Below, piece after piece: positions 1 through 64,000 of a stretch of 64,000 nt of DNA. The translations under genes were made by a program, and so were the position numbers. The notes under the pieces are model-generated. The model ran no database searches, was not told where the DNA came from, and saw only the letters and a list, made by a program, of their open reading frames with translations. Position 1 is the stretch's first letter. Each line of letters opens with the position of its first letter. The DNA comes from an uncultured Mediterraneibacter sp. (GTDB taxonomy: Bacteria > Bacillota > Clostridia > Lachnospirales > Lachnospiraceae), in the NCBI GenBank assembly GCA_944381935.1, contig CALWMN010000011.1, positions 14,030 to 78,029 of the forward strand, read 5' to 3'.

Positions 1-13
1 TTTTAAGTTCTTT

Positions 14-32
14 TTGTAAATTGAATTGACAA
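14..32. promoter_or_regulatory. Candidate repressor operator TTGTAAA-ttgaa-TTGACAA overlapping the -35 of the GRE1 operon promoter
   Basis: Near-palindrome TTGTnAA-N5-TTnACAA; identical half-sites recur at 14747-14765 on the minus strand. Confidence 0.6.
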
Positions 33-54
33 AATATTTGTGTTCTGTTATATT
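26..54 (+). promoter_or_regulatory. Sigma70-type promoter for the activase-GRE1-kinase operon
   Basis: TTGACA(26-31)-17 bp-TATATT(49-54); AAGGAGG SD upstream of ATG 84. Confidence 0.75.
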
Positions 55-83
55 TTATTTAGAAGAAGACTAAGGAGGTAAGA

Positions 84-812
84 ATGGAGATCCGTATCTT
101 TCAAAAAGGATTCAATTTTTCACAGGACGGACCGGGCAACCGTCTGGTTTACCATCTGCAGGGGTGCAACATGCACTGTCCGTGGTGTTCCAATCCGGAA
201 GGACTGGCCATGCACGGCGGGACATCGTATTCGACAGAGGAACTGATGGATGAGATCCTCCGCAGCAGCCTGATGTTTTTTGACGGGGGCGGGATCACCC
301 TGACCGGCGGTGAAGTTACAATGCAGTTTGACGCCGCAGGAGAATTACTGAAGGCAGCGCACTCCTGTGCGATCCATACGTGTATTGAGACGAACGGGAC
401 ACATCCCCGTCTTCCCGAACTGTTTCCTTATATTGACCATCTCATTATGGACGTCAAACATTACGATCCCGAAAAACACAGGGAAACTACAGGCGTTTCC
501 TGCGAAAATACCTTTCGCAATATAGAGAAGGCGGCTAAAGCCGGCAAAACCCTCGCCCTGCGCATCCCGCTGATCGGCGGATTTAACGCTTCTACAGAAG
601 ATGCCAGGCATTTTTCGGACTTATTCCAAAGGATGCATCTGAAAGGATATGCGACGCTTGAGCTGCTCTGTTACCACGAATACGGGAAATCCAAATATGA
701 AAGCCTGAACCTTCCTTACCTGATGGATGATACCGCCTTTATTTCGGATGAGACCCTTCATGCCTTCCGGGATATCCTGGCAGATTCCGGCATGACGCTT
801 GTCAGTACATGA
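84..812 (+). CDS. Glycyl-radical enzyme activating enzyme (radical SAM), no ferredoxin insert
   Basis: DGPGNR motif, CxxxCxxC (CNMHCPWC), GGGITLTGGE, HTCIETNG, MDVKH, LRIPLIGGFN; directly upstream of a GRE. Confidence 0.93.
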   Translation: MEIRIFQKGFNFSQDGPGNRLVYHLQGCNMHCPWCSNPEGLAMHGGTSYSTEELMDEILRSSLMFFDGGGITLTGGEVTMQFDAAGELLKAAHSCAIHTCIETNGTHPRLPELFPYIDHLIMDVKHYDPEKHRETTGVSCENTFRNIEKAAKAGKTLALRIPLIGGFNASTEDARHFSDLFQRMHLKGYATLELLCYHEYGKSKYESLNLPYLMDDTAFISDETLHAFRDILADSGMTLVST

Positions 813-869
813 CAGGATTCTTCCGGCGGACAGAATCTCACAATTATAAAAAAGAAAGGAACATGACCT

Positions 870-3251
870 ATGTACAAACTTCCCACTCTGACCTGTGACC
901 TTATCACAGACAAAGCAAAAGCGCTCTACAAAGAAGAACGCACTGACCACAAGATCCTCAACGGCTGGTTTTTATCCCGCGAGATCGCCGCTTCGGCAGA
1001 CAGCGAAATGACAGAGACATTTCCTGAGCTGCGCGCCTCACTGGAGCTGAAGAAAATCGTAGAAGAGCTCCCCATCTCGATCAGCGGCAATGCCCTCCTT
1101 GCCGGAACCCAGCGGGATGCATTTGCGGCAAGCTATGCCCTGATCAACCCTGCCTTTGAAGTTGAGAGCTTCCGTGGTTACTGCGATCCCCTCGAGGTAT
1201 ATGACTACGCGACTCCCACCGGGGAGATAACCGCCGCACGGATCGCATCCATGAAAGAATATATGGCGCAGACCGACTGTGTAAAGGCGCTGGCAAAGGT
1301 GTATGAGGATAACAAAGAATATACCGACGAAGTCGCCTTTTTCGTTGAACAGGTGACCGGGCATATGATCCCGGATTTCCGTCCGGCGCTTCGCAATGGC
1401 GTGAAAGCGCTGGCAGAAGAGATTGAGAAGAAATTATCCGATGATTCTTGGAACCTGTCCGAAACTCAGCGGAAGAACCTGGCTGCCATGAAGCAGAGCC
1501 TGGAATGTGCAGTCCTTCTCGCACACCGGTATGCAGACCTGGCGGCAGAGCAGGCGCTGTCCGCCCCGCCGGAACGTGCAGAGGAACTCCGCGCAATGGA
1601 GGCGAACCTGCGCCGCGTTCCCGAATACGGGGCGCGCTCCCTCTGGGAAGCCCTGCAGTCTTATGTTATACTGTGGGAGGTGATGTGCCTGGAACAGGCA
1701 CCGAACCCGTTTGCCTTTTCTGTAGGGAACGCTGACAGGATCTTCGAGCCTTACAGGGCGATGGATGGCCTGCCACGGGAGGATGCCGCCGCTTTGTTCA
1801 AGCATTTCCTCGTGTTCTACAATGTCGGGGAGCGCTCCTGGGCGATCTCCCAGAACATCCTGCTCGGCGGACGTGACCTTCAGGGAAATGACCTTACAAA
1901 TCCGATGACTTACGCCATCCTTGACGCCTACTATGACATGAACCTTCCCCAGCCCATTCTGTCCGTAAAGCTGCACCGGAACACACCCGAGGCCTTTTAT
2001 GAGGAAATGGGGCGGTTTCTGTTTACGCCCGGCTGCCTTACCCCTTCCTTTTTTAACGACGACAGCCTGTTTGAGACACTCAGAGAACACGGCATCGAGG
2101 AGGCGGACCTGCCCGACTATTCTGTGGCAGGCTGCCAGGAGCCTCTGATCATGGGGAAAGATAACGGAAATACGACGAATAGCTGGCTGAACCTGGGAAA
2201 GATCCTGGAACTGACCGTCTCGGGCGGCAGGTCCGCCCTGACCGGAAAACCGATTGGACCGCAGGCCTCCTTTGAGGCGGAGGATCTGCTTGGTCATATA
2301 CAGGAGCTTTTCTATAAAAATGTAGAATTTTTCGCCAAAAAAATGTGCATCGCGGCAAACCGCGCCACGGAAGCCTTATCCCTTATGCCCGTCCCGTTTT
2401 TGAGCTGTTTTATGGGCGGACCGGAGACCGGATACGACACCCGGGACGTCAGGCGCAAAGGAACGAAATACAGCGGAAGCGGATGCCTCATCCACGGATT
2501 ATCCGTGGTTGCCGATTCTTTCGCCGCGGTCTCTCATCTGCTCAAGGACCGCCCGGAAGATGCGCAGAGGCTGATTGACGCCTGCGCCTCCGACTTTGAA
2601 GGGGAAGAAGAGCTTCTGGCATATGTGAAGTCCTGCCCGAAATACGGCAACAACTGCCCTGAGGTGGATCTTCTTGCGGCAGAGATCGTCGACCGGGTAT
2701 CTGAGATCGTACGCAGCCAGAAAAACATGCTGGGGGAAGATTTCCGCCCGGACTGGAGCACGCCCTCCACCCATCTCCTGTACGGCTACTGGGTCGGGGC
2801 AACCCCTGACGGGAGAAGAAGCCGGGAAATGCTCAACTATGGCGTCGACCCGCTGTTTGGGACAGCCGGGAACGGGCTGGGGTTCCGCACGGTCTCTACC
2901 CTCCAGCTTCCATACGGGCAGATGAACGGAGGCTGTGCCTCCCATTTTGGGATTGACCCGAAATATTTTACCGCAGAGGATTACCCGGGAAAAGGCGTTC
3001 AATTTTATAAACGGGTATTAAAACCTCTCTTCTTCAATCCCAAAAACAGCCGGCGCTCCCCCTTCTACCTGTACGTCAATGTGACGACGGCAGATACCCT
3101 GCGCGCTTTGCTGAAAGACCCGAAAAAATATGCCCCCAACGGGGTTTATATCATGCGTATCCACGGGACCTTCGTCAACTTCCTTGACCTCTCTCCCGCG
3201 ATCCAGCAGGATATCATCAAACGGCTCGACCCCGGCTCCACTTCCTGCTGA
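870..3251 (+). CDS. Glycyl radical enzyme (PFL-like fold, not PFL), 793 aa, substrate unknown
   Basis: Cys loop DYSVAGCQEP (Cys422), KYGNN, TPDGR, C-terminal Gly loop MRIHGTFVNF (Gly766) followed by LSPAIQQDIIKR; single Cys rather than the PFL Cys-Cys pair. Confidence 0.88.
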   Translation: MYKLPTLTCDLITDKAKALYKEERTDHKILNGWFLSREIAASADSEMTETFPELRASLELKKIVEELPISISGNALLAGTQRDAFAASYALINPAFEVESFRGYCDPLEVYDYATPTGEITAARIASMKEYMAQTDCVKALAKVYEDNKEYTDEVAFFVEQVTGHMIPDFRPALRNGVKALAEEIEKKLSDDSWNLSETQRKNLAAMKQSLECAVLLAHRYADLAAEQALSAPPERAEELRAMEANLRRVPEYGARSLWEALQSYVILWEVMCLEQAPNPFAFSVGNADRIFEPYRAMDGLPREDAAALFKHFLVFYNVGERSWAISQNILLGGRDLQGNDLTNPMTYAILDAYYDMNLPQPILSVKLHRNTPEAFYEEMGRFLFTPGCLTPSFFNDDSLFETLREHGIEEADLPDYSVAGCQEPLIMGKDNGNTTNSWLNLGKILELTVSGGRSALTGKPIGPQASFEAEDLLGHIQELFYKNVEFFAKKMCIAANRATEALSLMPVPFLSCFMGGPETGYDTRDVRRKGTKYSGSGCLIHGLSVVADSFAAVSHLLKDRPEDAQRLIDACASDFEGEEELLAYVKSCPKYGNNCPEVDLLAAEIVDRVSEIVRSQKNMLGEDFRPDWSTPSTHLLYGYWVGATPDGRRSREMLNYGVDPLFGTAGNGLGFRTVSTLQLPYGQMNGGCASHFGIDPKYFTAEDYPGKGVQFYKRVLKPLFFNPKNSRRSPFYLYVNVTTADTLRALLKDPKKYAPNGVYIMRIHGTFVNFLDLSPAIQQDIIKRLDPGSTSC

Positions 3252-3316
3252 GCCGCCGTCCGCCTCCCGCGGGGAACACTGCCAGAGTTCTGCCGCACAC
3301 CCAAATGCTGAAAACG

Positions 3317-3350
3317 GAAAAGCGAAGCCCATGCCCGGGCTCCGCTTTTC
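3317..3350 (+). terminator. Stem-loop between GRE1 and the kinase (attenuating terminator or mRNA stabiliser)
   Basis: GAAAAGCGAAGCCC / GGGCTCCGCTTTTC arms, 14 bp with one mismatch. Confidence 0.55.
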
Positions 3351-3407
3351 GGATATTATAATAGAAATGGACAGGAACGTTTCCGTGTCCATAGATTGGA
3401 GCAGATT

Positions 3408-4715
3408 ATGAAAACACTTGGCATTGATATCGGCACTACAACGATCAGCGCTGTTGTCCTGGAAGCAGGCAGAGTGGTTTCTTCCCTCACAGTGGCAAAC
3501 GATTCATTTATCGAGACCGGGCACACCTGGGAAAAGATCCAGGATCCGGGGAGGATTCTGGATGCTGCGCTTTCTCTCGTCAGTGAATTGACCGGGGAAC
3601 ACCCGGACACCGAACGGATCGGCGTCACGGGACAGCAGCACGGGATTCTCTATCTGGACAGGAGCGGGGAACCCGTCAGCCCCCTTTATACCTGGCAGGA
3701 CGGCCGCGGCAGCCTGCCATACAAAGGAGAGAAAAGCTACGCCTCATATCTGTCAGAGGCATCCGGCGAGCGCCTCTCCACCGGATTTGGGCTGGTCACG
3801 CATTTCTATAACAGGAAAAACGGACTCGTCCCTGAAACGGCGGTTGTCTTTTGTACGGTCGCGGACTATACTGCCATGAAGCTGTCCGGTTTGAAGACGC
3901 CGGCTGTACATCCCAGCAATGCGGCAAGCTTCGGGCTGTTCGACCTGAAGCTTCAGGATTTCCGCAGGGATATCCTCACAGAAACAGGGATAGATCCCTC
4001 CATCCTCCCTCCAGCCGCTGTATCAGCGTGCATCGGCATGTACCGGGATACCATACCGGTTTATACCGCCATAGGGGATAACCAGGCAAGCTTCCTGGGC
4101 TCCACACAGGGAGCAGAGAACTGTATGCTGGTCAATATCGGAACGGGGGCACAGGTTTCCGTCTACTCCAGAAATTACATCCGGTGCGAATCCCTGGAAA
4201 CACGACCGTTCCTGGATCACGATTATCTGCTCGCCGGCTCGTCCCTCTGCGGTGGAAAAGCGTACGCGCTGCTGGAGACATTTTTCCGAAAAACTGCCGA
4301 GATGGCCCTGGGACATCCTGTCAGGGACTGCTATGCTGCCATGTCCCATATGCTGGATCTGTACCCGGAGCCTGACAATCTACCCGTGATGGAACCCTTC
4401 TTCCAGGGCACGCGCATCGAACCGGACCGCCGGGCATGCATAACCGGGCTGAGTCCTGAGAACTTCCTGCCCCTTCCCCTTATCTATGCCACGATGCACG
4501 GCATGGTAGAAGAACTCTATTCAATGTATGAAAGCTATATCAAAGCCGGGAACCCGGCACCATCTGTCCTGTACGGTTCCGGCAATGGGCTGAGGCTGAA
4601 TCCTCACCTGTGCAAAATTGCGGAAAGCCGTTTCCGTCTGCCTCTGACTCTCTCTGCCAACAAAGAGGAGGCTGCCTGCGGGGCAGCGCTCTTCGCCGAG
4701 AAAGCTGCACCATAA
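3408..4715 (+). CDS. FGGY-family carbohydrate kinase, sedoheptulokinase-like
   Basis: LGIDIGTT, GVTGQQHG, PLYTWQDGRG, STGFG, AIGDNQASFLG, VNIGTGAQVS; ORF track starts at TTG 3396, but ATG 3408 follows GGAG. Confidence 0.8.
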   Translation: MKTLGIDIGTTTISAVVLEAGRVVSSLTVANDSFIETGHTWEKIQDPGRILDAALSLVSELTGEHPDTERIGVTGQQHGILYLDRSGEPVSPLYTWQDGRGSLPYKGEKSYASYLSEASGERLSTGFGLVTHFYNRKNGLVPETAVVFCTVADYTAMKLSGLKTPAVHPSNAASFGLFDLKLQDFRRDILTETGIDPSILPPAAVSACIGMYRDTIPVYTAIGDNQASFLGSTQGAENCMLVNIGTGAQVSVYSRNYIRCESLETRPFLDHDYLLAGSSLCGGKAYALLETFFRKTAEMALGHPVRDCYAAMSHMLDLYPEPDNLPVMEPFFQGTRIEPDRRACITGLSPENFLPLPLIYATMHGMVEELYSMYESYIKAGNPAPSVLYGSGNGLRLNPHLCKIAESRFRLPLTLSANKEEAACGAALFAEKAAP

Positions 4716-4750
4716 CAAAAAGTCCGGGATCCATTTTCCCGGACTTTTTG
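4716..4750. terminator. Bidirectional intrinsic terminator between the two converging GRE operons
   Basis: Perfect 14-bp inverted repeat CAAAAAGTCCGGGA / TCCCGGACTTTTTG, 7-nt loop, A/T tracts on both sides. Confidence 0.9.
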
Positions 4751-4782
4751 CCATATTTTTTCTTTTCTTCTTTCGTGCAGCG

Positions 4783-5712
4783 TCAGATATCATGATATTT
4801 CCGTGACACATGTTCCGGTCTTGCGACCCGGAGGATGTCGTACCACTGCTCTCTTGTCATGCTGTACTTCAGGGCATTTACCGCGTACAGGACTCTCTCC
4901 TTTTTCCCGCTCCCGGTCACAGGGATCACAGTTACAGGGAGGCGGTACAGCCACGCGTACATAACTTCATCAATATTCCCGGCGCCGATCTCCTCCTGGA
5001 TCTCCTTTAAGACTCCGATTGTCTCCAAGTCATCCCGGCTTACATCTGCCCGGTGAAGCGCTCCCCCGCCCACGGGCGAATATGCCATAAGCGGTATTTT
5101 TCTCCTCAGGGCGTCCTCCTGGGTCCCGTCAGCGAGAAAATCCATGCATTTTACACTCATCTGCACCTGGTTGACCAGGAGAGGAATCCCTGTATATGCC
5201 TCCAGTGCTGCCATCTGTTCCGGCAGGAAATTGGATACCCCAAACTTCCTGACCTTTCCGTCCCTGTAAAGCTTATCCATCGCTTCTGCCACCTCGGCGG
5301 GATCCATCAGCGGACACGGCCTGTGGATCAGATACAGATCCACGTGGTCTGTTTTCAGCCGCTTCAGGGATGCCTCGCAGGCAGAGACCAGATGCTCCTT
5401 TGACAGATTATAGGATTCGCTTACAAAGTAAGGCCGTCTGAGCGTATCGTATACGATACCGCCTTTCGTGACAATCTCAATCTTATTCCTTAAGGATGGT
5501 TCCTGTTCAAGTATTTCACCAAACAGCGCCTCGCATCCTCCCTTGCCGTAAATATCTGCGAAATCATAGGTGGTCAGCCCCAGCCCCAGGTACTCGTGGA
5601 GGCGCCCAGAAAGCTCTTTTGGATCCAGCCCCCACTCAAGAAGATTCATCATCCCGATTGTTACCGGCGCCAGGCTTAACTCCTGGTCTAATCTGATTTT
5701 TTCCATTTCCAT
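4783..5712 (-). CDS. Aldo/keto reductase (YdhF/YcsN-like)
   Basis: DFADIYG, IVTKGG, DLYLIHRP, GVSNF, VNQVQMS, MAYSPVGGG; AKR Asp/Tyr/Lys/His tetrad present. Confidence 0.9.
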   Translation of the reverse strand: MEMEKIRLDQELSLAPVTIGMMNLLEWGLDPKELSGRLHEYLGLGLTTYDFADIYGKGGCEALFGEILEQEPSLRNKIEIVTKGGIVYDTLRRPYFVSESYNLSKEHLVSACEASLKRLKTDHVDLYLIHRPCPLMDPAEVAEAMDKLYRDGKVRKFGVSNFLPEQMAALEAYTGIPLLVNQVQMSVKCMDFLADGTQEDALRRKIPLMAYSPVGGGALHRADVSRDDLETIGVLKEIQEEIGAGNIDEVMYAWLYRLPVTVIPVTGSGKKERVLYAVNALKYSMTREQWYDILRVARPEHVSRKYHDI

Positions 5713-5765
5713 TTCTCCTTATCTGCTTATCATTGAAGATCAGCCATATTTTTTCCCGGCTTTCC

Positions 5766-6611
5766 CTAAAGGATTTTGTACTTTACGCCCGCCTTCTCAA
5801 ATGCATCCGCCGGGATTGGCGGGATGTAGTTATCCCCGTCCACATCCCGGAGCGGGTACTCCATCCCTGCCATGACATACTTCGCCCCGGCAAAGGGATT
5901 GTACAAAAGAAACTCCACACGCTCCAGAGCCCCGGCTCCCGACAGCCTCTTAGCAAGCGCCCTTAAATTCTCCTCCCCGTCGTTTAGTCCCGGGATCAGG
6001 GGCATACGGATGAGGAAGGGTTTTTCCTGCGACAACAGGAACGACAGGTTCCTCTGGATCTGTTCATTCCCTTTCCCGGTCAGCTTTTTATGTATCCCGC
6101 TGTCCATGTGCTTGATGTCCAGATAGACCATCGAAGCCTTCTCTGTGACTTTACGGAAAATCTCTTCCTCCGTATAGCCGCAGGTCTCCACAATAGTATG
6201 CACTCCTGCAAGACCGTCCAGCAGCCCAAAGAGGAAGTCCGGCTGCATTGTCGGCTCCCCTCCGGATACCGTGACCCCGCCGCCCTCAAAGAACCGGACC
6301 TGTCCGGTCAGCTCCTGTGCCAGTTCCTCTGCGTCCATGCGCCTCCCTGCCACTTTGATGAGTCCCTGGGGGCATGCCCGGATGCACCGGCCAAAGGGCC
6401 GGCACTCCGGGTGGCTGCACGGCTGTCTGCATCTCCCACAGTGCGTGCAGCCATTTTCCGAAACCATAAGCTGGGGACGCACATCCATCCCCTCCGGGTT
6501 GTGGCACCACAGGCACCTTAACGGGCACCCCTTTAAGAATACCGTCGTGCGTATCCCGGGACCGTCATGTACGGCAAACTCCTTGATATCAAAAACAATC
6601 CCTGTCGCCAT
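5766..6611 (-). CDS. Glycyl-radical enzyme activating enzyme with ferredoxin-like insert
   Basis: HDGPGIRTTVFLKGCPLRCLWCHNPE, insert CTHCGRC...C and CRPFGRCIRACP, GGGVTVSGGEP; immediately downstream of GRE2. Confidence 0.95.
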   Translation of the reverse strand: MATGIVFDIKEFAVHDGPGIRTTVFLKGCPLRCLWCHNPEGMDVRPQLMVSENGCTHCGRCRQPCSHPECRPFGRCIRACPQGLIKVAGRRMDAEELAQELTGQVRFFEGGGVTVSGGEPTMQPDFLFGLLDGLAGVHTIVETCGYTEEEIFRKVTEKASMVYLDIKHMDSGIHKKLTGKGNEQIQRNLSFLLSQEKPFLIRMPLIPGLNDGEENLRALAKRLSGAGALERVEFLLYNPFAGAKYVMAGMEYPLRDVDGDNYIPPIPADAFEKAGVKYKIL

Positions 6612-6624
6612 GCAGAACCCTCCC

Positions 6625-8667
6625 TCAGACTGAGAAATTCTGCCGGGAGATCACATGGTCCTGGTACTCCCGGTCCAGTTCCACAAAGTAGGCGCTCCAT
6701 CCCCAGATCCGCACGATCAGGTTCTTATATTTTTCCGGCTCCTTCTGGGCGGCAAGCAGCTTTTCCCTGTTCACGGCATTTAACTGCAACTGGTGCCCTC
6801 CGTGCCGGATGAACTGCTGTACAAGACGGGCCACTTTCCCCACTCCGTCCCCATCCCAGAACACGGTAGAATGGAACTCCATCGTCAGGGGACCTCCGTT
6901 CACCACACGTGTGAAATCCGGCTTTGTAAAGGATTCGATGACTGACAGGGGTCCTTTGCTCTTTACGAACAGTTCCGGGGCATAGTTTGCGGAAAAGGCT
7001 TCCCCTTTCCTGTGTCCGCTTAAGGTATCGTCCACCTGGTCTGCATACCAGAGATAATACATCGCCGAGCCTGTCCCTGCCCGGACGCATCCGCCCCGCC
7101 CATTCCTTAAGCCCTTTACCGCCTCCCCGAAGTCGTTCAGCAGGCGCACTGCCAGTTCATTCGTGATGGCATTGTTGTCCCCGAATTTCGGCTCCCGGTA
7201 GCGCAGGAATGTCAGGAGGTCTTCCTCTCCCTTCCCTCGTACCACATCCTCTGCCTGCCCTTTCGTGATCTCACCCGTGCCGTATACGGATGCCTGGACT
7301 ACTGCCAGGGAGTCCACCGCCGTGGAGATCCCCACCCCGTGGAAGCCATAATTATTATATCTGCCCCCCAGCGATATGTCCCGGCGCCTCTCCACGCATC
7401 CGTCCATCAGGAGGGACATGAATGGCGCGGGGATCATGTAAAGGTCATGGATGGAGGCGTTGATCCTTTCACACTCCCGCCCCAGCCGTTCCCGGAACTT
7501 CCCGTAAAAGCTCTCAAAATCCGGGGCCCCTTCCAGGTCTTCCAGGACGGCGTCATTGACCAGCCGGGGGAAGTTGACTGCCCCGATATTGGGAATATCC
7601 ATCCCCACCTTCGGCACGATAAACTCCCAGCACGCCGCCACCACATAATCCCGGGCGTCCTCCTCCGCATACCCGCATCCAACAAGTCCCTTTATGACGA
7701 CGTCATCGTTACAGTACTGGGGGAATCCCAATCCCGCCTTTGTAAGCTCCGTCCCCTTCTCATACACTTCTATGGGCGTTTCGCTCCCGGCCCTGATGTT
7801 GATCTTCGGGTCGATCACCTGAAGTTCCCGGGACGCCTCCAGGCACAGCTTAAGAAGCAGGGAATACACTTCTTTCCCGTCCGCTCCCATGCCGCCCAGC
7901 ACCATGCTCTGGCCGTTGTCCCCCTGCTGGATCCCCGGGTACAGGTCACTGTCCCGGTTAAAGGTCAGGAAAAACTCTTCTATCAGCTCCAGGGCCGACT
8001 CCTCATCCAGACGCCCTGCCTCCATGTCCGCCTTGAAATACGGGGCCATGTACTGGTCAAACCTTCCCACTGTATTGTGGTATTCCCCCTCACACCACAG
8101 CGTGAAGTGCAGGATCCGGAAAAACTGCAGTGCCTCCCGGAAAGTCCGCGCTCCCTTATGGGGCACCCTTGCCAGGGTCTCTGCTGCCGCCCTGTTGCCG
8201 GCTTTCTCCGCGGCAGCACGGTACCGACCTGCCAGGCCAAGCACCGCGTCAATGGACCGGATGACACAGCGCAGGAACACGGTCTGGGTTTTATCCGCCC
8301 CTTCCAGCATACGGGCGGCATTTTCCCGCTCCTTGTCCAGTCCGTTTTGGATGACCCTCCCGTAATCCGGCGAGATGTTGCAGACCCTTCCCTGCTCATG
8401 GATGAAATGTGTTTCTTTGATCTTTTCCCATTCTTCATCTGTATAGACGGGAGGCAGCCCGCGCACCGTACGGGTATAGACGATGGTCTCATCGGGCAGT
8501 ATGGGCGGCTCCTCCGCTTCCAGCACCTGGCAGAGCCTCTCTGTCACGCGCTCCATATCCGTAAGCCCTGCCAGCGTCTCTGCCGGCGGGAACTGCCCTT
8601 CTTTGCGGTACCCGTGGTGGTCGCCCCTGCGGGATGCCTCCAGCATCCTTCTGATCCTTTCTTTCAT
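6625..8667 (-). CDS. Glycyl radical enzyme (PFL-like fold, not PFL), compact 680 aa, substrate unknown
   Basis: GRFDQY, GFPQY, Cys loop DYVVAACWEF (Cys346), PKFGDNN, HQLQLN, Gly loop LIVRIWGWSAYF (Gly656). Confidence 0.92.
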   Translation of the reverse strand: MKERIRRMLEASRRGDHHGYRKEGQFPPAETLAGLTDMERVTERLCQVLEAEEPPILPDETIVYTRTVRGLPPVYTDEEWEKIKETHFIHEQGRVCNISPDYGRVIQNGLDKERENAARMLEGADKTQTVFLRCVIRSIDAVLGLAGRYRAAAEKAGNRAAAETLARVPHKGARTFREALQFFRILHFTLWCEGEYHNTVGRFDQYMAPYFKADMEAGRLDEESALELIEEFFLTFNRDSDLYPGIQQGDNGQSMVLGGMGADGKEVYSLLLKLCLEASRELQVIDPKINIRAGSETPIEVYEKGTELTKAGLGFPQYCNDDVVIKGLVGCGYAEEDARDYVVAACWEFIVPKVGMDIPNIGAVNFPRLVNDAVLEDLEGAPDFESFYGKFRERLGRECERINASIHDLYMIPAPFMSLLMDGCVERRRDISLGGRYNNYGFHGVGISTAVDSLAVVQASVYGTGEITKGQAEDVVRGKGEEDLLTFLRYREPKFGDNNAITNELAVRLLNDFGEAVKGLRNGRGGCVRAGTGSAMYYLWYADQVDDTLSGHRKGEAFSANYAPELFVKSKGPLSVIESFTKPDFTRVVNGGPLTMEFHSTVFWDGDGVGKVARLVQQFIRHGGHQLQLNAVNREKLLAAQKEPEKYKNLIVRIWGWSAYFVELDREYQDHVISRQNFSV

Positions 8668-8670
8668 ATG

Positions 8671-9531
8671 CTATAAAATACTGCCGGCAAGCAGGCGCAT
8701 TTTATGTTCCGCGTACTCAGCAAGATCCTTATATGCCTGGGCGTACAGGTTGGCAACCGAATAGCCGAATCCTTCCTGCTGCTGGACGGCCGCTGTTGCC
8801 TTCCCCACGATCTTGACCAGATCTGTGGCAAGGTTCAGCTTTGTGATCCCGTATTTCACCGCTTCTGCCACCTTCTCTTCCGGAGTCCCGGAACCGCCGT
8901 GCATAACAAGCGGGATGGATACCTTTTCTGAAATTTTCTGCAGCCTGGGGATATTAATGCGGGGCGGGAAGCGGTATTCTCCATGTACAGTCCCGATGGA
9001 AAGGGCAAGGATATCCACACCGGTCTGCTCTACAAACAGAGCCGCCTCATCAGGATCGGTCTGCATCGCTTCCGCCTCGTCCACAGACATCTTCTGCTCA
9101 GATCCTGCAATCCTGCCAAGCTCGCCTTCCACCGACACACCGGCTTTGTGTGCATACTCTACTACCTCTGCTGTCCTGGCTACATTTTCTTCAAACGGAT
9201 AAGACGACGCATCGATCATCACAGAGCGGAAGCCGGCATCAATGGCTCTCTTAATGCTCTCGAAATCGCGGAAGTGATCTGCGTGAAGGATCACCGGCAC
9301 ATCCACATTTTCTGCAACTGTCCTTGCCGCTGCAACTGCGTTCCTCTCCCCTCCGAAAAACTTCACCTCTGCATCTCCGATGATATACAGCATCGGAAGT
9401 TTTAATCTCTGGGCAACTTCAGCTATGGACATTCCATAAGCATAATTCCAGAAGCAGAACCCGCCCAGGGCATATTTCCTTTCTCTTGCATCTACAAGAT
9501 ATTCTTTTAAAGCATTCAATTCTTTTGCCAT
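8671..9531 (-). CDS. Class II (metal-dependent) ketose-phosphate aldolase
   Basis: HADH, MIDAS, EGELG, SIGTVHG, LVMHGGSG, KLNLATD; N-terminal FCFWN replaces FNxxN and there is no C-terminal DPR motif. Confidence 0.88.
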   Translation of the reverse strand: MAKELNALKEYLVDARERKYALGGFCFWNYAYGMSIAEVAQRLKLPMLYIIGDAEVKFFGGERNAVAAARTVAENVDVPVILHADHFRDFESIKRAIDAGFRSVMIDASSYPFEENVARTAEVVEYAHKAGVSVEGELGRIAGSEQKMSVDEAEAMQTDPDEAALFVEQTGVDILALSIGTVHGEYRFPPRINIPRLQKISEKVSIPLVMHGGSGTPEEKVAEAVKYGITKLNLATDLVKIVGKATAAVQQQEGFGYSVANLYAQAYKDLAEYAEHKMRLLAGSIL

Positions 9532-9535
9532 CGTA

Positions 9536-10492
9536 TTATTCTCCTTTGTTGTTTTTCAGCAATTGTAATACCTGTGATTTGTCTTTCAGCGCAGTCAGCG
9601 CTCCCTGCTGTGTCACGCTGACGCCTGCCACTGCGTTTGCATACCGGGCAGCGTCCCATATATCCATGTTTTCAGCCGTCAGTCCGGCCATGAACCCTCC
9701 GACGAAGCTGTCGCCTGCTCCGGTGGTATCCCGCACATATTCTGTCTGTGCCGGCGGGAAGACCTCTTCCTGCTTCCCGTCTGTCACATAACACCCCTCT
9801 TTTCCAAGCTTAATGATGACATTCCCACAACCTTTGTCCAGGAAGATCCGGGACATTTTCCCGGGGTCTTTTTCTGACGTAAGATACGCTGCCTCCACAT
9901 AACTGGGAATAAAATAATCGATCAGCGGCAGATTGCGAAAGACAATGTCCCTGCCCTGTGAAAACGAATCGTTCGCGCAGTCCGCAACCGTCAGTGCCCC
10001 CGCCTCTTTTGCCGTTCGGAAGATCTCTGTCACTCCCCCGGAATCAAGACCTTTCAGAAAGAAAAAGCTCCCATAGCTTACGACCGACGCCTGCCTGACA
10101 ATATCCAGGTCAAAGTCTTCCAGGCAGAAAGTCTGATTGTTGCTTCCCGCCCGCCCGAGAAAATGCCGGTCCCCATCCTTTCTCACCAGGGCAAATGTCA
10201 GGGACATGGTATCCTCTTTCGATCTCGTCACATTGGAAATATCGACGCCCGCCTTCTCAAACTCCCCGATTACGTAGTCGCTGAAGCTGTCCTGGCACAG
10301 TTTGCCTGCCGCAGCCGTCCTGCATCCTAACCTTGCGGCAGTAATGCTCTGTATCACCGCCGCTCCTCCAGGTGATGTCCCGACGCCCTGCAGCAGGGTC
10401 GTGTCACGGGAAAATACCGATTCATCCACAGTATACAGGGTCATGTCATATGCCATTGTTCCGATAGAGACAATATCATATTTTTTCTCCAT
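9536..10492 (-). CDS. PfkB/ribokinase-family sugar kinase
   Basis: SPGGAA, ARLG, PSYVEA, IKLGKEG, DTTGAGDSF; ATG 10492 follows GGGAG (ORF track start 10516). Confidence 0.92.
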   Translation of the reverse strand: MEKKYDIVSIGTMAYDMTLYTVDESVFSRDTTLLQGVGTSPGGAAVIQSITAARLGCRTAAAGKLCQDSFSDYVIGEFEKAGVDISNVTRSKEDTMSLTFALVRKDGDRHFLGRAGSNNQTFCLEDFDLDIVRQASVVSYGSFFFLKGLDSGGVTEIFRTAKEAGALTVADCANDSFSQGRDIVFRNLPLIDYFIPSYVEAAYLTSEKDPGKMSRIFLDKGCGNVIIKLGKEGCYVTDGKQEEVFPPAQTEYVRDTTGAGDSFVGGFMAGLTAENMDIWDAARYANAVAGVSVTQQGALTALKDKSQVLQLLKNNKGE

Positions 10493-10525
10493 ATTTTTCT
10501 GCTCCCGTCTTTTCATCAGAGTGTA

Positions 10526-11464
10526 TTACATGATCGGATATCCGGCGGAAAGGTAGATATCATACCAGTCCTCGTAAGTGAGCTCGATCTCTGACGCCCT
10601 GCAGCAGTCTGCAAATCTTTCCTGCTTCGTTGTTCCGCACACAACCTGCATCTGTGCGGGATGCCTTAAGATCCACGCCACTGCTATCGTCGTCTTGTTT
10701 ACCCCGTACTTGCCGCCGACTCTCTCCATCGCCTCGTTTAATTCTTTATAATCCGGGTTGTCGATAAATGTGCCGTCGATAAATCCATGCTGGAAGGGCG
10801 ACCACGCCTGGATCGTGATATCTTTTAACCGGCAGTAGTTCAGAATCCCGCCGTCCCGGTCTGATGCATAGAACTCATGTGTGTTCGTTGCGATCGGCTG
10901 TACGCACATATCCGCGTATGCGATGCTGAACTGCATCTGGTTCACTTCAATCGGAACGGAGCAGTATTTCTGGAGCAGCTCAATGCCGTAGGGCACCTCA
11001 TTGCTGACTCCAAAGTGGAGCACCTTTCCCTGTTTCTTCATGATGTCAAACGCCTCTGCCACTTCTTCCGGCTCAAACAGGGCGTCAGACCTGTGCAGCA
11101 GGAAATAGTCAAGATGGTCGGTCTTCATCCGCTCCAGGGAGTTGTCAAGCGTCTTTAACAGATGCTCTTTGGAATAATTATGGTAGGGCCTTCCGTCTGC
11201 CATGAAGGTAATGCCGCCCTTGGACTGGACGATAAGCTTATCTCTTAGTCCGGGGTTTTCAGCAAAGGTATTGCCGATAATGCTTTCCACAAGTCCCTCC
11301 GGCTTTCCGTAGCAGTTTGCCGTGTCAATAAAATTTGTGCCGTTTTCCATAGCGTTTTCAAACATTGCCGCCACTTCCTTGGTCGACATCGTGTCAAAGC
11401 GCATGGTTCCCTGGATCAGTGCAGGCACTTCGGTTTTGTTCTGCCCTAATTTGATTGTTTTCAT
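10526..11464 (-). CDS. Aldo/keto reductase (YcsN-like)
   Basis: FIDTANCYG, VQSKGG, DYFLLHR, FGVSN, VNQMQFS, IQAWSPFQHG. Confidence 0.9.
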   Translation of the reverse strand: MKTIKLGQNKTEVPALIQGTMRFDTMSTKEVAAMFENAMENGTNFIDTANCYGKPEGLVESIIGNTFAENPGLRDKLIVQSKGGITFMADGRPYHNYSKEHLLKTLDNSLERMKTDHLDYFLLHRSDALFEPEEVAEAFDIMKKQGKVLHFGVSNEVPYGIELLQKYCSVPIEVNQMQFSIAYADMCVQPIATNTHEFYASDRDGGILNYCRLKDITIQAWSPFQHGFIDGTFIDNPDYKELNEAMERVGGKYGVNKTTIAVAWILRHPAQMQVVCGTTKQERFADCCRASEIELTYEDWYDIYLSAGYPIM

Positions 11465-11504
11465 AAGTAAACCTCCTTGTACTTTTGTTCTGGCTTATGT
11501 TAAT

Positions 11505-12335
11505 TTAATTTTTCACAGCTCCCGCTGTCATTCCCGAAATAAAATATTTCTGGAAGAACAATACAATGACGATCACCGGCAGTGAACCGAGAATACTCAT
11601 CGCCATAATCTGGTTCCACTCAAAAGCATACTGTCCCATCAGGGATGCGATCCCGATCGGGACCGTGCGCATTTCATTGGTCCTTGTCAATGTCAGCGCA
11701 TACAGGTATTCATTCCAGCACTGGAAAAACGTATAAAGCCCTACCGATACAAGCCCCGGCACGCTGGACGGGACAAGCACGCCCCAGAGCGCCCTGAATC
11801 TGGATCCGCCGTCGATCAGCACGGCTTCATCCAGCTCTTTGGGCAGGGTGTTCATATATCCTGTCAGCATCAGGATCGCATAAGGCAATGTAAAGACAAT
11901 ATAGGTCAGGATCAGCGCCGGATAGCTGTCATATATCTTCAGCGTTACCACCAGGACCATGTACGGGATCAGCAGGGTGATCGGAGGTACAGCCTGGACA
12001 CTGATGATGACGGTGTTTAATATCTTCTTTCCCGGAAAATTAAACCGGCTGAAGCTGTACGCCGCCAGGAGCGCGATCACAAGCGTGCACGCCACGACGA
12101 CCGCCGCCACAAAGTAAGAGTTAAAGAAAAACCTTACCTTCTCCGGGTCTGTCAATATGTCGATATATGCATCGAAGCTGAAGCTTTCGTCTATGATCTT
12201 CGGCGGCGTAGCGAAAATATTCCGGTTCGACTTAAAGGAACTGGAAAGCAGCCAGAGAACCGGAAGTCCTGAGAACAATGCCGCTATGACCATACCTGCC
12301 AGCAGTAAAATTCGTTTTGCCAAACTTGTCTTCAT
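11505..12335 (-). CDS. Carbohydrate ABC transporter permease
   Basis: Multiple TM segments, EAA loop LPKELDEAVLIDGG. Confidence 0.93.
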   Translation of the reverse strand: MKTSLAKRILLLAGMVIAALFSGLPVLWLLSSSFKSNRNIFATPPKIIDESFSFDAYIDILTDPEKVRFFFNSYFVAAVVVACTLVIALLAAYSFSRFNFPGKKILNTVIISVQAVPPITLLIPYMVLVVTLKIYDSYPALILTYIVFTLPYAILMLTGYMNTLPKELDEAVLIDGGSRFRALWGVLVPSSVPGLVSVGLYTFFQCWNEYLYALTLTRTNEMRTVPIGIASLMGQYAFEWNQIMAMSILGSLPVIVIVLFFQKYFISGMTAGAVKN

Positions 12336-12347
12336 TCTCTCTCCCTC

Positions 12348-13262
12348 CTAGTCTTCTCTCGTCTGGTTTCTCACATAGAAGATCGCCAGCACGATACAGG
12401 CGAGCAGTATGATCACCGCTGCTGCAGAAGCCTGTGAATACTGGTAGCTTGTGAACGCCGTCTTATATACATACGTACTCATCATCTCCGTCGCATGGGA
12501 AGGTCCGCCGGCAGTCAGAAGCCATATCAGTGAAAAATTCTGTGTTGTCCAGATAAAATCCAGCATCGCAATGCTGATCAGGATTGGTTTTAACTGAGGA
12601 AGCGTAATATAGAAGAAACTCTGTACCGAAGACGCCCCGTCAATCTGCGCCGCTTCATACAAATCCGAAGAAATACCCTGAAGTCCGGCAAGAATACTGA
12701 TCATGTAAAACGGGTATCCCGCCCATATGTTAATAAACGTCAGGACCCAAAATACGATCGACCGGTCGCTGAGCCACTCCACAGGTCCCGCTATCATATT
12801 AAACTGTGAAAGGAGATAATTCACAACACCGTTCGCATTTAAAAGCAGCTTCCATAAAATCGCGACAACTGTCGCATTAAACATCCACGGCAGCATATAA
12901 ACCACACGGAACCCCGCTTTTACTCTTGAGCTGAAACACTTCACATTGACCATCAGCGCCAGCGCCATGCCGATCAGAAGGTGGAAGACCACATTGAGAA
13001 CAACAAATATTACTGTATTTTTTATGGAAGAAAGAAATACCCGGTCCGTCAGCACAGTTTTATAATTCTCAAGCCCTACCCATGTCGAATCGTTTGTAAT
13101 AAGTACATTGTCATAAAACGAATAACTGATGACCAATATGATCGGAAGCATCAGCAGCAGACACATCAGGATGACTACCGGCGACAGAAACAAGTACGGC
13201 TCAATCACTCTTCGCAGGCTCTTCTTTACTGGATATTTCGGTTTTTTATTTTTTGACCGCAT
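12348..13262 (-). CDS. Carbohydrate ABC transporter permease
   Basis: EAA loop DLYEAAQIDGAS, ITLPQLKP; ATG 13262 follows AAGGAG (ORF track start 13283). Confidence 0.93.
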   Translation of the reverse strand: MRSKNKKPKYPVKKSLRRVIEPYLFLSPVVILMCLLLMLPIILVISYSFYDNVLITNDSTWVGLENYKTVLTDRVFLSSIKNTVIFVVLNVVFHLLIGMALALMVNVKCFSSRVKAGFRVVYMLPWMFNATVVAILWKLLLNANGVVNYLLSQFNMIAGPVEWLSDRSIVFWVLTFINIWAGYPFYMISILAGLQGISSDLYEAAQIDGASSVQSFFYITLPQLKPILISIAMLDFIWTTQNFSLIWLLTAGGPSHATEMMSTYVYKTAFTSYQYSQASAAAVIILLACIVLAIFYVRNQTRED

Positions 13263-13380
13263 ATATAACTCCTTTTGTCCCAAATTATCCGTTGATTATA
13301 TGTGGGAAATATTATGATAGGCCTGGCGCGGCATCTGTGCCGGCCAAACCTATTGCCAAAATCATAGTCTGTCTCGTTTC

Positions 13381-14670
13381 TTACTCGTATGCTGCGTCAA
13401 ACTCCTGCTGGACAACTTCCATCATTTCCTCTGCCGTAGCATAATCTCCGTCGAGATACATAACCAGGTTTTCATCGAGCGTACGCATCAGCGCCTCGGC
13501 TGTCGGGAAGGAGTAGAACTCTGCAACACCTGTTGTGGTCGCATAAATGTCCTGGATTGCCTGGAAAGCTTCGGAATCATCCGTATATGCCGGCTCGGAT
13601 GCAGCGTTCACCGGGAATCCGCCTGCGTGAACACACAGATCCGCATTCACCTCTGCCCCGAGAAGATACTGGATGAACTGTGCAGCTTCCGTTTTGTGCT
13701 CGCTGTTCTCTGCAATTCCGCATGCCCAGTTGTTAGCTCTCATATAGCTCTGTCCGTCGTAGTCATCTTTATGGGGCATATTAATATAGGTAACATTCAT
13801 TTCCGGAGCCTGCTCCTGAATATTGGTCAGGTGTGCGACTGAGTCCGGCATAAATGCAATACGTCCGTTGACAAATTCCTGAACCTTATCAGCATCTGTC
13901 AGCGTATACATACCGGGAAGCGTTACGCCGTTGTCAAACAATGATTTGAAAAATTCTGTTGTCTCAATCCAGACCTCATTGCCAGCCAGGAATGGTTTTC
14001 CGTCATCCCCGATGATCGAACATCCCGAGTTCCATGCGAATGCAGCATAGTATTCCATACAGGTCGCATTGTCAGTGCTCATATTCATGCCAAATCCATA
14101 TACATTCTCATCTGGATTCGTCACCTGGATACACATATCCAGAAATTCGCTCCATGTTTCCGGCAGTTCGGTAATGCCCGCTTCTTCAAGGATATCCAGG
14201 TTTACTGCCATCAGGCACGGGAAATTCACGATCGGCTGTGCGTAAACTGTACCGTTAACCTCTGTCTGGCTGGAGATATCCGATGTGTCAAAGCCGATCT
14301 CTTCGTAAAGCGCCCCTAGGTCTGCAAGCATGCCCTGTGTCGCGTAGTCATAGATCCAGCCTCCGTCCAGCGCCACAACATCAGCCAGCGTTCCCGCCGC
14401 GGCACTCGCCTGCATCTGCGCCTGGGTATCCGCATACGGATTGCTGAGCAGCTCCACCCGGATACCGGTTTCCTCATAAAAGGCATCACACACGCTCTGG
14501 AGATATCCTTCATCCATCTCATTGTCAAACCACTGCTGAAATTCAATTACCACTTCGCCGTCAGAGCCCGCATCTTCTGTTTCGGAAGAGTCTCCTCCTG
14601 CTCCGCATCCTGCTATCAACGCCATAGACAACGACATTGTCAACAAAACCGAAACCATCTTTTTCATCAT
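13381..14670 (-). CDS. Sugar ABC transporter substrate-binding lipoprotein
   Basis: Signal peptide with lipobox LIAGC, acidic linker, family 1 SBP-like body; upstream of two permeases. Confidence 0.9.
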   Translation of the reverse strand: MMKKMVSVLLTMSLSMALIAGCGAGGDSSETEDAGSDGEVVIEFQQWFDNEMDEGYLQSVCDAFYEETGIRVELLSNPYADTQAQMQASAAAGTLADVVALDGGWIYDYATQGMLADLGALYEEIGFDTSDISSQTEVNGTVYAQPIVNFPCLMAVNLDILEEAGITELPETWSEFLDMCIQVTNPDENVYGFGMNMSTDNATCMEYYAAFAWNSGCSIIGDDGKPFLAGNEVWIETTEFFKSLFDNGVTLPGMYTLTDADKVQEFVNGRIAFMPDSVAHLTNIQEQAPEMNVTYINMPHKDDYDGQSYMRANNWACGIAENSEHKTEAAQFIQYLLGAEVNADLCVHAGGFPVNAASEPAYTDDSEAFQAIQDIYATTTGVAEFYSFPTAEALMRTLDENLVMYLDGDYATAEEMMEVVQQEFDAAYE

Positions 14671-14724
14671 TTTTGCATCCTCCTTTTTTCTTTTTCGCTG
14701 CAGCGGATTATTTTATTTATCCTC

Positions 14725-14753
14725 ATTATATTTTCATCATATTATTTTGTCAA
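14725..14753 (-). promoter_or_regulatory. Consensus sigma70 promoter for the ABC-AKR-PfkB-aldolase-GRE2 operon
   Basis: Minus strand TTGACA(14753-14748)-17 bp-TATAAT(14730-14725). Confidence 0.85.
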
Positions 14754-14765
14754 GTAATTTTACAA
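14747..14765. promoter_or_regulatory. Candidate repressor operator TTGTAAA-attac-TTGACAA (minus strand)
   Basis: Same half-sites and 5-nt spacing as 14-32; overlaps the -35. Confidence 0.6.
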
Positions 14766-14870
14766 TATATCATATTTACAAATTTGTGCCATTTTTTTGT
14801 ACATTATTACCATTATTCAAATTATTATCAATTATTTTTTATTTAAATTATTATTTTTTTGTTTATTTCG

Positions 14871-14899
14871 TTGCAATTATCTTTTCTCTAATTTATAAT
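14871..14899 (+). promoter_or_regulatory. Sigma70-type promoter for the ADP-dependent kinase
   Basis: TTGCAA-17 bp-TATAAT. Confidence 0.65.
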
Positions 14900-14993
14900 T
14901 AATAAAAATTTTCAATCGGGCATTTCCCGGAGCATTTTCCCGGGATCTATCTGAAAACGGCGCATCTGCGCCACTTCAAAGAAAGGAGCCGCC

Positions 14994-16220
14994 ATGAAAA
15001 ATTATATAGCCGCCGGATTTCAGAATACTGTGGATTTTGAGCTTATCTGGGATACAACTGTACTGGAGTCTCTGATTACCCACCACAAAATAGTTTCTTC
15101 CGAAATAAACGCCGAAAGGGAGATCCATTCCGAGCGTGATCTGTTAATCGTGCTTCTCTCACATATGGCTGCGGGAAGCGGAAGCGAATGCCTGGCGTCT
15201 TCCAGCCGGATCACGCGCGCTTTCGCCTCACATTTCCACTACAATATCACACTGGGCGGCACTGCCATCCGCGCTGCTATGGCGATGGAAAAAATCGGCT
15301 ACCGGAGCACGGTCCATGCCTGCAGCCTAAACCGGCATTTCCGGGCTCTTGTACCGGAAGAAGTAGACTGGATCTCAAGCGTCCCCGATGAGGGCGATGA
15401 CTTCCATCCGCATGTGATCGTGCAGTATCCTTCTGATATCCATATACATGCGATGGATCTCGATTTCAAAACGTCCAGGGCAAACCGGGTAATTTTCACG
15501 CATGATCCTCCGAGCATGGCGCTGAAGATCAGCGACTCTTTTGCAGACAGGGTCTCCCAGGCGAGAGTTCTCCTTATTGCCAGCTACAATATTATCAACG
15601 AGGAAAAGCTATTAAAAGACCGCCTCAGCCGCACAGTCAGAATCATTGAGAATCTCCCCCCGGACCATATCGTTGTCATGGAGGACGGCTGTTTTAAGGA
15701 CCCCCACATGCGCAGAATTGTGACTGGAACCCTCTCAGGGCATATTGATATTTTCAGCACGAACGAAGACGAGCTTCAGGACCGCTTTGGCAGCCGGATC
15801 GACATTTCTGACGCCGCACAGGTGGCAAGGGCAGTCAGGACAGTATACTCTCAGGTCAATGTCCCGACACTTGTCTGCCATTCTGCCCATTGGACTTTAG
15901 CATATGGAAAAATTACGGAAAATATTCTAAGTGCGTTAAGAACCGGTATGCTCATGGCAGCAACACGTTTTCGGATGGGAGATATGTACAGCAGGTCTGA
16001 TTACCATGAGACGGCGGACTTACCCGACAGTATGGAAGGCACTGCCTTTTCGCAGGCAGCCGCAGAAGAATTTGGTCCGGAGCCCTTCGTGTGCCTCCCA
16101 TGCAAAGATCTGTCTTTTGTGAAAAATCCGACAACAATAGGGCTTGGGGACTCTTTCATCGGAGGCATGCTGCCCTCCCTCCTTCCCCCGCAGATCGAAA
16201 AGTTGGCACGTTTCAGATAG
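14994..16220 (+). CDS. ADP-dependent glucokinase/phosphofructokinase-family sugar kinase
   Basis: GFQNTVD, LGGTA, RANRVIF, STNEDEL, CHSAHW and C-terminal PTTIGLGDSF correspond in order to the ADP-GK/PFK family motifs. Confidence 0.8.
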   Translation: MKNYIAAGFQNTVDFELIWDTTVLESLITHHKIVSSEINAEREIHSERDLLIVLLSHMAAGSGSECLASSSRITRAFASHFHYNITLGGTAIRAAMAMEKIGYRSTVHACSLNRHFRALVPEEVDWISSVPDEGDDFHPHVIVQYPSDIHIHAMDLDFKTSRANRVIFTHDPPSMALKISDSFADRVSQARVLLIASYNIINEEKLLKDRLSRTVRIIENLPPDHIVVMEDGCFKDPHMRRIVTGTLSGHIDIFSTNEDELQDRFGSRIDISDAAQVARAVRTVYSQVNVPTLVCHSAHWTLAYGKITENILSALRTGMLMAATRFRMGDMYSRSDYHETADLPDSMEGTAFSQAAAEEFGPEPFVCLPCKDLSFVKNPTTIGLGDSFIGGMLPSLLPPQIEKLARFR

Positions 16221-16253
16221 TAATGGCGGCAACGATCTTTTCCACAAAAAAAG

Positions 16254-16302
16254 TCCCCGCAAGGAGCCACCTCTGCCTGTCAGGCATGGTTCCCTGCGGG
16301 GA
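16254..16302. terminator. Composite hairpin terminator between converging genes
   Basis: TCCCCGCAAGGAGCCA / TGGTTCCCTGCGGGGA with inner TGCCTG/CAGGCA, flanked by A and T tracts. Confidence 0.7.
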
Positions 16303-16322
16303 TATTTTCTTGTCCTATTCTG

Positions 16323-17216
16323 TCACCATCGTTTTTCCTCGATCATTGCTTTGGTCTCCTGATACCGCTCCAGAAAGCTCTCATCCATATTCGTCACACA
16401 GATCAGGTACAAACAGTCAATAATCGAATACTGCGGTATATTTTCCGATCCCGGCTCATAGCAGGTTGACCGGTCCATGCTGGAGAAACTCCCATAGTTA
16501 AACCCGGTCAGCAGAGAGATCTCCGCCGCCCTGTCCACCGGGGACTCTTTCACACTGGTTATGGCGATCGTTTTCGCCCCGTTTTTGCGGGCGCGTTCCA
16601 GACATTCCGTAACCAGCGCAGATCCCCCCATATTGCTGATCCCCACGATCAAGTCATCCGGCTTTGCCATACAGACACCCGCTGCCATGCCATGATAATC
16701 GGCATAGGCAACACACATCACCCCGAGCCTTCTAAAGCGCATACAGGCACTCTGGGCAGCAAGATACGAATATCCCTCCCCCACAAAGAGCACCTGGCGT
16801 GCATTTAGAATAATACGCGCAACGTGTTCCATCAATTCATAATCCATCAGAGAAAGCGTGTCTTTGAGCATCTCCATCTCGCTTTCCAGGACATAATGGC
16901 AGACGCTCTTTGCATCTTTTCGATTGGGGAACCCTCCCGCAAATAAAAACGGCGGCTCAACTCCCTCTCCCTGATCCTCGCCCCTTCTCAGCGCATAGGC
17001 GTTCTGCATCTCCCTGTGAAATGATTTGTAATTCTCAAATCCCAGGTAATGTACAAAACGGGTAACTGTGGCATTGCTGACCCTGCTTTTCTGGGCCAGG
17101 GCCCCTATCGTATATCCGTTCTGGTTCGGCGTCCGTTCAAGCAACGCATCTGCAATCCTTTTCATGGCCGGATTCATGTGGGCGTATTTTGCTTTAATCT
17201 CTAAAATCAGATCCAT
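16323..17216 (-). CDS. MurR/RpiR-family transcriptional regulator
   Basis: N-terminal HTH VSNATVTRFVHYLGF; SIS domain FVGEGYS, GISNMG, IAITS; ATG 17216 follows AGGAAGG (ORF track start 17270). Confidence 0.9.
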   Translation of the reverse strand: MDLILEIKAKYAHMNPAMKRIADALLERTPNQNGYTIGALAQKSRVSNATVTRFVHYLGFENYKSFHREMQNAYALRRGEDQGEGVEPPFLFAGGFPNRKDAKSVCHYVLESEMEMLKDTLSLMDYELMEHVARIILNARQVLFVGEGYSYLAAQSACMRFRRLGVMCVAYADYHGMAAGVCMAKPDDLIVGISNMGGSALVTECLERARKNGAKTIAITSVKESPVDRAAEISLLTGFNYGSFSSMDRSTCYEPGSENIPQYSIIDCLYLICVTNMDESFLERYQETKAMIEEKRW

Positions 17217-17298
17217 ATCCTTCCTCACATTTTTATCTGTTCCCTGTTCCCAACACCTGCTCTGACGCAAAAATGCGTATCAGCATTAATACTTTTTT

Positions 17299-17328
17299 AG
17301 TATAACTCCCCTGACAAGAACCAGTCAA
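17299..17328 (-). promoter_or_regulatory. Promoter for the first RpiR gene
   Basis: TTGACT-18 bp-TATACT on the minus strand. Confidence 0.5.
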
Positions 17329-17494
17329 TATTTACGTTTTTCCTTTTTCTTCCCTTTTATCTCTTCCATATTTTCTCCAATTATTTTTATAAAATTATTT
17401 TTATTGAAAATATTTTCTTCTTTTTCCCTTTACTTTCTTTATATTTTACCACTATATCAATTATTTTTTAAATATTTTTATTTAATTAATTTAC

Positions 17495-17523
17495 TTGACA
17501 AATTATTTTTATGTAAATATAAT
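17495..17523 (+). promoter_or_regulatory. Consensus sigma70 promoter for aldolase 2
   Basis: TTGACA-17 bp-TATAAT, then AAGGAGG. Confidence 0.85.
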
Positions 17524-17559
17524 CAAAGAAAAAAGCGTCGCTACAAAGGAGGTATTTCT

Positions 17560-18423
17560 ATGTTAATGAACATGAAGTCATTGCTTGAGGTCGCCAACGC
17601 AAATAATTTTGCCATTCCAGCATTTAACACGACCCATAACATGATCATGAGGGGAGTGCTGGAGGCAAGCGAGGAAATGCAGGCGCCCGTAATCATCGAG
17701 GTGCATCCGGACGAATTAGAATTTGCACGCCCGTCTTTCATCACCGCCCTTGTCGAAGAAGCCCACAAGGCATCTGTCCCCGTCTGCATCCATCTTGACC
17801 ACGGATCAACTATGGATCAGATCGTCAAGGCGATCCAGTGCGGGTATACATCTGTCATGATCGACGCATCCAGCCGTCCCCTGGAGGAAAACATCTCCAT
17901 CTGCAAAGAGGTGTGCCGCATCGCCCATGCGGTGGATGTATCTGTGGAAGGCGAGCTCGGGACCATCGGAACCACCGCACAGGACATGGATTCTACATCA
18001 AGCACGGAAATACACTATACACGGCCCGAAGAGGCAGTCCGCTTTGTAAAGGAAACGGGGGTGGATTCTCTCGCAGTCGCCATTGGCACCTGCCACGGCA
18101 TTTATCCTGCCGGGATGACCCCGACCCTGCAGCTGGACCTCCTAAAAGAAATCAAAGCTGCCGTCAAGATCCCCCTTGTCCTGCACGGAGGTTCCTCCAA
18201 CAAGGACGAAGAGATCGCCGCCGCTTCCCGGTCCGGAATCAACAAGATCAATATTTCAAGCGATATCAAAGACCCCTTCTACCAAACCTGCAGAAAGGTG
18301 CTGGAAGATCCCTATATCCGGGAACCGGGGGAGATCTATCCGCCATGCATTGACGTCATGAAAAAAGTCATCCGCCACAAATTCGACCTGCTCGGGACGA
18401 CCGGAAAGGCTGCTTTATACTGA
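17560..18423 (+). CDS. Class II ketose-bisphosphate aldolase
   Basis: PAFN, IHLDHG, VMIDAS, EGELG, AIGTCHG, LVLHGGS, KININISSD-like KINISSD; ATG 17560 follows GGAGG (ORF track start 17404 runs through AT-rich promoter DNA). Confidence 0.92.
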   Translation: MLMNMKSLLEVANANNFAIPAFNTTHNMIMRGVLEASEEMQAPVIIEVHPDELEFARPSFITALVEEAHKASVPVCIHLDHGSTMDQIVKAIQCGYTSVMIDASSRPLEENISICKEVCRIAHAVDVSVEGELGTIGTTAQDMDSTSSTEIHYTRPEEAVRFVKETGVDSLAVAIGTCHGIYPAGMTPTLQLDLLKEIKAAVKIPLVLHGGSSNKDEEIAAASRSGINKINISSDIKDPFYQTCRKVLEDPYIREPGEIYPPCIDVMKKVIRHKFDLLGTTGKAALY

Positions 18424-18446
18424 TTTTTACACTTTTCACAAAACAG

Positions 18447-18490
18447 GGGCAGGAACCCGCCCAAATCCGGGGTTCCTGCCCTGAGTTTTT
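18447..18490. terminator. Bidirectional intrinsic terminator
   Basis: 12-bp perfect arms GGGCAGGAACCC / GGGTTCCTGCCC, T tract downstream. Confidence 0.85.
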
Positions 18491-18496
18491 CCATGT

Positions 18497-19774
18497 TCAG
18501 TTTGATCCGCCGCTTTTTATAATCAGCAGTATATCCCGGTTAAATGACTGCATCGGGATTTTTATCCTCCCCCCTTCTCCCCGCACTTCAACCGGCTCCG
18601 TCTTTCTGTTTTCCAGGTCAATGCGCAGAGCTTTGCCGCTGCCCCGGTCCAGGTTCATCTTGATCTCCTTTGCATAAGGAGCATAGACCACGACTGTGCC
18701 CCCATCCTTTGTCCTCCCGCATCTGATCTGCGGGCTGCACCTTTCCAGCAATTCCTGGGCAGGCGTGATTCCGAACAGGTCGTGCTCTTCAAATATCTGT
18801 TTCGCGAAAGCGGCGTCTGATGCCCCGGGAAGCGCAAGCGCCTCCCTCCAGTAGAACGGTTGTCCGGCAAAGCTCTCCCCTTCAAAGACGTCCCCTTCCC
18901 TGTGCCAGGACCATATGCCATGAGCGCCGTACGCCACCCCTGCCGCCGCCCCCGACAAAAGGCTCTGCCAGATGGCTTTCCTGACGTCAAAAGCCCCGAA
19001 CCTCCCGTATCTGTCACCGTGCCCGTGCCCTTCATAGCAGGGTTCTGCATTGATCACGGGGCAGCGGGGTGCTCTGGCTGTGATCTTTTCTGCCAGCAGA
19101 CAGGCGTTTTGCTGTTCCTCAAGCCTGTGCCCCGACTGGTACGCATAAAAATCAATGCCCTCTTCCAGCAGGTCATCCGGCATCTCATATATCCCCGACG
19201 CCATGTGAATGGCAGCCAGAGCTTCCGGGCACTTCCGCCTGATAGCTTTCAAGGCTTTCCGGTAATAACGTGAGGATTCCTCCCCAAAGTCTGTGTCTCC
19301 TCCGATAAAATAAACCGGCTCAAAACGTTCAAAATATTCCACTACACTGTTGACGTGAGTTTCTATCATCTCATACGGGAGCCTGAAGCCTTCCCTCTTT
19401 TGCGACAGCCATGTTCCCGGCACACAGTCGCACCACAGGATAACGAGAACTGGCAGAAACCCATACTCCACCGCCTGTTCCAGTATTTTCTGTGCGTTTT
19501 GGAAATAGGCGTCATTGCGTTTCGTACAGTCAATCTTCCCATCCTCATCTACAGCATACGGGAAAGCGCACTCCCCGCTCTTGCTGCGGTCCCACTGCGG
19601 CAGGACATTCATCTGGAGCGCATTAAACCCCTGCCTTTTCCGGAAAGACAGATAATCCTCCCAGTCCTTTTGGTCTGCATTGGTAAAAGCGCTCCACACC
19701 GTATCCGCAAGATAGAAAAAATTTTTTCCTCCCCTCTTAAAGCAGTCCATCTGTTCTGATCGTTCCAGTCTCAT
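18497..19774 (-). CDS. DUF4038/apiosidase-like (GH140-like) glycoside hydrolase, cytoplasmic
   Basis: FFYLADTVW, RKRQGFNALQ, GGD, YQSGH, PVINAEPCYEG, GVAYGAHGIW; no signal peptide. Confidence 0.75.
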   Translation of the reverse strand: MRLERSEQMDCFKRGGKNFFYLADTVWSAFTNADQKDWEDYLSFRKRQGFNALQMNVLPQWDRSKSGECAFPYAVDEDGKIDCTKRNDAYFQNAQKILEQAVEYGFLPVLVILWCDCVPGTWLSQKREGFRLPYEMIETHVNSVVEYFERFEPVYFIGGDTDFGEESSRYYRKALKAIRRKCPEALAAIHMASGIYEMPDDLLEEGIDFYAYQSGHRLEEQQNACLLAEKITARAPRCPVINAEPCYEGHGHGDRYGRFGAFDVRKAIWQSLLSGAAAGVAYGAHGIWSWHREGDVFEGESFAGQPFYWREALALPGASDAAFAKQIFEEHDLFGITPAQELLERCSPQIRCGRTKDGGTVVVYAPYAKEIKMNLDRGSGKALRIDLENRKTEPVEVRGEGGRIKIPMQSFNRDILLIIKSGGSN

Positions 19775-19785
19775 TTACCCACTCC

Positions 19786-20799
19786 TTACTTTCCAAAACC
19801 TTCCACACATCGCAGCCATTCACGGACAATCTTGTCCTCAAAATTTTCCTTTTCCGATTCCCGAAACGAACCTCTTCTATCCTGGTATTCGATATATTCC
19901 CCGGCAGCGTCCTCCAGGGAATAGGTCCACTCAAATTCCGGGAACTCTCTTTGGAACTCCTCGATCGAAAAGAACAGATTAAACCTGCTTAAGATCGGAA
20001 GAATCTCCCCGATCTCCGGCATTTTTAGTGCCATCAGATGTTCAAACGGAATATGAACCAGACACGGCTTCTCCCCCAGCACACCGGCAAACAGCTCCAC
20101 ATACTGGTCATGCGTCATAGGGACAGGATGGCCGCAGTTATATATTTTCCCTACAGACTTAAGATGTCCAGCGAATTGCGCGATCATCCTCCCTGTGTTG
20201 TACGCGCTGCTGACATGGATCAGCGTATTTCCTCCTCCCGGCACCAGAACCGGTCTTCGGTTCTTCAGCCTTGATACCATCGATACGCCTCCGCTCCTGG
20301 ACAGGAAATCCAGCACGAACCCGGTGCCAAACGAATAGACCGGTCGGATAATGGTCAGAGGGAAACCCGTTTCTTCGCGAAAACCCAGCAAAACTTTTTC
20401 ACACTCCAGCTTCTTTTCGGCATACTCACAGTTCGGCTTACGTTTTTCATCATACTCCCGCATCGGCAGATGGCTGAGGGGATACCCGTAGACGTCGACA
20501 GTACTCAGGAAAATATATTGTTTCACCCTGCTGTTTAACAGCTCTGCCGTGCGCTTTGCCTGCTCCGGTTCAAAACAGACAAAGTCAATCACAACATCCG
20601 GCTGATACTCCTCTACCGCTGCCCTCAGGCACGGGATATCGTCCCGGTCCCCCCTGTAAAACACAACCTTCTCTTCCAGGTCTTTCCCGTCGCTCTTTGG
20701 CAGCGTAAAGACCGCAACTTTTTTCTTCTTTTCCAGAAGTTCCTCAATTGTACTTGTTGACAGATTGCCCGGACCTCCGAGCAAAAGCACTTTTTCCAC
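19786..20799 (-). CDS. NAD-dependent epimerase/dehydratase (extended SDR)
   Basis: LLGGPGNLS, FLSTVDVYG, YAEKK (YxxxK), IIRPVYSFG. Confidence 0.85.
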   Translation of the reverse strand: MEKVLLLGGPGNLSTSTIEELLEKKKKVAVFTLPKSDGKDLEEKVVFYRGDRDDIPCLRAAVEEYQPDVVIDFVCFEPEQAKRTAELLNSRVKQYIFLSTVDVYGYPLSHLPMREYDEKRKPNCEYAEKKLECEKVLLGFREETGFPLTIIRPVYSFGTGFVLDFLSRSGGVSMVSRLKNRRPVLVPGGGNTLIHVSSAYNTGRMIAQFAGHLKSVGKIYNCGHPVPMTHDQYVELFAGVLGEKPCLVHIPFEHLMALKMPEIGEILPILSRFNLFFSIEEFQREFPEFEWTYSLEDAAGEYIEYQDRRGSFRESEKENFEDKIVREWLRCVEGFGK

Positions 20800-20843
20800 T
20801 TCCGTTCCTCCCTTCTTATTTCACGCCGCAGCAACGCTCCCTT

Positions 20844-21692
20844 TCAGCCTTTCACCGCACCGGCCGTAAGTCCTTTTACAACCTGCTCCTGGAAAAGCGC
20901 ATAAATGATAAGCGTAGGAACAATCATAACTACAACGCCGGCCGCAATCATCCCCTGGTCACTGGAATATTGCCCTCTCAGGCTCAGGGTGACCAGGTTT
21001 AACGTCGTATTCTCCGTTCCATTTACCAGTATCATGGCAAAGAGAAACTCCTGCCATACATTCAGGAATACAAACATCCCAGCCGTCGCCATTGCGCTTT
21101 TGCTCAGCGGAAGCACAATGCGGAAATAAATGCTCCTAAGGGAACACCCGTCGATAACAGCCGCCTCCAATATCTCATCCGGGAGCGAGGTTTTCATGAA
21201 ATTTGTAATGATAAAAATTGCAAATGACAGATTGATCACAACATAAACCAGCAGCAGCCCCGGCTTAGTTCCGTTCAACCCCATATTCCTGATATCCACA
21301 AACAGCGGAATTATGATCGCCTGGATCGGAATCAGCATCCCGACCAGAAAGTAGGTCTGCAATGTTGACTTTGCCGCTATTTTTGCCAGATAAAAACTCA
21401 CCATCGATCCCAGCAGAAGAACAAAAATGAGCGTTCCTGCCGAATAGAACAGGCTGTTGAAAAAAGCTTTCGGCAAAATGGATATCGTCGTCAGTATGTG
21501 CTGGTAGTTTTCTACTATAAATGGATCGGGCCACTCAAACGGATGGACATATATCTGGCTGTTGTCCTTAAACGAATTCAACAGTGTCCATATAATCGGA
21601 AGAACCGAATACATCGCCAGAATCAGCAAAACCGCATGTTTCAAAATATTCCCTGTTTTTGCCCTCAATTTCCCCTTTTCCATATCCATCAC
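20844..21692 (-). CDS. Carbohydrate ABC transporter permease
   Basis: EAA loop EILEAAVIDGCS, LTAGAVKG end; true start may be ATG 21683. Confidence 0.92.
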   Translation of the reverse strand: MMDMEKGKLRAKTGNILKHAVLLILAMYSVLPIIWTLLNSFKDNSQIYVHPFEWPDPFIVENYQHILTTISILPKAFFNSLFYSAGTLIFVLLLGSMVSFYLAKIAAKSTLQTYFLVGMLIPIQAIIIPLFVDIRNMGLNGTKPGLLLVYVVINLSFAIFIITNFMKTSLPDEILEAAVIDGCSLRSIYFRIVLPLSKSAMATAGMFVFLNVWQEFLFAMILVNGTENTTLNLVTLSLRGQYSSDQGMIAAGVVVMIVPTLIIYALFQEQVVKGLTAGAVKG

Positions 21693-21700
21693 TCCTTACG

Positions 21701-22585
21701 CTAATCTTCTCTGTTCCTGAATCTCCGGACTCCGTTAAACAACACCGAAAACAGCAGCGCGAAGGACAGCACAATAATCGCGACAGCGCTTCCCTTCCCG
21801 AAGTTCAGTTTCTGAAACGACTCCTGATACAGGTAAACGCTCAGATAACTGGAACGTACTCCCGGTCCTCCCCAGGTCATCACGTAGGAATGTTCAAAAG
21901 ATTTAAACACATTGCTCGTCATCAGGATAATATTGGTAAACGTGATGTTCTTAACCATAGGGACCACAATATTGACAAACATTCTGACAGAGCTTGCCCC
22001 GTCTATCATCGCACTCTCCAGGACGTCGTCCGGGACCATCTGGATTCCCGCCAGGGAAATGATCGTTGTGATAGCGGTAGACTGGTAGACCATCGGAACC
22101 ATAACCGTAAACAATACAATGTTGGGATCCGAAAGCCAGTTCTGCCGAAGCTCTTCCAGCCCCAGAAAGGACAAGACGCTGTTCACTGGTCCAAAGTCCC
22201 CGTTAAAAACCAGGGTAAACATCAGCGAAACCGCAGACGCAGAAAGAATCACCGGAAGAAAGGCCACAAACCGGTAAACCTTAAACATTTTCCTCGTCCT
22301 GAAGATCAGATATGAAAATACAAGCCCAAGCGGCACCGAGGTGAGAAGGACTACGGCAAGCTGTTTTATCGTATTCATAATAACGATCCAGAAATCCGTA
22401 TCCCGCAGCAGGTTCCTGTAATTTTTAAACCCGGCAAACACAGGGGGCGTAATCGCATTCCAGTCGGTCAGTGAATAATAGAACGATATGGCAATTGAAA
22501 CAATAACAAAAACCGTATATAAAATCAGTGTGGGAACGACAAACCCCAAAAATGCCTTCCCTTTATGCTTTCTTAAATGTGACAT
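21701..22585 (-). CDS. Carbohydrate ABC transporter permease
   Basis: EAA loop DVLESAMIDGAS; ATG 22585 (ORF track start 22624). Confidence 0.92.
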   Translation of the reverse strand: MSHLRKHKGKAFLGFVVPTLILYTVFVIVSIAISFYYSLTDWNAITPPVFAGFKNYRNLLRDTDFWIVIMNTIKQLAVVLLTSVPLGLVFSYLIFRTRKMFKVYRFVAFLPVILSASAVSLMFTLVFNGDFGPVNSVLSFLGLEELRQNWLSDPNIVLFTVMVPMVYQSTAITTIISLAGIQMVPDDVLESAMIDGASSVRMFVNIVVPMVKNITFTNIILMTSNVFKSFEHSYVMTWGGPGVRSSYLSVYLYQESFQKLNFGKGSAVAIIVLSFALLFSVLFNGVRRFRNRED

Positions 22586-22669
22586 TTTCACACCCTCTTT
22601 ACCGGGGGACTGGATTTGCGGCATACCAGAAACCCAATCCCCGCCTTACTGCTTTCTTTCTTCCAACGC

Positions 22670-24013
22670 CTATCCCTGCTGGCTCTTATAGTCATCACAC
22701 ATCTTCTGGCATTTTTCTGTAAACTCATCTGCATTAATGGCTCCTGACCACAGCTCATCCAGATAAGACTGGTAATCAGCCTGAAGGGATGCCGCCGGCA
22801 GGTTCTGCCACACCATCGGAGAGGCTTCTGTCTGATGTTCCTCGTGATACTCCAGCGCCTTTTTCAGCATCGGGCTCTCAAGCCGGGAGAGATCCACCTG
22901 ATCCTGGATCGAGCTGTCAACCGATACCAGAAGCCCTTTTTTCGCACATTCAAGAATCAGGTCATGGCTGATGAGATCCAGCACTTTTATCATCGCCTCT
23001 TCCTTTTTCTCCATTGATTCCTGATTCACTGCATAACATTCATTTACCGTCCCCTGCATAAACGTAGAAGTATCGCGTTCCGCATCCGGAAGTTCTGGAA
23101 CCGGTATGATCACAGATTTTTCTACCATCTCATCCGAAATCCCCTCAAACGCAAAGCTGAAAGTATAGCACATCGCGGATAATCCTTCATTATAATACGC
23201 GATACTTGGATCCCAGTCTCCTGTCGCCGTGACATCGTCCGAGAACATCCCCTTATCCCTCATCTCCTGGCAGCGCTCAGCCGCTTTCACAAACGCTTCT
23301 GATGTAAAGTCCAGGTTTGTCGAGAGGTTCTCGATATCCGTTACACCGGCATTGTACTGGTTGATCAGCTCACTGTGCCAGAAATGGGACGGGTTCCCGC
23401 CTTTTGAGCCTATATTAGTAGGCGTGATCCCATTTTCCCTGAACACTTCACCGCAGTGAAGAAACTCTTCCCACGTTTCCGGATAATCCAGGTTATATTT
23501 TTCAAACAGCTCCGAGTTGCACATAAACACACCGACAGCCTTATATTTAGGAACAGCACACACAACATCATCCACCGACACTCCATCCAGGGTAGCCTGT
23601 GTATAATTGTCAAGGCTCACCTTCCCGCTCTTTGCAAAGTAGGACGATGACAGATCTCCCAGGATACCGCTGTTATAAAAATCAACGAGGGATCCCCTGC
23701 ATCCGAACTGCCAGATATCCGGTGTCTCTCCCGCGGCTATCCTGGTCGCGACAACGTCTCTGATCTCATCTCCCATAACCGCTTCATTTTCAATAATGAT
23801 ATCCGGGTTTTCTTCCATAAAATCGTCGAACATCTGCAGCGCGATATCCGATTCCTCGTTCGCCCCCTCACTCCAATGGCTCAAGATCTTGATCGTCACC
23901 TTCTCTCCGTCCCCACTGTCTGCAGAGCCGCCACCCGCGCCGCATCCGGCAAGCAGCGATACACACATAGCCGCCGCTAATGCTGCTGATAACATTCTTT
24001 TCCTTTTTTTCAT
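22670..24013 (-). CDS. Sugar ABC transporter substrate-binding lipoprotein
   Basis: Lipobox LLAGC, family 1 SBP-like sequence, upstream of permeases. Confidence 0.9.
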   Translation of the reverse strand: MKKRKRMLSAALAAAMCVSLLAGCGAGGGSADSGDGEKVTIKILSHWSEGANEESDIALQMFDDFMEENPDIIIENEAVMGDEIRDVVATRIAAGETPDIWQFGCRGSLVDFYNSGILGDLSSSYFAKSGKVSLDNYTQATLDGVSVDDVVCAVPKYKAVGVFMCNSELFEKYNLDYPETWEEFLHCGEVFRENGITPTNIGSKGGNPSHFWHSELINQYNAGVTDIENLSTNLDFTSEAFVKAAERCQEMRDKGMFSDDVTATGDWDPSIAYYNEGLSAMCYTFSFAFEGISDEMVEKSVIIPVPELPDAERDTSTFMQGTVNECYAVNQESMEKKEEAMIKVLDLISHDLILECAKKGLLVSVDSSIQDQVDLSRLESPMLKKALEYHEEHQTEASPMVWQNLPAASLQADYQSYLDELWSGAINADEFTEKCQKMCDDYKSQQG

Positions 24014-24087
24014 ACTGCACCTCCACTTTTTATAAATTTGTCTGCCGGATCTCTCTGTGAGATGCCGGCCTGTTGCTTTATGGCATA

Positions 24088-24116
24088 ATCATACATCACT
24101 TTGATACATTTGTCTA
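24088..24116 (-). promoter_or_regulatory. Promoter for the second ABC/hydrolase operon
   Basis: TAGACA-17 bp-TATGAT on the minus strand. Confidence 0.6.
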
Positions 24117-24159
24117 CATTTTTATTTTATGTTTTTGAAAATATTATTTTTATATTGTA

Positions 24160-24187
24160 TTGACATTTTTGCTTATTTGAATATAAT
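24160..24187 (+). promoter_or_regulatory. Promoter for the SIS-to-RpiR operon
   Basis: TTGACA-16 bp-TATAAT. Confidence 0.7.
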
Positions 24188-24316
24188 TAAGATAAATACA
24201 CAGTATTTTTTCGCGAAAAATCGGTATTTTTTACCTGTTTGTTTTCTTTTTATTAATCTTTTTATGAAAAATAATTTTTATTTTTATTTTAAATTTTTGA
24301 AAAGGAGTGTAGTTCT

Positions 24317-24928
24317 ATGGATAACGGACAAATTCAAAAGGAAATCATCCGGACCATTCAGGCGGAGGCCGGTTCCATTTCTGCCCTGACCAATTTTCTC
24401 AATATGGAAGATCTGGCAAAAGCCGTGACCCTTATCGGGAACTGCAAAGGGCGGATCATTCTTTCAGGATGCGGGACCTCAGCTATGGCAGCAAGAAAAA
24501 TCGCCCATTCTCTGTGCTGCATTGAACGTCCCTCCGCCTTTTTAATCCCTTCGGACGCCGTTCACGGAGCGCTGGGACTTCTTCAGCCAGATGATATCCT
24601 GATCCTCATCAGCAAAGGCGGAAATACACGAGAGCTTGTGGAGCTTGTTCCCGCGTGCAGGGCAAAGGGCGCTTATCTCATCTCCGTAACGGAAAACAGG
24701 GGTTCCAGGCTGGGAAGCCTTGCCGACCTGTGCCTCTGCGTAAAGGTAGATTCCGAGCCCTGCCCCTTTAATATGCTGGCAACCGCCAGCACACTTGCCG
24801 TCATTTCTGTTTTTGACGCGATCTGCATTGCCCTAATGCATTTCACCAACTACACAAAAGAACAATTCGCAGTCATTCACCCTGAAGGTGCGGTCGGAGA
24901 ACGCCTGACGGGAAGAAAGGAAGGATAA
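24317..24928 (+). CDS. SIS-domain sugar-phosphate isomerase (KdsD/GutQ-like, no CBS domains)
   Basis: GCGTS..ARKIA, AVHGALG, ISKGGNT, CPFNMLATAS, FAVIHPEG. Confidence 0.85.
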   Translation: MDNGQIQKEIIRTIQAEAGSISALTNFLNMEDLAKAVTLIGNCKGRIILSGCGTSAMAARKIAHSLCCIERPSAFLIPSDAVHGALGLLQPDDILILISKGGNTRELVELVPACRAKGAYLISVTENRGSRLGSLADLCLCVKVDSEPCPFNMLATASTLAVISVFDAICIALMHFTNYTKEQFAVIHPEGAVGERLTGRKEG

Positions 24929-24932
24929 TGCT

Positions 24933-25982
24933 ATGGCTCTTATGAAAGCTGCAGTTTTTAAAGACATCGGACGCATAGAGACAGAAGGACGCCCCATTCC
25001 CGCCTGCCCGGATGACGGCGTGCTGATCAAAATATATGCCTGCGGGATCTGCGGAGGCGATGTCCGTAACTACCACAACGGGTTAAAGGGCGGGATTAAG
25101 AATCAGATCATGGGCCATGAGATCGCAGGCCAGATTGTCAAAACCGGGGAAAATGTCACTCGTTTCCAACCCGGCGACCGGGTTGCCCTCGCCCCTGACG
25201 TAAGCTGCGGGGAATGTTGGTACTGCAAGCGGGGAATGGTCAATCTCTGTTCTTCCCACAAAATGCTGGGAACCCATTTCCCCGGGGGATACGCACAGTA
25301 TATCGCGCTTCCCGGTGAGGTCCTATCCCACGGGTTCATCGAGCCGATCCCGGAAGGCATGAGCTATGACCACGCCGCTTTTGCCGAGACCGCTTCCGCA
25401 GTGATCGCATGCCAAGACTACAATAACGTTTCTCTGGGAGACCGGGTCGTCATTATCGGGGACGGACCTGTGGGATGTCTCCACGTCGAAGTGGCAAGAG
25501 CGAGGGGAGCATCCAAAATCATCCTGCTCGGGCGCGAAAAGCTGGAACTTGCAAGGGCCTTTCACCCCGATCACCTGATCGACAATTCCAATCCCGGGGA
25601 AGTGGTACAAAAGGTCCGCGAACTCTGCGGGGGAATCGGCGCTGACATCGTGATCTGTGCCGTTCCCACTGTGGCCATCCAGCAGCAGGCGATCGATATG
25701 GTACGCAAGCGCGGAAGGGTTGTGATCTATGGGGGTGTCCCAAAGAAGAACGAGATCAGTTCTCTTAATTCTAATTCTATCCATTACAACGAGATCATGG
25801 TGCTAGGAGCATTTTCCTACCCCTCAACCGGTCTTTCCGACGCCCTTTGTGCGATCGCTTCCGGCAAGATCACAGCCGACAAATATCTCACGGCAAAGGT
25901 GTCTCTCGAAGATGTGGCCAAAGGCATGGAAATGATAGAAAACGGCGGCGCGCTGAAAGTCCTCATAGATCCGTGGCTGTAA
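24933..25982 (+). CDS. Zn-dependent polyol/sugar dehydrogenase (MDR family)
   Basis: CGICGGD, GHEIAG, structural Zn CGECWYCKRGMVNLC, GDGPVG. Confidence 0.92.
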   Translation: MALMKAAVFKDIGRIETEGRPIPACPDDGVLIKIYACGICGGDVRNYHNGLKGGIKNQIMGHEIAGQIVKTGENVTRFQPGDRVALAPDVSCGECWYCKRGMVNLCSSHKMLGTHFPGGYAQYIALPGEVLSHGFIEPIPEGMSYDHAAFAETASAVIACQDYNNVSLGDRVVIIGDGPVGCLHVEVARARGASKIILLGREKLELARAFHPDHLIDNSNPGEVVQKVRELCGGIGADIVICAVPTVAIQQQAIDMVRKRGRVVIYGGVPKKNEISSLNSNSIHYNEIMVLGAFSYPSTGLSDALCAIASGKITADKYLTAKVSLEDVAKGMEMIENGGALKVLIDPWL

Positions 25983-26007
25983 AACATTATGGAAGGAGTG
26001 TTTAGAC

Positions 26008-27303
26008 ATGTACGAAATTGACAGTAAACTGGAGGCACTGGCAGAAAAAAACGAACCGATACGGGTAAGCCTGGTCGGCGCCGGCCAGATGGGAAAGGAT
26101 ATCGTCTCCCAGATATCCATGATGAAGGGTATGGAGTGCGATATCGTGGTGGACGTCTCGACGGATATCGCCCTGGATGCTTACACGCAGGCACACTACG
26201 ATGGGGAGATCGTCGTAGCAGATACCACGGCCAAAGCAGAAAAAGCCATCGACGAAGGCAAGAAAGTCATCACCACAAATTATGAAGTTGCCGTAAGCGC
26301 GCGGCAGGTCCAGTCCGTTATCGACGCCACCGGCTCTCCTGAAATGGGGGCGCGCATTACTGCCAAATGCATCTTTTACAAAAAACATATTGTGATGATG
26401 AACGTGGAGTGCGATATCACGATCGGACCGATCTTAAGGAAGCTGTGCGAACAGGCAGGGATCGTATATTCCCTTACCGCCGGGGACGAACCGGGTTCCA
26501 TCATAGAGGTCTACCGCTTTGCCAAAGCCCTGGGGTTCGAGGTAGTAGCTGCCGGGAAAGGCAAGAATAATCCCCTGGACTTTTCTGCGAACCCCGGGCA
26601 GAAAGAATGGAAGGAAAAAGCTGCCGCCCGGGATATGAACCCGCGCATGCTTGTGGAATTTGTGGACGGTTCCAAGACAATGATCGAGATGTGCGCGGTG
26701 TCCAACGCCACCGGACTGATCCCGGATGTGCGCGGCATGCACGGTCCCCGCTGCAATGTCAAAGACCTGACAAAGGTATTCTCTTTGAAAGAGCAGGGCG
26801 GGATCCTGGAAAAGAAGGGGGTTGTGGATTTTGGCATCGGGGACATCAATCCGGGCGTCTTCGTGATTGTCACCACCGACAACCAGCGGATCATTGACGG
26901 CCTGGTTCAGCGTGATATGGGAAACGGACCCAACTACCTCCTCTACAGGCCTTATCATCTGTGTTCCATCGAGACTCCCATAACCGCTGCACAGGCTGTC
27001 CTCTACGGGGAATCAACCGCCCATCCGATGGATCACCTGACGTCCGAGTGTATCACCATAGCGAAAAAGGACCTGCGCGCCGGAGAAGTGCTGGATTCCA
27101 TCGGGGAATACTGCTACCGGGCGTCCATCGAGACCGCGCCCGTCGCAAAAGCCGGAAATATGCTTCCGGTCGGACTGGCAAAGGGAGCTGTCATGAAAAC
27201 GGACGTCCCCGCCGATACCGTAATCACGTATGACATGGTTGAATTAAATGACAGTTCTGTTCTCCTGCAGCTTCGCAGGATGCAGGACCAGCTTATGGAT
27301 TAA
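26008..27303 (+). CDS. NAD(P)-dependent oxidoreductase with C-terminal SAF domain (COG4091-like)
   Basis: GAGQMG Rossmann motif, IDATG, MMNVECD, AGDEPG, DGSKT; C-terminal AKKDLRAGEVLD...PVGLA SAF-like domain. Confidence 0.8.
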   Translation: MYEIDSKLEALAEKNEPIRVSLVGAGQMGKDIVSQISMMKGMECDIVVDVSTDIALDAYTQAHYDGEIVVADTTAKAEKAIDEGKKVITTNYEVAVSARQVQSVIDATGSPEMGARITAKCIFYKKHIVMMNVECDITIGPILRKLCEQAGIVYSLTAGDEPGSIIEVYRFAKALGFEVVAAGKGKNNPLDFSANPGQKEWKEKAAARDMNPRMLVEFVDGSKTMIEMCAVSNATGLIPDVRGMHGPRCNVKDLTKVFSLKEQGGILEKKGVVDFGIGDINPGVFVIVTTDNQRIIDGLVQRDMGNGPNYLLYRPYHLCSIETPITAAQAVLYGESTAHPMDHLTSECITIAKKDLRAGEVLDSIGEYCYRASIETAPVAKAGNMLPVGLAKGAVMKTDVPADTVITYDMVELNDSSVLLQLRRMQDQLMD

Positions 27304-27321
27304 AAACAAGGAGGTTTTATT

Positions 27322-28737
27322 ATGAATCACAAAATCATTCTCGGATATGCTCCCACACGGCGTCGTATTTTCAGTGTGGAGGACGCCATAAAATACAAGA
27401 AGATCATAGCAGAAAAGCTGACCTCCCTTCAGGTTGAATTTATAGACATAGAAGACATCAATCCGGAAGGTCTGTTAAGATGTGCCGACGATGTAGAACC
27501 CGTGATCCGGAAATTTAAAGCCGCGAACATTGACGCTTTATTTATCCCCCACTGCAACTTCGGCTCTGAGCACAGCTGCGGCAAAGTGGCAAGAGCTTTG
27601 GGCGTCCCTGTTCTCCTCTGGGGACCGAGAGACGAGGCGCCCCTGCCGGACGGGAGCCGTTTAAGGGACACACAGTGCGGTCTTTTCGCCACCGGGAAGG
27701 TCCTGCGCCGCATGCAGGTTCCATTCACCTATCTCCCTAACTGCCGCGTTGAAGATCCGTCCTTTGAAAAAGACCTTCTTAATTTCATAGCCGCAGCCAA
27801 TGTGGTCAAAGAGTTCCGCCGGGGACGCATCCTGCAGATCGACACCCGACCCGCAGACTTCTGGACAATGATGGTAAACGAGGGGGAGCTTCTGGAGAAA
27901 TTCGGCATCCAGATCTTCCCGATCACCATGACTGAATTTGCCGGCCGCGTAGTAAAGCTGGAAGCCTCTGACAATGCGGAAGTACAAAGCACCATAGAAT
28001 ATATCCACGAAAACATGGAGGTATGCATCCCCGAAGAATCTGTTTTAAGAGTCGCCGCCATGAAGACTGCCATGAAACAGTATGCGCTGGAGAACGGATG
28101 CAACGCCATCGCGATACAGTGCTGGGACGCCCTGCAGCAGGCGCTGCACGTCATGCCCTGCTGTGCCAATGCGCTTCTGACAGACGAGGGGATCCCGGTT
28201 GTCTGTGAAACGGATATCCACGGCGCCATCACCGCAATCATGGTACAGGCAGCCGGCATGGGGAAGACGTCCAGCTTTTTTGTAGACTGGTCGATCCGAC
28301 ATCCTGAAAATGACAATGGGGAACTGCTTCAGCACTGTGGGCCATGGCCGGTCTCCTTGGCGAAAGAAAAGCCACAGCTGACACACCCGTTCGCTTTTGA
28401 AGAACACTGCCCCGGCTCTCTGGTGGCAGAGCTGAAACCAGGCGAAATATCAATCCTGCGGTTTGACGGCGACAACGGGCAGTACAGTATGCTGATGGGA
28501 ACCGCCAGGACGATTTCCGGTCCGAAGACAAGCGGAACATATGCCTGGATCGAGGTTCCCAACTGGCCCAAAGTGGAATCCATGATCGTAAAAGGTCCAT
28601 ATGTCCATCACGCAGTCGGGATACACGGCAATGTCCTTCCCATTATCTACGAGGCATTGACTTATCTTCCCGGCATCAGGAGCGATTTTTATGACGAGGC
28701 ACAGGAAAAAGAAACCAAAAATTTCTATTATAATTAA
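27322..28737 (+). CDS. L-fucose/L-arabinose isomerase-family protein
   Basis: HCNFGSE, LWGPRDE, RDTQCG, AIQCW, CETDIHGA, HCG, YVHH. Confidence 0.8.
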   Translation: MNHKIILGYAPTRRRIFSVEDAIKYKKIIAEKLTSLQVEFIDIEDINPEGLLRCADDVEPVIRKFKAANIDALFIPHCNFGSEHSCGKVARALGVPVLLWGPRDEAPLPDGSRLRDTQCGLFATGKVLRRMQVPFTYLPNCRVEDPSFEKDLLNFIAAANVVKEFRRGRILQIDTRPADFWTMMVNEGELLEKFGIQIFPITMTEFAGRVVKLEASDNAEVQSTIEYIHENMEVCIPEESVLRVAAMKTAMKQYALENGCNAIAIQCWDALQQALHVMPCCANALLTDEGIPVVCETDIHGAITAIMVQAAGMGKTSSFFVDWSIRHPENDNGELLQHCGPWPVSLAKEKPQLTHPFAFEEHCPGSLVAELKPGEISILRFDGDNGQYSMLMGTARTISGPKTSGTYAWIEVPNWPKVESMIVKGPYVHHAVGIHGNVLPIIYEALTYLPGIRSDFYDEAQEKETKNFYYN

Positions 28738-30257
28738 TGATTAAAGGGGGATGCACATTGTTACTGGGTATTGATATTGGAACGACAGGCGTCAAAGCGG
28801 CAGTCTTTGACAGCAGCGGGGAGAGAAAAGGCTATGCCTTCCGTGAATATGGCGTCTCCTGTCCCCGCCACGGGTATGCGGAGCAGGACGCAGAAGAGAT
28901 CTGGAACTATACAAAAGCTGTGATTAGAGAATCCTGCGCCGAATCCGGCCCCCGTGTCACTGCCCTCTCCCTGTCTGTCCAGGGGGATGCCGCCATTCCC
29001 CTGGATAAGGACTGGAACCCCCTGGCTTACGCACAGCTGGGAATGGACTACAGAGGCACGGAAGAGGCCCGCTGGTTCACGGACACTTTCGGTGATGAGG
29101 AGCTGTTTTACCGGACGGGAATGCGCCCGCACCCCATGAATTTCCTGGTGAAAGTCCTCTGGTTTAAGAACCATCAGCCAGAGTTATACAAAAAAACATA
29201 TAAATTTACCACATATGCAGATTTCATACTGGGGAAACTGGGAACCGGCATTGCTGTCATTGATGAAACGATGGCAAGCCGCACTATGGCATTTAATCTG
29301 AAGGAAAAAACATGGGACCGGGAGCTTCTGGGCGCCTGCGGAATCCCTGCCGGAAAGCTCTCCGCACCCGTCCCTTCTGGAACGAGGACAGGAAAAATCG
29401 ATCCCGGGACTGCCCGGGAACTGGGGATAAACCCGGACGCCATTCTGGTGGCGGGAGGACATGACCAGACCTGCGCGGCGGTTGGGGCAGGCATCATGGA
29501 AGAGAACCTGGCCCTGGATTCTCACGGGACCGCAGAGGTGATCTCCACGGCATTTCGCACACCGAAGCTGGAGCGGACAATGTTTGAAAGCTATTATCCC
29601 TGTTATCTGCATGCAGTGCCGGATATGTATTTTACCTTCTCCTTAAACCATACCGGAGGGGTATTGCTGAAATGGTTCGTGGAAAATTTCTGCCACCAGG
29701 ATATCCTGTCAGCCAGAGCGCGTTCAGAGCAGGTATACACATATGTATTCGACCACTTTTCCGAAAAGCCGTCCCCTCTGATCGTACTGCCATATTTCAA
29801 CGGAAGCGGCACTCCCACATGCAATCTGGACTTAAAGGGCGCTTTCCTGGGACTGACCCTGTCAACCAGCCGGTACGACATCGCCAAGGCGATCGTCGAA
29901 TCCCTTTCGTACGAATTAAAGGTAAATCTTGAAACAATGAGAAAAGCCGGAATACACATCCGGGAACTCCGCTCCGTCGGAGGAGGCGCCCGCTCTCCCG
30001 TCGGCCTGCAGAACAAAGCCGACATCCTGGGGATCCCGGTTTCCACTTTGAAAATCCGGGAAGCCGCCTGCCTGGGAGCGGCGATCCTGGCAGGCGCCGG
30101 GACAGGTGTATATGACACTGTGCAGCAGGCTGCCTCTGTCATAAAGACTGACCGGACCTTTTTCCCTGATCCGGGTGCCCATGACGCCTACTTTGAAAAA
30201 TATTCCATTTATTCAAAATTGTATGATATAATGAAACCATTCTTAGAAACAATATAA
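28737..30257 (+). CDS. FGGY-family pentulose/hexulose kinase (xylulokinase-like)
   Basis: GIDIGTTGVK, LSVQGD, GGHDQTCA, SHGT, LPYFNGSGTP, GGGARS, EAACLGAA; true start may be TTG 28758. Confidence 0.9.
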   Translation: MIKGGCTLLLGIDIGTTGVKAAVFDSSGERKGYAFREYGVSCPRHGYAEQDAEEIWNYTKAVIRESCAESGPRVTALSLSVQGDAAIPLDKDWNPLAYAQLGMDYRGTEEARWFTDTFGDEELFYRTGMRPHPMNFLVKVLWFKNHQPELYKKTYKFTTYADFILGKLGTGIAVIDETMASRTMAFNLKEKTWDRELLGACGIPAGKLSAPVPSGTRTGKIDPGTARELGINPDAILVAGGHDQTCAAVGAGIMEENLALDSHGTAEVISTAFRTPKLERTMFESYYPCYLHAVPDMYFTFSLNHTGGVLLKWFVENFCHQDILSARARSEQVYTYVFDHFSEKPSPLIVLPYFNGSGTPTCNLDLKGAFLGLTLSTSRYDIAKAIVESLSYELKVNLETMRKAGIHIRELRSVGGGARSPVGLQNKADILGIPVSTLKIREAACLGAAILAGAGTGVYDTVQQAASVIKTDRTFFPDPGAHDAYFEKYSIYSKLYDIMKPFLETI

Positions 30258-30279
30258 TTTAGAAGAAAAGGGGAGTTAT

Positions 30280-31158
30280 ATGGAAAAGCTTTTAGATCAC
30301 TATGATCCGCATATATCTCACAAATTTTTAATACGTGTTCTCTCCATATATGACACCCTGAAATCAGCAGAAAAAAGAGGAGCAGATACTATTTTGAGCG
30401 CCCCGAAATACGCGTCAAACGCCACGATTACCGAGATTGCCCGAAAAGCATCCTGCAGCGATGCAACTCTGGTCCGGCTGGCAAAAAAGCTGGGGTATTC
30501 GGGGTATCCCGAGTTAAAAGGGGCAATCCTTTCATCCGATGCGGAATCTCAGGAGCTCCCTTATGCGGAGCTGCAGCCTGATGATTCTCCCATGAATGTC
30601 GTAGACAAGGTCTTTTCCACCGCAAAGCAGGCACTTTCGGATACCCAGACACTGTTGGAAAAGGACGCATACGAAAAAGCGCTGAAACAGGTGATACATG
30701 CAGGCCGTATCTTTTTTATCGGCGCCGGAGACGCCTATATCGCAGCTTATTCTGCATTTCTCAAATTTTCAAGGATAGGACGCAACGTCGGCTGCTCCAA
30801 AGATATAGACGTGCAGCTGATCGAAGGCTCAAAGCTTACCGAACAGGATCTGCTGGTTGTCATCTCTCACTCAGGGCGCACGGAATCTTTATACAATGTC
30901 ATTAAGACAGCCAAGCTCAACAATGCAAACGTGCTGGCGATTACCAACTATCCTTTGTCGCCGATCGCGAAAATGGCTGATGTTGTCCTTCTGACAGCGG
31001 CGTTTACCCCGAATATCTATCACGAGATCATGGCAAAGCGCATCCCGGAATTATGCGTAATCGAAACGCTGTATATCAACACTTTGCTGCATGGCGATCC
31101 CGACAGCCAGAAGATCCTGTCCCAGTCCAACCAGTCTCTGTCTATCAACAAGCTGTAA
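30280..31158 (+). CDS. MurR/RpiR-family transcriptional regulator
   Basis: CSDATLVRLAKKLGYSGY HTH; SIS FIGAGDA, ISHSGRT, AITNY. Confidence 0.92.
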   Translation: MEKLLDHYDPHISHKFLIRVLSIYDTLKSAEKRGADTILSAPKYASNATITEIARKASCSDATLVRLAKKLGYSGYPELKGAILSSDAESQELPYAELQPDDSPMNVVDKVFSTAKQALSDTQTLLEKDAYEKALKQVIHAGRIFFIGAGDAYIAAYSAFLKFSRIGRNVGCSKDIDVQLIEGSKLTEQDLLVVISHSGRTESLYNVIKTAKLNNANVLAITNYPLSPIAKMADVVLLTAAFTPNIYHEIMAKRIPELCVIETLYINTLLHGDPDSQKILSQSNQSLSINKL

Positions 31159-31183
31159 CCGGGACGATCTTCCTGCCAGGCCG

Positions 31184-31237
31184 GTCCCCTCAAAAAGCAA
31201 AACTGCCGTAAACGGCAGTCGCTTCCCTGAGGGGGCC
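31184..31237. terminator. Composite bidirectional terminator at the right boundary of the sugar island
   Basis: Core ACTGCCGT-AA-ACGGCAGT with outer CCCCTCA/TGAGGGG arms. Confidence 0.75.
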
Positions 31238-31242
31238 ATATT

Positions 31243-32139
31243 TTATTCTTCCTTCCGGTACCCGAAGTTCTTCATCAGGTAGTCGCTGTCTCTCCAGTTC
31301 TTCTGCACCTTCACCCAGAGCTTCAGGTTCACCTTACATTCCAGCATCCGCTCAATCTCATAACGTGCTGTGCTGCCGATCTTCTTGAGCATACTCCCCT
31401 GTTTCCCTATGATGATCCCTTTGTGGGAATCTTTCTCACAGATGATCGTGGCGTCAATATGCATGACCCTGCGCTCCTTCTTCATCCGGTCGATCGCCAC
31501 CGCAATCCCGTGAGGGATCTCCTCATTCAGGCAGTGGAGTGCTTTCTCCCGGATCATCTCCGCCACGATCTGCCGCTCCGGCTGGTCCGTCACAGTATCC
31601 TCATCATAGAACTTAGGTCCGTACGGAAGGTATTTCAGGATCACCTTCACCAGTTCATCCGTATTCTCCCCGCTTCTTGCAGACACCGGCACAATCTCTG
31701 CAAACTCATATGCTTTCCTGTATGCATCGATTGCCGGGAGCACTTCTTCCTTCTTCACCATATCAATTTTATTGATCACAAGGATAACCGGCGTTTTCAC
31801 TTTCCCAAGCTGTTCGATGATATGCCGCTCTCCGGCTCCGATGAATGTGGTCGGTTCCACAAGCCAGAGCACGACGTCCACCTCATTTAACGAGCGCTCC
31901 GCAATGTTCACCATATATTCGCCCAGCTTGTTTTTCGCCTTGTGAATCCCGGGTGTGTCGACAAACACGATCTGCCCCTCCCCTGTCGTGAGAACCGTCT
32001 GTATCCGGTTCCTCGTCGTCTGAGGCTTGTTCGATGTAATCGCAATCTTCTGCCCGATCAGATGATTCATCAGCGTAGATTTTCCGACATTGGGCCTGCC
32101 GATCAGTGTGGCAAAGCCGGATCTGTAATTCTCTTTCAT
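31243..32139 (-). CDS. era: GTPase Era
   Basis: GRPNVGKST, QTTR, DTPG, NKID, EEIPH, KH domain IIIGKQG, LKLWVKV. Confidence 0.98.
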   Translation of the reverse strand: MKENYRSGFATLIGRPNVGKSTLMNHLIGQKIAITSNKPQTTRNRIQTVLTTGEGQIVFVDTPGIHKAKNKLGEYMVNIAERSLNEVDVVLWLVEPTTFIGAGERHIIEQLGKVKTPVILVINKIDMVKKEEVLPAIDAYRKAYEFAEIVPVSARSGENTDELVKVILKYLPYGPKFYDEDTVTDQPERQIVAEMIREKALHCLNEEIPHGIAVAIDRMKKERRVMHIDATIICEKDSHKGIIIGKQGSMLKKIGSTARYEIERMLECKVNLKLWVKVQKNWRDSDYLMKNFGYRKEE

Positions 32140-32261
32140 TTTAACCCCTTTTCCAGAAATTTGTATCCCATATTAGGTTTCCATCCGTCTGCACAGTGGC
32201 GTTTCGTGATATTCAACAAAACGGCCATATACCGATGAAGGCAGACGCTGTTTTCCCGGTT

Positions 32262-35195
32262 TTAATTCAGCGTCTTCACTTCCATGAACATATCTTTTTG
32301 CTCTTCAATTTTTTCCTCGCTCCCGATCACACAGATAAGCTGCTGGTCCAGAATGATTTTCAATATTTTGGCGAGTGACCGGATATCCTCCTTCGCTGCC
32401 TCCAGGATCTGAAGCCTTTCTGTGCGGAGCATTTCTTCCGTTACACGGTTCATATACAGGTTCATCGAACGGGCGCCTTTTGCCGCAGGAGTCATGGGAC
32501 GGTCAATATTGCTGATTGTCCCTATGATAAACTTGTTCATGTCCCGGTCGCTGACGTCAAAGCTTTCCAGATATCCGACCACATCCTCATATACCTCCAT
32601 CGTCTTTTCCAGGTTCGGGTCCCGGTAGGAGACAAGGTAGGATTCGCCGATTCGGTTAAAATTGCTCATACATCCATAGGCTCCGCCTTTCACGCGGATA
32701 TTCTGCCAGAGGTATTCATATCCCAGGATCACTTTCAGGATCTGCAGCGCGCCGGTATACTCCCCGCCTCCGTCCAGGAAGTTACCTGCCCGTGCCACAT
32801 ACTGGACCTTCGAGGATGTCTTGAACCCTTCGTTTTGTTTTGCACAATGAATGACGCAGTTCTCTCCTCCATCCAGGTTTTTGCCCGGCTCATTGAGCCC
32901 CGTTCGTACGGCGCCGAAGGCAGCCTCCATTGGCGCAAGGCCTTCCTGCGCTGCCGTATAGCTCACCATCAGGTTGTCCGCACGGAAAATACGTCCCGAG
33001 ATCTCTTTCAGGTTTCGGATCAGTTCTTCTTTCTGCCCGTCGAAATCTTCCTCAATCCTCTTCACCACTTCATAAAAGCCGATCCCGTCCGTGTCATCTT
33101 TGAATTTGGAGATCGGGGATGTGTAGGACAGTGCCCGCAGCGCCGCTGTCGTATGCCCTGAGGACAGGAATGACATCTGAAGCCTGGACTTAAGCATGGA
33201 AAGGATCTCTTTGAGGCGCTTTTCATCGTCCAGCCGGGACTCCATCAGGATCTCCCGCATCATGGCGAAGAGCACGTCCAACTTCGGATAAAGCGCCTTT
33301 CCTTTCATCTCAAATGTGGCGCTAAACTCCTTTTCCTTCGCCTTCGTCACATCCGTGTACAGCTCCAGGGACGTCCCGATTCCGCCGGTGTGGACGTTGA
33401 TCTCATTGAACAGCTCCCCGTACTCATAGTGGTTCGTGTCAATGATGCCCAGTACGCTCTGCAGGATTCCCACATAGGGAAGCAGCTCCTCCCGGATCCC
33501 CGACAGGTCAAACATCAGCGTCACATAACCGATGCCGTTGGTCTCCACATTGTGCCAGACTGTCTTTACTCCCTCTGAATCTCTTTCCTCATTGCAGGCC
33601 GGGGCAGGATCCCGGGAAATGTCCTCCCGCCTGAGCACCGGAATCTTCGCCAGGTCTTCGGGACTTGACTCTTCCTCCTGGTACCGGACCAGCTCGCGGG
33701 TATCGCGGACCAGCTTTTCCGCCTCTTCCGCAGAGAGACCGTCCCTGTACGCCTTAAGCTTCTCCGCCAGTTCCCTGTCCATCCGCGCGGTGCGTCCCCT
33801 CTCCGGCCGGATTATGACAACAGAACCATGTGTGTTATCCAGAAGGTATCTCTGGATCAGCCCTTCAAAGTACCCCGTCTCCACCTGCTCTTTTAAAAAT
33901 TCAAAGGTTGGGATCGCCTGCATATGGATAAACGGCTTCTCCTCGTCATAGAGCCAGCTGTCAAAGAGCTGAAGGCCGTACATCAGCCCCCTCGGATAAT
34001 TGCCGAAATCCGCCTCCCGGAAACGAAATTCATGATAGTTGATCCCTGCACGCAGCGCTTTTTTGTCCATCCCATTCGCTGCGATATCCCGCAGGGTATC
34101 CTCGATCAGACGGACAAACGCCTCTTTCTGCTCCATATTGGCATTCTTGGAAATAACGGAAAAGATCGGCTGATAAATCCCGTTGTCGTAGGAACCCATG
34201 ATATCCTTTCCGATCCCTGCATCTACCAGCGCCTTTTTGAGCGGTGCCCCGGGCGCAGACAGAAGCGCATAGTCCAAGATCTGGAACGCCAGATAAAGCT
34301 TCTCATCCAGGGATGTTCCGATGACCTTGTTCCAGGAAAGATACGTATTATCCTCCTCACTCTCCTCGCTGGTGATCGAATATTCCCGGACAACTTCCCT
34401 CATTCTGCCAAAGGGTTCCTGGTAAGAGATGGCAGAATCCACTTCCTCAGCATCAAAGTCCGACAGATAGTGCTCATCCAGCCAGCGCAGCTTCTCTTCC
34501 ATGTCCATATCGCCGTACAGATAGATGTAGCTGTTGGAGGGATGATAATACTTTCTGTGGAAATCAAGGAACTGCCCGTAGGTCAGCTTCGGAATCTCCT
34601 CCGGATCCCCGCCCGATTCGTTCGCATACGAGGTGTCCGGAAAAAGGGAATTTAAGATGACGCGGTCAAGCACCCCTTCCGGCGATGAAAACGCCCCTTT
34701 CATCTCATTATAAACCACGCCGCTGATCGTCAGCTCACCGTCGGGCCCGTCCAGCTTATAGCTCCAGCCTTCCTGCCGGAAAATCTCATCATGCTCATAA
34801 ATATTCGGATAGAATACCGCGTCCATATACACATGCATCAAGTTCTGAAAATCCTTGTCATTGCAGCTTGCGACAGGATAAACCGTCTTATCAGGATAGG
34901 TCATGGCGTTCAGGAACGTATTCAGCGATCCCTTAACAAGCTCTACGAACGGATCTTTCACCGGGAAATCCCGGGAACCGCACAGGACAGAGTGTTCCAT
35001 GATGTGGGGCACACCTGTACTGTCTGAGGGCGGCGTCCGAAATCCTATGGCAAACACTTTATTCTCATCATCGTTTTCCATGAGAAGGACCCTTGCCCCG
35101 CTTTTTTTGTGCCTCAAGAGGACGCCTTTTGATTTCAGGTCAGAGAGGTCCTCTGTCTGCATTACCTCATACATATTCAGATCATATATGCTCAT
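32262..35195 (-). CDS. M16C metallopeptidase (insulinase/PreP-like)
   Basis: Inverted zinc motif HIMEH, SLNTFLNAMT, GVVYNEMKG, IRVKGGAYG, SYRDP; ATG 35195 follows AAGGAG (ORF track start 35270). Confidence 0.93.
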   Translation of the reverse strand: MSIYDLNMYEVMQTEDLSDLKSKGVLLRHKKSGARVLLMENDDENKVFAIGFRTPPSDSTGVPHIMEHSVLCGSRDFPVKDPFVELVKGSLNTFLNAMTYPDKTVYPVASCNDKDFQNLMHVYMDAVFYPNIYEHDEIFRQEGWSYKLDGPDGELTISGVVYNEMKGAFSSPEGVLDRVILNSLFPDTSYANESGGDPEEIPKLTYGQFLDFHRKYYHPSNSYIYLYGDMDMEEKLRWLDEHYLSDFDAEEVDSAISYQEPFGRMREVVREYSITSEESEEDNTYLSWNKVIGTSLDEKLYLAFQILDYALLSAPGAPLKKALVDAGIGKDIMGSYDNGIYQPIFSVISKNANMEQKEAFVRLIEDTLRDIAANGMDKKALRAGINYHEFRFREADFGNYPRGLMYGLQLFDSWLYDEEKPFIHMQAIPTFEFLKEQVETGYFEGLIQRYLLDNTHGSVVIIRPERGRTARMDRELAEKLKAYRDGLSAEEAEKLVRDTRELVRYQEEESSPEDLAKIPVLRREDISRDPAPACNEERDSEGVKTVWHNVETNGIGYVTLMFDLSGIREELLPYVGILQSVLGIIDTNHYEYGELFNEINVHTGGIGTSLELYTDVTKAKEKEFSATFEMKGKALYPKLDVLFAMMREILMESRLDDEKRLKEILSMLKSRLQMSFLSSGHTTAALRALSYTSPISKFKDDTDGIGFYEVVKRIEEDFDGQKEELIRNLKEISGRIFRADNLMVSYTAAQEGLAPMEAAFGAVRTGLNEPGKNLDGGENCVIHCAKQNEGFKTSSKVQYVARAGNFLDGGGEYTGALQILKVILGYEYLWQNIRVKGGAYGCMSNFNRIGESYLVSYRDPNLEKTMEVYEDVVGYLESFDVSDRDMNKFIIGTISNIDRPMTPAAKGARSMNLYMNRVTEEMLRTERLQILEAAKEDIRSLAKILKIILDQQLICVIGSEEKIEEQKDMFMEVKTLN

Positions 35196-35304
35196 ACTGT
35201 GAATCTCCTTGTCTGCTTTCTCCTGTCTTTCTGCCCGCGCAGCGACAGCCCACATAGAATAGTATAACACCAGGAGGCGCAGTTTAAAAGTGTACTGTTT
35301 GAAA

Positions 35305-36813
35305 TCATCTGCACGAAATCATCCTCTGTCTGATCTGCTCTGCCAGTTCTGCCCTGAAATACGGGATGATATGTTTTGCATTTGCCGAGGATGCCAGCAG
35401 ATGTATGCTGCCCCTGCTGATGTTCAGCCTCCTGGCAATAATGCCCTGCCTGACCTGTGCATACTGGATATTTTCATATCTGACAGAAATGTATCTTCTT
35501 CCAAAATATCCGCAGGACAGCTTCAGAAAGTCTCTGCCCGCTCCCATTCCCGAGCTGGCATACCACAGGATCATCCCCAGAAGCGTCAGTCCGAGGACAC
35601 TCGCCGCGCACAGCCATATGGCCATCCTGTATTCATCTGCCACGACAGAGAGGAGAAAAGCGCAGGCGAAGACACATACCGCAAAGAGAATCCCCGGGAC
35701 AGACCATACCGCCCAGGCGCCGGCAGGAACCGGCTCCACCTTCTGTTTTGCGCTGTCCGCATATTCCGGGAGCAGCAGTTCAAGCTGTTCTGCCATTTTA
35801 TCCTCTGTGGCATACAGGACCAGGAAGGAATTTTGCTCTTCCTTCTCATCTCCCATCCCCACGTTTACGATCTCCGCCATGTACCGGCGGAAAATCCGCG
35901 CCACGAACGACTGCCTGATCTTAAGCGCCTGGATCTTATCTACCGGGATCGTATACTCCATTTTTTTCAGGAGCCCATATCTGATATTGATCTTATTGCC
36001 TGTGCGTTTTGCCCGGAAATTATAATACCGGATAAAGTCTTTCAGCGTATCCCACAGAGCCGAAATCACCACAGACGCCGCCACCACGATGGCTGCCGCC
36101 GCACTGAGCGCCGAGCGCATCAGCGCAGGCTGCTCCGTCACCCTGATCAGCGCCGTCACCGCTGACACGATACCGCCGATCAGGATCAGCAGAGAAAAAA
36201 TATTGATGGAGAAGAGTCCGTGCTGAAGGATATCCCCGAAGTCGGATCTGATGTCAAACTCTTCCTCCGCGCCCGCCCCGGTCTCCAAATCGATGGCTGG
36301 CGCAGTCTCTGCAAAAGAGTCTCCCTGCGCCTGTTTCATCCGCCGGGCAATCTCGGATTTGAACCTTTCCGCATCTGCTTTCTTCAGGACGATCTGCACG
36401 TCCGTCTTATCCGCCGTGGACCTGCTGTTGGTATCCAGCTTTACCTTGCATGTCCCAAGCAGCATCTCAAACAGGTTCTGTTCCAGATTGATATTCGAGA
36501 TATTCTGGATTCCGATTGTATTTTTCTTTTTGTTGACCGTGTTCCTCTCTATGACAACCGCATTTTCTTCTATACATATGTACGTCTTTGCCCACACAAG
36601 GAGCCGGTTCCCCAAAGTAAACAAAAGAAGCAGAAAAAGCACCGGTATGACAAGGAACGCCCCGCTCTCCAGAAAGGACATATCCGCCCGGGACAGCTCC
36701 TCTATATTCTGGATACCCAGCGTGACGATGACGACCACCAGCGCTGCGATACCCCCGCCGATCTGCTCTGCCACGATCGATATATGATTCCGAAATCTTC
36801 TATTTTCTCCCAT
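35305..36813 (-). CDS. YdbT-like membrane protein with bacterial PH domains
   Basis: Alternating TM pairs and bPH_2-like repeats (IPVDKIQ, VRYENIQ); paired with the YdbS-like gene. Confidence 0.82.
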   Translation of the reverse strand: MGENRRFRNHISIVAEQIGGGIAALVVVIVTLGIQNIEELSRADMSFLESGAFLVIPVLFLLLLFTLGNRLLVWAKTYICIEENAVVIERNTVNKKKNTIGIQNISNINLEQNLFEMLLGTCKVKLDTNSRSTADKTDVQIVLKKADAERFKSEIARRMKQAQGDSFAETAPAIDLETGAGAEEEFDIRSDFGDILQHGLFSINIFSLLILIGGIVSAVTALIRVTEQPALMRSALSAAAAIVVAASVVISALWDTLKDFIRYYNFRAKRTGNKINIRYGLLKKMEYTIPVDKIQALKIRQSFVARIFRRYMAEIVNVGMGDEKEEQNSFLVLYATEDKMAEQLELLLPEYADSAKQKVEPVPAGAWAVWSVPGILFAVCVFACAFLLSVVADEYRMAIWLCAASVLGLTLLGMILWYASSGMGAGRDFLKLSCGYFGRRYISVRYENIQYAQVRQGIIARRLNISRGSIHLLASSANAKHIIPYFRAELAEQIRQRMISCR

Positions 36814-37315
36814 TGTTCTCCCTCTGCTCTATCACAATCTGATTGATCCTCTTTCTTAAATTGTCTGCGATCTGCTCCGCCTTCTCCTCCTCAAGGAAGG
36901 AAATCGTCACATCTCCGCCTCCTGTCGTCACGATGACCTTTGCAACCCTGAACATCTGGTCGAAGGGTCCCCGCGCCGTCTGAAGCTTGTGGAGCCGCTC
37001 GATGGGCACAATGTTCCTCTTCACAAACAGGTAGCCTTCTATGATATCAATACATTCCTCATTGATGCTGTAGCGGTACCTGTGATACCGGAAATATGGA
37101 CTGATCACCATCTCTGCCAGAATAAAAACAGCGGCCGCAAGAGAGATCCATTTCCCGACGGCAATGTCGGACGGAAACAGCCAGATATAATTCAGCGCCC
37201 CTATAACCGCCAGGAAAATGATCCCCGTGACACATCCCGCCGCATACATACATTGCAGCGCCCGTTTTGAAAGTTTTTCGTATCTCACCATCTCATTCAC
37301 TTCATAACACCTCAT
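36800..37315 (-). CDS. YdbS-like membrane protein with a bacterial PH domain
   Basis: Two TMs, then YRYSIN..., VPIERLH, GPFDQMF, TGGG; true start may be GTG 37300. Confidence 0.82.
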   Translation of the reverse strand: MRCYEVNEMVRYEKLSKRALQCMYAAGCVTGIIFLAVIGALNYIWLFPSDIAVGKWISLAAAVFILAEMVISPYFRYHRYRYSINEECIDIIEGYLFVKRNIVPIERLHKLQTARGPFDQMFRVAKVIVTTGGGDVTISFLEEEKAEQIADNLRKRINQIVIEQRENNGRK

Positions 37316-37399
37316 ATCACTGTATTATATTTTTAATACAATGATACGGGGTGCGTTCTCCTTTGTCAACACAAGAATACATGCCTGACCGCAAATCCC

Positions 37400-38662
37400 T
37401 TACTCCAGCTTTTCCTCTATCTGAAGCAGGCGGTTGTATTTCCCTGTCCTCTCCGCCCCGCACGGGGCTCCGCACTTAATCTGCCCTGCATGGAACGCTG
37501 CTGCAAGATCCGATATGGCAGTATCCGCCGTCTCTTTCGGGGAATGAGACAGGATCACCCCGTATCCGGCTCTCTGCGCTTCTCTTATCACACCCGCCGT
37601 CCGGGTCAGCGTTTCTGCCCTGTCCATTCTGACCGCAATCGTATTCGCAGCCCCTCTCTGGATTCCTTTTCTCAGTCTTTGGATATCTGATCTGAACAAA
37701 TCTTCTCCCACAATCCTGACCTGCCTGCCGAGTTTCTCTGTAAGTGCCTGCCATCCCTCCCAGTCTTCCCCGCCGAGGGGATCTTCTATCGACCAGATCG
37801 GAAACTCCGCTGCCAGATCTTCATAATATGACGCCATTTCCTTTGAAGTCCGCTCCACACTTCTTCCCTGCCCTCCGTTTTCTTCGGGGAATCTGTATTT
37901 TCCCGTCCCGGCATCATAGAGCCCGGAAGCCGCCGCGTCCAGGGCAATCCCAACATCTCTCCCGAACCTGTACCCTGCCCGTTCCACCGCTTCCCGGATC
38001 AATCTCAGGGCATCCCCTGCTCCGGAAACCGCCGGGGCAAAACTTCCGTCATTGCCGGACGCAGTTACCATCCCTCTGTCTCTGAGCACATTTTTCAATT
38101 CATGGTACACTTCCGTGCAGACGTCCAGCTTCCTGCGGAAGGAACCCCCTTCTGCGGGCATGAGCATAACCGCCCTGATATCAGGCAGATTCTCTGCCCT
38201 GACAACTCCGCCTAACACCTTCATCATCGGAACGGGCAGCTCCCTGGCACTCAGCCCGCCCAGATAGCGGTAAAGAGGGAGCTTTAACGCAGCCGAGGCC
38301 GCATACGCCGATGCCAGTGATATCGCGAGGGCTGCGCCATCCGTGCAGCCCGTTTCCGACCCCCTTCCTTTCAGGAGCGCGCGGTCGATCCTCTCCTGGT
38401 CAAACACATTCATTCCTATCACTACATGGGCAAGGCTGCTGTTGACATTTTCCACCGCCTGTGCCGCCCTCTTTTTATCGTACCTTTGATCTCTTTCTCC
38501 GTATCCGGCTCCTCCCTCTGTCCCCGGCAGCTCTGCCAGGGAAACAGACGCCGTACCCACTGTGTCTTCGCCTGCCAGCACTTCCACCTCCAATGCCGGC
38601 GTACCTTTTGCATCCAGAATTTGCCTGGCATAAATATCCCGGATCAGTAGATGTCTGTCCAT
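37400..38662 (-). CDS. Enolase-like protein with degenerate active site (intact ORF)
   Basis: Full-length enolase scaffold (ARQILD..G.P..EVEV, PLYRYLGG, LPVPMM, IALDAAAS, IEDP, GQIK.G, KYNRLLQIEE), but most catalytic motifs are substituted. Confidence 0.85.
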   Translation of the reverse strand: MDRHLLIRDIYARQILDAKGTPALEVEVLAGEDTVGTASVSLAELPGTEGGAGYGERDQRYDKKRAAQAVENVNSSLAHVVIGMNVFDQERIDRALLKGRGSETGCTDGAALAISLASAYAASAALKLPLYRYLGGLSARELPVPMMKVLGGVVRAENLPDIRAVMLMPAEGGSFRRKLDVCTEVYHELKNVLRDRGMVTASGNDGSFAPAVSGAGDALRLIREAVERAGYRFGRDVGIALDAAASGLYDAGTGKYRFPEENGGQGRSVERTSKEMASYYEDLAAEFPIWSIEDPLGGEDWEGWQALTEKLGRQVRIVGEDLFRSDIQRLRKGIQRGAANTIAVRMDRAETLTRTAGVIREAQRAGYGVILSHSPKETADTAISDLAAAFHAGQIKCGAPCGAERTGKYNRLLQIEEKLE

Positions 38663-38719
38663 GTTTTAAGCCCTCCTTTACAGAGAATTATTATTTCCCT
38701 CTGTCTTTTTCTTAATGCG

Positions 38720-38748
38720 TTGACTTTTCATATTCCAGAGATTACAAT
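38720..38748 (+). promoter_or_regulatory. Promoter for the YitT gene
   Basis: TTGACT-17 bp-TACAAT. Confidence 0.6.
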
Positions 38749-38788
38749 TCGTGTAGATATGTAAGTTTCAGAGGGGAGGAAACGTCAA

Positions 38789-39631
38789 ATGAAAAGCAAA
38801 TTAAAGTATTTTCTTCTTTTGACATTCAGCACACTGATCATGGCAGCGGGCACTTATTTTTTCAAATTTACAAATAATTTTACATTCGGCGGCATCACCG
38901 GCCTTGCAGTCCTCGTGGCAAAAACCGGCCTCATATCCGCCGGTGATTTTAACCTGGTTGCCAGCATGGTCCTGCTGGTGGTCGGTCTCTTCGTCCTGGG
39001 GAAGAAATTCGCGGCGAAAACCGCCTACTGCAGTATCCTGCTCTCGGTCGCGCTTTCCGTCATGGAGCGGCTCTGTCCCCTTGATGCGCCGCTTACCGAC
39101 CAGCCGATGCTGGAGCTGTGCTTTGCCATCGCACTGCCCGCGCTCGGCTCCGCGATTTTGTTTAACATCGGTTCCTCAAGCGGCGGCACCGATATTATCG
39201 CGATGATCCTTAAGAAATATACCAGCTTTGACATCGGGCGCGCCCTGCTTATCACAGACGCTGTGATCACCAGTTTAAGCTTCTTTGTCTTCGATATCAA
39301 AACAGGGCTTTACTCGCTTCTCGGTCTTGCGATCCGCTCTTTCATGGTGGACAACTTTATCGAGAGCTTCAATCTTTCCAAATACTTTACCGTTGTCTGC
39401 GACCATCCCGAGCCGATCTGCGACTTTATCGTCCATACGCTCGTCCGCAGCGCCAGCGTATTTGAGGCAAGGGGCGCTTATTCCGGGAAAAACAAGCATA
39501 TCATCCTGACCGCATTAAACCGCGTCCAGGCAGTGCGGCTCCGCAATTTTATCAAAGAAAACGAGCCCGACGCTTTCATCCTGATCTCCAATACAAGCGA
39601 GATCATAGGGAAGGGATTCCACAGCATATAG
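38789..39631 (+). CDS. YitT-family membrane protein (DUF161/DUF2179)
   Basis: FTFGGITG, SSGGTDIIA, GAYSG, EPDAFI..S. Confidence 0.88.
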   Translation: MKSKLKYFLLLTFSTLIMAAGTYFFKFTNNFTFGGITGLAVLVAKTGLISAGDFNLVASMVLLVVGLFVLGKKFAAKTAYCSILLSVALSVMERLCPLDAPLTDQPMLELCFAIALPALGSAILFNIGSSSGGTDIIAMILKKYTSFDIGRALLITDAVITSLSFFVFDIKTGLYSLLGLAIRSFMVDNFIESFNLSKYFTVVCDHPEPICDFIVHTLVRSASVFEARGAYSGKNKHIILTALNRVQAVRLRNFIKENEPDAFILISNTSEIIGKGFHSI

Positions 39632-39681
39632 GATTTCCCTGTACCAGAATCACATTCACATACCAGACAGGAGAATAAATT

Positions 39682-41880
39682 ATGAAGCATCTTGTAATCG
39701 CAGAAAAGCCATCCGTGGCAAGGGACATCGCGCGCGTCCTTAGCTGCGGGAAGAAAACCGGTTCCTATATGGAAGGAAAAGACTATATCGTCACATGGGC
39801 GCTGGGTCATCTTGTCACCCTGGCAGACCCGGAACAGTACGGCGAACAGTACAAAACCTGGAGCATGGACACGCTTCCCATGCTGCCAGAGCACTGGAAG
39901 CTGGTCGTGATCAGGCAGACTTCAAAGCAGTATCATGCCATAAAGGAACAATTATTCCGAAAGGATGTGTCTGACGTTATCATTGCCACCGACGCCGGCA
40001 GGGAAGGCGAGCTTGTCGCACGCTGGATCCTGGACAAGGCAGGGAGCCAGAAGCCGGTGAAGCGCCTGTGGATCTCCTCTGTCACGGACAGGGCGATCCG
40101 GGAGGGTTTTGCACATCTGCGCCCCGGCAAAGAGTATGAAGCTCTCTATCATGCCGCAGTCGCCCGCGCCAAATCGGACTGGGTAGTCGGCATCAACGCC
40201 ACCCGCGCCTTGACGTGCAAATATAACGCCCAGCTCTCCTGCGGAAGGGTCCAGACCCCGACTCTTGCCATGATCGCTGCCCGGGAGGATGAGATCCGGA
40301 GATTTAAACCTCAGTCTTATTACGGGCTGAAGGCTTCCGCAGGAAAAATCACGTTCACCTGGACGGATGGAAAAACAAATTCCGGCCGTACCTTTGACCG
40401 GGAACGGATCAACTCCATCTATCATGGCGCAAATGGAAGGCTCCACATCACGGAAGTGAAAAAGAGGGCAAAAAAGAGCTTCTCCCCCGCCCTGTACGAC
40501 CTGACAGAGCTTCAGAGAGAGGCAAACTTAAGATACGGCTATCCGGCAAAGACCACGCTCAACATCATGCAGCGTCTGTATGAAAACCACAAGGTCCTCA
40601 CCTATCCCCGCACAGACTCCCGCTATCTCACAACGGATATGGTCGGGACACTGAAAGAACGCCTCAAAGCGTGTGCGGTCGGGCCATACCGGAAGGCGGC
40701 AGCACGTCTTTCCATGCAGGATATAAAGGGAAACAAATCGTTCGTGGACGACGCAAAGGTATCCGACCACCACGCGATCATCCCCACAGAGCAGTTTGTC
40801 CAGCTTGAACACATGAGCAGCGATGAGAGGAAGATCTATGATATGGTAGTCCGCCGGTTCCTGGCAGTCCTGTCCCCTGCGTGTGAATATGAAGAGACCT
40901 CCCTTGCCGGAACAATCGGAAATGAAACCTTCCGGGCAAAGGGAAATGTGATCCGAAACGCCGGATGGAAAGAGATGTACGAGACCGGATGGCAGGATAT
41001 GGAAGATGAGGATACCGGGGAAAGCCCTGATTTTTCCGTCTCAGCTCTTTCCGGGATCAGGGAAGGGGATGACCTGGACGTCACAGCGCTCAATATCACG
41101 GAAGGAAAGACAAAGCCGCCCGCCTATTTTACAGAGGGCACCCTCATCGCTGCTATGGAGAATCCTGTCAAATACCTGGAACAACGGGAGAAACAGATCG
41201 TCCATACATTGGGAGAAACCGGCGGACTTGGGACTGTCGCCACCAGGGCGGATATCATCGAAAAGCTGTTCAACAGCTTTCTCATGGAGAAGAAGGGAAA
41301 TGAGATCCATATCACATCCAAGGGGCGGCAGCTCCTCTCCCTTGTTCCCTCAGACTTAAAGAGCCCGAAGCTCACTGCGCAGTGGGAGCTGAGGCTCCAG
41401 GCAATCGCCCGGGGGAAAGAGTCCGAGCAGAAGTTCATGTCTGAGATCGAGGATTACACCAGGGCGCTGATCCGGGAAATCCGCACCGCCTCAGGCTCCT
41501 TCCGCCACGATAACCTGACCCGGCACAAGTGCCCCCGGTGCCAGAAATTTATGCTGGAGGTCAATGGAAAGCACGGAAAAATGCTCGTCTGCCAGGACCG
41601 GGAATGTGGGTACCGCGAGACAATTTCCCGGCACACCAACGCCCGCTGCCCGGTCTGCCATAAGAAAATGGAACTGATCGGAAAAGGGGACGGGCAGCGC
41701 TTCGTCTGCTCCTGCGGACACAAGGAAAAGCTCTCCGCCTTCCAGGAACGCCGGAATAAGGAGGGCAAGGGAGTCAGCAGACGGGACATCGCCAACTATA
41801 TGAAGAAACAGGCAAAAGAGGCGGATACCCCGATCAACACAGCATTCGCAGATGCCCTGAAAAACCTGAAAGGATCATAA
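39682..41880 (+). CDS. topB: DNA topoisomerase III
   Basis: IAEKPSVA, ATDAGREGE, SCGRVQTPT, catalytic LTYPRTDS, HHAIIPT, GLGTVATR, C-terminal zinc ribbons. Confidence 0.93.
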   Translation: MKHLVIAEKPSVARDIARVLSCGKKTGSYMEGKDYIVTWALGHLVTLADPEQYGEQYKTWSMDTLPMLPEHWKLVVIRQTSKQYHAIKEQLFRKDVSDVIIATDAGREGELVARWILDKAGSQKPVKRLWISSVTDRAIREGFAHLRPGKEYEALYHAAVARAKSDWVVGINATRALTCKYNAQLSCGRVQTPTLAMIAAREDEIRRFKPQSYYGLKASAGKITFTWTDGKTNSGRTFDRERINSIYHGANGRLHITEVKKRAKKSFSPALYDLTELQREANLRYGYPAKTTLNIMQRLYENHKVLTYPRTDSRYLTTDMVGTLKERLKACAVGPYRKAAARLSMQDIKGNKSFVDDAKVSDHHAIIPTEQFVQLEHMSSDERKIYDMVVRRFLAVLSPACEYEETSLAGTIGNETFRAKGNVIRNAGWKEMYETGWQDMEDEDTGESPDFSVSALSGIREGDDLDVTALNITEGKTKPPAYFTEGTLIAAMENPVKYLEQREKQIVHTLGETGGLGTVATRADIIEKLFNSFLMEKKGNEIHITSKGRQLLSLVPSDLKSPKLTAQWELRLQAIARGKESEQKFMSEIEDYTRALIREIRTASGSFRHDNLTRHKCPRCQKFMLEVNGKHGKMLVCQDRECGYRETISRHTNARCPVCHKKMELIGKGDGQRFVCSCGHKEKLSAFQERRNKEGKGVSRRDIANYMKKQAKEADTPINTAFADALKNLKGS

Positions 41881-42366
41881 GACATAATAGTGGGGGATAA
41901 TATCTTCATAGTGCCCGTCCTTCATGCGGAATCCGCCCGGAATCACCCCGAGCTGTACGAACCCCAGCTTCTGATACAGTTTCAGGGCATATGTATTGCT
42001 TCGGACTACCGCATTGAACTGCATGATCTGAAAGCCAAGCTCTTTTGCGGTTTTCAGGCAGTGCGTGACAAGGGTTTCCCCGATGCGGTTTCCTCTCAGG
42101 TCCGCCCTCACGGCATAGCTTGCGTTGCAGATATGGCCGCATCTTCCGACATTATTGGGATGCAGGATATACAGACCTGTGATTTCGCCGGTCCCGGCGT
42201 CATATGCAATCCCCGTATAGGACTGTTCCATGAAAAATTTTCTTCCCGCCTCCTCCGTCAGTATTTCTTCCTGGGGAAACGCGACGCCTTCTTCCACCAC
42301 CTGGTTCCAGATAGCGGCAGCCGCCGCAGTATCTTTTGCTTCATACTGTCTTACTTCTGTCTTCAT
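41875..42366 (-). CDS. GNAT-family N-acetyltransferase
   Basis: YILHPNNVGRCGHICNASY, RGNRIG, QFNAVV..N..A..LY.KLGF; ATG 42366 follows AGGAGG (ORF track start 42603 overlaps the next gene). Confidence 0.9.
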   Translation of the reverse strand: MKTEVRQYEAKDTAAAAAIWNQVVEEGVAFPQEEILTEEAGRKFFMEQSYTGIAYDAGTGEITGLYILHPNNVGRCGHICNASYAVRADLRGNRIGETLVTHCLKTAKELGFQIMQFNAVVRSNTYALKLYQKLGFVQLGVIPGGFRMKDGHYEDIIPHYYVL

Positions 42367-42449
42367 CTTCCTGTCCTCCTCATATAAAATCGGTGCATCC
42401 AGTATATCATACCGGGATGCACCGTCTTTGACAAGATTATTCTTTTCTT

Positions 42450-43097
42450 TTAATGGAAGTAATGATCCCCGATCTGTGTTCCCCAGCCGCCTGTGCTGAA
42501 ATAGAGACATTCGCCCACGGGATTGCTTCCTGCAAGGGCATCTTCTGCCGCCTGCATGGCAGAATCTGTATATCCGCCGCTTGCGAGCACAGAATCGAGC
42601 CATCCCGTCATCGCCGGGGTAAACTGCCCGGACTGGTAAATCACATCCGAAATCGTATTCGGGTAAGCGCTGCTGTTCACACGGTTCATGACCACTGCCC
42701 CGACCGCCACCTGCCCTTCATAGGGCTGGTTTCCAGCCTCGCAGAAAATCAGGGCTGCCAGCAGCTCTTTATCCGCCTGCGCCGCGGCTTCTGCCGCCGC
42801 TTTCTCGGCTGCCAGGCGTGCCGCTTCCTCTGCCGCCTTTCTCTCCTCCTCCTGTTTTTTGATATAAGCCTGCTGCGCTTCTTCTGCGGAAGCTTTTGTA
42901 TCCGCAAGGACATTCTGCTGCAGTCCGCCTGCTATCTCGGAAATTCCCCATTCTGCCGTCTGTTCTTCTGACACTGCCGGCTGAAGCTCGGGCGGCCCTG
43001 CCTCTGCCGCCAGGCTAGTAAAGCCTGTCAGGATCGTCATACTTGTTGCGGCGGCATACAAAGACATAAGAATCCGCCTGTTTTTGTGTTGTTTCAT
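42450..43097 (-). CDS. Cell wall hydrolase, SleB/Hydrolase_2 family
   Basis: Signal peptide, Ala/Glu coiled-coil linker, LLAALIFCEAG, GQVAVGAVVMNRV, VIYQSGQF, CLYF, IGDHYF. Confidence 0.9.
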   Translation of the reverse strand: MKQHKNRRILMSLYAAATSMTILTGFTSLAAEAGPPELQPAVSEEQTAEWGISEIAGGLQQNVLADTKASAEEAQQAYIKKQEEERKAAEEAARLAAEKAAAEAAAQADKELLAALIFCEAGNQPYEGQVAVGAVVMNRVNSSAYPNTISDVIYQSGQFTPAMTGWLDSVLASGGYTDSAMQAAEDALAGSNPVGECLYFSTGGWGTQIGDHYFH

Positions 43098-43303
43098 ATA
43101 CTCCTCCTCTTAACAGATCCGTAATAGTTGCAATTTTTTTACATTTGTCTTACTTAAAATATATGCATTTGGTTTCGTTTTTATTACAAATATTACAAAA
43201 TTGTTACGGGAGCTATTCTATTATAAAATGATTGTTTTGTCAACTTTTTTATTTCTGTTTGACACTTTTCCCCCTTTGCAGCATAAGTGATTTTCTCACT
43301 TCA

Positions 43304-43331
43304 TTGACAAATCGGGGAGCTTTGCTATATT
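43304..43331 (+). promoter_or_regulatory. Promoter for the methyltransferase-endonuclease pair
   Basis: TTGACA-16 bp-TATATT; AAGGAG SD before ATG 43361. Confidence 0.55.
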
Positions 43332-43360
43332 ATTTATAGATTGCCAAGGAGAAGGATACG

Positions 43361-44494
43361 ATGAAAACTATTGATTTGTTTGCAGGGGCAGGCGGAATCA
43401 CAGAAGGTTTCCGCAAAGCCGGATACACCTGCGTATGCGCCAATGATTTTGACGAGGAAGCCAGGCATACTTTTACATACAATCATCCTGCCGTTCCATA
43501 TGTCCTGAAGGATATCAGGGAGGTGGCTGCCGAAGAGCTGCTGGCAGAAGCGGGCTGTTCAGCCGGGGAGATTGATGTGATCACCGGAGGTCCTCCATGC
43601 CAGGGATTTAGCCTGGCAGGGCAGCGGCTGTCAGATGATCCGAGAAATATGTTATTCCGGGAATATATCAGGATCTCAGAAGATATTCAGCCGAAAGTAA
43701 TTTTTTTCGAGAATGTGAACGGTATCATGAACATGCAGGGCGGCAAGGTGCTAAATGCAATTGTAACTGAGTTTGAAAAAATCGGTTACAATTGCAAATT
43801 TGATATAGTAAATGCGGCAGATTACGGCGTCCCGCAGGCACGTCCCCGCTTTGTGCTTATCGGCGTGAGAGGCTTTGATAAAGAGATTACATTTCCCGAA
43901 CCGACTCATGGGAAAACCGATGAGGGCGGGCAATTAGAATTATTTAAAAAAAGGCTCCTGCCATATGTGACAGTCCATGATGCATTTTCCAATCTGCCTG
44001 TCATTGGCCAGGGAGAAGGCGCCGAAGAAATGCCTGCTGCCGCTTACTGGGAAAACGATTATCAAAAGAACTGTGTTGGCGAACGCAATCCCGGAGTCAT
44101 ATATAATCATCGTGCGACAAGACATTCCAAAAAGATACAGGAAAGATATGCCATGATACCGCAGGGATGCAATAACTCGGTTTTGCCTTTGGAGATAAGA
44201 ACGAAAAAGCAAAATGCATATAAACTGGACTTATCTTTGCCCGGAAGGACAGTTACCTGTAATTTTAGGACAGATTTAATCCATCCTGTCATGAACAGGG
44301 GATTAACGGTGAGAGAAGCGGCGAGATTACAGTCTTTTGACGATGATTACTGCTTTTTTGGAAATCTGACCAGAAAGGCAAAATGGCTGACGCAGGATGA
44401 TCAGGTGGGGAATGCAGTTCCGCCGTTGCTGGCATATGCGTTTGCAAAACATATAAAAGAGTTCATTATCCCCCAATTTGAAAAGGAGAAATAA
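43361..44494 (+). CDS. DNA (cytosine-5)-methyltransferase
   Basis: Motif I DLFAGAGG, IV GGPPCQGFS, VI ENV, VIII QARPR, IX REAARLQSF, X QVGNAVPP. Confidence 0.97.
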   Translation: MKTIDLFAGAGGITEGFRKAGYTCVCANDFDEEARHTFTYNHPAVPYVLKDIREVAAEELLAEAGCSAGEIDVITGGPPCQGFSLAGQRLSDDPRNMLFREYIRISEDIQPKVIFFENVNGIMNMQGGKVLNAIVTEFEKIGYNCKFDIVNAADYGVPQARPRFVLIGVRGFDKEITFPEPTHGKTDEGGQLELFKKRLLPYVTVHDAFSNLPVIGQGEGAEEMPAAAYWENDYQKNCVGERNPGVIYNHRATRHSKKIQERYAMIPQGCNNSVLPLEIRTKKQNAYKLDLSLPGRTVTCNFRTDLIHPVMNRGLTVREAARLQSFDDDYCFFGNLTRKAKWLTQDDQVGNAVPPLLAYAFAKHIKEFIIPQFEKEK

Positions 44495-44496
44495 TT

Positions 44497-45357
44497 ATGG
44501 CGGTTTCACCATCACATCAGTTAGGCGAAGCAATCGGTGATTTTTTTGAATTTGCAATCATCCAGTATCTCAATCCCATAGTGTCCCAAAAAGGGTATTA
44601 TCTGGATTATAAGCATCCCCGCCCTGCACGGGGTAACAGGCGAGAGGTGACAGGGATCGATCTTAACGGAAACAAACACAAGTTAGACATCGTTGTTGAG
44701 AAGGGCGGATCAGAGACGCATGCCGGTGTTCCAAAAGCATTTATTGAAATGGCATGGAGACGATATGTCAAACATTCTAAAAATAAAGTCCAGGAAATCG
44801 CCGGTGCAATCCTCCCGCTGGTTGAAACACATGCGAAGGATATGCCATTTTATGCGGCTGTTCTTGCAGGAGAGTTTACCGAAAATGCTTTAACTCAATT
44901 GAAGTCACAAGGGTTTTATGTGGTTTATTTCACTTATGAGGAGATATGCAGTTTGTTTGAATCGGTAGGATTATCCATTCATTGGGAAGAAAGCACCAGC
45001 GAGTCAGACATTCAGGACATCGTTGATTCGTTTCATGCATTGGATGAGAAAGACAGAGACAGGCTGCTTCAATGCTTCTTTATAAATTTCAGGGACAGGC
45101 TTGAAAATCTTACGCAGGCGCTGTGCGAGTCATTAAATACGACTATTTCGGAGATAGTAGTTGTCCCCGTTCATGGCATTGCACAGGCACTGGCTTCTAT
45201 TGAAGACGCCGTGGAGTTTGTCCTGGGATATGATGAAGCATCGGCAACGCCCATTTTGCGGTATGAAATTGTGGTCAGATACAGCAATGGTGATGAATAC
45301 ACAATGAAGTGTACGAACAAAACCAAAGCGGTCCAGTTTCTTAAGCAATATATCTAA
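44497..45357 (+). CDS. Putative type II restriction endonuclease (PD-(D/E)XK-like)
   Basis: Starts 2 bp after the C5-MTase; LDIVVE...FIEMAW spacing resembles a nuclease core; no recognisable named family. Confidence 0.55.
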   Translation: MAVSPSHQLGEAIGDFFEFAIIQYLNPIVSQKGYYLDYKHPRPARGNRREVTGIDLNGNKHKLDIVVEKGGSETHAGVPKAFIEMAWRRYVKHSKNKVQEIAGAILPLVETHAKDMPFYAAVLAGEFTENALTQLKSQGFYVVYFTYEEICSLFESVGLSIHWEESTSESDIQDIVDSFHALDEKDRDRLLQCFFINFRDRLENLTQALCESLNTTISEIVVVPVHGIAQALASIEDAVEFVLGYDEASATPILRYEIVVRYSNGDEYTMKCTNKTKAVQFLKQYI

Positions 45358-45363
45358 ACACCG

Positions 45364-45398
45364 GAAAACAGACGTTTGCCGAGGGAATCTGTTTTTTC
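45364..45398. terminator. Terminator between the R-M pair and ribU
   Basis: AAAACAGA / TCTGTTTT arms followed by a T tract. Confidence 0.55.
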
Positions 45399-45427
45399 AA
45401 AAATCTTTTCGCCATCTGCCAGTCTTA

Positions 45428-46054
45428 TTAACGCATCCTGAAGATCGGGCTGATCTTTTTATAGATGAGAAATACGACCACAGATACCAGGATTCCCTTC
45501 AGAAGGTTGAAGGGTGCAACGGCAAACATGACAAACGTAGTCAGGCTTGTGATGGCGGGATTGACTGCGGTTCCCATCTCCACAAGGGCATCAATCGGCA
45601 TCCCGAATGCCGCCGCATACGTCGGCAGAAGGACAAATGCGTTGATCACGCAGCCAAGCACCGTCATGACCACTGTTCCCGTGATCATGCCGATCAGGGC
45701 GCTCTTCCTTGTCCTGTTACGCCTGTAGATGAGTCCTGCCGGAACACAGAGCGCGCAGCCCATCACAAAGTTCGCAAGCTCTCCGACTCCCGCCGTCTGG
45801 GTGCCTGTGATGACAAAGTTCAGCAGGATCTTGATCAGCTCGATCACCGCTCCCGCAAACGGTCCCATCGCAAAGCATCCTACCATGACAGGGACTTCGC
45901 TGAAATCAATCTCGTAAAATGACGGTGCGAACGGAAGCGGAATCTCAAACAGCATAAGCACCATCGCTGCCGCTGCCAGCATCCCGATCTTCACGATCGC
46001 CCTGACTCCAAGCTTTGGTTCTGAAGTGACGATTGTTTTAGTTTCTGTACTCAT
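45428..46054 (-). CDS. ribU: ECF transporter S component, riboflavin (RibU-like)
   Basis: EIDFSEVP, GELANF, FNLLKG; lies downstream of an FMN riboswitch; ATG 46054 (ORF track start 46219 lies in the leader). Confidence 0.88.
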   Translation of the reverse strand: MSTETKTIVTSEPKLGVRAIVKIGMLAAAAMVLMLFEIPLPFAPSFYEIDFSEVPVMVGCFAMGPFAGAVIELIKILLNFVITGTQTAGVGELANFVMGCALCVPAGLIYRRNRTRKSALIGMITGTVVMTVLGCVINAFVLLPTYAAAFGMPIDALVEMGTAVNPAITSLTTFVMFAVAPFNLLKGILVSVVVFLIYKKISPIFRMR

Positions 46055-46171
46055 TTTTACCTCTCCTTTTTTTCCCGCACAAGCGGATGATTGTTTCTGC
46101 ATTTTGTGCAGATCCATAATTTGAAAAAAGGAAATCTTCCAGGAAATCCCGTCATGTTGAGGAACAATCAT

Positions 46172-46198
46172 AAAAAATCCCGAACCAAAAGGTCCGGG
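46172..46198 (-). terminator. Riboswitch expression-platform terminator
   Basis: Minus strand CCCGGACC-TTTT-GGTTCGGG-ATTTTTT. Confidence 0.75.
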
Positions 46199-46253
46199 GT
46201 CATTCACTCTCAATGGCATTTTTACTGAACCTGTTCAGGTTCAGTAAATCAGA

Positions 46254-46386
46254 AATTTCTTCTCTCATCCAGACTATACTGTCGGTACCGGAATCCCCTC
46301 CTGTGAGAGTCACCGGTTCAGCCGCTTTGGCAGCGGGTCGCGGACTATACCGCCGGTTGGGACTTGCACCCGACCCCGAAGATTTA
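46254..46386 (-). ncRNA. FMN riboswitch (RFN element)
   Basis: Minus strand TCTTCGGGGTCGGGTGCAAGTCCCAACCGGCGGTATAGTCCGCGA...CCGACAGTATAGTCTGGATGAGAGAAGA matches the RFN consensus. Confidence 0.97.
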
Positions 46387-46404
46387 ATTCTTTTTCCACG
46401 TATT

Positions 46405-46433
46405 AATATAACTCTTTACAGTTAGGATTTCAA
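46405..46433 (-). promoter_or_regulatory. Promoter for the FMN leader and ribU
   Basis: TTGAAA-17 bp-TATATT just upstream of the aptamer. Confidence 0.65.
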
Positions 46434-46564
46434 GAGTTTATGAAAAAATTCCGAAAATATAGAATGTCGATGTTAAATTTCACATTTTCTTATCTGTTTG
46501 TTCATAATCCATTCAAAACTTGATCACACTTTTTACACAACTATTTTTTATACTATAATTGTTC

Positions 46565-46645
46565 TTAAGAAGGACACTTTTTCATAAACTTTTTCCCCCT
46601 TTGAGTCACAGAAATGTGGCTCTTTCCTTTTCTGTGGATTTTTTC
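46565..46645 (+). ncRNA. Candidate small RNA (orphan promoter plus terminator)
   Basis: TTTACA-16 bp-TATAAT (46532-46559), no ORF, hairpin CACAGAAA/TTTCTGTG with a T tract on the plus strand. Confidence 0.3.
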
Positions 46646-46653
46646 TATGGATT

Positions 46654-47187
46654 TCAGGACATCACCCTTCCACGAAGCTTCCCCCACACATGGGCCTGGG
46701 CATAATCATACGCGCGGTCATAAATGAACAGGGCGATCTGCCCGCCTGCTGCCACGCCTGCCATCGCTGCATCTGATATGGAACCGGAAAAGAGCATATC
46801 CCGGAAGAGGAACACAATCGGGAGATACATAATGTTGAAGATCACATATTTGGCAATCCAGAATACCCTGCTGCGGTTTCCTGCCTGCGGATGCTTCTCC
46901 AGCCATCGAAACACCGCTTCGATCCCCCATATATAGAATCCCATCGCCGCAAAGGTCACTACGTAAAACTTATTCGGTGCCAGGATAAATCCAAGCAAAA
47001 CTGCGGCAAGATAAAACGCGGCGCCGGCTTTCAGCCCAAATTCGCGTATCACGATCCCGACAAAAAAAGAAGCCGCCGCCAGCAGAAATAATGTACTTGT
47101 CTCAATAATGCTACCAAGCGCCATGCAGACAACGGAAAGTGCCAGAAGCACGCCGCTAAACACCAGCGTTTTCGCCTTTACATACAT
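46654..47187 (-). CDS. Hypothetical membrane protein
   Basis: Five to six hydrophobic segments; ATG 47187 follows GGAGG and overlaps the J-domain gene stop. Confidence 0.75.
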
Positions 47188-47813
47188 GAACACAAATCTC
47201 CTCCCATACACTCACAGAGCTGGTCTGCGATAAACAAGTCGCAGCAGAGGTTTCCGGTCCCGCAGGAGGAGCCTCCCTGGCCGTACATACCGCCATACGG
47301 ACTGCTCTGATATCTCCTGCTGCTGAAATCAAGCTGATTCAAAAGCTGCCGGTACTGCATATTGTTCGGTTCCATATTCACCGCCTGCGCCGCATGGTCC
47401 CTGGCCAGAATGTTATTTCCGATTCCGGCGTTGGCACAGCCGCTTAAATAATACCACATTGCCGAGCGCTCGGGAATCTGGTCCAGCGTATTGAGCGCTT
47501 CCCGGTAGCGCCTGTTGTTGATATAGTTCATCGCCGCCTGGAGGCGTGAATCCTGATTCTCGCTCCCGTATCCGCTGTAGGATGAGCCGCCTCCGTAAGA
47601 ATAACTGCTTGTGCTGCCGGAGGATCTTTCCTGCATGATCGTATCGTACGCCTCCTGGACTTCCTTGAACTTCTCCTCTGCCAGATCTGCAAGCGGATTG
47701 TTCACATTGGCGTCCGGGTGGTACTTCCGCGTCAGGTCCCGATACGCTCTCTTTATCTCATCATCCGATGCATTCGGGGATACTCCGAGCACATCGTAAG
47801 GATTCTTTGTCAT
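47178..47813 (-). CDS. J-domain protein with TPR-like middle and Cys-rich C-terminus
   Basis: [21 protein letters not shown]; tail [24 protein letters not shown]. Confidence 0.88.
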
Positions 47814-48646
47814 TGTCTCTGTTCCTCACTTTTCTTCATCTGTATCTTATTATAACGATTCCAGACACCATCATACAATATATTTCTCAAAATGTCTACA
47901 TCTACAAGACACGGGAGGCGTTCAAACTCCGCCGTGCTCTCCGCAATCATCATGCACAGGATCTGCTGCATCCTTTCCTCATAATCCTTTTTCCCGTACA
48001 GCTCTTGCAGCGGATTATACCTTCCCTTTTCCATATCCTCCGGAAGGTCTTCATAGGCGTCCATAATGTAAATATACTTTCCCAGGAAAAAACCCATACG
48101 CCTTAAATTCTGTTCCCACATATCTTCCCGGTACACGAACAGTTCCTCCATCAGCTTGCCAAAGCATCCTGCCGTCCTGTCGATATCCATACTCTGCTGC
48201 GCCTCACATGCAGAGAGTTCTTCCAGGGCGCGGACGATTCCCCGGCTCTGCCTTGGATACCGGTCTATGATCTTCCCTGCCTTTCCCCGGATCAGGCTCT
48301 TCATGGCAAAACTCCCCGCCTTGCGCTCATCCTTCCAGTCGTCCTCCATCTGGTAATATGCCAGCAGCACATTCATGTCTGCGGCGTACGATGTGATGTC
48401 GTTCCGAATCATGAGCTGTTTCTTTACCGGGTGCACTTTACAGCGGTGCATCTCTGCTTCTGCCGCGCTTTCATACAGGGATGACAGCAGAATCACTTCA
48501 AATGTCATGTCATATGTCAGCGTCATCTGGCCCAGAAATCCGTACTTTTCTTTCAGCTCACGGCACAGCCCGCAGTAGTATGCCTTATATTTTTTCAGAT
48601 CTTTCACCTTCAGCTCAGGCTCACAAATTGTCACATATCCAAACAT
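47810..48646 (-). CDS. DUF5685-family protein
   Basis: [40 protein letters not shown]. Confidence 0.75.
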
Positions 48647-48737
48647 AAATCTTCTCCCTTAACCGTCCCTGTTTTTGACATGCTGATATTATAACACGGC
48701 TCACGGGAAGCGTTTATAAATCTTTTATGAAATGAAT

Positions 48738-48766
48738 TGTCAACCATTATTAATTTTTAGTTGACA
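48738..48766. promoter_or_regulatory. BirA (biotin repressor) operator
   Basis: TGTCAAC-N15-GTTGACA upstream of bioY, overlapping the -35 of TTGACA(48761)-17 bp-TATACT(48784). Confidence 0.85.
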
Positions 48767-48821
48767 TTCTGTTTGCGCCACCGTATACTTACAGTAAACT
48801 ACTAAGACAGGAGATTTGATC

Positions 48822-49391
48822 ATGAATGGAAATACCACTGTAAACACACGGAAAACCCGCACAAAGGAACTTACGATGATCGGCCTTATGACCGCAGTCA
48901 CCTGCGTTCTCGGTCCGTTTTCCATCCCTATTCCCGTCAGCCCGGTCCCGATCTCACTGACAAATTTTGCTGTTTTTCTGAGTATCTATGTACTGGGATT
49001 CAAGGCAGGGACTACAAGCTGTATCCTTTATCTTCTTCTGGGAACGGCAGGGCTTCCGGTCTTTTCCTCTTTCAGCGGAGGACTCGGGAAGCTTGCCGGT
49101 CCGACCGGCGGTTATCTGATCGGCTTTGTTTTTCTCGCCCTCATCCAGGGATTTCTGATGGGGCGGTTTCCCGGGAAGCGCTCTGCTGCCGTCACCGGCA
49201 TGGCGCTGGGAATGGCTGTCTGCTATCTGTTCGGCACGCTCTGGCTTGCAGCCCAGATGAGCCTGGATTTTGCCGCAGCGCTTGGCATCGGCGTCATCCC
49301 TTATCTTCCCGGGGATATTGTAAAAATCGTGCTTGCCGCCGTCATCGGGCCAAAACTCTGCGCAGCGGTAAACCGGGCCCGGACGCCGTAG
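48822..49391 (+). CDS. bioY: Biotin transporter BioY
   Basis: PVPISL, GLPVFS.FSGG, GPTGGYLIGF, YLPGD..K; BirA box upstream; ATG 48822 follows GGAG. Confidence 0.93.
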   Translation: MNGNTTVNTRKTRTKELTMIGLMTAVTCVLGPFSIPIPVSPVPISLTNFAVFLSIYVLGFKAGTTSCILYLLLGTAGLPVFSSFSGGLGKLAGPTGGYLIGFVFLALIQGFLMGRFPGKRSAAVTGMALGMAVCYLFGTLWLAAQMSLDFAAALGIGVIPYLPGDIVKIVLAAVIGPKLCAAVNRARTP

Positions 49392-49402
49392 AAGAGAAAG
49401 AC

Positions 49403-51553
49403 CTATATTCCTCTCATCGTGAGCTGAATCCTCTTTTTCTTCAGATCCACGCTCATAACCTTCACCTCCACAATATCTCCCACGCTCACCGCTTCCAGCG
49501 GATGTTTGATATAGCGGTCGGTGATCTGGGAGATATGCACCAGTCCGTCCTGATGCACGCCGATATCCACGAACGCACCGAAATCTATGACATTTCTCAC
49601 AGTCCCTTTGAGCACCATTCCTTCCTTCAAGTCCTTCATCTCAAGGACGTCCGTGCGGAGGATGGGCTTCGGCATCTCCTCCCGGGGGTCTCTCGCCGGT
49701 TTTTCCAGCTCTTTTACGATATCCCTCAGGGTGATCTCCCCGATCCCGAGCTCTTCCGCCAGCTTCCCGTAATCCCGTACCGTAAGGGACAGCCCCGTCA
49801 GATTGTGCCCGGTGATATCTTCCGGTGTAAATCCCTGTCTCTTCAGGAGACTCTCTGCCGCTTCGTAGGACTCCGGGTGAACCCCTGTGGAATCCAGAGG
49901 GTTGTCTCCATCCTGGATCCGCATGAAGCCGGCGCACTGCTCGTAAGCCTTGGGTCCTAGTTTGGGGACTTTCAGCAGCTCCCTGCGGTCTGTAAACCTC
50001 CCGTTTTCCTCCCGGTACGCCACGATATTCTTCGCAATGGCTGCGCTGATGCCCGAAATATAGGACAGAAGCGGCGCTGAAGCTGTGTTGAGGTCCACCC
50101 CGACCTTATTGACACAGTCCTCTACCACGCCGTTTAAAGATTCCCCCAGCTTCTTTTGGTTCATATCATGCTGGTACTGCCCCACCCCGATCGATTTCGG
50201 ATCGATCTTGACCAGCTCTGCAAGAGGGTCCTGAAGCCTTCTCGCAATGGATGCGGCGCTTCGCTGCCCCACGTCAAACTTCGGGAACTCCTCACTGGCA
50301 AGCTTGCTCGCCGAGTAGACAGAAGCCCCCGCCTCGTTTACGATGACATACTGTACCTTCTCCGGTATCTCTTTTAAAAGCTCCACGATGAACTGCTCGG
50401 ATTCCCTGGACGCGGTTCCGTTCCCGAGGGAAATCAGCGTGATATTATATTTTGGTATGATCTTTTTGAGCAGGTCCTTGCTCGCCTTGATCTTCTGGGG
50501 GGTTGTGGGGGCAGTCGGATAGATGACCGTGGTACCGAGCACCTTCCCTGTCGGATCCACCACGGCAAGTTTACATCCTGTCCGAAACGCCGGGTCCCAG
50601 CCCAGGACCACGTGGCCTGCAACCGGCGGCTGCATGAGAAGCTGATGCAGGTTCTTTCCGAACACCTCGATGGCGCCGTCCTCTGCCTTCTCGGTCAGTT
50701 CATTGCGGATCTCCCGCTCAATCGCCGGGGCGATAAGGCGGTGATAGCTGTCCTCCACCGCTTCTTTCAGGACCGGAGCTGTAAAGGGATTGTCCGAACG
50801 GATGACCTGCCGCTCAAGATAGCCTATGATCTCATCCTCCGGCGCCTCCACCTTCACCGTCAGGAATTTCTCCTTCTCCCCCCGGTTGAGGGCAAGCACC
50901 CTGTGTCCGGCCAGTTTTGCGGCTGGTTGTTCAAACTCATAGTACATCTCGTAGACAGACTCTGCTTCCGGGTCTTTTGCCGCCGAGGTTATCTTCCCCT
51001 TCCTCATGGTTGTCTTTCTGATCCAGGTCCGGTAATCCGCATTGTCGGAAATGGACTCCGCAATGATATCCTTTGCCCCTGCAATGGCGTCTTTTGCCGA
51101 CGCCACTTTCTTTTCCTCTGAAATGTAAGCCTTCGCCGTATTCTCCAGGGGCTCCTCCGTCTTCTGAAGGGTGATAAACGCAGCAAGGGGTTCCAGTCCC
51201 TTCTCCTTTGCAATGGTCGCCCGGGTTCTCCGCTTCGGGCGGTACGGCCGGTAAAGGTCGTCCACTGCCACCTGTGTCTCTGCAGCAAGGATCTGTGCCC
51301 TTAACTCCTCTGTCATCTTTCCCTGTTCTTCAATACTGGCGATAACCTGCTCTTTCTTTTCTTCCAGGTTACGCAGATAAAGCAGGCGTTCGTACAGCTT
51401 CCTGAGCTGCTCGTCATTGAGCGATCCTGTGGCTTCCTTCCTGTACCGTGAGATAAAAGGAATCGTGTTCCCCTCATCGATCAGCTTTACTGCCGCATCC
51501 ACCTGATAGCGCTTCACACCTAATTCTTCTGTCAGTCTCTGATTAATGTCCAT
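49403..51553 (-). CDS. Tex-family transcription accessory protein (YqgF-like, HhH and S1 domains)
   Basis: GNTIPFISRYRKE, DPAFRTGCK, GNGTASRE, NEAGASVYSAS, GVGQYQHD, FGAFVDIGV; ATG 51553 overlaps the upstream TAA (TAATG). Confidence 0.96.
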   Translation of the reverse strand: MDINQRLTEELGVKRYQVDAAVKLIDEGNTIPFISRYRKEATGSLNDEQLRKLYERLLYLRNLEEKKEQVIASIEEQGKMTEELRAQILAAETQVAVDDLYRPYRPKRRTRATIAKEKGLEPLAAFITLQKTEEPLENTAKAYISEEKKVASAKDAIAGAKDIIAESISDNADYRTWIRKTTMRKGKITSAAKDPEAESVYEMYYEFEQPAAKLAGHRVLALNRGEKEKFLTVKVEAPEDEIIGYLERQVIRSDNPFTAPVLKEAVEDSYHRLIAPAIEREIRNELTEKAEDGAIEVFGKNLHQLLMQPPVAGHVVLGWDPAFRTGCKLAVVDPTGKVLGTTVIYPTAPTTPQKIKASKDLLKKIIPKYNITLISLGNGTASRESEQFIVELLKEIPEKVQYVIVNEAGASVYSASKLASEEFPKFDVGQRSAASIARRLQDPLAELVKIDPKSIGVGQYQHDMNQKKLGESLNGVVEDCVNKVGVDLNTASAPLLSYISGISAAIAKNIVAYREENGRFTDRRELLKVPKLGPKAYEQCAGFMRIQDGDNPLDSTGVHPESYEAAESLLKRQGFTPEDITGHNLTGLSLTVRDYGKLAEELGIGEITLRDIVKELEKPARDPREEMPKPILRTDVLEMKDLKEGMVLKGTVRNVIDFGAFVDIGVHQDGLVHISQITDRYIKHPLEAVSVGDIVEVKVMSVDLKKKRIQLTMRGI

Positions 51554-53244
51554 TATCCTATATTCCTCTCTATTGATTCTGTCAGCCCGGCGCCGCCGTT
51601 TTCGTACCATTGTACCACAAAAGTATCAAAGTAATCCAGCGGTTTCTCCCCCGCGATGATCTGAAGGAATGTTTCCTGCTCTAATTCCTGAAGGTTCTGA
51701 GGGATCTCTCCATCTGCATTCCCCATAGAGACCGTCGGAATCTTCCTCGCATCCGCGGCATTAAGCACTTCCACAGCCTGGATACGGGAGGCATATGCCG
51801 CCCACCCGTTTGCCGTTGTCAGGTTTCCGTTCAGATAAGAACGGCATGTATTATAGTAGGATTTCTCAAGACCCGATAGTTCTGTTACACTGATCTCACC
51901 GTTTAAAGCCTTTTGAAGATTCTCCGCGCACCGGTACAGGGCATCCCTGTAATCCACATTGATATTCATGGGGCGCGCAGTGGGATCCACATTGATGGAA
52001 AAGTAATCGTTGACCTCATTGGCATACCGGTTGTCTTCATAACGTGCATAGTCAAAGATCGCGCTCACGTATTTCCCCACGATCTCCGGGTGCCCGTACC
52101 CTTTGCGCACGACTACATACATCCAGTCGTCATAGGACTCAAAGGTCTGCGGGCGGTCCTCTATATCCTCTTCAAAAAGATACGGCTTCCACTCTGCTGT
52201 TCCGTCCGCGCTGCGGGAGCTGCTCAGAGGATTGTTGGGCGCCCACCAACGCCCAAAGACTGCCCCGCAGACGCCTTCCTCAATCAGCTCATCGATGTTT
52301 TCTGACTTTCTCAGCAGGAATCTGGAGTCCAGGATCCCTTCCTCATAAAGCCGGTTCAGGTATCCCAGCGCCTCCTTTGTCTCCGGGGTAAGGGATCCGT
52401 ATACGACCCGCCCTTCCCCATCCAATATCCATTTTTCAGGTGCAGAGCCGAATTTTGTAAAAATCCCCTCCACACCGTAAGTATCGCTGGAACCGGAGAT
52501 CACCTCCGTACTGCACGCCAGTCCCACAGTCTCGCCGCTTCCCGATACATCTTCCTGGACAAATGCCCGGACAATCTCCATTGCCTCATCCATTGAGCGG
52601 GGTTCCTCCAAACCCAGCTTTTCGATCCAGTCTGTCCGCAGCCAGAGCATCATCTCCCCGTCATCAATAGCGGTGTTTGGAAATGCATAGAGCTTCCCGC
52701 CAAACGTAGCGGAACCCAGCAGATCCTGCCCATAGCTCTCGTACATTTCCTTGATCGTATCTGTGGCACATTCCTCATATACCTGAGTCAGGTCTTCCAC
52801 AAGACCGTTTTCTACAAGGCGCTCCAGGTTGTCCCTTCCGTTCACTACAAGCACATCGGGTATCTCTCTGTCCGCAATCGCCACCTCCAGCGCTTCCTCA
52901 TAAGAGCCGTCCCTCTCCAGTTCAAAGACATCCACGTTCTGGATATTGAGCACTTCCCTGAGATATCTCGTATAGGCATTATCTTCATATGTATCTCCTA
53001 CCGGAAGATTGGAGTTGTTGCTGCCGACGACCTTTCCCAGTGTGTATTCAACTGTATCGGGATATTTCCCGAGCGGTGTATGTGCCGCTTCCTCCCACTG
53101 CCGCTCTGTTTCACCGGGATCAGCGGTTTCCCGCTCCTTCAGATCAGCGTCCCCGGCGCTGCCCCTCCCGCTGCATCCTGACAGTCCACTGCACAGAAGC
53201 ACCGCCAGAATTAATCCCGGCAAAATATATCTTTCCTTCTTCAT
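51553..53244 (-). CDS. Extracellular solute-binding lipoprotein adjacent to a sensor kinase
   Basis: Lipobox LSGC; LplA-like motifs (GKLYAFP, LWLRTDWIEKLG, FVVQWYENGG); ATG 53244 overlaps the kinase TGA (ATGA). Confidence 0.85.
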   Translation of the reverse strand: MKKERYILPGLILAVLLCSGLSGCSGRGSAGDADLKERETADPGETERQWEEAAHTPLGKYPDTVEYTLGKVVGSNNSNLPVGDTYEDNAYTRYLREVLNIQNVDVFELERDGSYEEALEVAIADREIPDVLVVNGRDNLERLVENGLVEDLTQVYEECATDTIKEMYESYGQDLLGSATFGGKLYAFPNTAIDDGEMMLWLRTDWIEKLGLEEPRSMDEAMEIVRAFVQEDVSGSGETVGLACSTEVISGSSDTYGVEGIFTKFGSAPEKWILDGEGRVVYGSLTPETKEALGYLNRLYEEGILDSRFLLRKSENIDELIEEGVCGAVFGRWWAPNNPLSSSRSADGTAEWKPYLFEEDIEDRPQTFESYDDWMYVVVRKGYGHPEIVGKYVSAIFDYARYEDNRYANEVNDYFSINVDPTARPMNINVDYRDALYRCAENLQKALNGEISVTELSGLEKSYYNTCRSYLNGNLTTANGWAAYASRIQAVEVLNAADARKIPTVSMGNADGEIPQNLQELEQETFLQIIAGEKPLDYFDTFVVQWYENGGAGLTESIERNIG

Positions 53245-54944
53245 TCCATCCTCTTTTCCGCCTTCTTCGGGATTCTGACCGTCACCTTTGTCCCCTGTCC
53301 CGGGCTGCTTTCTACCGATACGCCTCCCCTGCTGCCGTAAAGCACCCTGATCCTCTCGCATACATTGCGGACGCCATATCCCGGAGACTGATAGCTTATG
53401 ATCTCGTGCGCCTTCTCTTCTTCCATCCCCGCGCCGTTGTCCGAAATCTCGAATATGATTTCTTCCTCTTCCTGCCTCAGCGTAAGGGACAGAAGCTTGT
53501 CTTCCCTCTCGGACAGATCCAGTCCATGATCTATGGCGTTTTCTACAAATGGCTGCAGGATCAGCTTGGGTATCATGAGATCCGCCAGATTCCTGTCCGG
53601 GTCGATGTGTTCGATAACATGAAAGCTGTTGTCATGCATGATAAGCTGGATCTTCAGGTACGCCCGGATATTGTTCAGCTCACTTTCCACTGTGGTCATT
53701 GTCTCCCCTTTGTTCAGGCTGGTCCTGTAATAGGTAGAAAGCGCGAGGGTGACTTTGCTGATCTCTTCCTCGCCTGCCTCCAGCGCTTTCCAGTTGATGA
53801 TGGAAAGGGAATTGTAGAGGAAATGGGGATTGATCTGTGCCTGCAGCGCTTTCATCTCTGAATTTTGGAGCTTTATTTTCGCCTCATACACTTCTGAGAT
53901 CAGATGGTTCATCTGGTCCATCATCCTGCGGAAAGAGCGGATGAGCACGCCGACCTCGTCATTTGAATTGCTGCTCACTGTCACCTTCCTGAACCCCATG
54001 TGGATCTGGTTCATATTCTCTGTCAGACGCTCCAGGCAGGAGACGGTCCGCCGGGAGAACAGATACCCCAAAAGCACCAGCAGGACGATGCAGATCCCGA
54101 CCAGGGGGATATTCCCAATCAGCAGGTCTGTGGCAGAACGGGTGATGATCTCCGTCGGCCTGTACATACAGAACGTCCAGTCTGTGCCGTTCATTTCACG
54201 GATCGTACAGGTATAATTATCCTGAATATATTCCAGTGACTCCGGCATGGACGGTCTGTACTCGTCGTCCATAGAATAGCCGGAATATACCACGGTCCCG
54301 TCCGCATCCAGGATGATCCCTCCCGTGTTGTCCAGCAGAAGATTGGTGAACGGCTCCAGCACCGCCTTGTAATCCAGGCTCATGGACAGCACAGCCGTGA
54401 TGTCATCCCCGTCATAGAATTTTCTTGAAGCGGTAATCTCCTGGTTTGCGCCCCGCGTGACAGTCCACTGCATCAGTGAGCTGCTGTCGAGCAGCCCATA
54501 CCACCCCTGTTCTTTTGCCCGGTCCAAAGGCATGAGCGTATTGCCGTGGGGCACTTCGATACTCTCCGCATACAGGGTGATCTCCCGGATCTCCCTGTGA
54601 TAGAGCGAAGGCATCTGCAGCAGCGGGTCTGCCACATTCACGTACTCTGTATATGTCTCATAATCTGACCGGGGTTCCATCGTAAGAATGTCCCGCAAAT
54701 CCTGGGAATAGGAAAGATAGTCCACCAGGTTCTCGTAGATCTGTTCCTGGTTCTCTATTGCCCCAACCGACTGTTCCAGTGACTTTTCCAGGTTGTCGAC
54801 CTCGTTTTCATGCAGCAGGTTCATCATGCCGCTCTGCATATACACTACAATGATCGCCACCGGAATAAGGCCTGCCGCCAGGACAAGCAGCGTAAGCTTG
54901 TATCTGAACTTCAGATTTTTAAATGACTGGAGCAGATTCTTCAT
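53241..54944 (-). CDS. YesM/LytS-like sensor histidine kinase
   Basis: Two TMs, HAMP (DEVG.L...F..M), ALQAQINPHFLYNSL, LQPFVENAIDHG, DNGAGM, GYGVRNV, GTKV. Confidence 0.95.
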   Translation of the reverse strand: MKNLLQSFKNLKFRYKLTLLVLAAGLIPVAIIVVYMQSGMMNLLHENEVDNLEKSLEQSVGAIENQEQIYENLVDYLSYSQDLRDILTMEPRSDYETYTEYVNVADPLLQMPSLYHREIREITLYAESIEVPHGNTLMPLDRAKEQGWYGLLDSSSLMQWTVTRGANQEITASRKFYDGDDITAVLSMSLDYKAVLEPFTNLLLDNTGGIILDADGTVVYSGYSMDDEYRPSMPESLEYIQDNYTCTIREMNGTDWTFCMYRPTEIITRSATDLLIGNIPLVGICIVLLVLLGYLFSRRTVSCLERLTENMNQIHMGFRKVTVSSNSNDEVGVLIRSFRRMMDQMNHLISEVYEAKIKLQNSEMKALQAQINPHFLYNSLSIINWKALEAGEEEISKVTLALSTYYRTSLNKGETMTTVESELNNIRAYLKIQLIMHDNSFHVIEHIDPDRNLADLMIPKLILQPFVENAIDHGLDLSEREDKLLSLTLRQEEEEIIFEISDNGAGMEEEKAHEIISYQSPGYGVRNVCERIRVLYGSRGGVSVESSPGQGTKVTVRIPKKAEKRME

Positions 54945-56463
54945 CTGTCATCTTCCCCTTCCTGCACGACTCAGGTGAATTGCCGAAAAATTCTCTGAAA
55001 CTCCGGCAGAAATACGAGCTGTTGGAGAACCCCACCTCCTTTGCGATCTGCGCGATCTTCATATTCGTCCCTTCTAAAAGCTCCCGCGCCTTCTCCATCC
55101 TGACCTCCCGGATATACCGGTTCAGGGTCACTCCCGTCTCTTCCTTGAACACCGCGCTCAAATACCCCGGCGACAGATATACCATGCCCGCAAGCTCTTC
55201 TGCCCCGATATTCTTCTCGCTGTAATGATGCCGTATGTACGTCTTTACCTTTGCAATCTCTTCGCGCAGCCCGCCCTTCCGCTCGTTCATGCTCGCTTCA
55301 AACTCTGAGACCCCTCCGGATACGATATCGATCACATCCTGGATCTTCCGGCACCGGTAGAGCCTGTCCACCTTTTTGGACAGCGCCTTCTCATCTCCCG
55401 GGGAAAGCTGTTCATATATTTCCTTCAGGATACTGGAGAACACAAATTTAACATACATTTCCGAAAACTGCCTGCTGTCCCTGTATTTGTGCTCCAGCCT
55501 GCCGAAATCCTGCCTCAGGTGAATCACGTCTTTCTGCCTTATCTCCCGGCTGATCCTCTCCATCAGCTCTAAGTCCTCTGTCCCGGCTTCCGGTCCGTTC
55601 CCATTCTCCCCGCTGACCAGCACATGCTGCCCCGGCTGATAGAACTGCTCCTCCAGAAGCGTTTCCAGCTTTCGGAACTCTCCCGGGATCTGAGTCACCG
55701 TTTCGATCGGGGCGCTGACTGCCAAATAGCACTCACAGTCATACTGCTGCCTGAAAAATTCATACAGTTTCCGGGCAAGCTGGCGGTAATCCGTATATTT
55801 CTCCCCAAACAGAAACAGGGATTCGTTGGAATTTAAATTGATATATGCCATGTCTCTGTGGAACTGTTCCTTTAAATTCCCGATAAAATGCTCTTCCTCT
55901 GTCTCAAAGAACCCTCCGGATGCGCCCGCGAGAATCATCCGGCTGCATAGGTTGAGGTCATCCCTCCCGCCTTTAAACAGCTTCTCCAGATTCTGCAGTT
56001 CATTCTCGTTTCCAGTGTACAGATAATTGATAAAGAAATATTTCCGAAGATAGTCCTCCTGGCGGGTCTGCTGTGCTTCCTCCTCCCGCCTCACGCTTAT
56101 GTGGCTGATCACACGCTCCAGCGTCTTATGGAACTCTTCCGGGTCCACCGGCTTGAGCACATAATCCACCACCCCGTACCGCAGCGCCTCCTTCGCATAA
56201 GAGAAATCATTATATCCGCTGAAGATCACAATCTCCAGCCCGGGGCAGAGCTCCCTCGCCTGGCTGGAAAGCTCCAGGCCGCTCATATAAGGCATCTTCA
56301 CGTCTGAAAACAGAATGTCAACCGAATCAGACATCAGCACGCCCAGCGCATCCTTTCCGTTTGCCGCCTCGAGAATCCTGAACTCCTCTTTCTCTCGCTG
56401 GAGAAGAAATTTGATCCCATTCCTCTCCAGCTTTTCGTCATCCACGATCAAAATTGTCAGCAT
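54919..56463 (-). CDS. YesN-like response regulator (REC plus AraC HTH)
   Basis: IVDDE, SDVKMP..SG, YVLKP, YLSPGYLS..FK.ETG, GFSNSSYF; ATG 56463 (ORF track start 56538). Confidence 0.95.
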   Translation of the reverse strand: MLTILIVDDEKLERNGIKFLLQREKEEFRILEAANGKDALGVLMSDSVDILFSDVKMPYMSGLELSSQARELCPGLEIVIFSGYNDFSYAKEALRYGVVDYVLKPVDPEEFHKTLERVISHISVRREEEAQQTRQEDYLRKYFFINYLYTGNENELQNLEKLFKGGRDDLNLCSRMILAGASGGFFETEEEHFIGNLKEQFHRDMAYINLNSNESLFLFGEKYTDYRQLARKLYEFFRQQYDCECYLAVSAPIETVTQIPGEFRKLETLLEEQFYQPGQHVLVSGENGNGPEAGTEDLELMERISREIRQKDVIHLRQDFGRLEHKYRDSRQFSEMYVKFVFSSILKEIYEQLSPGDEKALSKKVDRLYRCRKIQDVIDIVSGGVSEFEASMNERKGGLREEIAKVKTYIRHHYSEKNIGAEELAGMVYLSPGYLSAVFKEETGVTLNRYIREVRMEKARELLEGTNMKIAQIAKEVGFSNSSYFCRSFREFFGNSPESCRKGKMTDEESAPVI

Positions 56464-56599
56464 TTTCCCATTCCTTTCCTCAGAAATACCCTGTCCGCGC
56501 CGGGGAAATCCACCGGTCTGCCGCGCCACACACTTCATTATAATATAAGCAGAAGGAGAAATCCAGTAATTCGGACTCCTCCTTCAGAGTGTGTTCTTT

Positions 56600-57439
56600 C
56601 TATCCTTTGACAGCTCCTGCCACCACGCCTTCAATGATGTATCTCTGGCAGAACAGGTAGAAAATAATGATCGGCACGATTGCCAGCACCAGGGTTCCCA
56701 TCATTGCCCCCATATCGACGGAACCATATCCTCCTTTTAAGTACTGCACTGCCATAGGGACGGTCTTGTATTTTCTCTGGTCCAGCACAAGGGACGGCAG
56801 AAGATAGTCGTTCCAGATCCACATTGCCTGCAGGATCACGACCGTGATACAGGTAGGCTTCGCGATCGGCATGACCACCCGGAAGAAGGTCTGGAGCGGC
56901 GTACATCCGTCGATCATGGCCGCCTCTTCAATCTCAAGAGGAATGGACTTCATAAATCCGGTGAACATAAAGACCGAAAGTCCTGCGCCGAATCCGAGAT
57001 AAATGATAATAATTCCCCAGGGATTCCCCATCTTCAGCATATTTGCGATCTTGGAGAGCGTATACATCTCCATCTGGAACGGCACGATCATCGCAAACAG
57101 GCAGAGGATATAGATGGCTCTCGTTACTTTTGTCTTCACACGGCTGATATACCACGCGCACATGGAACAGCAGAGAATAATCGCTGCCACGGAAAATATG
57201 GTGATGAAAAGGCTCCACCCGAACGCCCCGATCAGACCGGTCTGCTCGATGCCCCGGATATAGTTCTCCAGTCCCACGAACATGTTGTCCGTCGGGATTT
57301 TGAACGGATATTTGCTGATATACGCCTTCTTTTTAAATGAATTGATAAACACCAGTGCAATCGGATATATGTACAGAAGGCTTATAATTGTAAAAAATAT
57401 TGTCAGCGGCAAACCGTGCTTCGCTTTTCTTGCTCCCAT
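56600..57439 (-). CDS. Carbohydrate ABC transporter permease
   Basis: EAA loop IPLEIEEAAMIDGC; ends AGAVKG. Confidence 0.94.
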   Translation of the reverse strand: MGARKAKHGLPLTIFFTIISLLYIYPIALVFINSFKKKAYISKYPFKIPTDNMFVGLENYIRGIEQTGLIGAFGWSLFITIFSVAAIILCCSMCAWYISRVKTKVTRAIYILCLFAMIVPFQMEMYTLSKIANMLKMGNPWGIIIIYLGFGAGLSVFMFTGFMKSIPLEIEEAAMIDGCTPLQTFFRVVMPIAKPTCITVVILQAMWIWNDYLLPSLVLDQRKYKTVPMAVQYLKGGYGSVDMGAMMGTLVLAIVPIIIFYLFCQRYIIEGVVAGAVKG

Positions 57440-58281
57440 TACTGCTGCACCTCCTTAGACGTCGTGAGCCTGTTCTGCAACAGGGCGATCACTCCTACAA
57501 TGATAAAGAATACAACTGCCTTCGCCTGTCCGACTCCCTCCCATCCGGCCCTGCCGTAGAAGGTATTGTAAATGTTCAGCGCCAGCAGCTCTGACATCCT
57601 GGACGGCGCACCGTTTGTCAGTGCAAGGTTCTGGTCGAAGAGCTTGAATCCGTTTGTCAGCGTCAGGAATGTACAGATCGTAATGGACGGCATCACCATA
57701 GGGATGGTCACATGCCGCAGGATCTGCGATGGCCTCGCCCCGTCGATCTTTGCCGCCTCGATCAGTTCGCCGGGTATGTTCTGTATGCCGGATATGTAAA
57801 TGATCATCATGTAGCCGACCTGCTGCCAGAGCATCAGGATCACAAGCCCCCAGAAGCCGAACCACTCAGAATAAGTCAGCGTCCTCTCGAAACGGGCAAG
57901 CACGCCGTTTAAGAGAAGCTGCCAGACATACCCGAGGACGATACCGCCGATCAGGTTCGGCATGAAAAACACCGTACGGAATACATTGGTCCCTCGTATT
58001 CCTTTTGTCAGAAGAAGCGCCACCGCAAAGGCAAGCACATTGATCAGGATGACCGTTACGACCGTAAACAGCGCCGTGTACCAGAGTGAATGGATAAATT
58101 CCGCGTCCCCCAGTATCTTCAGATAGTTTCCGATTCCGATAAATTCCGCGTCCGTTACTGTCGTGAAATCACAAAACGAGAGGTAGATCCCGAGTATGAA
58201 CGGAGCAAGGAACCCGATCGCGAAGGCGATCATCGTAGGGAGTACAAATATCGGAAAATATTTTTTTATTGCTTTCTGCAT
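57439..58281 (-). CDS. Carbohydrate ABC transporter permease
   Basis: EAA loop ELIEAAKIDGA; TAATG coupling to the next permease; ATG 58281 (ORF track start 58302). Confidence 0.94.
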   Translation of the reverse strand: MQKAIKKYFPIFVLPTMIAFAIGFLAPFILGIYLSFCDFTTVTDAEFIGIGNYLKILGDAEFIHSLWYTALFTVVTVILINVLAFAVALLLTKGIRGTNVFRTVFFMPNLIGGIVLGYVWQLLLNGVLARFERTLTYSEWFGFWGLVILMLWQQVGYMMIIYISGIQNIPGELIEAAKIDGARPSQILRHVTIPMVMPSITICTFLTLTNGFKLFDQNLALTNGAPSRMSELLALNIYNTFYGRAGWEGVGQAKAVVFFIIVGVIALLQNRLTTSKEVQQ

Positions 58282-58300
58282 GTTTCCCTCTCCTTCCTGC

Positions 58301-58333
58301 AAAGGGCTCCGTCAGAAACTGCCGGAGCCCTTT
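58301..58333. terminator. Stem-loop between the SBP and permease genes
   Basis: Perfect 11-bp arms AAAGGGCTCCG / CGGAGCCCTTT. Confidence 0.7.
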
Positions 58334-58378
58334 TCTTGAACCGCTATGATAAAATCCTTAAAATCCCCTTTTTCACTT

Positions 58379-59719
58379 CTACTCGTTCGCTGCTGCGTAC
58401 TCTGTCGCCCAGCCGTCTACAAATGCCGTCACAACGCCGTCCCAGTCGCCCGTTCCCTGTGCGTACTCAAGAAGTGCGCTTCCCAGGTTGTTCTTCCAGT
58501 TCTCAGACGGCATGGTCGTAAAGTTCCAGCTCACAGGAGTCTTTCCTGCTTCGCTGTACTCTTCATTCGCCAGTACGAGCGGGTTGGACGGAAGGTAATC
58601 TGAGAATGTCGTAAACGGCGTTACAAATCCCATCTCATTTGCCAGCATATCTCGTCCTGCATCGCTCTCAACCACCCACTGCATAAAGTCAAGCGTTGCC
58701 TGGATGTCTTCCTCGGATGCATTTTTATTTACACACCAGTAGTTTTCAGAACCTGTACACAGCCCCTGTTCTTCCTCACCCTCGGCTCCAATGTAGATCG
58801 GAAGCATTCCGAGGTCTTCATCTGCCACCTCATTGTCCTTGATGTCGTTGTACGCCCAGGTACCGTTCTGGTAGAACACCGCTTCCCCAAGCGCAAACTC
58901 TGAAGATGCGTCATCTCCTGTCTTGGAAGAGATCATGGACGGCTCACATGTCGCATTGTTGATGTACAGATCCCAGATCTGCTTGTAATTGTCGAGGTAT
59001 GTACCCTCGATCGCATCCGTTGACGTGATGCCTCTGTCTTTGTACTCATAGTAGATCGGCAGGTTTGCAAGATGTGTCTTGAATCTCCAGTCAGAGGAAG
59101 AATCCATGCCGGCGGATGTAAATGCTCCTTCCACTCCCAGGTCGTCCTTGTGCGCCTGGATCTCTTCTGCCACTGTCTTAAGAGCATCGAAATTGTTCAG
59201 GTCGTCGATGGATTTCACCGTGGACCAGCTTGCGTCAAAGTAGTCGTTCAGGAGCGCTTTGTTGTAGATCAGCCCATATGTCTCGATCACGTATGCAACG
59301 CCAAGCACCTGATCTCCGTCTTTCAGCACATAGTCATCGCTGGACACGTCCTTGTACACGGCACTGTCTGACAGGTCATAGCAGTAATCCTTCCATGTGG
59401 CAAGTCCGACCGGCCCGTTCACCTGGAAAAGGGTCGGCGCCTCATCCTTTGCCATCTCGGACTTAAGCTGTGACTCATATGTACCGGAAGCCGCCGTCTG
59501 GACATCGACCTGTACCCCCGTCTCCTCTGTGTACTGCCCGGCAAGCTCTACCCACTGGTCCGCCTGCTCCGGCTTGAAGTTCAGATAATAGACCTTCCCC
59601 GTGGAACCGCTGCCGGACGAGCTGCCTCCATCCGAGTTACCCGAGCCTCCGCATCCTGTTACCAGTCCTCCGGCCATTGCCGCCGCCAGCACAAAGGCAA
59701 GCACTCTTTTCTTCTTCAT
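58379..59719 (-). CDS. Sugar ABC transporter substrate-binding lipoprotein
   Basis: Lipobox LVTGC, Gly/Ser linker, YYLNFKPE, FYQNGTWA; oligosaccharide-type SBP. Confidence 0.92.
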   Translation of the reverse strand: MKKKRVLAFVLAAAMAGGLVTGCGGSGNSDGGSSSGSGSTGKVYYLNFKPEQADQWVELAGQYTEETGVQVDVQTAASGTYESQLKSEMAKDEAPTLFQVNGPVGLATWKDYCYDLSDSAVYKDVSSDDYVLKDGDQVLGVAYVIETYGLIYNKALLNDYFDASWSTVKSIDDLNNFDALKTVAEEIQAHKDDLGVEGAFTSAGMDSSSDWRFKTHLANLPIYYEYKDRGITSTDAIEGTYLDNYKQIWDLYINNATCEPSMISSKTGDDASSEFALGEAVFYQNGTWAYNDIKDNEVADEDLGMLPIYIGAEGEEEQGLCTGSENYWCVNKNASEEDIQATLDFMQWVVESDAGRDMLANEMGFVTPFTTFSDYLPSNPLVLANEEYSEAGKTPVSWNFTTMPSENWKNNLGSALLEYAQGTGDWDGVVTAFVDGWATEYAAANE

Positions 59720-59898
59720 AAAACGTTCCTCCTTTTCGTCTTGTTTTTGTTGCCCTTATTATAGGAAACGGAGGGAAAAAGGAACATGATAAAATTTCAA
59801 GAAACGTGTCACTATTCCAAGATAATGTGTTATGATAGCCTCAGTCTGAAAAGCCGTCCCCTGGCGGCAACAGAAAAACAGCAGGAAAGGAGAAGACT

Positions 59899-60786
59899 AT
59901 GGACCGGACCATCACTTATACGATCGATCATGCAGGACAGAACCTCCGTATCGAACAGTTCCTGCGCAGGAAGGGATACTCCTGCCAGAACCTGGCCCGG
60001 CTTAAAAAGATGCCGGGGAGCATCCGCATAAACGGAACCTGGTCTTATATGAGGACGCCCCTCTCCCCGGGCGATGTGCTCACCGTGCACATCCGGGAGC
60101 GGGAATCTTCCCCGAACATTGTGCCCGTCAGGCTGCCCCTGGACATCATCTATGAGGATGAGGATATCATCCTCGTCAACAAGCCTGCCGGGATGCCGAC
60201 CCACCCCTCGCTGAACAATTACCGCAATTCCCTTGCCAACGCGCTTATGTACTATTATGAGCAGCAGGGAAAGCCTTTCATCTTCCGCTGCACGAACCGC
60301 CTGGACAGGGACACATCCGGCATCACGGTAATCGCAAAGCATATGGTCAGTTCTGCCATCCTCTCAGGCCTGGCAGTCCGCCACGAAGTCATAAGGGAGT
60401 ATCTTGCCATCACAAGGGGCAGCGTATCACCCCCGGCAGGCGTGATCTGCGCTCCCATCGGCAGAACGGGAAGTTCCCTGATCGAGCGCGCGGTCGACCC
60501 CGAACACGGGGAAAGGGCAGTGACCCATTACCGCGTTGCAGAAGAAAAAAACGGGCACAGCCTTGTCTCGCTCATTCTTGAGACAGGCCGCACCCATCAG
60601 ATCCGTGTTCATATGAAATATATCGGTTATCCCCTGATCGGGGACTATCTCTATAACCCTGACATGGAGTGCATCTCCCGGCAGGCGCTCCACTCCCGGA
60701 GCTTATGCTTCCCCCATCCCATCACCGGAGAGAAGATGGAGTTTTCCGCGCCGCTGCCTGAGGATATGCGCTCCGTGCTGGCATGA
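59899..60786 (+). CDS. RluA-family pseudouridine synthase
   Basis: S4-like N-terminus, NKPAGM.THP, catalytic NRLDRDTSG, LETGRTHQIRVH, GD.LY. Confidence 0.95.
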   Translation: MDRTITYTIDHAGQNLRIEQFLRRKGYSCQNLARLKKMPGSIRINGTWSYMRTPLSPGDVLTVHIRERESSPNIVPVRLPLDIIYEDEDIILVNKPAGMPTHPSLNNYRNSLANALMYYYEQQGKPFIFRCTNRLDRDTSGITVIAKHMVSSAILSGLAVRHEVIREYLAITRGSVSPPAGVICAPIGRTGSSLIERAVDPEHGERAVTHYRVAEEKNGHSLVSLILETGRTHQIRVHMKYIGYPLIGDYLYNPDMECISRQALHSRSLCFPHPITGEKMEFSAPLPEDMRSVLA

Positions 60787-60797
60787 CCCGCTGCCGG

Positions 60798-61571
60798 TTA
60801 TACACTCAGCTTCCTGTCTGCCATCCATCCGGTCGCACCAAAAAGCACTGCGCTGATCACCAGATAATACATCAGATACCACCCGCTGTATCCGAGCGTA
60901 AAGCTTCCCGCTTCATGGATCGCCGGAATACTGTCTATCAGGCTCCATCCTCTCTCAATGACCCAGTTGATGACAAAGAAGAGTATGACGGAGACCAGTC
61001 CGGCATATTTAGAATTGATCAGCACAGTCCTTGACAGCACGACTGCCAGGAAACCGATCATGATGACCTCTGTCCAGGAGAGGAAGATGGAAATGGCAAG
61101 CCAGATGATATCCGACCAGCTTAAAATGTCCTGCAGGTTTGCTTCTGCCGCAATTTCCAGTATCATTTTTATCGCATCCACAAGCTCGCTGATCCCTCCG
61201 GCCGTATATATCGCCGCCAGCAGGCAGATACACCCGGCGGCAAAATACAGGGCAAACACAAACAGCATCTGCAGGATCGCAGAGATGAATTTCGCCCCGA
61301 ATATCTCCCATACAGATTTGGGAACCATCCAGAGCATGTAGCTCTGCTTCGTCTTCAGATCCCGGTTCAGTACAAGTATGCTCTCAATCCCTGTATACAA
61401 AAGCACCAGCATGGATGAACAGAACATCAGAACAAGCGCGATCCCCGCTGTGGTGTCATTCTTAAATAAAATCCCCCAGAGGAACACAAGCACTCCCACT
61501 GCCAGCAGAATGAGGATTACCATCCTTGACGTCCTCTGTTTTCTCAGTTCATATCCAATCAGTTTTCCCAT
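60798..61571 (-). CDS. ABC-2-type exporter membrane protein
   Basis: About six TMs, N-terminal LIGYEL, follows an ABC ATPase. Confidence 0.75.
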   Translation of the reverse strand: MGKLIGYELRKQRTSRMVILILLAVGVLVFLWGILFKNDTTAGIALVLMFCSSMLVLLYTGIESILVLNRDLKTKQSYMLWMVPKSVWEIFGAKFISAILQMLFVFALYFAAGCICLLAAIYTAGGISELVDAIKMILEIAAEANLQDILSWSDIIWLAISIFLSWTEVIMIGFLAVVLSRTVLINSKYAGLVSVILFFVINWVIERGWSLIDSIPAIHEAGSFTLGYSGWYLMYYLVISAVLFGATGWMADRKLSV

Positions 61572-61584
61572 TTCCTTTCCCTCC

Positions 61585-62271
61585 TTACATGATCTCCATA
61601 TAAATATCCCTGACAGAGCGTCCGTTCATGATGCGCTCCTTCTCAAGGTCTGCTGTCCGTATCAGTTCCCCGTTTTTGACAAAGACTGCCACATCGACAA
61701 AGCTCTCAATCTCCTCGAGCAGATGTGTGGATATGACAAAGGTATTCTTCTCGTCCGCCTCTTCCACTATGATGGAAACAACCTCTTCTCTCGCTTTGTA
61801 GTCAATACCGTTTAGCGGCTCATCCAGCAGGCAGAGCTTTGCCTTTCTTGCCAGTGTCGCCGCAATCTTAAGCTTTGCATGCATACCGCTTGACATCTCC
61901 CTGGCTTTCATGGATTCTTCCAGCCCCATCTTCCCGAGCAGCTCCCTGTACCTGTCCATATCAAAATCTCCGAAGAAATCCTGATAATAGCGCCCCACAT
62001 CCGCCGCTTTCATCCAGTCGTAGAAAAACGGTTCCGTCGCCATGTAGGCGATCTCTTCCTTATCTTTATATCCCAGCGGGCGTCCCATGTAATGGATCTC
62101 TCCCTGTGTCGGCTTTATCAGGCCTGCCACCATCTTCATCCAGGTCGTCTTCCCGCTCCCGTTCTCTCCCAGAAGTCCGTAGATCTTCCCCGTCTCCAGA
62201 TTAAGGTTCAGATCCTTCAGCGCCTTTTTCGCCCCGTATGTTTTACTCAATCCTCTACATTCCAGCATCAT
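61585..62271 (-). CDS. ABC transporter ATP-binding protein (YtrB-like)
   Basis: Walker A GENGSGKT, MSSG signature, Walker B LLDEP, ISTH. Confidence 0.94.
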   Translation of the reverse strand: MMLECRGLSKTYGAKKALKDLNLNLETGKIYGLLGENGSGKTTWMKMVAGLIKPTQGEIHYMGRPLGYKDKEEIAYMATEPFFYDWMKAADVGRYYQDFFGDFDMDRYRELLGKMGLEESMKAREMSSGMHAKLKIAATLARKAKLCLLDEPLNGIDYKAREEVVSIIVEEADEKNTFVISTHLLEEIESFVDVAVFVKNGELIRTADLEKERIMNGRSVRDIYMEIM

Positions 62272-62630
62272 TCCTGTTCCTCCTTATAATCCGCAATCTG
62301 AAATATGATATCATCTTTCTGAAATCCCAGGTCCCTCATCTCATGCATAAAGTTCCGAAGGACTTCCTCTGCCATCTCTTTTTTCACATTCTCAAACATA
62401 TTCTCCTCCTCTGAAACAAATGTCCCGATGCCCCGCTTCGTATAGCAGAACCCTTCGCTTTCCATCTCCCGGTAAATGCGCGCCGCCGTATTCTGGTTCA
62501 CCTTATAGAGCACAGCCAGCTCGCGGTTAGACGGCATCTTATCCCCGGGGTTTAGCTCTCCTTTTATCATCTTTTTCTTCAGATCTCTGATCACCTGAAT
62601 ATAGATAGGAGTCTCTGCATTGTATTCCAT
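62268..62630 (-). CDS. GntR-family regulator, YtrA subfamily
   Basis: PIYIQ, PGDKMPS.RELA, VNQNT..R.Y, RG.GTFV; short C-terminus. Confidence 0.93.
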   Translation of the reverse strand: MEYNAETPIYIQVIRDLKKKMIKGELNPGDKMPSNRELAVLYKVNQNTAARIYREMESEGFCYTKRGIGTFVSEEENMFENVKKEMAEEVLRNFMHEMRDLGFQKDDIIFQIADYKEEQE

Positions 62631-62663
62631 ATCATCCCTCCCGTTTATATTGTTCTATTGCCT

Positions 62664-62707
62664 TAGTGCTATAGTTAGATAGTACACTAGTTTGATATAA
62701 ATGTCAA
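62664..62707 (-). promoter_or_regulatory. Promoter with an overlapping YtrA-type imperfect palindrome
   Basis: TTGACA(62707)-17 bp-TACTAT(62684); TAGTGTACTA...TAGCACTA inverted repeat spans the -10. Confidence 0.6.
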
Positions 62708-62748
62708 GGTTTTTTTATAATCAGATGAGGGATATTCCCTCCCCCTAC

Positions 62749-62848
62749 CCGCTCACCGCGATACCCCGCTCATCTCGCGGCATTGCCGCTTGATGACCGT
62801 TGCCCGCCGGATGCCCGTTCGTGCAAGCACGGCGGTCGCCCTCCGGGC
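62749..62848. repeat. GC-rich structured intergenic element (two hairpins), possibly a REP/MITE-like element
   Basis: CCGCGA/TCGCGG hairpin, CCGCTCA direct repeat, long imperfect hairpin centred on CGTGC-AA-GCACG. Confidence 0.3.
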
Positions 62849-62856
62849 GTATCGCA

Positions 62857-62892
62857 CAAAAAGAAAGCATCGCTGTTGCAATGCCTTCTTTT
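62857..62892 (-). terminator. Intrinsic terminator of the FtsX/MacB-like gene
   Basis: AAAAGAAAGCAT / ATGCCTTCTTTT arms with a T tract on the minus strand. Confidence 0.75.
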
Positions 62893-62901
62893 CGTATCTG
62901 T

Positions 62902-63999
62902 CTATTCATTTCTGATTGCAGCGAGAGGACTTAACTTCATGGCACGAAGCGCCGGGAAGTATCCTGCCGCCATGCCAACCAGCACGGCAAACACCAGGGA
63001 CGCGCCGACCAGCCAGACCGGGATATAGGAGAGGCTTCCGCCGATCCCCATACTCTGTCCCGAGACAAGGGCATTGATGACCACGGACATAAGAAGGCTG
63101 AGCAGGTTTCCCACAATGCCCCCCATAAAGCCGATAAAACCGGCTTCCAGCAAAAACATCTGCCGGATATTTTTCAGGCCGCATCCGATTACCTTCATGA
63201 CCCCGATCTCTTTCGTCCTCTCATAGATGGACATCATCATGGTATTGGCGATCCCGATTGCCGCCACGAACAGGGATACCGCTCCGATTCCTCCCAGGAC
63301 CGCCTGTACCATCGCAAACTGCTTCTTCATACTGTTGATGTATTCGATATTGCTTGTCACATCATAGCCGAGGCTTCGGATCGTGGTCGTCAGCTCCTCC
63401 ACATGTTCCATATCATCCGCCTGCACGCTGGCTGACGTATATACGAACTGCTTGTACGGTTTGCCGCTCTGTGTCGTCGGCTGCCCGGGTATCGCCCTTC
63501 CCCTGAACTCTTTTTGCAGGCAGCTTTTCAGTATATCGATGTCACAGAACACAGACCAGGAATTTGCATTATAGTCATTGATTCCGTCCCCTTCCATCAC
63601 ACCGCTTGCCCTGACCACATATTTCTTCGGAGCTTTTTTCTGCCCTGACGTTTCCGGTCCGGTCTCCCCCGCAGCCTCTGACATACCTGCCGACACCGTG
63701 TCCTGGCTTGCAAAATAGCCGTCCTGGTCCAAAATCAGGAAGACCGAATCGTGCTCCAGGTCAATATCCGGCAGCTCCCCGGTTTCCCAATACCCTTTTC
63801 CTGTCGATTCTTCCATAAAGTCCTGGATGACCATATTGCCGTACACCAGCTCCAGCTCCTGGCTGTCCGGGTCCGGCAGCCTTCCTCCCGGCTTCAGTTC
63901 AAAATTTCTGGATTCCAGCTCCTCTGCACTCATTCCGTACAGATTGATATATGCCATGTATCCGCCTTTCAATGCTATGGCACTGACATTGAGGACGGG
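62902..63999 (-). CDS. FtsX/MacB-like ABC permease, 5'-truncated by the window edge
   Basis: GGIGAVSLFVAAIGIANTMMMSIYERTKEIGVMKVIG, EAGFIG, GYFPALRA; the frame stays open to the window end (PVLNVSAIALKGG). Confidence 0.92.
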   Translation of the reverse strand, partial: PVLNVSAIALKGGYMAYINLYGMSAEELESRNFELKPGGRLPDPDSQELELVYGNMVIQDFMEESTGKGYWETGELPDIDLEHDSVFLILDQDGYFASQDTVSAGMSEAAGETGPETSGQKKAPKKYVVRASGVMEGDGINDYNANSWSVFCDIDILKSCLQKEFRGRAIPGQPTTQSGKPYKQFVYTSASVQADDMEHVEELTTTIRSLGYDVTSNIEYINSMKKQFAMVQAVLGGIGAVSLFVAAIGIANTMMMSIYERTKEIGVMKVIGCGLKNIRQMFLLEAGFIGFMGGIVGNLLSLLMSVVINALVSGQSMGIGGSLSYIPVWLVGASLVFAVLVGMAAGYFPALRAMKLSPLAAIRNE

Positions 64000-64000
64000 A

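Follow-up and report, generated by a model that had tools for sequence, protein, structure and literature searches.

What might two different oxygen-sensitive glycyl radical enzymes (GREs) of non-PFL type do side by side in a locus with a sugar importer, sugar kinases and an aldolase? An earlier note, made from the DNA letters, described two converging operons here and suggested that an imported sugar or polyol goes through two radical steps, or that two stereoisomers are handled in parallel, before aldolase cleavage. We followed up this suggestion in the window (the whole stretch of DNA that was analysed, 64,000 nucleotides), and the results point to an undescribed oxygen-free breakdown route for an unusual sugar.

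Two converging operons and their operators

The gene order described for both operons was reproduced by the ORF list together with Pfam and NCBIfam scans. The features are as follows (window coordinates, strand, description).

14..36, +, operator O1, TTGTAAATTGAATTGACAAAATA; overlaps the -35 hexamer of the activase-GRE1-FGGY promoter
84..812, +, activase 1 (radical SAM, GRE-activating), 242 aa
870..3251, +, GRE1, 793 aa
3396..4715, +, short FGGY sugar kinase, about 435 aa
4716..4750, no strand, bidirectional intrinsic terminator with a perfect 14-bp stem and a 7-nt loop
4783..5712, -, AKR_B, YdhF-type aldo-keto reductase, terminal gene of operon 2
5766..6611, -, activase 2 (GRE-activating), 281 aa
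6625..8667, -, GRE2, compact, 673-680 aa, probable start 8646
8671..9531, -, class II ketose-(bis)phosphate aldolase, full-length 37% identity to E. coli YdjI
9536..10516, -, PfkB-family sugar kinase, full-length 31% identity to E. coli YdjH
10526..11464, -, AKR_A, aldo-keto reductase of operon 2
11505..12335 and 12348..13283, -, two ABC permeases of the binding-protein-dependent type
13381..14670, -, extracellular solute-binding protein, SBP (SBP_bac_1/8)
14743..14765, -, operator O2, TTGTAAAATTACTTGACAAAATA; overlaps the -35 hexamer of operon 2
14994..16220, +, ADP-dependent glucokinase/PFK-family kinase (ADP-GK-like), divergent from operon 2
16323..17270, -, RpiR/SIS regulator
17404..18423, +, second class II aldolase

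The perfect bidirectional terminator was found where the earlier note had placed it. Its stem, CAAAAAGTCCGGGA / TCCCGGACTTTTTG, lies between an A-run and a T-run, its start abuts the FGGY stop codon, and the two convergent operons are parted there. The true start of the FGGY kinase possibly lies a few codons 3' of the TTG at 3396; for GRE2 the probable start is M8 of the 680-aa ORF, giving 673 aa. The reported lack of microcompartment (BMC) shell genes extends to the whole genome (99.9% complete, zero genes), and within the locus no gene for sulfite handling, aldehyde dehydrogenase or 1,3-propanediol dehydrogenase was seen. The sequencing runs containing the locus sequence were DNA runs only, all from chicken gut.

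A palindromic box, TTGT[A/C]AA-N5-TTGACAA, is present at the -35 sites of both operons, and in the form TTGTAAA-N5-TTGACAAAATA it overlaps both -35 elements. The promoter hexamers of operon 1 are at 26-31 and 49-54, and the promoter of operon 2 (14753-14725) is a perfect consensus. When up to three mismatches to the box were allowed, the window contained four matches against 0.09 expected by chance; the strict motif has only three copies in the 3.04-Mb genome. The third operator-like copy is at the promoter of an unrelated mobile element, an observation that counts against the explanation proposed below.

A ROK gene is located just upstream of the window. Its product matches NagC (143 bits) and Mlc (135 bits) from residue 20, both below the equivalog cut-offs, and by these matches it appears to be a regulator of the NagC/Mlc type. 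In other genomic loci the box recurs 5' of GRE1 operons wherever a ROK repressor gene adjoins; the palindrome was found upstream of the GRE1 operons of L010, L011, L004, L013, L014 and L023, with a ROK gene in all six. In L010 it also lies 5' of the SBP operon, with an identical 19-mer core, TTGTAAAATTACTTGACAA, in the same place as O2. Because the same conserved box overlaps the -35 sites of both operons, it is predicted that operons 1 and 2 form a single regulon under the putative ROK repressor.

The two glycyl radical enzymes

By their motifs, both GREs are non-PFL enzymes of the C-x-E type. The single cysteine that the earlier note had seen in a C-x-E loop of each (GCQEP and ACWEF) was found as GC422QE in GRE1 and AC346WE in GRE2, and CXE is kept by all GRE eliminases and isomerases (review PMC13450708). 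The complete loops are AGCQEP, with Cys422 invariant in 26 GRE1-family members, and AACWEF, with Cys346 invariant in 68 GRE2-family members. The glycine loop of GRE2, VRIWG656WS, has an invariant Gly656, agrees through RIWGW with the RVxG[FWY]-type fingerprint and matches PF01228 with 65 bits. That of GRE1, MRIHG766TF, is non-canonical: RIHGT is missing the aromatic residue of the fingerprint and the protein gave no match to Pfam Gly_radical. Its Gly766 is invariant in the 26 members and aligns with the radical Gly of glycerol dehydratase (GD), the AF2 confidence of the loop being below 50.

The PFL-like domain PF02901 was matched by both proteins (GRE1, 360 bits; GRE2, 281 bits). The structure model of GRE1 (pTM 0.83) gives a TM of about 0.77 to solved GREs, but its confidence is low precisely in the two catalytic loops (Cys and Gly) and in residues 633-676, a point against the explanation proposed below; the AF2 model of GRE2 (pLDDT 91.5) gives a TM of 0.84-0.88 to GRE eliminases and isomerases. 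As had been proposed, each GRE has its own activase: both pass TIGR02494 (cut-off 174), activase 1 with 188 bits and activase 2 with 258 bits. Activase 1 has the motif CNMHCPWC and is devoid of the ferredoxin-like Cys-rich insert that is present in activase 2 (motif CPLRCLWC). Since the C-x-E and Gly loops are invariant in each family, GRE folds are predicted and each enzyme has its own activase, both GREs look catalytically intact. Aminoacyl radical enzymes, in which the radical Gly becomes Ala, Ser or Thr, were also considered, and this assignment was rejected because Gly766 and Gly656 are retained and invariant.

With identities of only 23-28%, GRE1 and GRE2 are remote from one another as well as from glycerol dehydratase, PflD and YbiW, and their scores lie far under every curated family cut-off. 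By identity they are no nearer to YbiW/PflD than to the diol dehydratases, which also counts against the explanation proposed below. Membership in the YbiW/PflD family was rejected (NF007437, 169 bits for GRE1 and 215 bits for GRE2 against a cut-off of 1109; identity 24-25%), and so was membership in the glycerol/propanediol dehydratases (TIGR01774, 254 and 269 bits, respectively, against 678). In the tree the two proteins form separate long-branched clades with 100/100 support. The expectation that they fall into uncharacterised clusters was therefore borne out, tree and scores placing each in a conserved clade with no characterised member.

Among the substrate-binding residues of GD (His164, His281, Ser282, Tyr339 and Asp447), GRE1 keeps only His164, as His165; the equivalents of Cys433 and Glu435 are retained as well. 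At the other glycerol-binding positions His281 is changed to Phe, Ser282 to Ala and Asp447 to Thr, and the Tyr339 loop is deleted. GRE2 keeps only His281, has an invariant Asn at the His164 position and is likewise deleted for the Tyr339 loop.

A modular locus and the route it may encode

The co-occurrence expected from the earlier note was found in part. Four other loci from three further lineages (L010, L128, which is near-identical to the window, L129/L130 and L131) have in common with the window the SBP, the permeases, AKR_A, the PfkB kinase, the aldolase, AKR_B and activase-GRE1-FGGY. Of these, the syntenic loci L010 and L129/L130 contain neither GRE2 nor activase 2. The GRE1 trio of L129/L130 and L131 shares one co-directional operon with the ABC, PfkB, aldolase and AKR genes. 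The genes at 14994-18423 are also conserved locus partners: the ADP-GK-like gene has the same position in L010, L128 and L129, and the RpiR regulator and second aldolase adjoin it in L128 and L129/L130.

Only the PfkB kinase, aldolase and AKR_B are kept in L133-L135 (49-75% identity), which have a different ABC importer and no GRE; in L135 this operon adjoins an alpha-L-fucosidase gene. The aldolase, which scores about equally against FBA and GatY models, is 71-88% identical across every related operon, GRE present or not, and AKR_B (223 bits against E. coli YdhF) is 67-69% identical in the GRE-free operons. In contrast, SBP identity is 72-97% in the GRE-containing loci and 26-27% in the GRE-free ones. 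The importer and AKR_A occur only alongside GRE1, and GRE1 co-varies with them and not with the lower module. This lower module, consisting of the YdjH-like PfkB kinase, the YdjI-like class II aldolase and the YdhF-type AKR_B, is portable and also exists without a GRE; the specific ABC importer, AKR_A, activase-GRE1-FGGY and the ADP-glucokinase-like kinase make up a co-varying upper module. Since the dedicated SBP is conserved solely in GRE loci, an unusual substrate is favoured over a common ketose.

GRE2 and activase 2 look like an optional add-on, and here they resemble an inserted cassette. Apart from their absence from L010 and L129/L130, their GC3 of 0.70-0.72 exceeds that of the flanking genes (0.54-0.62), an aldolase 3'-end relic lies downstream of activase 2, and GRE2 proteins of different subclades are found in such operons of two lineages at different positions. 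The pairing of GRE1 with GRE2 does recur in L131, where the genes are arranged differently and GRE2 belongs to another subclade, but most GRE1 loci have no GRE2 and most GRE2 loci no GRE1; the majority of GRE2-family loci contain only the activase, a sugar transporter, a LacI regulator and GH127. Two obligatory radical steps are contradicted by the syntenic loci that are missing GRE2 and its activase, and the kinase-aldolase-AKR trio is also found GRE-free. It is possible that two isomers are handled in parallel.

In the GRE1 family, the activase adjoins GRE1 in 26 of 36 loci, the FGGY kinase follows it in 27 and a PMI-like cupin is a partner in 22; in most GRE1-family loci (about 30) this cupin stands in place of GRE2, aldolase and AKR. 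Neither the PMI-like cupin nor a class I PMI was found in the whole present genome. In L129 the FGGY kinase is replaced by a non-orthologous full-length kinase that passes the XylB equivalog model (452 bits, cut-off 380). E. coli XylB also accepts 1-deoxy-xylulose as a phosphorylation substrate.

The explanation that we prefer, with a probability of about one half, is a ROK-controlled regulon of three modules that would break down a neutral sugar derivative anaerobically by a GRE1 route. Gene content, conservation, modularity, the common operator and the catalytic motifs are observations, whereas we infer chemistry, step order and substrate as follows. The dedicated ABC importer would bring in the neutral sugar derivative. 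Once the glycyl radical of GRE1 has been installed, Cys422 and Glu424 would abstract a carbinol hydrogen and the neighbouring oxygen substituent, either the ring ether oxygen or a hydroxyl, would be expelled; this C-O cleavage of the free sugar would give an alpha-deoxy ketose, probably before phosphorylation. The terminal primary hydroxyl of the deoxy-ketose would be phosphorylated by the xylulokinase-like FGGY kinase, and cleavage of the ketose phosphate by the aldolase would release triose phosphate along with a C3 carbonyl fragment, which could be hydroxyacetone, lactaldehyde or methylglyoxal. This fragment would be reduced by AKR_B, probably to 1,2-propanediol, which would be excreted. 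The most likely role of GRE2 is to let a second isomer, or a related free sugar, enter the pathway.

Our leading guess for the substrate is a 1,5-anhydrohexitol, which would yield 1-deoxyfructose-6-phosphate. The cell may take this compound up directly, or AKR_A may form it from 1,5-anhydrofructose. As outlined in a review (PMC13450708), YbiW and PflD convert anhydrohexitol phosphates to 1-deoxyfructose-6-phosphate, from which an aldolase gives G3P and hydroxyacetone; 1,5-anhydroglucitol is a known substrate of ADP-glucokinase, as is 1,5-anhydrofructose of an AKR that reduces it (PMC12441222). The surplus of kinases counts against the explanation, as FGGY, PfkB and ADP-GK-like enzymes cannot all be needed for one anhydrohexitol route. 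A 1-deoxy-ketose product also does not explain the PMI-like cupin partner of the other GRE1 loci. The lower module does not fit a 1-deoxy ketose, since YdjH/YdjI-type pairs lead to ketose-1-phosphates and DHAP.

More tentatively, and with considerable doubt, GRE1 and GRE2 might carry out undescribed radical C-O cleavages on free sugars or polyols and, together with the portable kinase-aldolase-reductase module, form a new 'radical deoxygenation' branch, separate from YbiW/PflD anhydroglycolysis, into which GRE2-family enzymes were repeatedly recruited to widen the substrate range. Examples of such chemistry would be CH2-O ring opening of pyranoses or anhydro-alditols, or dehydration of alditols to 1-deoxy-ketoses.

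An unlikely alternative starts from the ketose C1-kinase and ketose-1-phosphate aldolase activities of YdjH and YdjI, the best-matching relatives of the window enzymes. Here a ketohexose would be phosphorylated at C1 by the PfkB or FGGY kinase, although the XylB-type kinase of L129 acts on the terminal carbon. A GRE would then open C6H2-O of the pyranose to give 6-deoxy-5-ketofructose-1-phosphate or an epimer, the two GREs serving two epimeric ketoses; we know of no GRE that acts on a hemiketal sugar. AKR_A would reduce C5 and the aldolase release DHAP and lactaldehyde, or DHAP and methylglyoxal would be formed directly, with the AKRs leading to 1,2-propanediol. Both AKRs are used in this scheme (the best NCBIfam match of AKR_A is the methylglyoxal reductase YdjG, a weak 84 bits), the fucosidase neighbour in L135 fits a lower pathway from a 6-deoxy-ketose to lactaldehyde, and the cupin of the other GRE1 loci could make the ketose from an aldose. 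However, deoxygenating an ordinary, easily fermented sugar would use up 1-2 NAD(P)H and could set free toxic methylglyoxal, and the dedicated SBP speaks for an unusual substrate.

It is improbable that GRE1 is a divergent dehydratase, serving as an electron sink, for glycerol or 1,2-propanediol made by the kinase, aldolase and AKRs, with FGGY as a glycerol-kinase-like branch. In sequence and fold GRE1 does match the B12-independent glycerol dehydratase and the GRM3 propanediol dehydratase best, with the GD His164, Cys433 and Glu435 equivalents in place, and the PDB matches of the FGGY kinase are glycerol kinases only, though weak (E about 5e-9). Against this stand the altered glycerol-binding residues, the GRE1 score against TIGR01774 far under its cut-off, a genome with no BMC shell genes and a locus with neither of the two dehydrogenases; moreover, GRE1 tracks the importer and AKR_A, and the lower module exists GRE-free. 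That the GRE1 trio and the ABC/GRE2 operon are chance neighbours with different substrates is very improbable: most GRE1 loci have none of the operon 2 genes, most GRE2 loci are devoid of GRE1, kinase and aldolase, and among 60 relatives (36 same-genus species) GRE1 was found in one genome and GRE2 in none, so both look like accessory genes, but the same conserved operator is at both promoters, L129/L130 and L131 fuse the trio with the operon 2 genes, and importer and AKR_A are only ever seen with GRE1.

New functions are seldom found for GREs. A 2026 review (PMC13450708) counts a few dozen characterised GREs and whole clades with no assignment. Here two uncharacterised clades meet in a context that limits the possible chemistry unusually well: repressor and operator are defined, the dedicated SBP can be screened for ligands, the products of the kinase-aldolase-reductase module are assayable, and natural variants having one, two or no GRE act as built-in controls. 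Once the locus is understood, a function would probably emerge as well for the GRE1-FGGY module, which occurs in many gut and rumen anaerobes from several phyla and whose RIHGT loop escapes both the RVxG[FWY] fingerprint and Pfam Gly_radical.

Comparison with known systems

The anhydroglycolysis of E. coli consists of YbiW/YbiY and PflD/PflC with the FsaA/B aldolase and GldA (Ma et al., JACS 2024, as relayed in PMC13450708 and PMC12441222). To the extent of these secondary accounts, the two systems share two C-x-E GREs with an activase each that are tied to sugar uptake, an aldolase that would yield triose phosphate and a C3 carbonyl, a reductase for the fragment and the lack of a BMC shell. 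On the same accounts, anhydroglycolysis has a PTS, an Fsa-type aldolase and GldA, whereas here we find an ABC importer with soluble kinases (FGGY, PfkB, ADP-GK-like), a class II metal aldolase and AKRs, and GRE1 probably acts ahead of phosphorylation. YbiW and PflD share 39% identity; with either of them GRE1 and GRE2 share only 24-25%.

The best sequence and fold matches of both GREs are the glycerol dehydratase of C. butyricum (1r8w) and 1,2-propanediol dehydratases (5i2a, 9rco). The C-x-E loop is common to all of them, and GRE1 also has the equivalent of the general acid His164, in contrast to the Asn of GRE2. However, identity is 28%, the binding residues are changed, two active-site loops are shortened, and the context here is one of sugar genes with no BMC and no aldehyde-processing gene.

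The trio of PfkB kinase, class II aldolase and AKR is similar to E. coli ydjGHI, and YdjH was the only PDB match below 1e-20 for the PfkB kinase of the window. The AKRs are 24-32% identical to YdjG over part of the length only, AKR_B being of the YdhF type; the Zn-dehydrogenases YdjJ/YdjL are not present here, and the E. coli cluster is without GREs.

Finally, GRE1 belongs to a clade of uncharacterised activase-GRE1-FGGY(-PMI-like cupin) modules of gut and rumen anaerobes, with 56-84% identity. Shared with these modules are the invariant AGCQEPLIMG and YIMRIHGTFVNF loops, the ferredoxin-less activase and the FGGY kinase after GRE1, whereas in the present locus the cupin is replaced by an ABC importer, two AKRs, the YdjH/YdjI-like pair, the ADP-GK-like kinase and a second GRE.

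Gene order and genomic setting of the two operons

The earlier note had read two converging operons in the sequence, each with a glycyl radical enzyme (GRE) and its own activase, and the ORF list together with Pfam and NCBIfam scans gave an identical gene order.

Features of the two operons (ORF list, Pfam and NCBIfam scans)
84-812, + strand: radical SAM activase 1, 242 aa
870-3251, + strand: GRE1, PFL-like, 793 aa
3396-4715, + strand: FGGY kinase, short
4783-5712, - strand: aldo-keto reductase AKR_B
5766-6611, - strand: activase 2, 281 aa
6625-8667, - strand: GRE2, compact
8671-9531, - strand: class II aldolase
9536-10516, - strand: PfkB kinase
10526-11464, - strand: aldo-keto reductase AKR_A
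11505-12335 and 12348-13283, - strand: two permeases
13381-14670, - strand: solute-binding protein (SBP)

The bidirectional terminator was likewise found as described: a 14-bp perfect hairpin at 4716-4750, with an A-run and a T-run at its sides, on which the operons converge. The genome (3.04 Mb, 99.9% complete) comes from chicken gut, and the sequencing runs containing the locus were chicken-gut DNA runs only. Besides GRE1 and GRE2 it holds a single PFL-like gene, which is a true PFL, and the absence of BMC shell genes extended to the whole genome. No class I mannose-6-phosphate isomerase was found in it using TIGR00218 or tblastn with the cupin linked to GRE1 in other genomes.

GRE1 was present in one and GRE2 in none of 60 relatives (36 same-genus species), and no PfkB orthologue was found in 399 evenly sampled genomes of the class; with almost no matches in either set, the pathway is so rare that sampling at species level largely misses it. 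Contig C11:9304-10113, roughly 4 kb upstream of the ROK gene and beside the core genes proS and recO, carries an IS200-like (Y1 transposase) gene; together with the near-absence of both GREs in the 36 same-genus species, this fits an acquired island. A link to apiose or rhamnogalacturonan-II through a nearby GH140-like locus was considered, and no evidence for it was found.

Two GRE families and their catalytic residues

Neither GRE falls among the characterised families, as judged by equivalog scores, a joint alignment and a maximum-likelihood tree. Both score far under every NCBIfam equivalog cut-off (HypD, CutC, HpsG/HpfG, PflD, decarboxylases, PFL); with the PflD model GRE1 reached 169 bits and GRE2 215 bits, against a cut-off of 1109. 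Membership in HypD, CutC, HpsG/HpfG, IslA, the decarboxylases or PFL was ruled out on such scores. The closest solved relatives of both are the B12-independent glycerol dehydratase of C. butyricum (GD) and 9rco, a GRM3 propanediol dehydratase (PMC12756279), followed at similar distances by PflD, HplG, CutC and HypD. In the joint alignment GD and the E. coli enzymes PflD and YbiW were mutually 37-42% identical, whereas GRE1 and GRE2 showed 23-28% identity to these three and 23% to each other; in the tree each occupied a separate long branch with support of 100/100. The GRE1 family comprises more than 120 clusters at ≥70% identity, each about 791 aa long and lacking a Gly_radical match, and the GRE2 family at least 120 clusters among the matches listed, of about 680-690 aa and 52-76% identity.

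The Cys loops are those read in the earlier note (AGCQEP in GRE1, AACWEF in GRE2). The glycine loop of GRE2, RIWGW, is canonical; that of GRE1 is MRIHGTF, to which the Pfam Gly_radical model gave no match, and HMMER places its Gly opposite the radical Gly of GD. An assignment of GRE1 to the aminoacyl radical enzymes was rejected on account of this retained Gly. Throughout the GRE1 family the loops TGHxIPDF, AGCQEPLIMG and GVYIMRIHGTFVNFL are invariant; in the GRE2 family AACWEF, LIVRxWGWS and an Asn at the position of the GD general acid His164 are. Compared with GD, GRE1 keeps His164, with His281, Ser282 and Asp447 changed, and GRE2 keeps only His281; the Tyr339 loop is missing in both. Relative to GD, PflD and YbiW the two clades have two deletions in common (GD residues 158-161 and 335-339), four residues ahead of the His164 position and five including Tyr339, despite their low mutual identity, which may reflect deeper common ancestry or a similarly remodelled pocket. 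At residues about 545-556 of GRE2 (window 6625-8667), the window enzyme and its closest relatives, in loci L001 and L008, have (T/A)LSGH in place of the TPDGR or ASPDGR of nearly all GREs, other members of the GRE2 family among them. As this change is kept throughout the subclade, it looks like a variant with a function rather than a sign of decay.

The AF2 model of GRE2 (pLDDT 91.5) superposes on all eliminases and isomerases with TM values of 0.84-0.88, so its compact size is common to the family and does not come from truncation. For GRE1 the modelled fold is correct (pTM 0.83, TM about 0.77), and the parts of low confidence are precisely the Cys and Gly loops and residues 633-676. Fold searches with both GREs did not discriminate dehydratase-like from isomerase-like enzymes, all TM values being 0.72-0.88. 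Text searches of the literature returned nothing on either clade, no paper pairing 'glycyl radical' with FGGY, a single, unrelated paper on 'glycyl radical' and GH127, and no preprint of 2025-26 describing a new sugar GRE.

A candidate common operator, a modular gene set and an optional second GRE

The box TTGTAAA-N5-TTGACAAAATA overlaps the -35 hexamer at the promoters of both operons, and the genome contains three copies of its strict core. A NagC/Mlc-type ROK gene lies divergently just upstream of the window, and a palindrome TTGT[A/C]AA-N5-TTGACAA precedes activase-GRE1 in six other loci with a ROK neighbour. In one comparison locus, L010, it also precedes the SBP operon, as a 19-mer identical to the window's. 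The third exact TTGTAAA-N5-TTGACAA (contig C26:17964-17982; locus L006 8965-8983, minus strand) is found at a promoter inside a mobile element with excisionase-like HTH, MobA/MobL and integrase genes; this copy may have been captured as an operator, or it may be a strong-promoter architecture that arose by chance.

In L010, whose GRE1 is 77% identical, the layout is convergent as in the window. Loci found through the PfkB kinase as anchor have the entire set fused into one co-directional operon, both in L129/L130, from an abundant species (PfkB in 343 collection blocks), and in L131, from an Oscillospiraceae MAG. The candidate common operator, the synteny and the PfkB-anchored loci all indicate that the ABC/kinase/aldolase/AKR operon and the GRE1 trio belong together. 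A reading in which the ABC/aldolase operon was a chance neighbour and GRE2 never occurred with GRE1, taken from a GRE1-centred survey, was rejected because the PfkB anchor revealed L128, a near-identical relative of the window, L129/L130 and L131.

That survey covered 36 loci from several phyla, in which the conserved core was a regulator (AraC-type or ROK), activase-GRE1-FGGY and, in 22 of the 36, a class-I PMI-like cupin; other neighbours were variable (GH32 four times, GH43 three times). In L129 the kinase 3' of GRE1 is non-orthologous (26% identity) and lies above the XylB equivalog cut-off; GRE1 thus seems to require a kinase of the xylulokinase type, irrespective of that kinase's evolutionary origin. 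At 12813-17573 of L129/L130 this kinase is a full-length XylB equivalog, not a short FGGY, and the GRE1-type activase (291 aa) carries a Cys-rich insert.

Two further sets of loci, L133/L134 and L135, have orthologous PfkB, aldolase and AKR_B (49-75% identity) behind a different ABC system (SBP 26-27% identity) and a DeoR regulator, and no GRE, AKR_A, FGGY or ADP-GK-like gene was found in them. Kinase, aldolase and reductase thus form a portable lower pathway, and the putative upper pathway consists of genes that co-vary: the window-type importer, AKR_A, activase-GRE1-FGGY and the ADP-GK-like kinase. In L135 (2822-4801, a Blautia schinkii-like contig) the GRE-free operon stands beside an ABC system with an alpha-L-fucosidase, which fits a lower module handling a 6-deoxy-ketose or lactaldehyde.

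The co-occurrence of both GREs with the kinases and the aldolase, raised in the earlier note, held only in part: the GRE1 trio accompanies the ABC/kinase/aldolase/AKR set in L010, L129/L130 and L131, but GRE2 and its activase are absent from L010 and L129/L130. The picture of two radical steps thus gives way to one core GRE with an optional second. In the window the GRE2-activase pair sits between aldolase and AKR_B. The pair has a GC3 of 0.70-0.72, whereas the neighbouring genes have 0.54-0.62. The spacer 3' of activase 2 (window 5713-5765; also 8668-8670) holds a short relic, GAAAGCCGGGAAAAAATAT...AAGGAGAAATGG, similar to the 3' end of the aldolase gene and to the ribosome-binding site of AKR_B in L010, which lacks GRE2. 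Position, GC3 and relic suggest that the pair was inserted as a cassette. Its closest relatives (72-75% identity, Yeguia-type) are stand-alone GRE-activase pairs beside a LacI regulator. Across 83 GRE2-family loci the recurrent partners were the activase, an MFS sugar transporter, LacI or GntR regulators and GH127 glycosidases, with no recurring kinase, which suggests that the family's substrate may be a free sugar.

In L131 a GRE2-type enzyme lies directly upstream of activase-GRE1 and falls in another well-supported subclade than the window GRE2; GRE1 operons have thus taken up GRE2-type enzymes from two lineages, at different positions. Such repeated recruitment, as read from the family tree and gene order, argues for a functional link rather than an accident. 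In L002/L003 (411-12933) a GRE2-family enzyme (54% identity) closes an operon with a DeoC-like aldolase, PfkB kinase, RbsD/FucU, a GFO/IDH/MocA oxidoreductase, a xylose-isomerase-like TIM barrel, an ABC importer and GH127. This is a hint that certain enzymes of the GRE2 type supply a kinase/aldolase route for deoxy-sugars, downstream of a hydrolase of the beta-L-arabinofuranosidase family. The window locus appears to be one regulon in which a single GRE forms the core and a second, optional one has been recruited repeatedly.

Proposed route and comparison with known GREs

In known GRE eliminases and isomerases a carbinol hydrogen is abstracted, the loop Glu deprotonates and a neighbouring substituent is expelled, giving an alpha-deoxy carbonyl (PMC13450708). 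In the scheme we propose, whose probability we put at about 0.5, an unphosphorylated sugar derivative would be imported and turned into a deoxy-ketose by GRE1; the FGGY kinase would trap this by phosphorylation, the class II aldolase would split the product, and the C3 carbonyl fragment would go to an AKR for reduction. In its leading version the starting compound would be 1,5-anhydroglucitol or 1,5-anhydromannitol, either of which AKR_A could supply from 1,5-anhydrofructose; the anhydrohexitol would yield 1-deoxyfructose and then 1-deoxyfructose-6-P, which the aldolase would cleave to G3P and hydroxyacetone, the latter being reduced to 1,2-propanediol. This version is favoured because of the E. 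coli precedent and because ADP-glucokinase phosphorylates 1,5-anhydroglucitol and an AKR reduces 1,5-anhydrofructose (PMC12441222). PDB searches with AKR_A and AKR_B returned only enzymes of unknown function (YdhF-type, aryl-alcohol dehydrogenase).

The anhydrohexitol version has three real weaknesses: the locus has three kinases, its kinase/aldolase pair resembles YdjH/YdjI, which in E. coli implies C1 phosphorylation and DHAP release, and the PMI-like partner of other GRE1 loci is not accounted for. The general scheme is therefore held at about even odds, and an anhydrohexitol as the substrate at roughly half of that. The rivals are a ring-opening route through a ketohexose-1-phosphate and, after it, GRE1 as a downstream diol dehydratase; adjacency of the two operons by chance comes last.

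The gene combination, which the earlier note had correctly described and did not recognise, is not a characterised pathway. According to a 2026 superfamily review (PMC13450708), YbiW and PflD, the anhydrohexitol-phosphate isomerases of E. coli, are the sole sugar-acting GREs; it stresses that entire clades are without assignment. The locus, which is unusually well suited to experimental resolution, probably represents a new variant of GRE-based sugar catabolism, built on two such unassigned clades.

Follow-up and report, generated by a model that had tools for sequence, protein, structure and literature searches.

Among described glycyl radical enzymes (GREs), the 1,2-eliminases and isomerases share a C-x-E motif in which the Glu acts as general base, His164 is the general acid of glycerol dehydratase (GD), and YbiW and PflD are C-O lyases of 1,5-anhydroglucitol-6-phosphate and 1,5-anhydromannitol-6-phosphate in the pathway termed 'anhydroglycolysis' (PMC13450708). 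YbiW and PflD (8ID7, 8ID0, 8YJO) are CXE-type enzymes for sugars that sit within a kinase/aldolase/reductase pathway logic, with PTS uptake and Fsa-type aldolases (E. coli frw-PTS/fsaB, fsaA), and in which two GREs serve one pathway. GD (Clostridium butyricum DhaB1, 1R8W/1R9D) has an activase of the TIGR02494 type, and from the structure papers on GD and propanediol dehydratase (PD) we take its S282, D447 and Y640 to be glycerol-binding residues. CutC (5FAU) likewise has a CXE motif and a 1,2-elimination mechanism, and its pocket is aromatic and acidic and binds cations. PflB (1H16/2PFL) of the same superfamily carries two adjacent Cys and lacks the CXE Glu.

GRE2 and its activase

The window, a 64,000-nucleotide stretch of DNA from an uncultured Mediterraneibacter sp., encodes a GRE (GRE2) and its activase (AE2) with the following features:

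6625-8667, minus strand: GRE2, compact glycyl radical enzyme, 680 aa, with PFL-like barrel and glycyl radical domain (ORF, Pfam, AF2, Foldseek)
7906-7929, minus strand: loop QQGDNGQS, family-specific and invariant, before barrel strand 3 (invariant alignment columns)
7621-7638, minus strand: Cys loop A-A-C346-W-E348-F, with the thiyl radical Cys and the CXE Glu (translation; alignment to GD C433/E435; family-invariant)
6694-6711, minus strand: Gly loop R-I-W-G656-W-S, with the radical glycine between two Trp (translation; alignment to GD G763)
5766-6611, minus strand: AE2, radical-SAM GRE activase, 281 aa, with a compact 7-Cys insert at residues 55-80 (TIGR02494)

GRE2 has the features of the PFL-like division of the GRE superfamily, namely the glycyl radical domain, the barrel and an adjacent radical-SAM activase (PF02901, 281 bits; PF01228, 65.5 bits against a cut-off of 22.2). 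Its AF2 model (pLDDT 93.5, pTM 0.93) has the canonical ten-stranded beta/alpha GRE barrel as its predicted fold and matched more than 40 GRE structures in Foldseek (prob 1.00), with TMq values of 0.85-0.88 to GD, CutC, PD and PflD and roughly equal distances (17-24% identity) to the glycerol and propanediol dehydratases, CutC and PflD/YbiW. An earlier note on this DNA had described a compact 680-aa enzyme, and GRE2 does lack about 100 aa relative to GD (787 aa), PflD (765 aa) and YbiW (810 aa); against GD the difference is ~107 aa (~67 N-terminal residues plus loops) and against YbiW/PflD there is a deletion of ~47 aa. One database entry begins at Met8 (673 aa), which has a better Shine-Dalgarno (SD) sequence than the 680-aa start, but we favour the latter because residues 2-7 are conserved among homologues. 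We looked for signs of pseudogenisation in GRE2 and AE2 and found none, both reading frames being intact and the activase having a strong SD (GAGGGAGGG) upstream.

AE2 lies 13 bp downstream of GRE2, scores 257.7 bits against TIGR02494 (cut-off 174.35) and carries its radical-SAM CX3CX2C motif as CPLRCLWC at 6504-6527. Its cluster insert reads CTHCGRCRQPCSHPECRPFGRCIRAC. The Phe previously noticed in place of one Cys (CRPFGRC, 6384-6404) occupies the second Cys of the second CxxCxxCxxxC motif, and comparison of homologues shows it to be a trait of the clade, not a local mutation.

Both catalytic loops are present in the translation as first reported, AACWEF where GD has GCVEP and RIWGWS where GD has RVAGYS. 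As AACWE[FYTL] and R[IV]WGWS occur in all 83 family members compared, from 80+ genomes, and the 116 sequences of our alignment all share C346, W347, E348, W655, G656 and W657, the loops are not a product of chance. The C-x-E motif of the eliminases is thus kept throughout the alignment as C346-W-E348, and Y318, Y538 and W540 are likewise invariant. Where GRE2 has a Trp just before the radical Gly, GD, PflD, YbiW, GRE1 and three other GREs have A, S, T, G or H.

The positions expected to contact substrate differ more. In our alignment GD H164, S282, D447 and Y640 would correspond to N97, N198, N360 and G533, so that the general acid and glycerol-binding set of GD appears to be absent from GRE2, its contact positions being predicted as neutral Asn or, at the Tyr, as more room; GD H281 is kept as H197. 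Two positions that are basic in GD, PflD and YbiW align with acidic residues, among them K704 of GD (also Lys in PflD and YbiW), which would be E597. Against YbiW/PflD, the conserved strand-1 His is Asn, the strand-9 Lys is Glu, and the basic stretch 'SSARYF'/'SHSKAS' is replaced in the alignment by QQGDNGQS, which overlaps the block of lowest model confidence (residues 241-250, pLDDT 63).

GRE2 is not a pyruvate formate-lyase

The earlier note predicted that automated pipelines would name GRE2 a pyruvate formate-lyase (PFL) and argued that the name would be wrong. Its homologues do carry the names 'pyruvate formate lyase family' and 'formate C-acetyltransferase', and these names, with membership of the PFL-like Pfam family, are what speaks for a PFL or 2-ketoacid formate-lyase function. 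GRE2 is not a PFL: its Cys loop (AACWE) contains one Cys and the CXE Glu, the reverse of PflB, to which GRE2 aligns only over a C-terminal part of ~185 residues (HMMER, E 6e-17); it scores 52-60 bits against TIGR01255 (cut-off 994.2), whereas a true PFL on another contig of the same genome scores 1165.7; its residues at the aligned carboxylate-binding positions appear to be Asn; and its context is sugar-related. The reading as a PFL or 2-ketoacid formate-lyase is almost certainly wrong.

Its other scores place GRE2 outside each described group. The best sequence match, and closest PDB entry, is GD (E 1.8e-64, 30% identity over 579 aligned columns by HMMER), and no characterised GRE is a close match; GD shares the placement of the radical Gly, catalytic Cys and CXE Glu, has the same type of activase and is also the best fold match (GD and PD, 5I2G and 9RCO-9RCQ, TMq 0.85-0.88). 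Since GRE2 reaches only 268.6 bits against TIGR01774 (PFL2-glycerol dehydratase subfamily; cut-off 678.2), it belongs to a separate clade and is no member by the NCBI model. YbiW/PflD are near in fold (TMq 0.85-0.87), yet share 25-27% identity, are set apart by a long branch in the tree and have a model (NF007437) against which GRE2 scores 214.9 bits (cut-off 1109). CutC is equally near in fold (TMq 0.88), at 21-22% identity and with 196 bits against TIGR04394 (cut-off 1050), and GRE2 has neither cut cluster nor microcompartment beside it. NCBIfam equivalog scores of GRE2 lie 4-20 fold under their cut-offs.

A large family with sugar-related neighbourhoods

GRE2 belongs to a large, compact, uncharacterised clade that we name CWE/WGW, defined by a length of 650-700 aa, AACWE, R[IV]WGWS, a QxGDNGQS loop and N97, N198 and N360, all of which GRE2 has and which are invariant or nearly so in 83-116 relatives. 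The clade is monophyletic against PflD/YbiW (100% SH-aLRT). A scan of species-representative genomes gave at least 587 relatives of GRE2, from gut, rumen and sediment Clostridia, Bacteroidota, Verrucomicrobia and Lentisphaerae, and we found no characterised member in the GRE literature searched, the 2026 review included (PMC13450708).

The activase adjoins the GRE in 70 of 84 family loci, the remainder being mostly contig ends. Among ~225 operon-like neighbours of family members, glycosidases (Melibiase/GH36, 11; Raffinose_syn-like, 11; GH51, 4; GH127, 2), aldose epimerase or mutarotase (3+), ABC and MFS sugar importers and LacI/AraC regulators are common, whilst few are kinases (FGGY, 2; glycerate kinase, 2). 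The nearest homologues are arranged as LacI-GRE-AE, ABC-GH51-GRE-AE or GRE-AE-GH51, and closely related Bacteroidota GREs adjoin GH51, or an alpha-galactosidase-like gene with GalM and an MFS transporter. No 1,3-propanediol dehydrogenase, cut-cluster or microcompartment context was found in these neighbourhoods.

Insertion into a conserved cassette

The genes around GRE2-AE2 form an operon whose parts recur in other genomes:

11505-14670, minus strand: ABC importer, CUT1-type, with SBP (13381-14670) and permeases (12348-13283 and 11505-12335) (Pfam SBP_bac_1/8, BPD_transp_1)
10526-11464, minus strand: AKR1, aldo/keto reductase (PF00248, 176 bits)
9536-10516, minus strand: PfkB-family sugar kinase, YdjH-like (PF00294; PDB match YdjH 3h49)
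8671-9531, minus strand: class II (Zn, DHAP-type) ketose-phosphate aldolase (PF01116, 282 bits; TIGR00167, 237 bits, cut-off 215.6)
5728-8670, minus strand: GRE2-AE2 insertion, 2,943 bp, relative to the GRE2-less L093 cassette (blastn colinearity; GC)
4783-5712, minus strand: AKR2, aldo/keto reductase, YdhF-like, last gene of the operon (PF00248, 162 bits; PDB YdhF 1og6, E 5e-65)

The kinase matches E. coli YdjH (3h49) at 31% identity (E 8.8e-46; next PDB match 5e-19) and the aldolase is 37% identical to E. coli YdjI; judging by RefSeq product names and general background on YdjH/YdjI, this pair would be a ketose 1-kinase and DHAP aldolase. The aldolase orthogroup spans 70-92% identity, AKR1 orthologues in loci L094 and L066 are 80-83% identical, and the importer orthologues in L066 72-81%. 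PDB matches of the remaining cassette proteins tell little, the SBP matching maltose and other sugar SBPs weakly, and AKR1 and AKR2 matching YdhF or aryl-alcohol dehydrogenase.

The short gaps reported earlier, 3 bp between the aldolase stop and GRE2 start (8668-8670) and 4 bp between the PfkB stop and aldolase start (9532-9535), are present. The GRE2-AE2 pair is nonetheless a precise 2.94-kb insertion into a pre-existing conserved cassette, newly seen in this analysis. In L093 (76% identical) the aldolase adjoins AKR2 and there is no GRE2, with window positions 14912 to 8671 colinear with 3662 to 9934 of L093 and positions 5727 to 3390 colinear with 9937 to 12306 (blastn); AKR2 lies directly 3' of the aldolase in L093, L095 and L096; and the insertion has a GC content of 57.6% (GC3 0.70-0.72), where the genes on either side have 50-52%. 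Three cassette genomes carry family GREs from three clades, mutually only 51% identical, placed between aldolase and AKR2 in the window, between AKR1 and AE1 in L094, and convergently in L066, with GalM inside the cassette. Three clades at three positions speak for a genuine link in function and for one role common to the family. Because the pair was inserted, and other genomes joined GREs elsewhere in the same cassette, the adjacency of GRE2 to the kinase and aldolase is secondary. The minimal L096 cassette consists of ABC importer, PfkB kinase, aldolase and AKR, with no GRE, so that GREs are add-ons, downstream or alongside.

Proposed reaction and alternatives

Our best explanation, which taken as a whole we favour only tentatively and at somewhat less than an even chance, is that GRE2 and AE2 are a functional pair of the CWE/WGW clade, horizontally acquired as a 2.9-kb module within a ketose-kinase/DHAP-aldolase/AKR cassette, in which GRE2 would act as a C-O lyase on an uncharged, sugar-sized polyhydroxy compound. 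We infer the chemistry and substrate class as follows. By homology, AE2 would install the radical on Gly656, from where it would move to Cys346; the Cys346 thiyl radical would take hydrogen from a hydroxyl-bearing carbon, a ketyl radical would form as Glu348 deprotonates the hydroxyl group, and the adjacent C-O bond would break, by dehydration or ether/ring opening, to leave a deoxy-carbonyl product. As substrate we consider most likely a free arabino- or galacto-type aldose or its alditol, uncharged and taken up unphosphorylated. Pyruvate is not the substrate, and a sugar phosphate is improbable, since family neighbours are glycosidases, mutarotase and sugar importers and the putative contact positions are neutral Asn. 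Glycosidases elsewhere in the family, and ABC import here, may supply the aldose or alditol, and the AKRs would probably act on the carbonyl product or make an alditol substrate. Many family loci consist only of regulator, GRE and AE, without a dedicated downstream enzyme, which counts against this explanation.

Several narrower routes were considered and set aside. With canonical AraA and GalK encoded in the genome, neither arabinose nor galactose as such needs a radical route, and GRE2 as the sole L-arabinose/galactose route was marked down. Radical dehydration always leaves a CH2 or CH3 beside the new carbonyl, hence the product of GRE2 cannot directly feed a ketose 1-kinase and DHAP aldolase, and we rejected a role in making the ketose for the PfkB/aldolase pair. 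A myo-inositol route, suggested by an IolC/IolJ-like reading of that pair, was dropped, there being no IolD/IolB-type genes and no supporting evidence.

The same chemical logic, which bars GRE products from the kinase/aldolase pair, fits a place for GRE2 after the aldolase: an imported ketose would be phosphorylated at C1 and cleaved to DHAP and an aldehyde, which an AKR would reduce to a diol or polyol for GRE2 to dehydrate and another AKR to reduce. The aldehyde in such a scheme would be glycolaldehyde, glyceraldehyde, lactaldehyde or a tetrose, and the whole a net NAD(P)H sink, like the conversion of glycerol to 1,3-propanediol. The gene order aldolase-GRE2-AE2-AKR2 with its two to three AKRs, a minimal cassette that works without a GRE, the top sequence and fold matches to glycerol and 1,2-propanediol dehydratases, and minimal GRE-AE loci that would need only generic reductases downstream all agree with this small-polyol dehydratase. 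We nevertheless consider it unlikely, as all four glycerol-contact residues of GD appear replaced (H164N, S282N, D447N, Y640G), the change from Tyr to Gly and the number of invariant polar residues point to a larger pocket, and the LacI/AraC regulators, glycosidases, GalM and importers beside GRE-AE pairs that lack aldolase and AKR fit a small diol poorly. The earlier note had taken the adjacency of aldolase and PfkB, with 3- and 4-bp gaps that couple them tightly to GRE2, to mean a phosphorylated substrate, so that GRE2 would act on a sugar or anhydro-alditol phosphate from the PfkB, FGGY or ADP-type kinase before aldolase cleavage. YbiW/PflD offer a precedent, in a route that goes on through Fsa aldolase to a reductase (PMC13450708), and GRE1 and GRE2 may likewise serve one pathway; three kinases (PfkB, FGGY, ADP-type) and an RpiR/SIS-type regulator in the host cassette leave room for phosphorylated intermediates; and a HAD phosphatase lies 3' of the GRE in three Bacteroidota loci, as YbiV adjoins YbiW, which counts against an uncharged substrate. 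This proposal, too, we judge decidedly unlikely. The adjacency arose by insertion, and the genome-neighbourhood comparison that the note had called for, run on the family, is dominated by glycosidases, mutarotase and importers with kinases rare; uptake is by ABC or MFS, not PTS, and the aldolase here is class II and not Fsa-type; the products would be 1- or 3-deoxy-ketoses, not expected substrates of a DHAP-type class II aldolase; the candidate contacts are Asn, with Glu/Asp predicted where PflD, YbiW and GD have Lys/Arg; and the PflD model score falls far short (215 bits against 1109).

A different radical reaction of a sugar-derived compound, such as C-N elimination from an amino sugar, O-methyl or ether removal, or direct glycoside cleavage, would be consistent with acidic D250 and E597 and an invariant Trp/Tyr core that recall the cation-binding pocket of CutC, with GH36/Raffinose_syn-like partners that could release polyol or cyclitol aglycones, and with GH109-like genes at two family loci. 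Candidates for ether removal include methylated cyclitols or sugars released from alpha-galactosides. Such chemistry is purely inferential, deacetylase, deaminase and methyl-handling genes do not recur in the family neighbourhoods, and we regard it as quite improbable.

Implications

Several GRE reactions of the microbiome, including the conversion of choline to TMA, hydroxyproline dehydration and the cleavage of sulfonates to sulfite, are linked to host health. Whole GRE clades are still without a function, as a 2026 review stresses (PMC13450708), and CWE/WGW is one of the larger unassigned clades, consistently mislabelled PFL, with Gly and Cys loops unlike the textbook signatures by which GREs are recognised. 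Recruitment of its members into a single defined cassette has happened at least three times, and as the cassette exists also without a GRE, comparing the two forms may help to find the substrate. It is possible, though doubtful, that they are the first GREs to act directly on free, unphosphorylated arabino/galacto aldoses or alditols, giving anaerobes an undescribed radical route, dehydrating or ring-opening, by which to begin breaking down plant sugars; the invariant W347, W655 and W657 around the Gly/Cys pair would then be part of a remodelled core for radical transfer. Once the reaction is assigned, thousands of annotations would be put right, and a new way for anaerobes to use plant carbohydrates or polyols might come to light.

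Operon organisation and gene models

GRE2, a 680-aa glycyl radical enzyme (GRE), and its activase AE2 lie within a single operon of tightly packed genes on the minus strand (window 4783-14670), which extends from SBP to AKR2, the second of two aldo/keto reductases (AKRs).

Operon genes and motifs (window coordinates, strand); GRE2, AE2 and the motifs are as read on translation
13381-14670, minus: SBP, ABC importer
12348-13283 and 11505-12335, minus: two permeases
10526-11464, minus: AKR1
9536-10516, minus: PfkB kinase
8671-9531, minus: class II aldolase
6625-8667, minus: GRE2, 680 aa
7621-7638, minus: AACWEF, Cys loop of GRE2
6694-6711, minus: RIWGWS, Gly loop of GRE2
5766-6611, minus: AE2 activase, 281 aa
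6504-6527, minus: CPLRCLWC of AE2
6384-6404, minus: CRPFGRC of AE2
4783-5712, minus: AKR2

Every motif quoted in the earlier note was present on translation, and the coordinates agree with the 3-bp and 4-bp gaps it gave between the PfkB, aldolase and GRE2 genes. One database entry for GRE2 starts at Met8 (673 aa), where the Shine-Dalgarno sequence is better than at the upstream start; because residues 2-7 are kept among homologues, the true length is more probably 680 aa. The sequence TTGTAAA-N5-TTGACAAAAT, with TTGACA as the -35 box, precedes both this operon (14740-14765, minus) and that of the second GRE and activase of the window, GRE1 and AE1 (14-36, plus). It resembles a common operator, and the two GRE operons may thus belong to a single regulon. 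Beyond a divergent ADP-PFK/GK-like kinase (14994-16220) lie an RpiR-type (HTH_6/SIS) regulator (16323-17270, minus), a likely sugar-phosphate sensor which may control the cassette, and a second class II aldolase (17404-18423, plus).

A compact GRE subfamily with divergent catalytic loops

GRE2 matched the Pfam PFL-like (281 bits) and Gly_radical (65 bits) families, whilst no NCBIfam model reached its cut-off: TIGR01774 (PFL2/glycerol dehydratase subfamily) scored 268 bits against 678, and the HypD, sulfopropanediol dehydratase, PflD, CutC and decarboxylase models 150–246 bits against 1000–1150. The nearest solved relative was Clostridium butyricum glycerol dehydratase (GD; E 1.8e-64, 30% identity over 579 aligned columns). 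An AlphaFold2 model built from 116 family sequences was confident (pLDDT 93.5, pTM 0.93) and superposed on GD, CutC, propanediol dehydratase, PflD, HypD and others with TMq 0.85–0.88 at 17–24% identity, and is therefore a canonical GRE barrel roughly equidistant from every characterised eliminase and isomerase. The enzyme is indeed about 100 aa short, as noted earlier, with ~67 residues missing N-terminally (GRE2 residue 94 aligns with GD residue 161) and the rest in internal loops; relative to PflD/YbiW, GRE2 has a gap of ~47 residues between ‘HEQGRVC’ and ‘NISPDYG’.

Among the best 120 database clusters (53–76% identity, mostly 678–719 aa), relatives, where named, were called only ‘pyruvate formate lyase family’, the pipeline label that had been anticipated. 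GRE2 however has only one Cys, with x-Glu after it, which argues against a pyruvate formate-lyase (PFL) as the earlier note said, and it scored just 52–60 bits with TIGR01255 (PFL; cut-off 994.2), against 1165.7 bits for a genuine PFL encoded on a different contig of this genome (3.04 Mb, 54 contigs). The probability that GRE2 is a PFL is close to nil, and for practical purposes we dropped this candidate.

Scanning prokaryotic genomes, one per species, gave at least 587 family relatives. The majority of the matches listed were from Clostridia, with others from Bacteroidota (Prolixibacteraceae, Paludibacter), Lentisphaerae, Verrucomicrobia and Brevinematales, and among the cultured carriers are Hungatella hathewayi DSM 13479, Acetatifactor aquisgranensis DSM 110981, Ructibacterium gallinarum DSM 107454, Diplocloster agilis and Yeguia hominis, the protein of the last being sister to GRE2 in the tree (72% identity). 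All 83 family members examined carried AACWE[FYTL] and R[IV]WGWS, whereas four unrelated GREs from the same loci had ordinary loops. Across the 116-sequence alignment C346, W347, E348, W655, G656, W657, N97, N360 and the loop Q247-x-G-D-N-G-Q-S254 were invariant and N198 near-invariant (≥90%). The CWE/WGW clade was monophyletic, with a long branch between it and PflD/YbiW, and no enzyme of this kind is among those in a 2026 superfamily review (PMC13450708). CWE/WGW is a new, motif-divergent, functionally uncharacterised subfamily of a known enzyme kind. None of 24 same-genus and 16 same-order genomes carried a relative at E ≤ 1e-100; the gene is accessory in this genome.

AE2 is a standard TIGR02494 activase with an unusually compact Cys-rich insert of 27 residues (C-x2-C-x2-C-x3-C-x4-C-x2-F-x2-C-x3-C-P). 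The Phe-for-Cys replacement in CRPFGRC pointed out in the earlier note is real: of 69 family activases, most Clostridial ones have the same seven Cys, the sixth of the full set being replaced by Phe, Leu or Tyr, and all eight Cys are present in Bacteroidota and some other activases. The Phe is thus a trait of the clade. Three of the 69 (L020, L050 and L021) lack the insert, with 45–46 residues and 0–1 Cys between the CX3CX2C and GGE motifs, so the auxiliary cluster(s) are probably dispensable for activating family GREs.

GRE2-AE2 is an insertion in a conserved cassette

Aldolase orthologues (70–92% identity) define a conserved cassette of ABC importer, AKR, YdjH-like PfkB kinase, class II aldolase and AKR. 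One locus from another genome, L093, has the layout of the window (second class II aldolase, RpiR-type regulator, divergent ADP-PFK/GK-like kinase, SBP, two permeases, AKR1, PfkB, aldolase, AKR2) and converges on FGGY-GRE1-AE1, but lacks GRE2. DNA alignment matched window 14912..8671 to L093 3662..9934, and window 5727..3390 resumed at L093 9937; the 2,943 bp of window 5728-8670, exactly GRE2-AE2, have therefore been inserted after the stop codon of the aldolase and ahead of the AKR2 ribosome-binding region. The GC content of this segment is 57.6% (GC3 0.70–0.72) versus 50–52% (GC3 0.54–0.65) in the cassette genes.

Other versions of the cassette range from ABC, PfkB, aldolase and AKR2 only (L096), through the same set with AKR1 and AE1-GRE1-FGGY (L095), to a single operon with all parts (L094), where a family member and its activase sit between AKR1 and AE1. 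L066 supplements the cassette with another AKR plus a mutarotase, and its family member is convergent to the cassette. In L094 and L066 the cassette proteins mostly share 57–87% identity with those of the window, yet their GRE2-type proteins share only 51% and belong to different basal clades, and the family has therefore been recruited to the cassette at least three times. Such repeated recruitment is good evidence for a functional link between GRE2 and the cassette, and for a function shared across the family. These comparisons show GRE2-AE2 to be a mobile two-gene module, and the cassette kinase and aldolase to be independent of GRE2.

The cassette is more constantly partnered by AE1-GRE1-FGGY than by GRE2 (GRE1 loop RIHGT; window 84-4715, plus); AE1-GRE1-FGGY occurs in L093 (10983-15528), L094 (4552-8998; GRE1 68% identical to that of the window) and L095 (11905-16371), including genomes without GRE2. 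The RpiR-type regulator, ADP-PFK/GK-like kinase and second class II aldolase also stand as a trio beside the L093 cassette. In L095, AKR1 (7908-8850) is broken into 127-aa and 171-aa ORFs and the GRE1 homologue (12672-15045) into 551-aa and 242-aa ORFs, with a transposase fragment nearby, reflecting either decay or assembly frameshifts. GC is 54–57% over the two GRE operons (window 2000-10000) versus 47% just past them (12000-18000), none of the 24 congeners has GRE2, and the island looks horizontally acquired.

Family neighbourhoods

The genome-neighbourhood check proposed earlier showed that carbohydrate genes are common at family loci and kinases rare. Using simple longest-ORF calls, the activase was the sole constant neighbour (70 of 84 loci). 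Among ~225 co-directional, closely spaced genes, the commonest catalytic neighbours were Melibiase/GH36 (11) and Raffinose_syn-like GH36 relatives (11), then GDSL esterases (9), GH51 arabinofuranosidases (4), aldose 1-epimerase (3; five loci overall) and GH127 (2); sugar importers of the ABC and MFS types were also frequent, as were LacI/AraC regulators, and kinases were scarce (FGGY 2, glycerate kinase 2). Arrangements of the nearest homologues among the matches listed were LacI-GRE-AE, AraC/ABC/GH51-GRE-AE and AraC divergent from GRE-AE-GH51, whilst closely related Bacteroidota GREs have, besides GalM and an MFS transporter, either GH51 or an alpha-galactosidase-like gene next to them.

Unrelated GREs also adjoin family members in L065 (a 652-aa ORF, the first gene), L068 (766 aa) and L077 (732 aa), the first being a second kind of short GRE (loops VGGCDEDG/RVTGFS), and several gut Clostridia stack different GREs within one sugar locus. 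In L002 (7414-8761 and 12936-16579), the only microcompartment association among the loci examined, shell genes (EutN/CcmL x3, BMC) lie ahead of the family GRE-AE, and behind it come a ureidoglycolate-lyase-like cupin gene and three Leloir genes, GalT, GalK and GalE.

Predicted active site, reaction and substrate

The Gly/Cys/Glu triad is kept in GRE2 and points to an eliminase/isomerase mechanism, in which a thiyl radical would abstract H from the substrate, Glu would assist ketyl formation, the neighbouring C-O bond would undergo beta-scission and H-return would close the cycle. In GD the acid protonating the leaving hydroxyl is His164 (PMC13450708), a position which is also His in PflD, YbiW and GRE1 but Asn97 in GRE2. 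GD H281 is kept as H197, whereas K704, Lys in PflD/YbiW too, is replaced by an invariant E597, and the basic segment that precedes strand 3 of PflD/YbiW (‘SSARYF’, ‘SHSKAS’) by QQGDNG. GD S282, D447 and Y640, which we take from GD/PD structures to be glycerol contacts, align with N198, N360 and G533. The contact pattern in this alignment, with many invariant Asn/Gln/His/Asp/Glu, Tyr-to-Gly and no gain of basic residues, is more in keeping with a neutral ligand of sugar size and several hydroxyls than with a phosphate or carboxylate. The QQGDNGQS loop lies partly within the block that the model predicts with least confidence (residues 241-250, pLDDT 63), which would suit a mobile substrate lid.

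Our tentative preference is for a C-O lyase/dehydratase whose substrate would be an uncharged, free sugar or alditol of the arabino/galacto type, with the AKRs handling its carbonyl product or making the alditol substrate. L-arabinose and D-galactose have a common C1-C4 configuration, which is why this substrate type is preferred, though canonical AraA and GalK in the same genome count against this reading. The earlier note proposed a phosphorylated sugar from the adjacency of the aldolase and PfkB genes. That adjacency stands, and YbiW/PflD provide a real precedent, but the substrate proposal is weakened by the insertion of GRE2-AE2, the rarity of kinases beside family members and the acidic or neutral contact positions, and we regard it as unlikely.

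Radical C-O eliminations leave a deoxy carbon beside the new carbonyl, so the product of GRE2 could not be the 3,4-dihydroxy-2-ketose needed by a YdjH-type 1-kinase (the cassette PfkB is of this type, 31% identity) and a DHAP-type class II aldolase. This constraint, and the existence of GRE-less cassettes, keep alive the idea that GRE2 dehydrates a diol or polyol made by an AKR from the aldehyde product of the aldolase, which we would give perhaps an outside chance; other eliminations, of C-N or ether bonds, are quite improbable. A module plugged repeatedly into one kinase/aldolase/AKR cassette, which also exists GRE-less, offers a clean way to the substrate, both by comparison and by experiment.

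Follow-up and report, generated by a model that had tools for sequence, protein, structure and literature searches.

The locus occupies positions 17560-31158 of the window (the whole 64-kb stretch of DNA analyzed). Its genes are arranged in three transcription units, and all those listed in a preliminary description of this DNA were confirmed in place by a Pfam search. The features are the following.

17560-18423, + strand: class II aldolase (PF01116, 310 bits), monocistronic
18497-19774, - strand: GH140-like (DUF4038/apiosidase-family) glycosidase (PF13204, 260 bits), final gene of the import operon
19786-20799, - strand: extended SDR, NAD-dependent epimerase/dehydratase family (PF01370, 58.6 bits)
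20844-21692, - strand: CUT1-type ABC permease 1 (PF00528)
21701-22624, - strand: CUT1-type ABC permease 2 (PF00528)
22670-24013, - strand: solute-binding lipoprotein (PF01547 and PF13416; lipobox LLAGC)
24014-24316, no strand: divergent control region (two promoters; 24-nt motif present twice)
24317-24928, + strand: SIS isomerase, SIS-only, KpsF-like (PF01380; TIGR00393 KpsF/GutQ, 145 bits)
24933-25982, + strand: Zn-dehydrogenase (ADH_N and ADH_zinc_N)
26008-27303, + strand: DXR-II/DRL-family oxidoreductase (PF21135, DRL_cat, 219 bits, and SAF)
27322-28737, + strand: FucI/AraA-like isomerase (Pfam below cut-off; NCBIfam SftI, 1.4e-35)
28737-30257, + strand: FGGY kinase, XylB-like (FGGY_N and FGGY_C; TIGR01312, 274 bits, below cut-off)
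30280-31158, + strand: RpiR-family regulator (PF01418, HTH_6, and PF01380, SIS), final gene of the catabolic operon

The close spacing of the genes (8-45 nt), the divergent promoters and the terminators found at 18447-18483 and 31201-31236 are consistent with two divergent operons and a monocistronic aldolase gene. One operon encodes the SDR, the cytoplasmic GH140-like glycosidase and a CUT1 ABC importer which depends on the lipoprotein; divergent to it runs an RpiR-controlled operon corresponding to a widely conserved module. The region between them hosts a perfect promoter on the + strand (TTGACA-16-TATAAT, 24160-24187), a second one on the - strand (TAGACA-17-TATGAT, 24116-24088), and a 24-nt direct repeat (24118-24141 and 24280-24303) around TTTTTGAAAA; the repeated motif is a candidate RpiR operator.

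The lack of transketolase pointed out in the preliminary description holds across the 64-kb window, where no AptA, AptB or other transketolase homologue was found. No gene of the locus reaches the cut-off of an NCBIfam equivalog, and the set does not map one-to-one onto a described pathway, a result in line with the earlier view of an uncharacterized pathway for a sugar, associated with an apiosidase-like hydrolase.

Glycosidase, SDR and importer

The hydrolase had been assigned to the DUF4038/GH140 type, and the HMM score agrees: PF13204 scores 260.3 bits, the cut-off being 26.5, and the match spans positions 10-319 of the 320 in the profile. No other PF13204 gene resides in the genome. The closest solved structure is 8t9w, labeled 'Apiosidase' (1.6e-30, 110 bits, about 29% identity), while the match to BT1012, the GH140 beta-D-apiofuranosidase of B. 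thetaiotaomicron (PDB 3KZS/5MSY; PMC4032388), amounts to 39 bits only. The PF13204 catalytic domain is shared with both BT1012 and 8T9W, and the equivalents of the BT1012 catalytic residues Asp187 and Glu284 are kept as D160 and E244, which are invariant across 20 members of the subfamily. In contrast to BT1012, the window enzyme is cytoplasmic, having no signal peptide, is about 425 aa long, and gives no PF12904 match in a Pfam search, its C-terminal 90 residues still aligning with 8t9w. BT1012 works on RG-II in the periplasm, whereas the window enzyme would act on small glycosides after import.

Homologues of the SDR (27-44% identity) recur in four DRL loci and five loci of the GH140 subfamily, sometimes next to the DRL or Zn-dehydrogenase gene. 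Permease homologues (42-54% identity) flank GH140-like genes in four loci (L080, L117, L156 and L161). The solute-binding lipoprotein, whose N-terminus reads MKKRKRMLSAALAAAMCVSLLAGC and includes a lipobox, is predicted to belong to a glycoside/oligosaccharide importer.

The catabolic operon and its DXR-II relative

By similarity, the product of gene 26008-27303 is a DXR-II/DRL-family enzyme. The earlier label of 'SAF-domain oxidoreductase' was correct as to the SAF domain and missed the family, which is evident from a 383-bit match to Brucella DRL (PDB 3upy/3upl; for 3upy E = 1.3e-113, residues 8-430). The DXR-II architecture, made up of NAD-binding, DRL catalytic (PF21135) and SAF domains, is present, and family and domains (PF21135 and SAF) are shared with the Brucella abortus enzyme (3UPL, 3UPY; Sangari et al. 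2010; Carretero-Paulet et al. 2013, PMC3847144). Seven residues which bind fosmidomycin and separate DXR-II from DLO1/DLO2 were checked (G121, K191, K193, T229, H250, R320 and V351). Six are identical, the phosphate-anchoring K191, K193 and T229 included, and V351 is replaced by Thr; the six are kept in 46/46 members of the clade, Thr at V351 in 38/46. In the tree, the DRLs of sugar operons form a monophyletic clade, sister to Rhizobiales DRLs. Clade-specific substitutions, set against aligned Rhizobiales and Terrarubrum DRLs, and in several cases also against Brucella, are Ala to C135, Asp to Q301, Arg to Q329, Val to T345, Val/Cys to C348 and Gly to D403.

The enzyme does not fill the role of the cell's DXR. 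Unlike its Brucella counterpart, it is encoded in an RpiR-controlled catabolic operon of a genome with a canonical DXR (PF02670, 146.7 bits, contig 3); as canonical DXR is found also in two further module-bearing genomes (G148 and G155), the DRL enzyme is not needed for isoprenoids. It is the most plausible stand-in for the C-C chemistry of transketolase. That it would carry out a skeletal rearrangement is suggested by family membership, and it could equally act on MEP/DXP, because the DXR-II signature residues are kept.

As to the other products of the operon, the SIS isomerase matches PDB 3fxa with 235 bits. The Zn-dehydrogenase, whose solved relatives are sorbitol, xylitol and L-arabinitol dehydrogenases and a ketose reductase, is by homology of the ketose-reductase/polyol-dehydrogenase type. 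The match of the FucI-like isomerase to SftI is far below the equivalog cut-off. The FGGY kinase is 23% identical to AplK of E. coli SE15 (99 bits), the corresponding figures for the kinases of the Listeria and Monoglobus clusters described below being 36% and 291-321 bits; on these scores it is XylB-like, and not an AplK orthologue.

Gene neighborhoods and a probable link to apiose

A comparison of neighborhoods, advised in the preliminary description, was run on 47 DRL loci of at least 8 kb and on 51 metagenome loci carrying the GH140 subfamily. The module SIS / Zn-dehydrogenase / DRL / (FucI-like isomerase) / FGGY kinase / RpiR recurs in the 47 loci, in Lachnospiraceae, Oscillospiraceae, Synergistaceae and Treponema, and because it is kept there the arrangement of its genes in the window is not a matter of chance. 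Isolates with the module include Muricomes intestini DSM 29489, Blautia schinkii DSM 10518 and Massiliimalia massiliensis. Zn-dehydrogenase genes are found in 45 loci, SIS in 44, FGGY in 40, RpiR in 32, and the FucI-like isomerase in 23. About half of the loci thus lack the latter, and a xylose-isomerase-like TIM-barrel gene is found instead in L037, L098 and a DRL-bearing metagenome locus (L161). An M24-like hydrolase (14 loci), and AldII (9) with a second FGGY kinase (17), are also recurrent; neither an aldolase nor a thiamine enzyme is conserved with the module in the 47 loci.

About a quarter of the DRL loci (11/47, tblastn) have a PF13204 gene no more than 10 kb away, one further locus carrying a DUF5060-type relative, and in L086 the PF13204 gene is inside the DRL operon. 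Any PF13204 gene was found in 13 of 401 Bacillota genomes (3%). AplK-like and AptA/AptB-like genes accompany the GH140 subfamily in 12 of the 51 metagenome loci, DRL in three, an ApnL-like gene in one; orthologues of the FucI-like isomerase are found in 10 metagenome loci, all among those 12. Clusters of Listeria and Monoglobus feature, in this order, an isomerase, a split transketolase (45% identical to AptA), a kinase (36% identical to AplK) and DUF4038/DUF5060 genes. The window isomerase is 48-57% identical to isomerases found with AplK/AptAB homologues, and 56-57% to the one placed ahead of these transketolase and kinase genes in the two genera; the window glycosidase and the DUF4038 protein from the AplK/AptAB cluster of Listeria share 43.5% identity. 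In locus L090, genes for a Gfo/Idh/MocA oxidoreductase, an ApnL-like lactonase (2.6e-76) and a KARI-N-like protein are in line with DRL, SIS and GH140; ApnL-like genes were detected in two related loci only, L090 and L151. The D-apionate lactonase profile NF049900 had no match in the window genome, and none in the control genomes either.

AplK, AptA and AptB function in growth on apiose, according to PMC13001218, citing Carter 2018. In B. thetaiotaomicron, the breakdown of RG-II sets D-apiose free (bioRxiv 10.64898/2026.03.13.711244), so this substrate exists in guts. The preliminary description had, as its second option, a new specificity of the GH140-like enzyme, which it may have; the genes neighboring its subfamily are apiose-pathway genes, and point to the known apiosidase specificity. 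It is well supported that glycosidase subfamily and FucI-like isomerase make up the same 'front end' found elsewhere with the characterized AplK/AptA/AptB genes; as both adjoin homologues of the latter, the front end is taken to be apiose-specific. The earlier idea of a branched sugar holds, narrowed to D-apiose, an assignment which draws on gene neighborhoods. The kinase/transketolase back end appears to be replaced here by FGGY kinase, Zn-dehydrogenase, DRL and SIS.

Proposed route and alternatives

The reading we favor, with moderate confidence, is that plant glycosides containing apiose are imported and degraded at this locus, by a transketolase-free route relying on the DXR-II relative. 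D-apiose would be freed in the cytoplasm by the GH140-like glycosidase and turned by the FucI-like isomerase into the achiral ketose apulose, which the sorbitol-dehydrogenase-like Zn enzyme would reduce with NADH to 2-C-hydroxymethyl-erythritol, a branched pentitol and apiitol isomer. The XylB-like FGGY kinase would phosphorylate the primary hydroxyl adjoining the secondary carbinol, giving the hydroxymethyl analogue of methylerythritol 4-phosphate; reduction and phosphorylation may occur in either order, and the Zn enzyme may act on phosphate forms. The DXR-II-type enzyme, working in reverse, would then carry out an NAD(P)+ oxidation followed by a retro-aldol/aldol skeletal rearrangement, yielding a linear pentulose 5-phosphate; in the simplest case this would be D-xylulose 5-phosphate, and it would enter the pentose phosphate pathway. 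The reaction would be of the type catalyzed by Brucella DRL, reversed, on a substrate having CH2OH where MEP has CH3. If true, the route would use one ATP, be redox-neutral, lose no carbon, and need no C-C cleavage enzyme. D-apiitol phosphorylated at the former C1 has a configuration opposite to that of MEP, and the scheme therefore assumes that achiral apulose is reduced to the other epimer. The near-universal SIS isomerase, the SDR, the M24-like hydrolase, AldII and the second FGGY kinase have no step in the scheme.

In the literature searched, a DXR-II-type apiose route is undescribed; the host belongs to the gut Clostridia. The non-oxidative D-apiose pathway (ApsI, AplK, AptA/AptB; Carter et al. 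2018, Nat Chem Biol 14:696; MetaCyc PWY-8089), shown to be functional in E. coli ST131 (PMC13001218), would share with the proposed one the presumed substrate and the first step, D-apiose being turned into apulose and a kinase of the FGGY family following. The two differ in that the window lacks AptA/AptB, has a kinase which is not AplK-type (23% identity), and adds three conserved enzymes, the Zn-dehydrogenase, DRL and SIS. They differ also in the importer, CUT1 for glycosides in the window and CUT2 for the monosaccharide in the transketolase pathway, and in the product, an intact C5 phosphate as proposed here against xylulose-5-P and DHAP formed by C2 transfer. With the oxidative routes (ApsD/ApnL/ApnO/RLP; Carter 2018; Watanabe et al. 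2026, PMC13753588), of which no ApnL homologue was found in the window genome, the proposed one would share the logic of the D-apionate oxidoisomerase ApnO, by which a single protein oxidizes a branched apiose-derived compound with NAD and, coupled to this, shifts a carbon substituent in it. Yet ApnO is KARI-like and acts on a sugar acid, the window enzyme DXR-II-like and presumably active on a phosphorylated polyol.

Apiose glycosides might be handled at the locus with DRL being an ordinary polyol- or sugar-phosphate dehydrogenase, free of any rearrangement, and the skeleton left to other enzymes, such as a chromosomal transketolase with activity on apulose phosphate, or the neighboring aldolase. 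DRL genes of Listeria and Ligilactobacillus head gut-type PTS operons, in the place of sorbitol-6-P dehydrogenase, non-DXR 'DLO' relatives have been described by Carretero-Paulet et al. (PMC3847144), and AplK-like genes are found together with the DRL module in L097 and L099, a mix suggesting that one back end does not simply stand in for the other. We nevertheless regard this as unlikely. The window clade keeps all residues separating DXR-II from DLO bar V351, and is sister to Rhizobiales DRLs, not to the group lacking His250; the window has no transketolase, its kinase is not AplK-like, and the aldolase does not recur with the module.

The low similarity of the hydrolase to proven apiosidases, and the resemblance of the SIS/Zn-dehydrogenase pair to pentitol-phosphate modules, would fit a GH140-like subfamily with another glycone, and some other rare pentose, tetrose or polyol degraded by kinase, dehydrogenase and isomerases, as in the erythritol/threitol pathways. 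Such routes, made up of kinase, dehydrogenase and isomerases only, are known; PMC13753588 cites Huang et al. 2015 for them. A sugar other than apiose is rather improbable, in that one sampled locus in four has this hydrolase subfamily and isomerase clustered with homologues of AplK/AptA/AptB, an ApnL-like lactonase is alongside in two loci, and both BT1012 catalytic residues are kept.

We consider very unlikely a role of the module in the degradation or salvage of 2-C-methyl-D-erythritol or 1-deoxy-D-xylulose, with the GH140-like enzyme freeing the polyol from a glycoside, the kinase forming MEP or DXP, and the DXR-II enzyme interconverting the two. The signature residues, V351 excepted, would suit this chemistry, and in plasmids of Rhizobiales and Priestia, DRL directly precedes acetoin-dehydrogenase-like E1/E2/E3 genes, with a polyol PTS or ABC importer and a kinase, loci which fit a conversion of MEP through DXP to acetyl-CoA and GAP. 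In contrast, none of the 47 window-clade loci has a conserved DXP-cleaving enzyme, neither the FucI-like aldose isomerase nor the ketose reductase would have a role if the substrate were a polyol, isomerase and GH140 subfamily accompany AplK/AptA/AptB apiose genes, and the genome makes its own MEP via canonical DXR.

The aldolase-based route put forward as one option in the preliminary description, with the class II aldolase next door (17560-18423) working together with isomerase and FGGY kinase to split the ketose phosphate of a rare or branched sugar, is hardly credible: PF01116 genes lie near more distant DRL paralogues (L038, L051 and L052) and in a Rhizobium plasmid locus, but within 10 kb of 0/47 orthologous DRL loci and 1/51 GH140-subfamily loci. 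Because of this absence near the DRL loci, and of its own promoter (a perfect consensus, 17495-17523) and terminator (18447-18483), the aldolase, of the FBP/tagatose-bisP type, is probably an adjacent gene and not part of the system. It scores 389 bits with NCBIfam PRK08185, below the cut-off of 405, is convergent with the import operon, and adjoins a different RpiR gene, belonging to the upstream island.

Gene content and transcription units

Gene identities were drawn from the ORF listing and from Pfam/NCBIfam scans of the window. All the genes named in the preliminary description are present, at the coordinates listed here.

17560-18423, plus strand: class II aldolase, true start at 17560, with its own perfect consensus promoter (sigma-70) upstream
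18447-18483: terminator
18497-19774, minus strand: PF13204 'apiosidase-like' protein of 425 aa, last gene of the import unit
between the hydrolase and lipoprotein genes, minus strand: two CUT1 permeases, then an extended SDR
22670-24013, minus strand: solute-binding lipoprotein, first gene of the import unit, lipobox LLAGC
24116-24088: divergent promoter
24118-24141 and 24280-24303: 24-nt direct repeat around TTTTTGAAAA in the divergent promoter region, candidate RpiR operator
24160-24187: perfect promoter, TTGACA-16-TATAAT
24208-24219: perfect palindrome TTTTCGCGAAAA in the divergent promoter region, candidate RpiR operator
24317-31158, plus strand: SIS-only KpsF-like isomerase, Zn-dehydrogenase, DRL_cat+SAF oxidoreductase, FucI-like isomerase, FGGY kinase and RpiR
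31201-31236: terminator

Genes in the minus-strand unit are separated by 8-45 nt, and these gaps, together with the promoters and terminators, fit two divergent operons and a monocistronic aldolase. The aldolase had already been described as monocistronic, in agreement with its separate perfect consensus promoter and the terminator at 18447-18483. No signal peptide was found in the 425-aa PF13204 protein. The absence of transketolase, noticed earlier at the locus, extends to the whole 64-kb window, where no homologue was detected.

The DXR-II-family gene and the spread of the module

The gene initially read as a SAF-domain oxidoreductase (26008-27303, plus strand) is there, but the reading was too shallow. 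The protein matches over its full length the Brucella abortus DRL/DXR-II enzyme (PDB 3upy/3upl; E = 1e-113), and is a member of the DRL/DXR-II family (DXP reductoisomerase-like). Residues separating DXR-II from non-DXR relatives have been defined by Carretero-Paulet et al. (PMC3847144). When these and the fosmidomycin anchors are mapped on the window DRL, Gly121, Lys191, Lys193, Thr229, His250 and Arg320 are conserved, and Val351 is replaced by Thr. A canonical DXR is encoded elsewhere in the genome, and the DRL gene is therefore not needed for isoprenoid synthesis. Firmicutes carrying DXR-II beside DXR-I, or devoid of any MEP pathway, are on record, and this distribution is unexplained (PMC3847144). 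In the tree, 46 sugar-operon DRL sequences form one clade, sister to Rhizobiales DRLs. A second group, set apart from this clade, includes the genes of Listeria and Ligilactobacillus as well as the paralogues of about 50% identity; many of these paralogues have lost His250.

Close relatives seldom carry the DRL gene: none of 36 same-genus genomes yielded an orthologue, and two of them host only distant homologues (27-30% identity). Across the phylum, DRL genes were found in 33 of 401 sampled genomes, mostly as paralogues of about 50% identity. In the loci hosting such paralogues (L039-L054), His250 is changed to Ile in 10 out of 18 sequences, and some genes lie near PF01116 aldolases and Zn-dehydrogenases; canonical DXR is missing in four of the five genomes tested (G102, G343, G289, G418, G421).

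Species-representative genomes were scanned with a pattern query, the alignment of the three best DRL sequences, and 53 DRL loci (57-83% identity) were retrieved. Hosts are Lachnospiraceae (Muricomes, Faecalicatena, Dorea, Blautia, Eisenbergiella), Oscillospiraceae, Christensenella, Massiliimalia, Synergistaceae and Treponema. Conservation was counted in the 47 loci that are 8 kb or longer, by mapping the window proteins onto them and by clustering all their ORFs.

Gene content of the 47 DRL loci. Metagenome and MAG loci are mutually related, and counts, here and in the GH140-subfamily loci below, do not equal independent events.
Zn-dehydrogenase: 45
SIS: 44
FGGY kinase: 40
RpiR: 32
FucI-like isomerase: 23
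second XylB-like FGGY: 17
M24 'pita-bread' protein: 14
GH140-like gene: 11
OtnC/FucA/AraD-like class II aldolase-fold protein: 9
PF01116 aldolase: 0

A monosaccharide-type CUT2 ABC system is found in 24 DRL loci, and no C-C-cleaving enzyme is conserved with the module in the 47 loci. The M24 (creatinase/prolidase-fold) protein, which gives weak peptidase-family scores, resides in or beside the module (L059, 16587-17681; L077, 12013-13125; 12 other loci). In L077 it holds the position of the isomerase, a place taken in four other loci by a PF04199 cyclase-type hydrolase. One DRL locus, L105 from an uncultured Clostridiaceae MAG, has a ribonucleotide reductase large subunit with a LAGLIDADG intein (4094-7513) just upstream of the module.

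Association with apiose genes

Three lines of evidence make D-apiose the likely substrate of the locus. PF13204 (GH140) is rare, being found in 13 of 401 Bacillota genomes. The genome analyzed has one copy, adjoining its sole DRL gene, and PF13204 lies within 10 kb of DRL in about a quarter of the DRL loci; it sits inside the DRL operon in L086, and is present in two copies each in L080, L093 and L099. The catalytic Asp187 and Glu284 of the GH140 apiosidase BT1012 correspond to D160 and E244 in the window hydrolase, invariant across its subfamily, and the closest solved relative of this protein is the entry 8t9w, named 'Apiosidase'.

For the reciprocal search, the cytoplasmic 425-aa GH140 subfamily was aligned and used as the query; it yielded 80 metagenome loci, of which the 51 with a length of 8 kb or more were counted. 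Homologues of E. coli AplK (32-41%) and of AptA/AptB (43-49% and 35-42%) are found in 12 of the 51 loci. An orthologue of the FucI-like isomerase (48-57% identical) is found in 10 loci, all among these 12. DRL was detected in three loci, an ApnL-like lactonase in one. AplK and AptA/AptB, kinase and split transketolase, are the characterised non-oxidative apiose enzymes, and their E. coli cluster allows growth on apiose (PMC13001218). This neighbourhood evidence indicates that the front end of the window locus, from import through hydrolysis to isomerisation, is shared with clusters of known apiose genes, whereas their kinase/transketolase back end is replaced.

In Listeria monocytogenes NCTC7974 (L197, 4004-13086) a cluster is made up of LacI, isomerase (56%), TK-N (45% to AptA), TK-C, kinase (36% to AplK), PTS and a DUF4038 protein 43.5% identical to the window hydrolase. 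This core recurs in Monoglobus pectinilyticus (L196, 8799-16229), there accompanied by a CUT2 importer and an apiosidase-like gene of the DUF5060 type. Both clusters, one from a food-borne pathogen and the other from a pectin specialist, probably encode the transketolase apiose route plus a cytoplasmic apiosidase. In a further DRL locus (L090, 8314-14216) a Gfo/Idh/MocA oxidoreductase, an ApnL-like D-apionate lactonase (2.6e-76, under the equivalog cut-off) and a KARI-N-like gene are in line with DRL, SIS, RpiR and GH140-like genes. The KARI-N-like gene (12066-12922) is possibly a frameshifted ApnO-like gene. In L151, too, these three genes are in line with DRL-module and GH140-like genes. Both loci would combine an oxidative and a DRL route.

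No homologue of the FucI-like isomerase was found in E. coli SE15. CUT2 binding proteins of related loci had 4ry0/5ibq as top solved structures, which scored no better than ribose-binding proteins. Neither the window kinase nor the second FGGY kinases are AplK orthologues, identity being 22-25%.

Putative route and alternatives

From family memberships, operon structure and conserved neighbourhoods, all directly observed, we infer the reaction steps and all specificities as follows. An imported apioside would be cut by the hydrolase in the cytoplasm, releasing D-apiose, and the FucI-like isomerase would convert this sugar to apulose, which is achiral. The Zn enzyme, related among solved structures to sorbitol, xylitol and arabinitol dehydrogenases and to a ketose reductase, would reduce the ketone of apulose. 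The XylB-like kinase would add phosphate onto the primary hydroxyl beside the new secondary carbinol, giving the CH2OH analogue of methylerythritol 4-phosphate. The DXR-II enzyme, working in reverse, would oxidize and rearrange this compound to a 2-pentulose 5-phosphate. As DXP is 1-deoxy-xylulose-5-P, the product would be D-xylulose 5-phosphate if the MEP-like configuration is kept. The balance tips slightly in favor of a rearrangement carried out by the DXR-II-type enzyme.

The scheme would account for the absence of any conserved C-C cleavage enzyme, for the retained phosphate-anchoring residues of DXR-II, and for the presence of a reductase and an oxidising enzyme in one operon, i.e. a redox-neutral route. 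Left unaccounted for are the near-universal SIS isomerase (58% for the window protein against PDB 3fxa), the SDR, the M24-like protein and the second kinase/AldII pair, as well as the AplK-like genes found together with the DRL module in L097 and L099.

Apiose is a component of RG-II in the cell walls of all higher plants, and more than a thousand plant glycosides contain it. To our knowledge, its consumers among the Firmicutes, and the routes they use, have been described only in part. Bacteroides sets apiose free in the gut (bioRxiv 10.64898/2026.03.13.711244). Published routes, as summarised by Watanabe et al. (PMC13753588), are one transketolase route and three oxidative ones via the KARI-like ApnO; none includes a DXR-II-type enzyme, in contrast to the route proposed here, of which no description was found in the literature searched. 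The window adds a compact case, apioside front end and DRL back end in one divergent operon pair, and the reciprocal neighbourhood test tying the front end to AplK/AptAB. If true, the proposed route would be a fifth apiose pathway and a one-enzyme interconversion of branched and linear pentose phosphates. It would also give the DXR-II family a physiological role, which could explain members in DXR-bearing or MEP-pathway-free bacteria (PMC3847144). The module is found in cultured strains and D-apiose can be bought, which makes the route open to direct testing.

The DRL-family enzyme could alternatively be a plain polyol-phosphate dehydrogenase, as DRL-family genes head gut (glucitol-type) PTS operons in L. 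monocytogenes (L114) and on a Ligilactobacillus salivarius megaplasmid (L115), in the place expected for sorbitol-6-P dehydrogenase. In the L. salivarius operon, fsa and tkt lie downstream.

The window DRL could also act on MEP/DXP itself. Plasmids of Rhizobium sophoriradicis (pCC511_1, L110), S. meliloti (pRM41A, L112), Terrarubrum (L113) and Priestia (L111) carry DRL directly followed by acetoin-dehydrogenase-like E1alpha/E1beta/E2 genes (plus E3 and lipA), alongside a SorC regulator and a gut-type polyol PTS, or an ABC system and a sugar kinase. This order fits a catabolism of methylerythritol via MEP and DXP to acetyl-CoA and GAP, a route for which no description was found in the literature searched. 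The window clade, however, lacks a DXP-cleaving enzyme of this kind, and its aldose isomerase and ketose reductase would be superfluous for a polyol substrate. We tentatively suggest that the DXR-II family may be catabolic at root, linearising branched C5 carbohydrate phosphates. Gut and soil anaerobes would use it in a fifth, carbon-conserving, transketolase-independent D-apiose pathway (apiose, apulose, hydroxymethyl-erythritol phosphate, xylulose-5-P), Rhizobiales and Bacilli in the conversion of methylerythritol via DXP to acetyl-CoA and GAP, the isoprenoid 'DXR-like' activity being possibly a side or secondary use.

The aldolase-based route considered in the preliminary description fails on conservation, PF01116 being found in none of the 47 DRL loci, and the aldolase was rejected as a pathway member. 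A second RpiR gene (16323-17270) is divergent from the aldolase gene (17560-18423), and both genes are probably part of the glycyl-radical-enzyme sugar island upstream, and not of the apiose locus.
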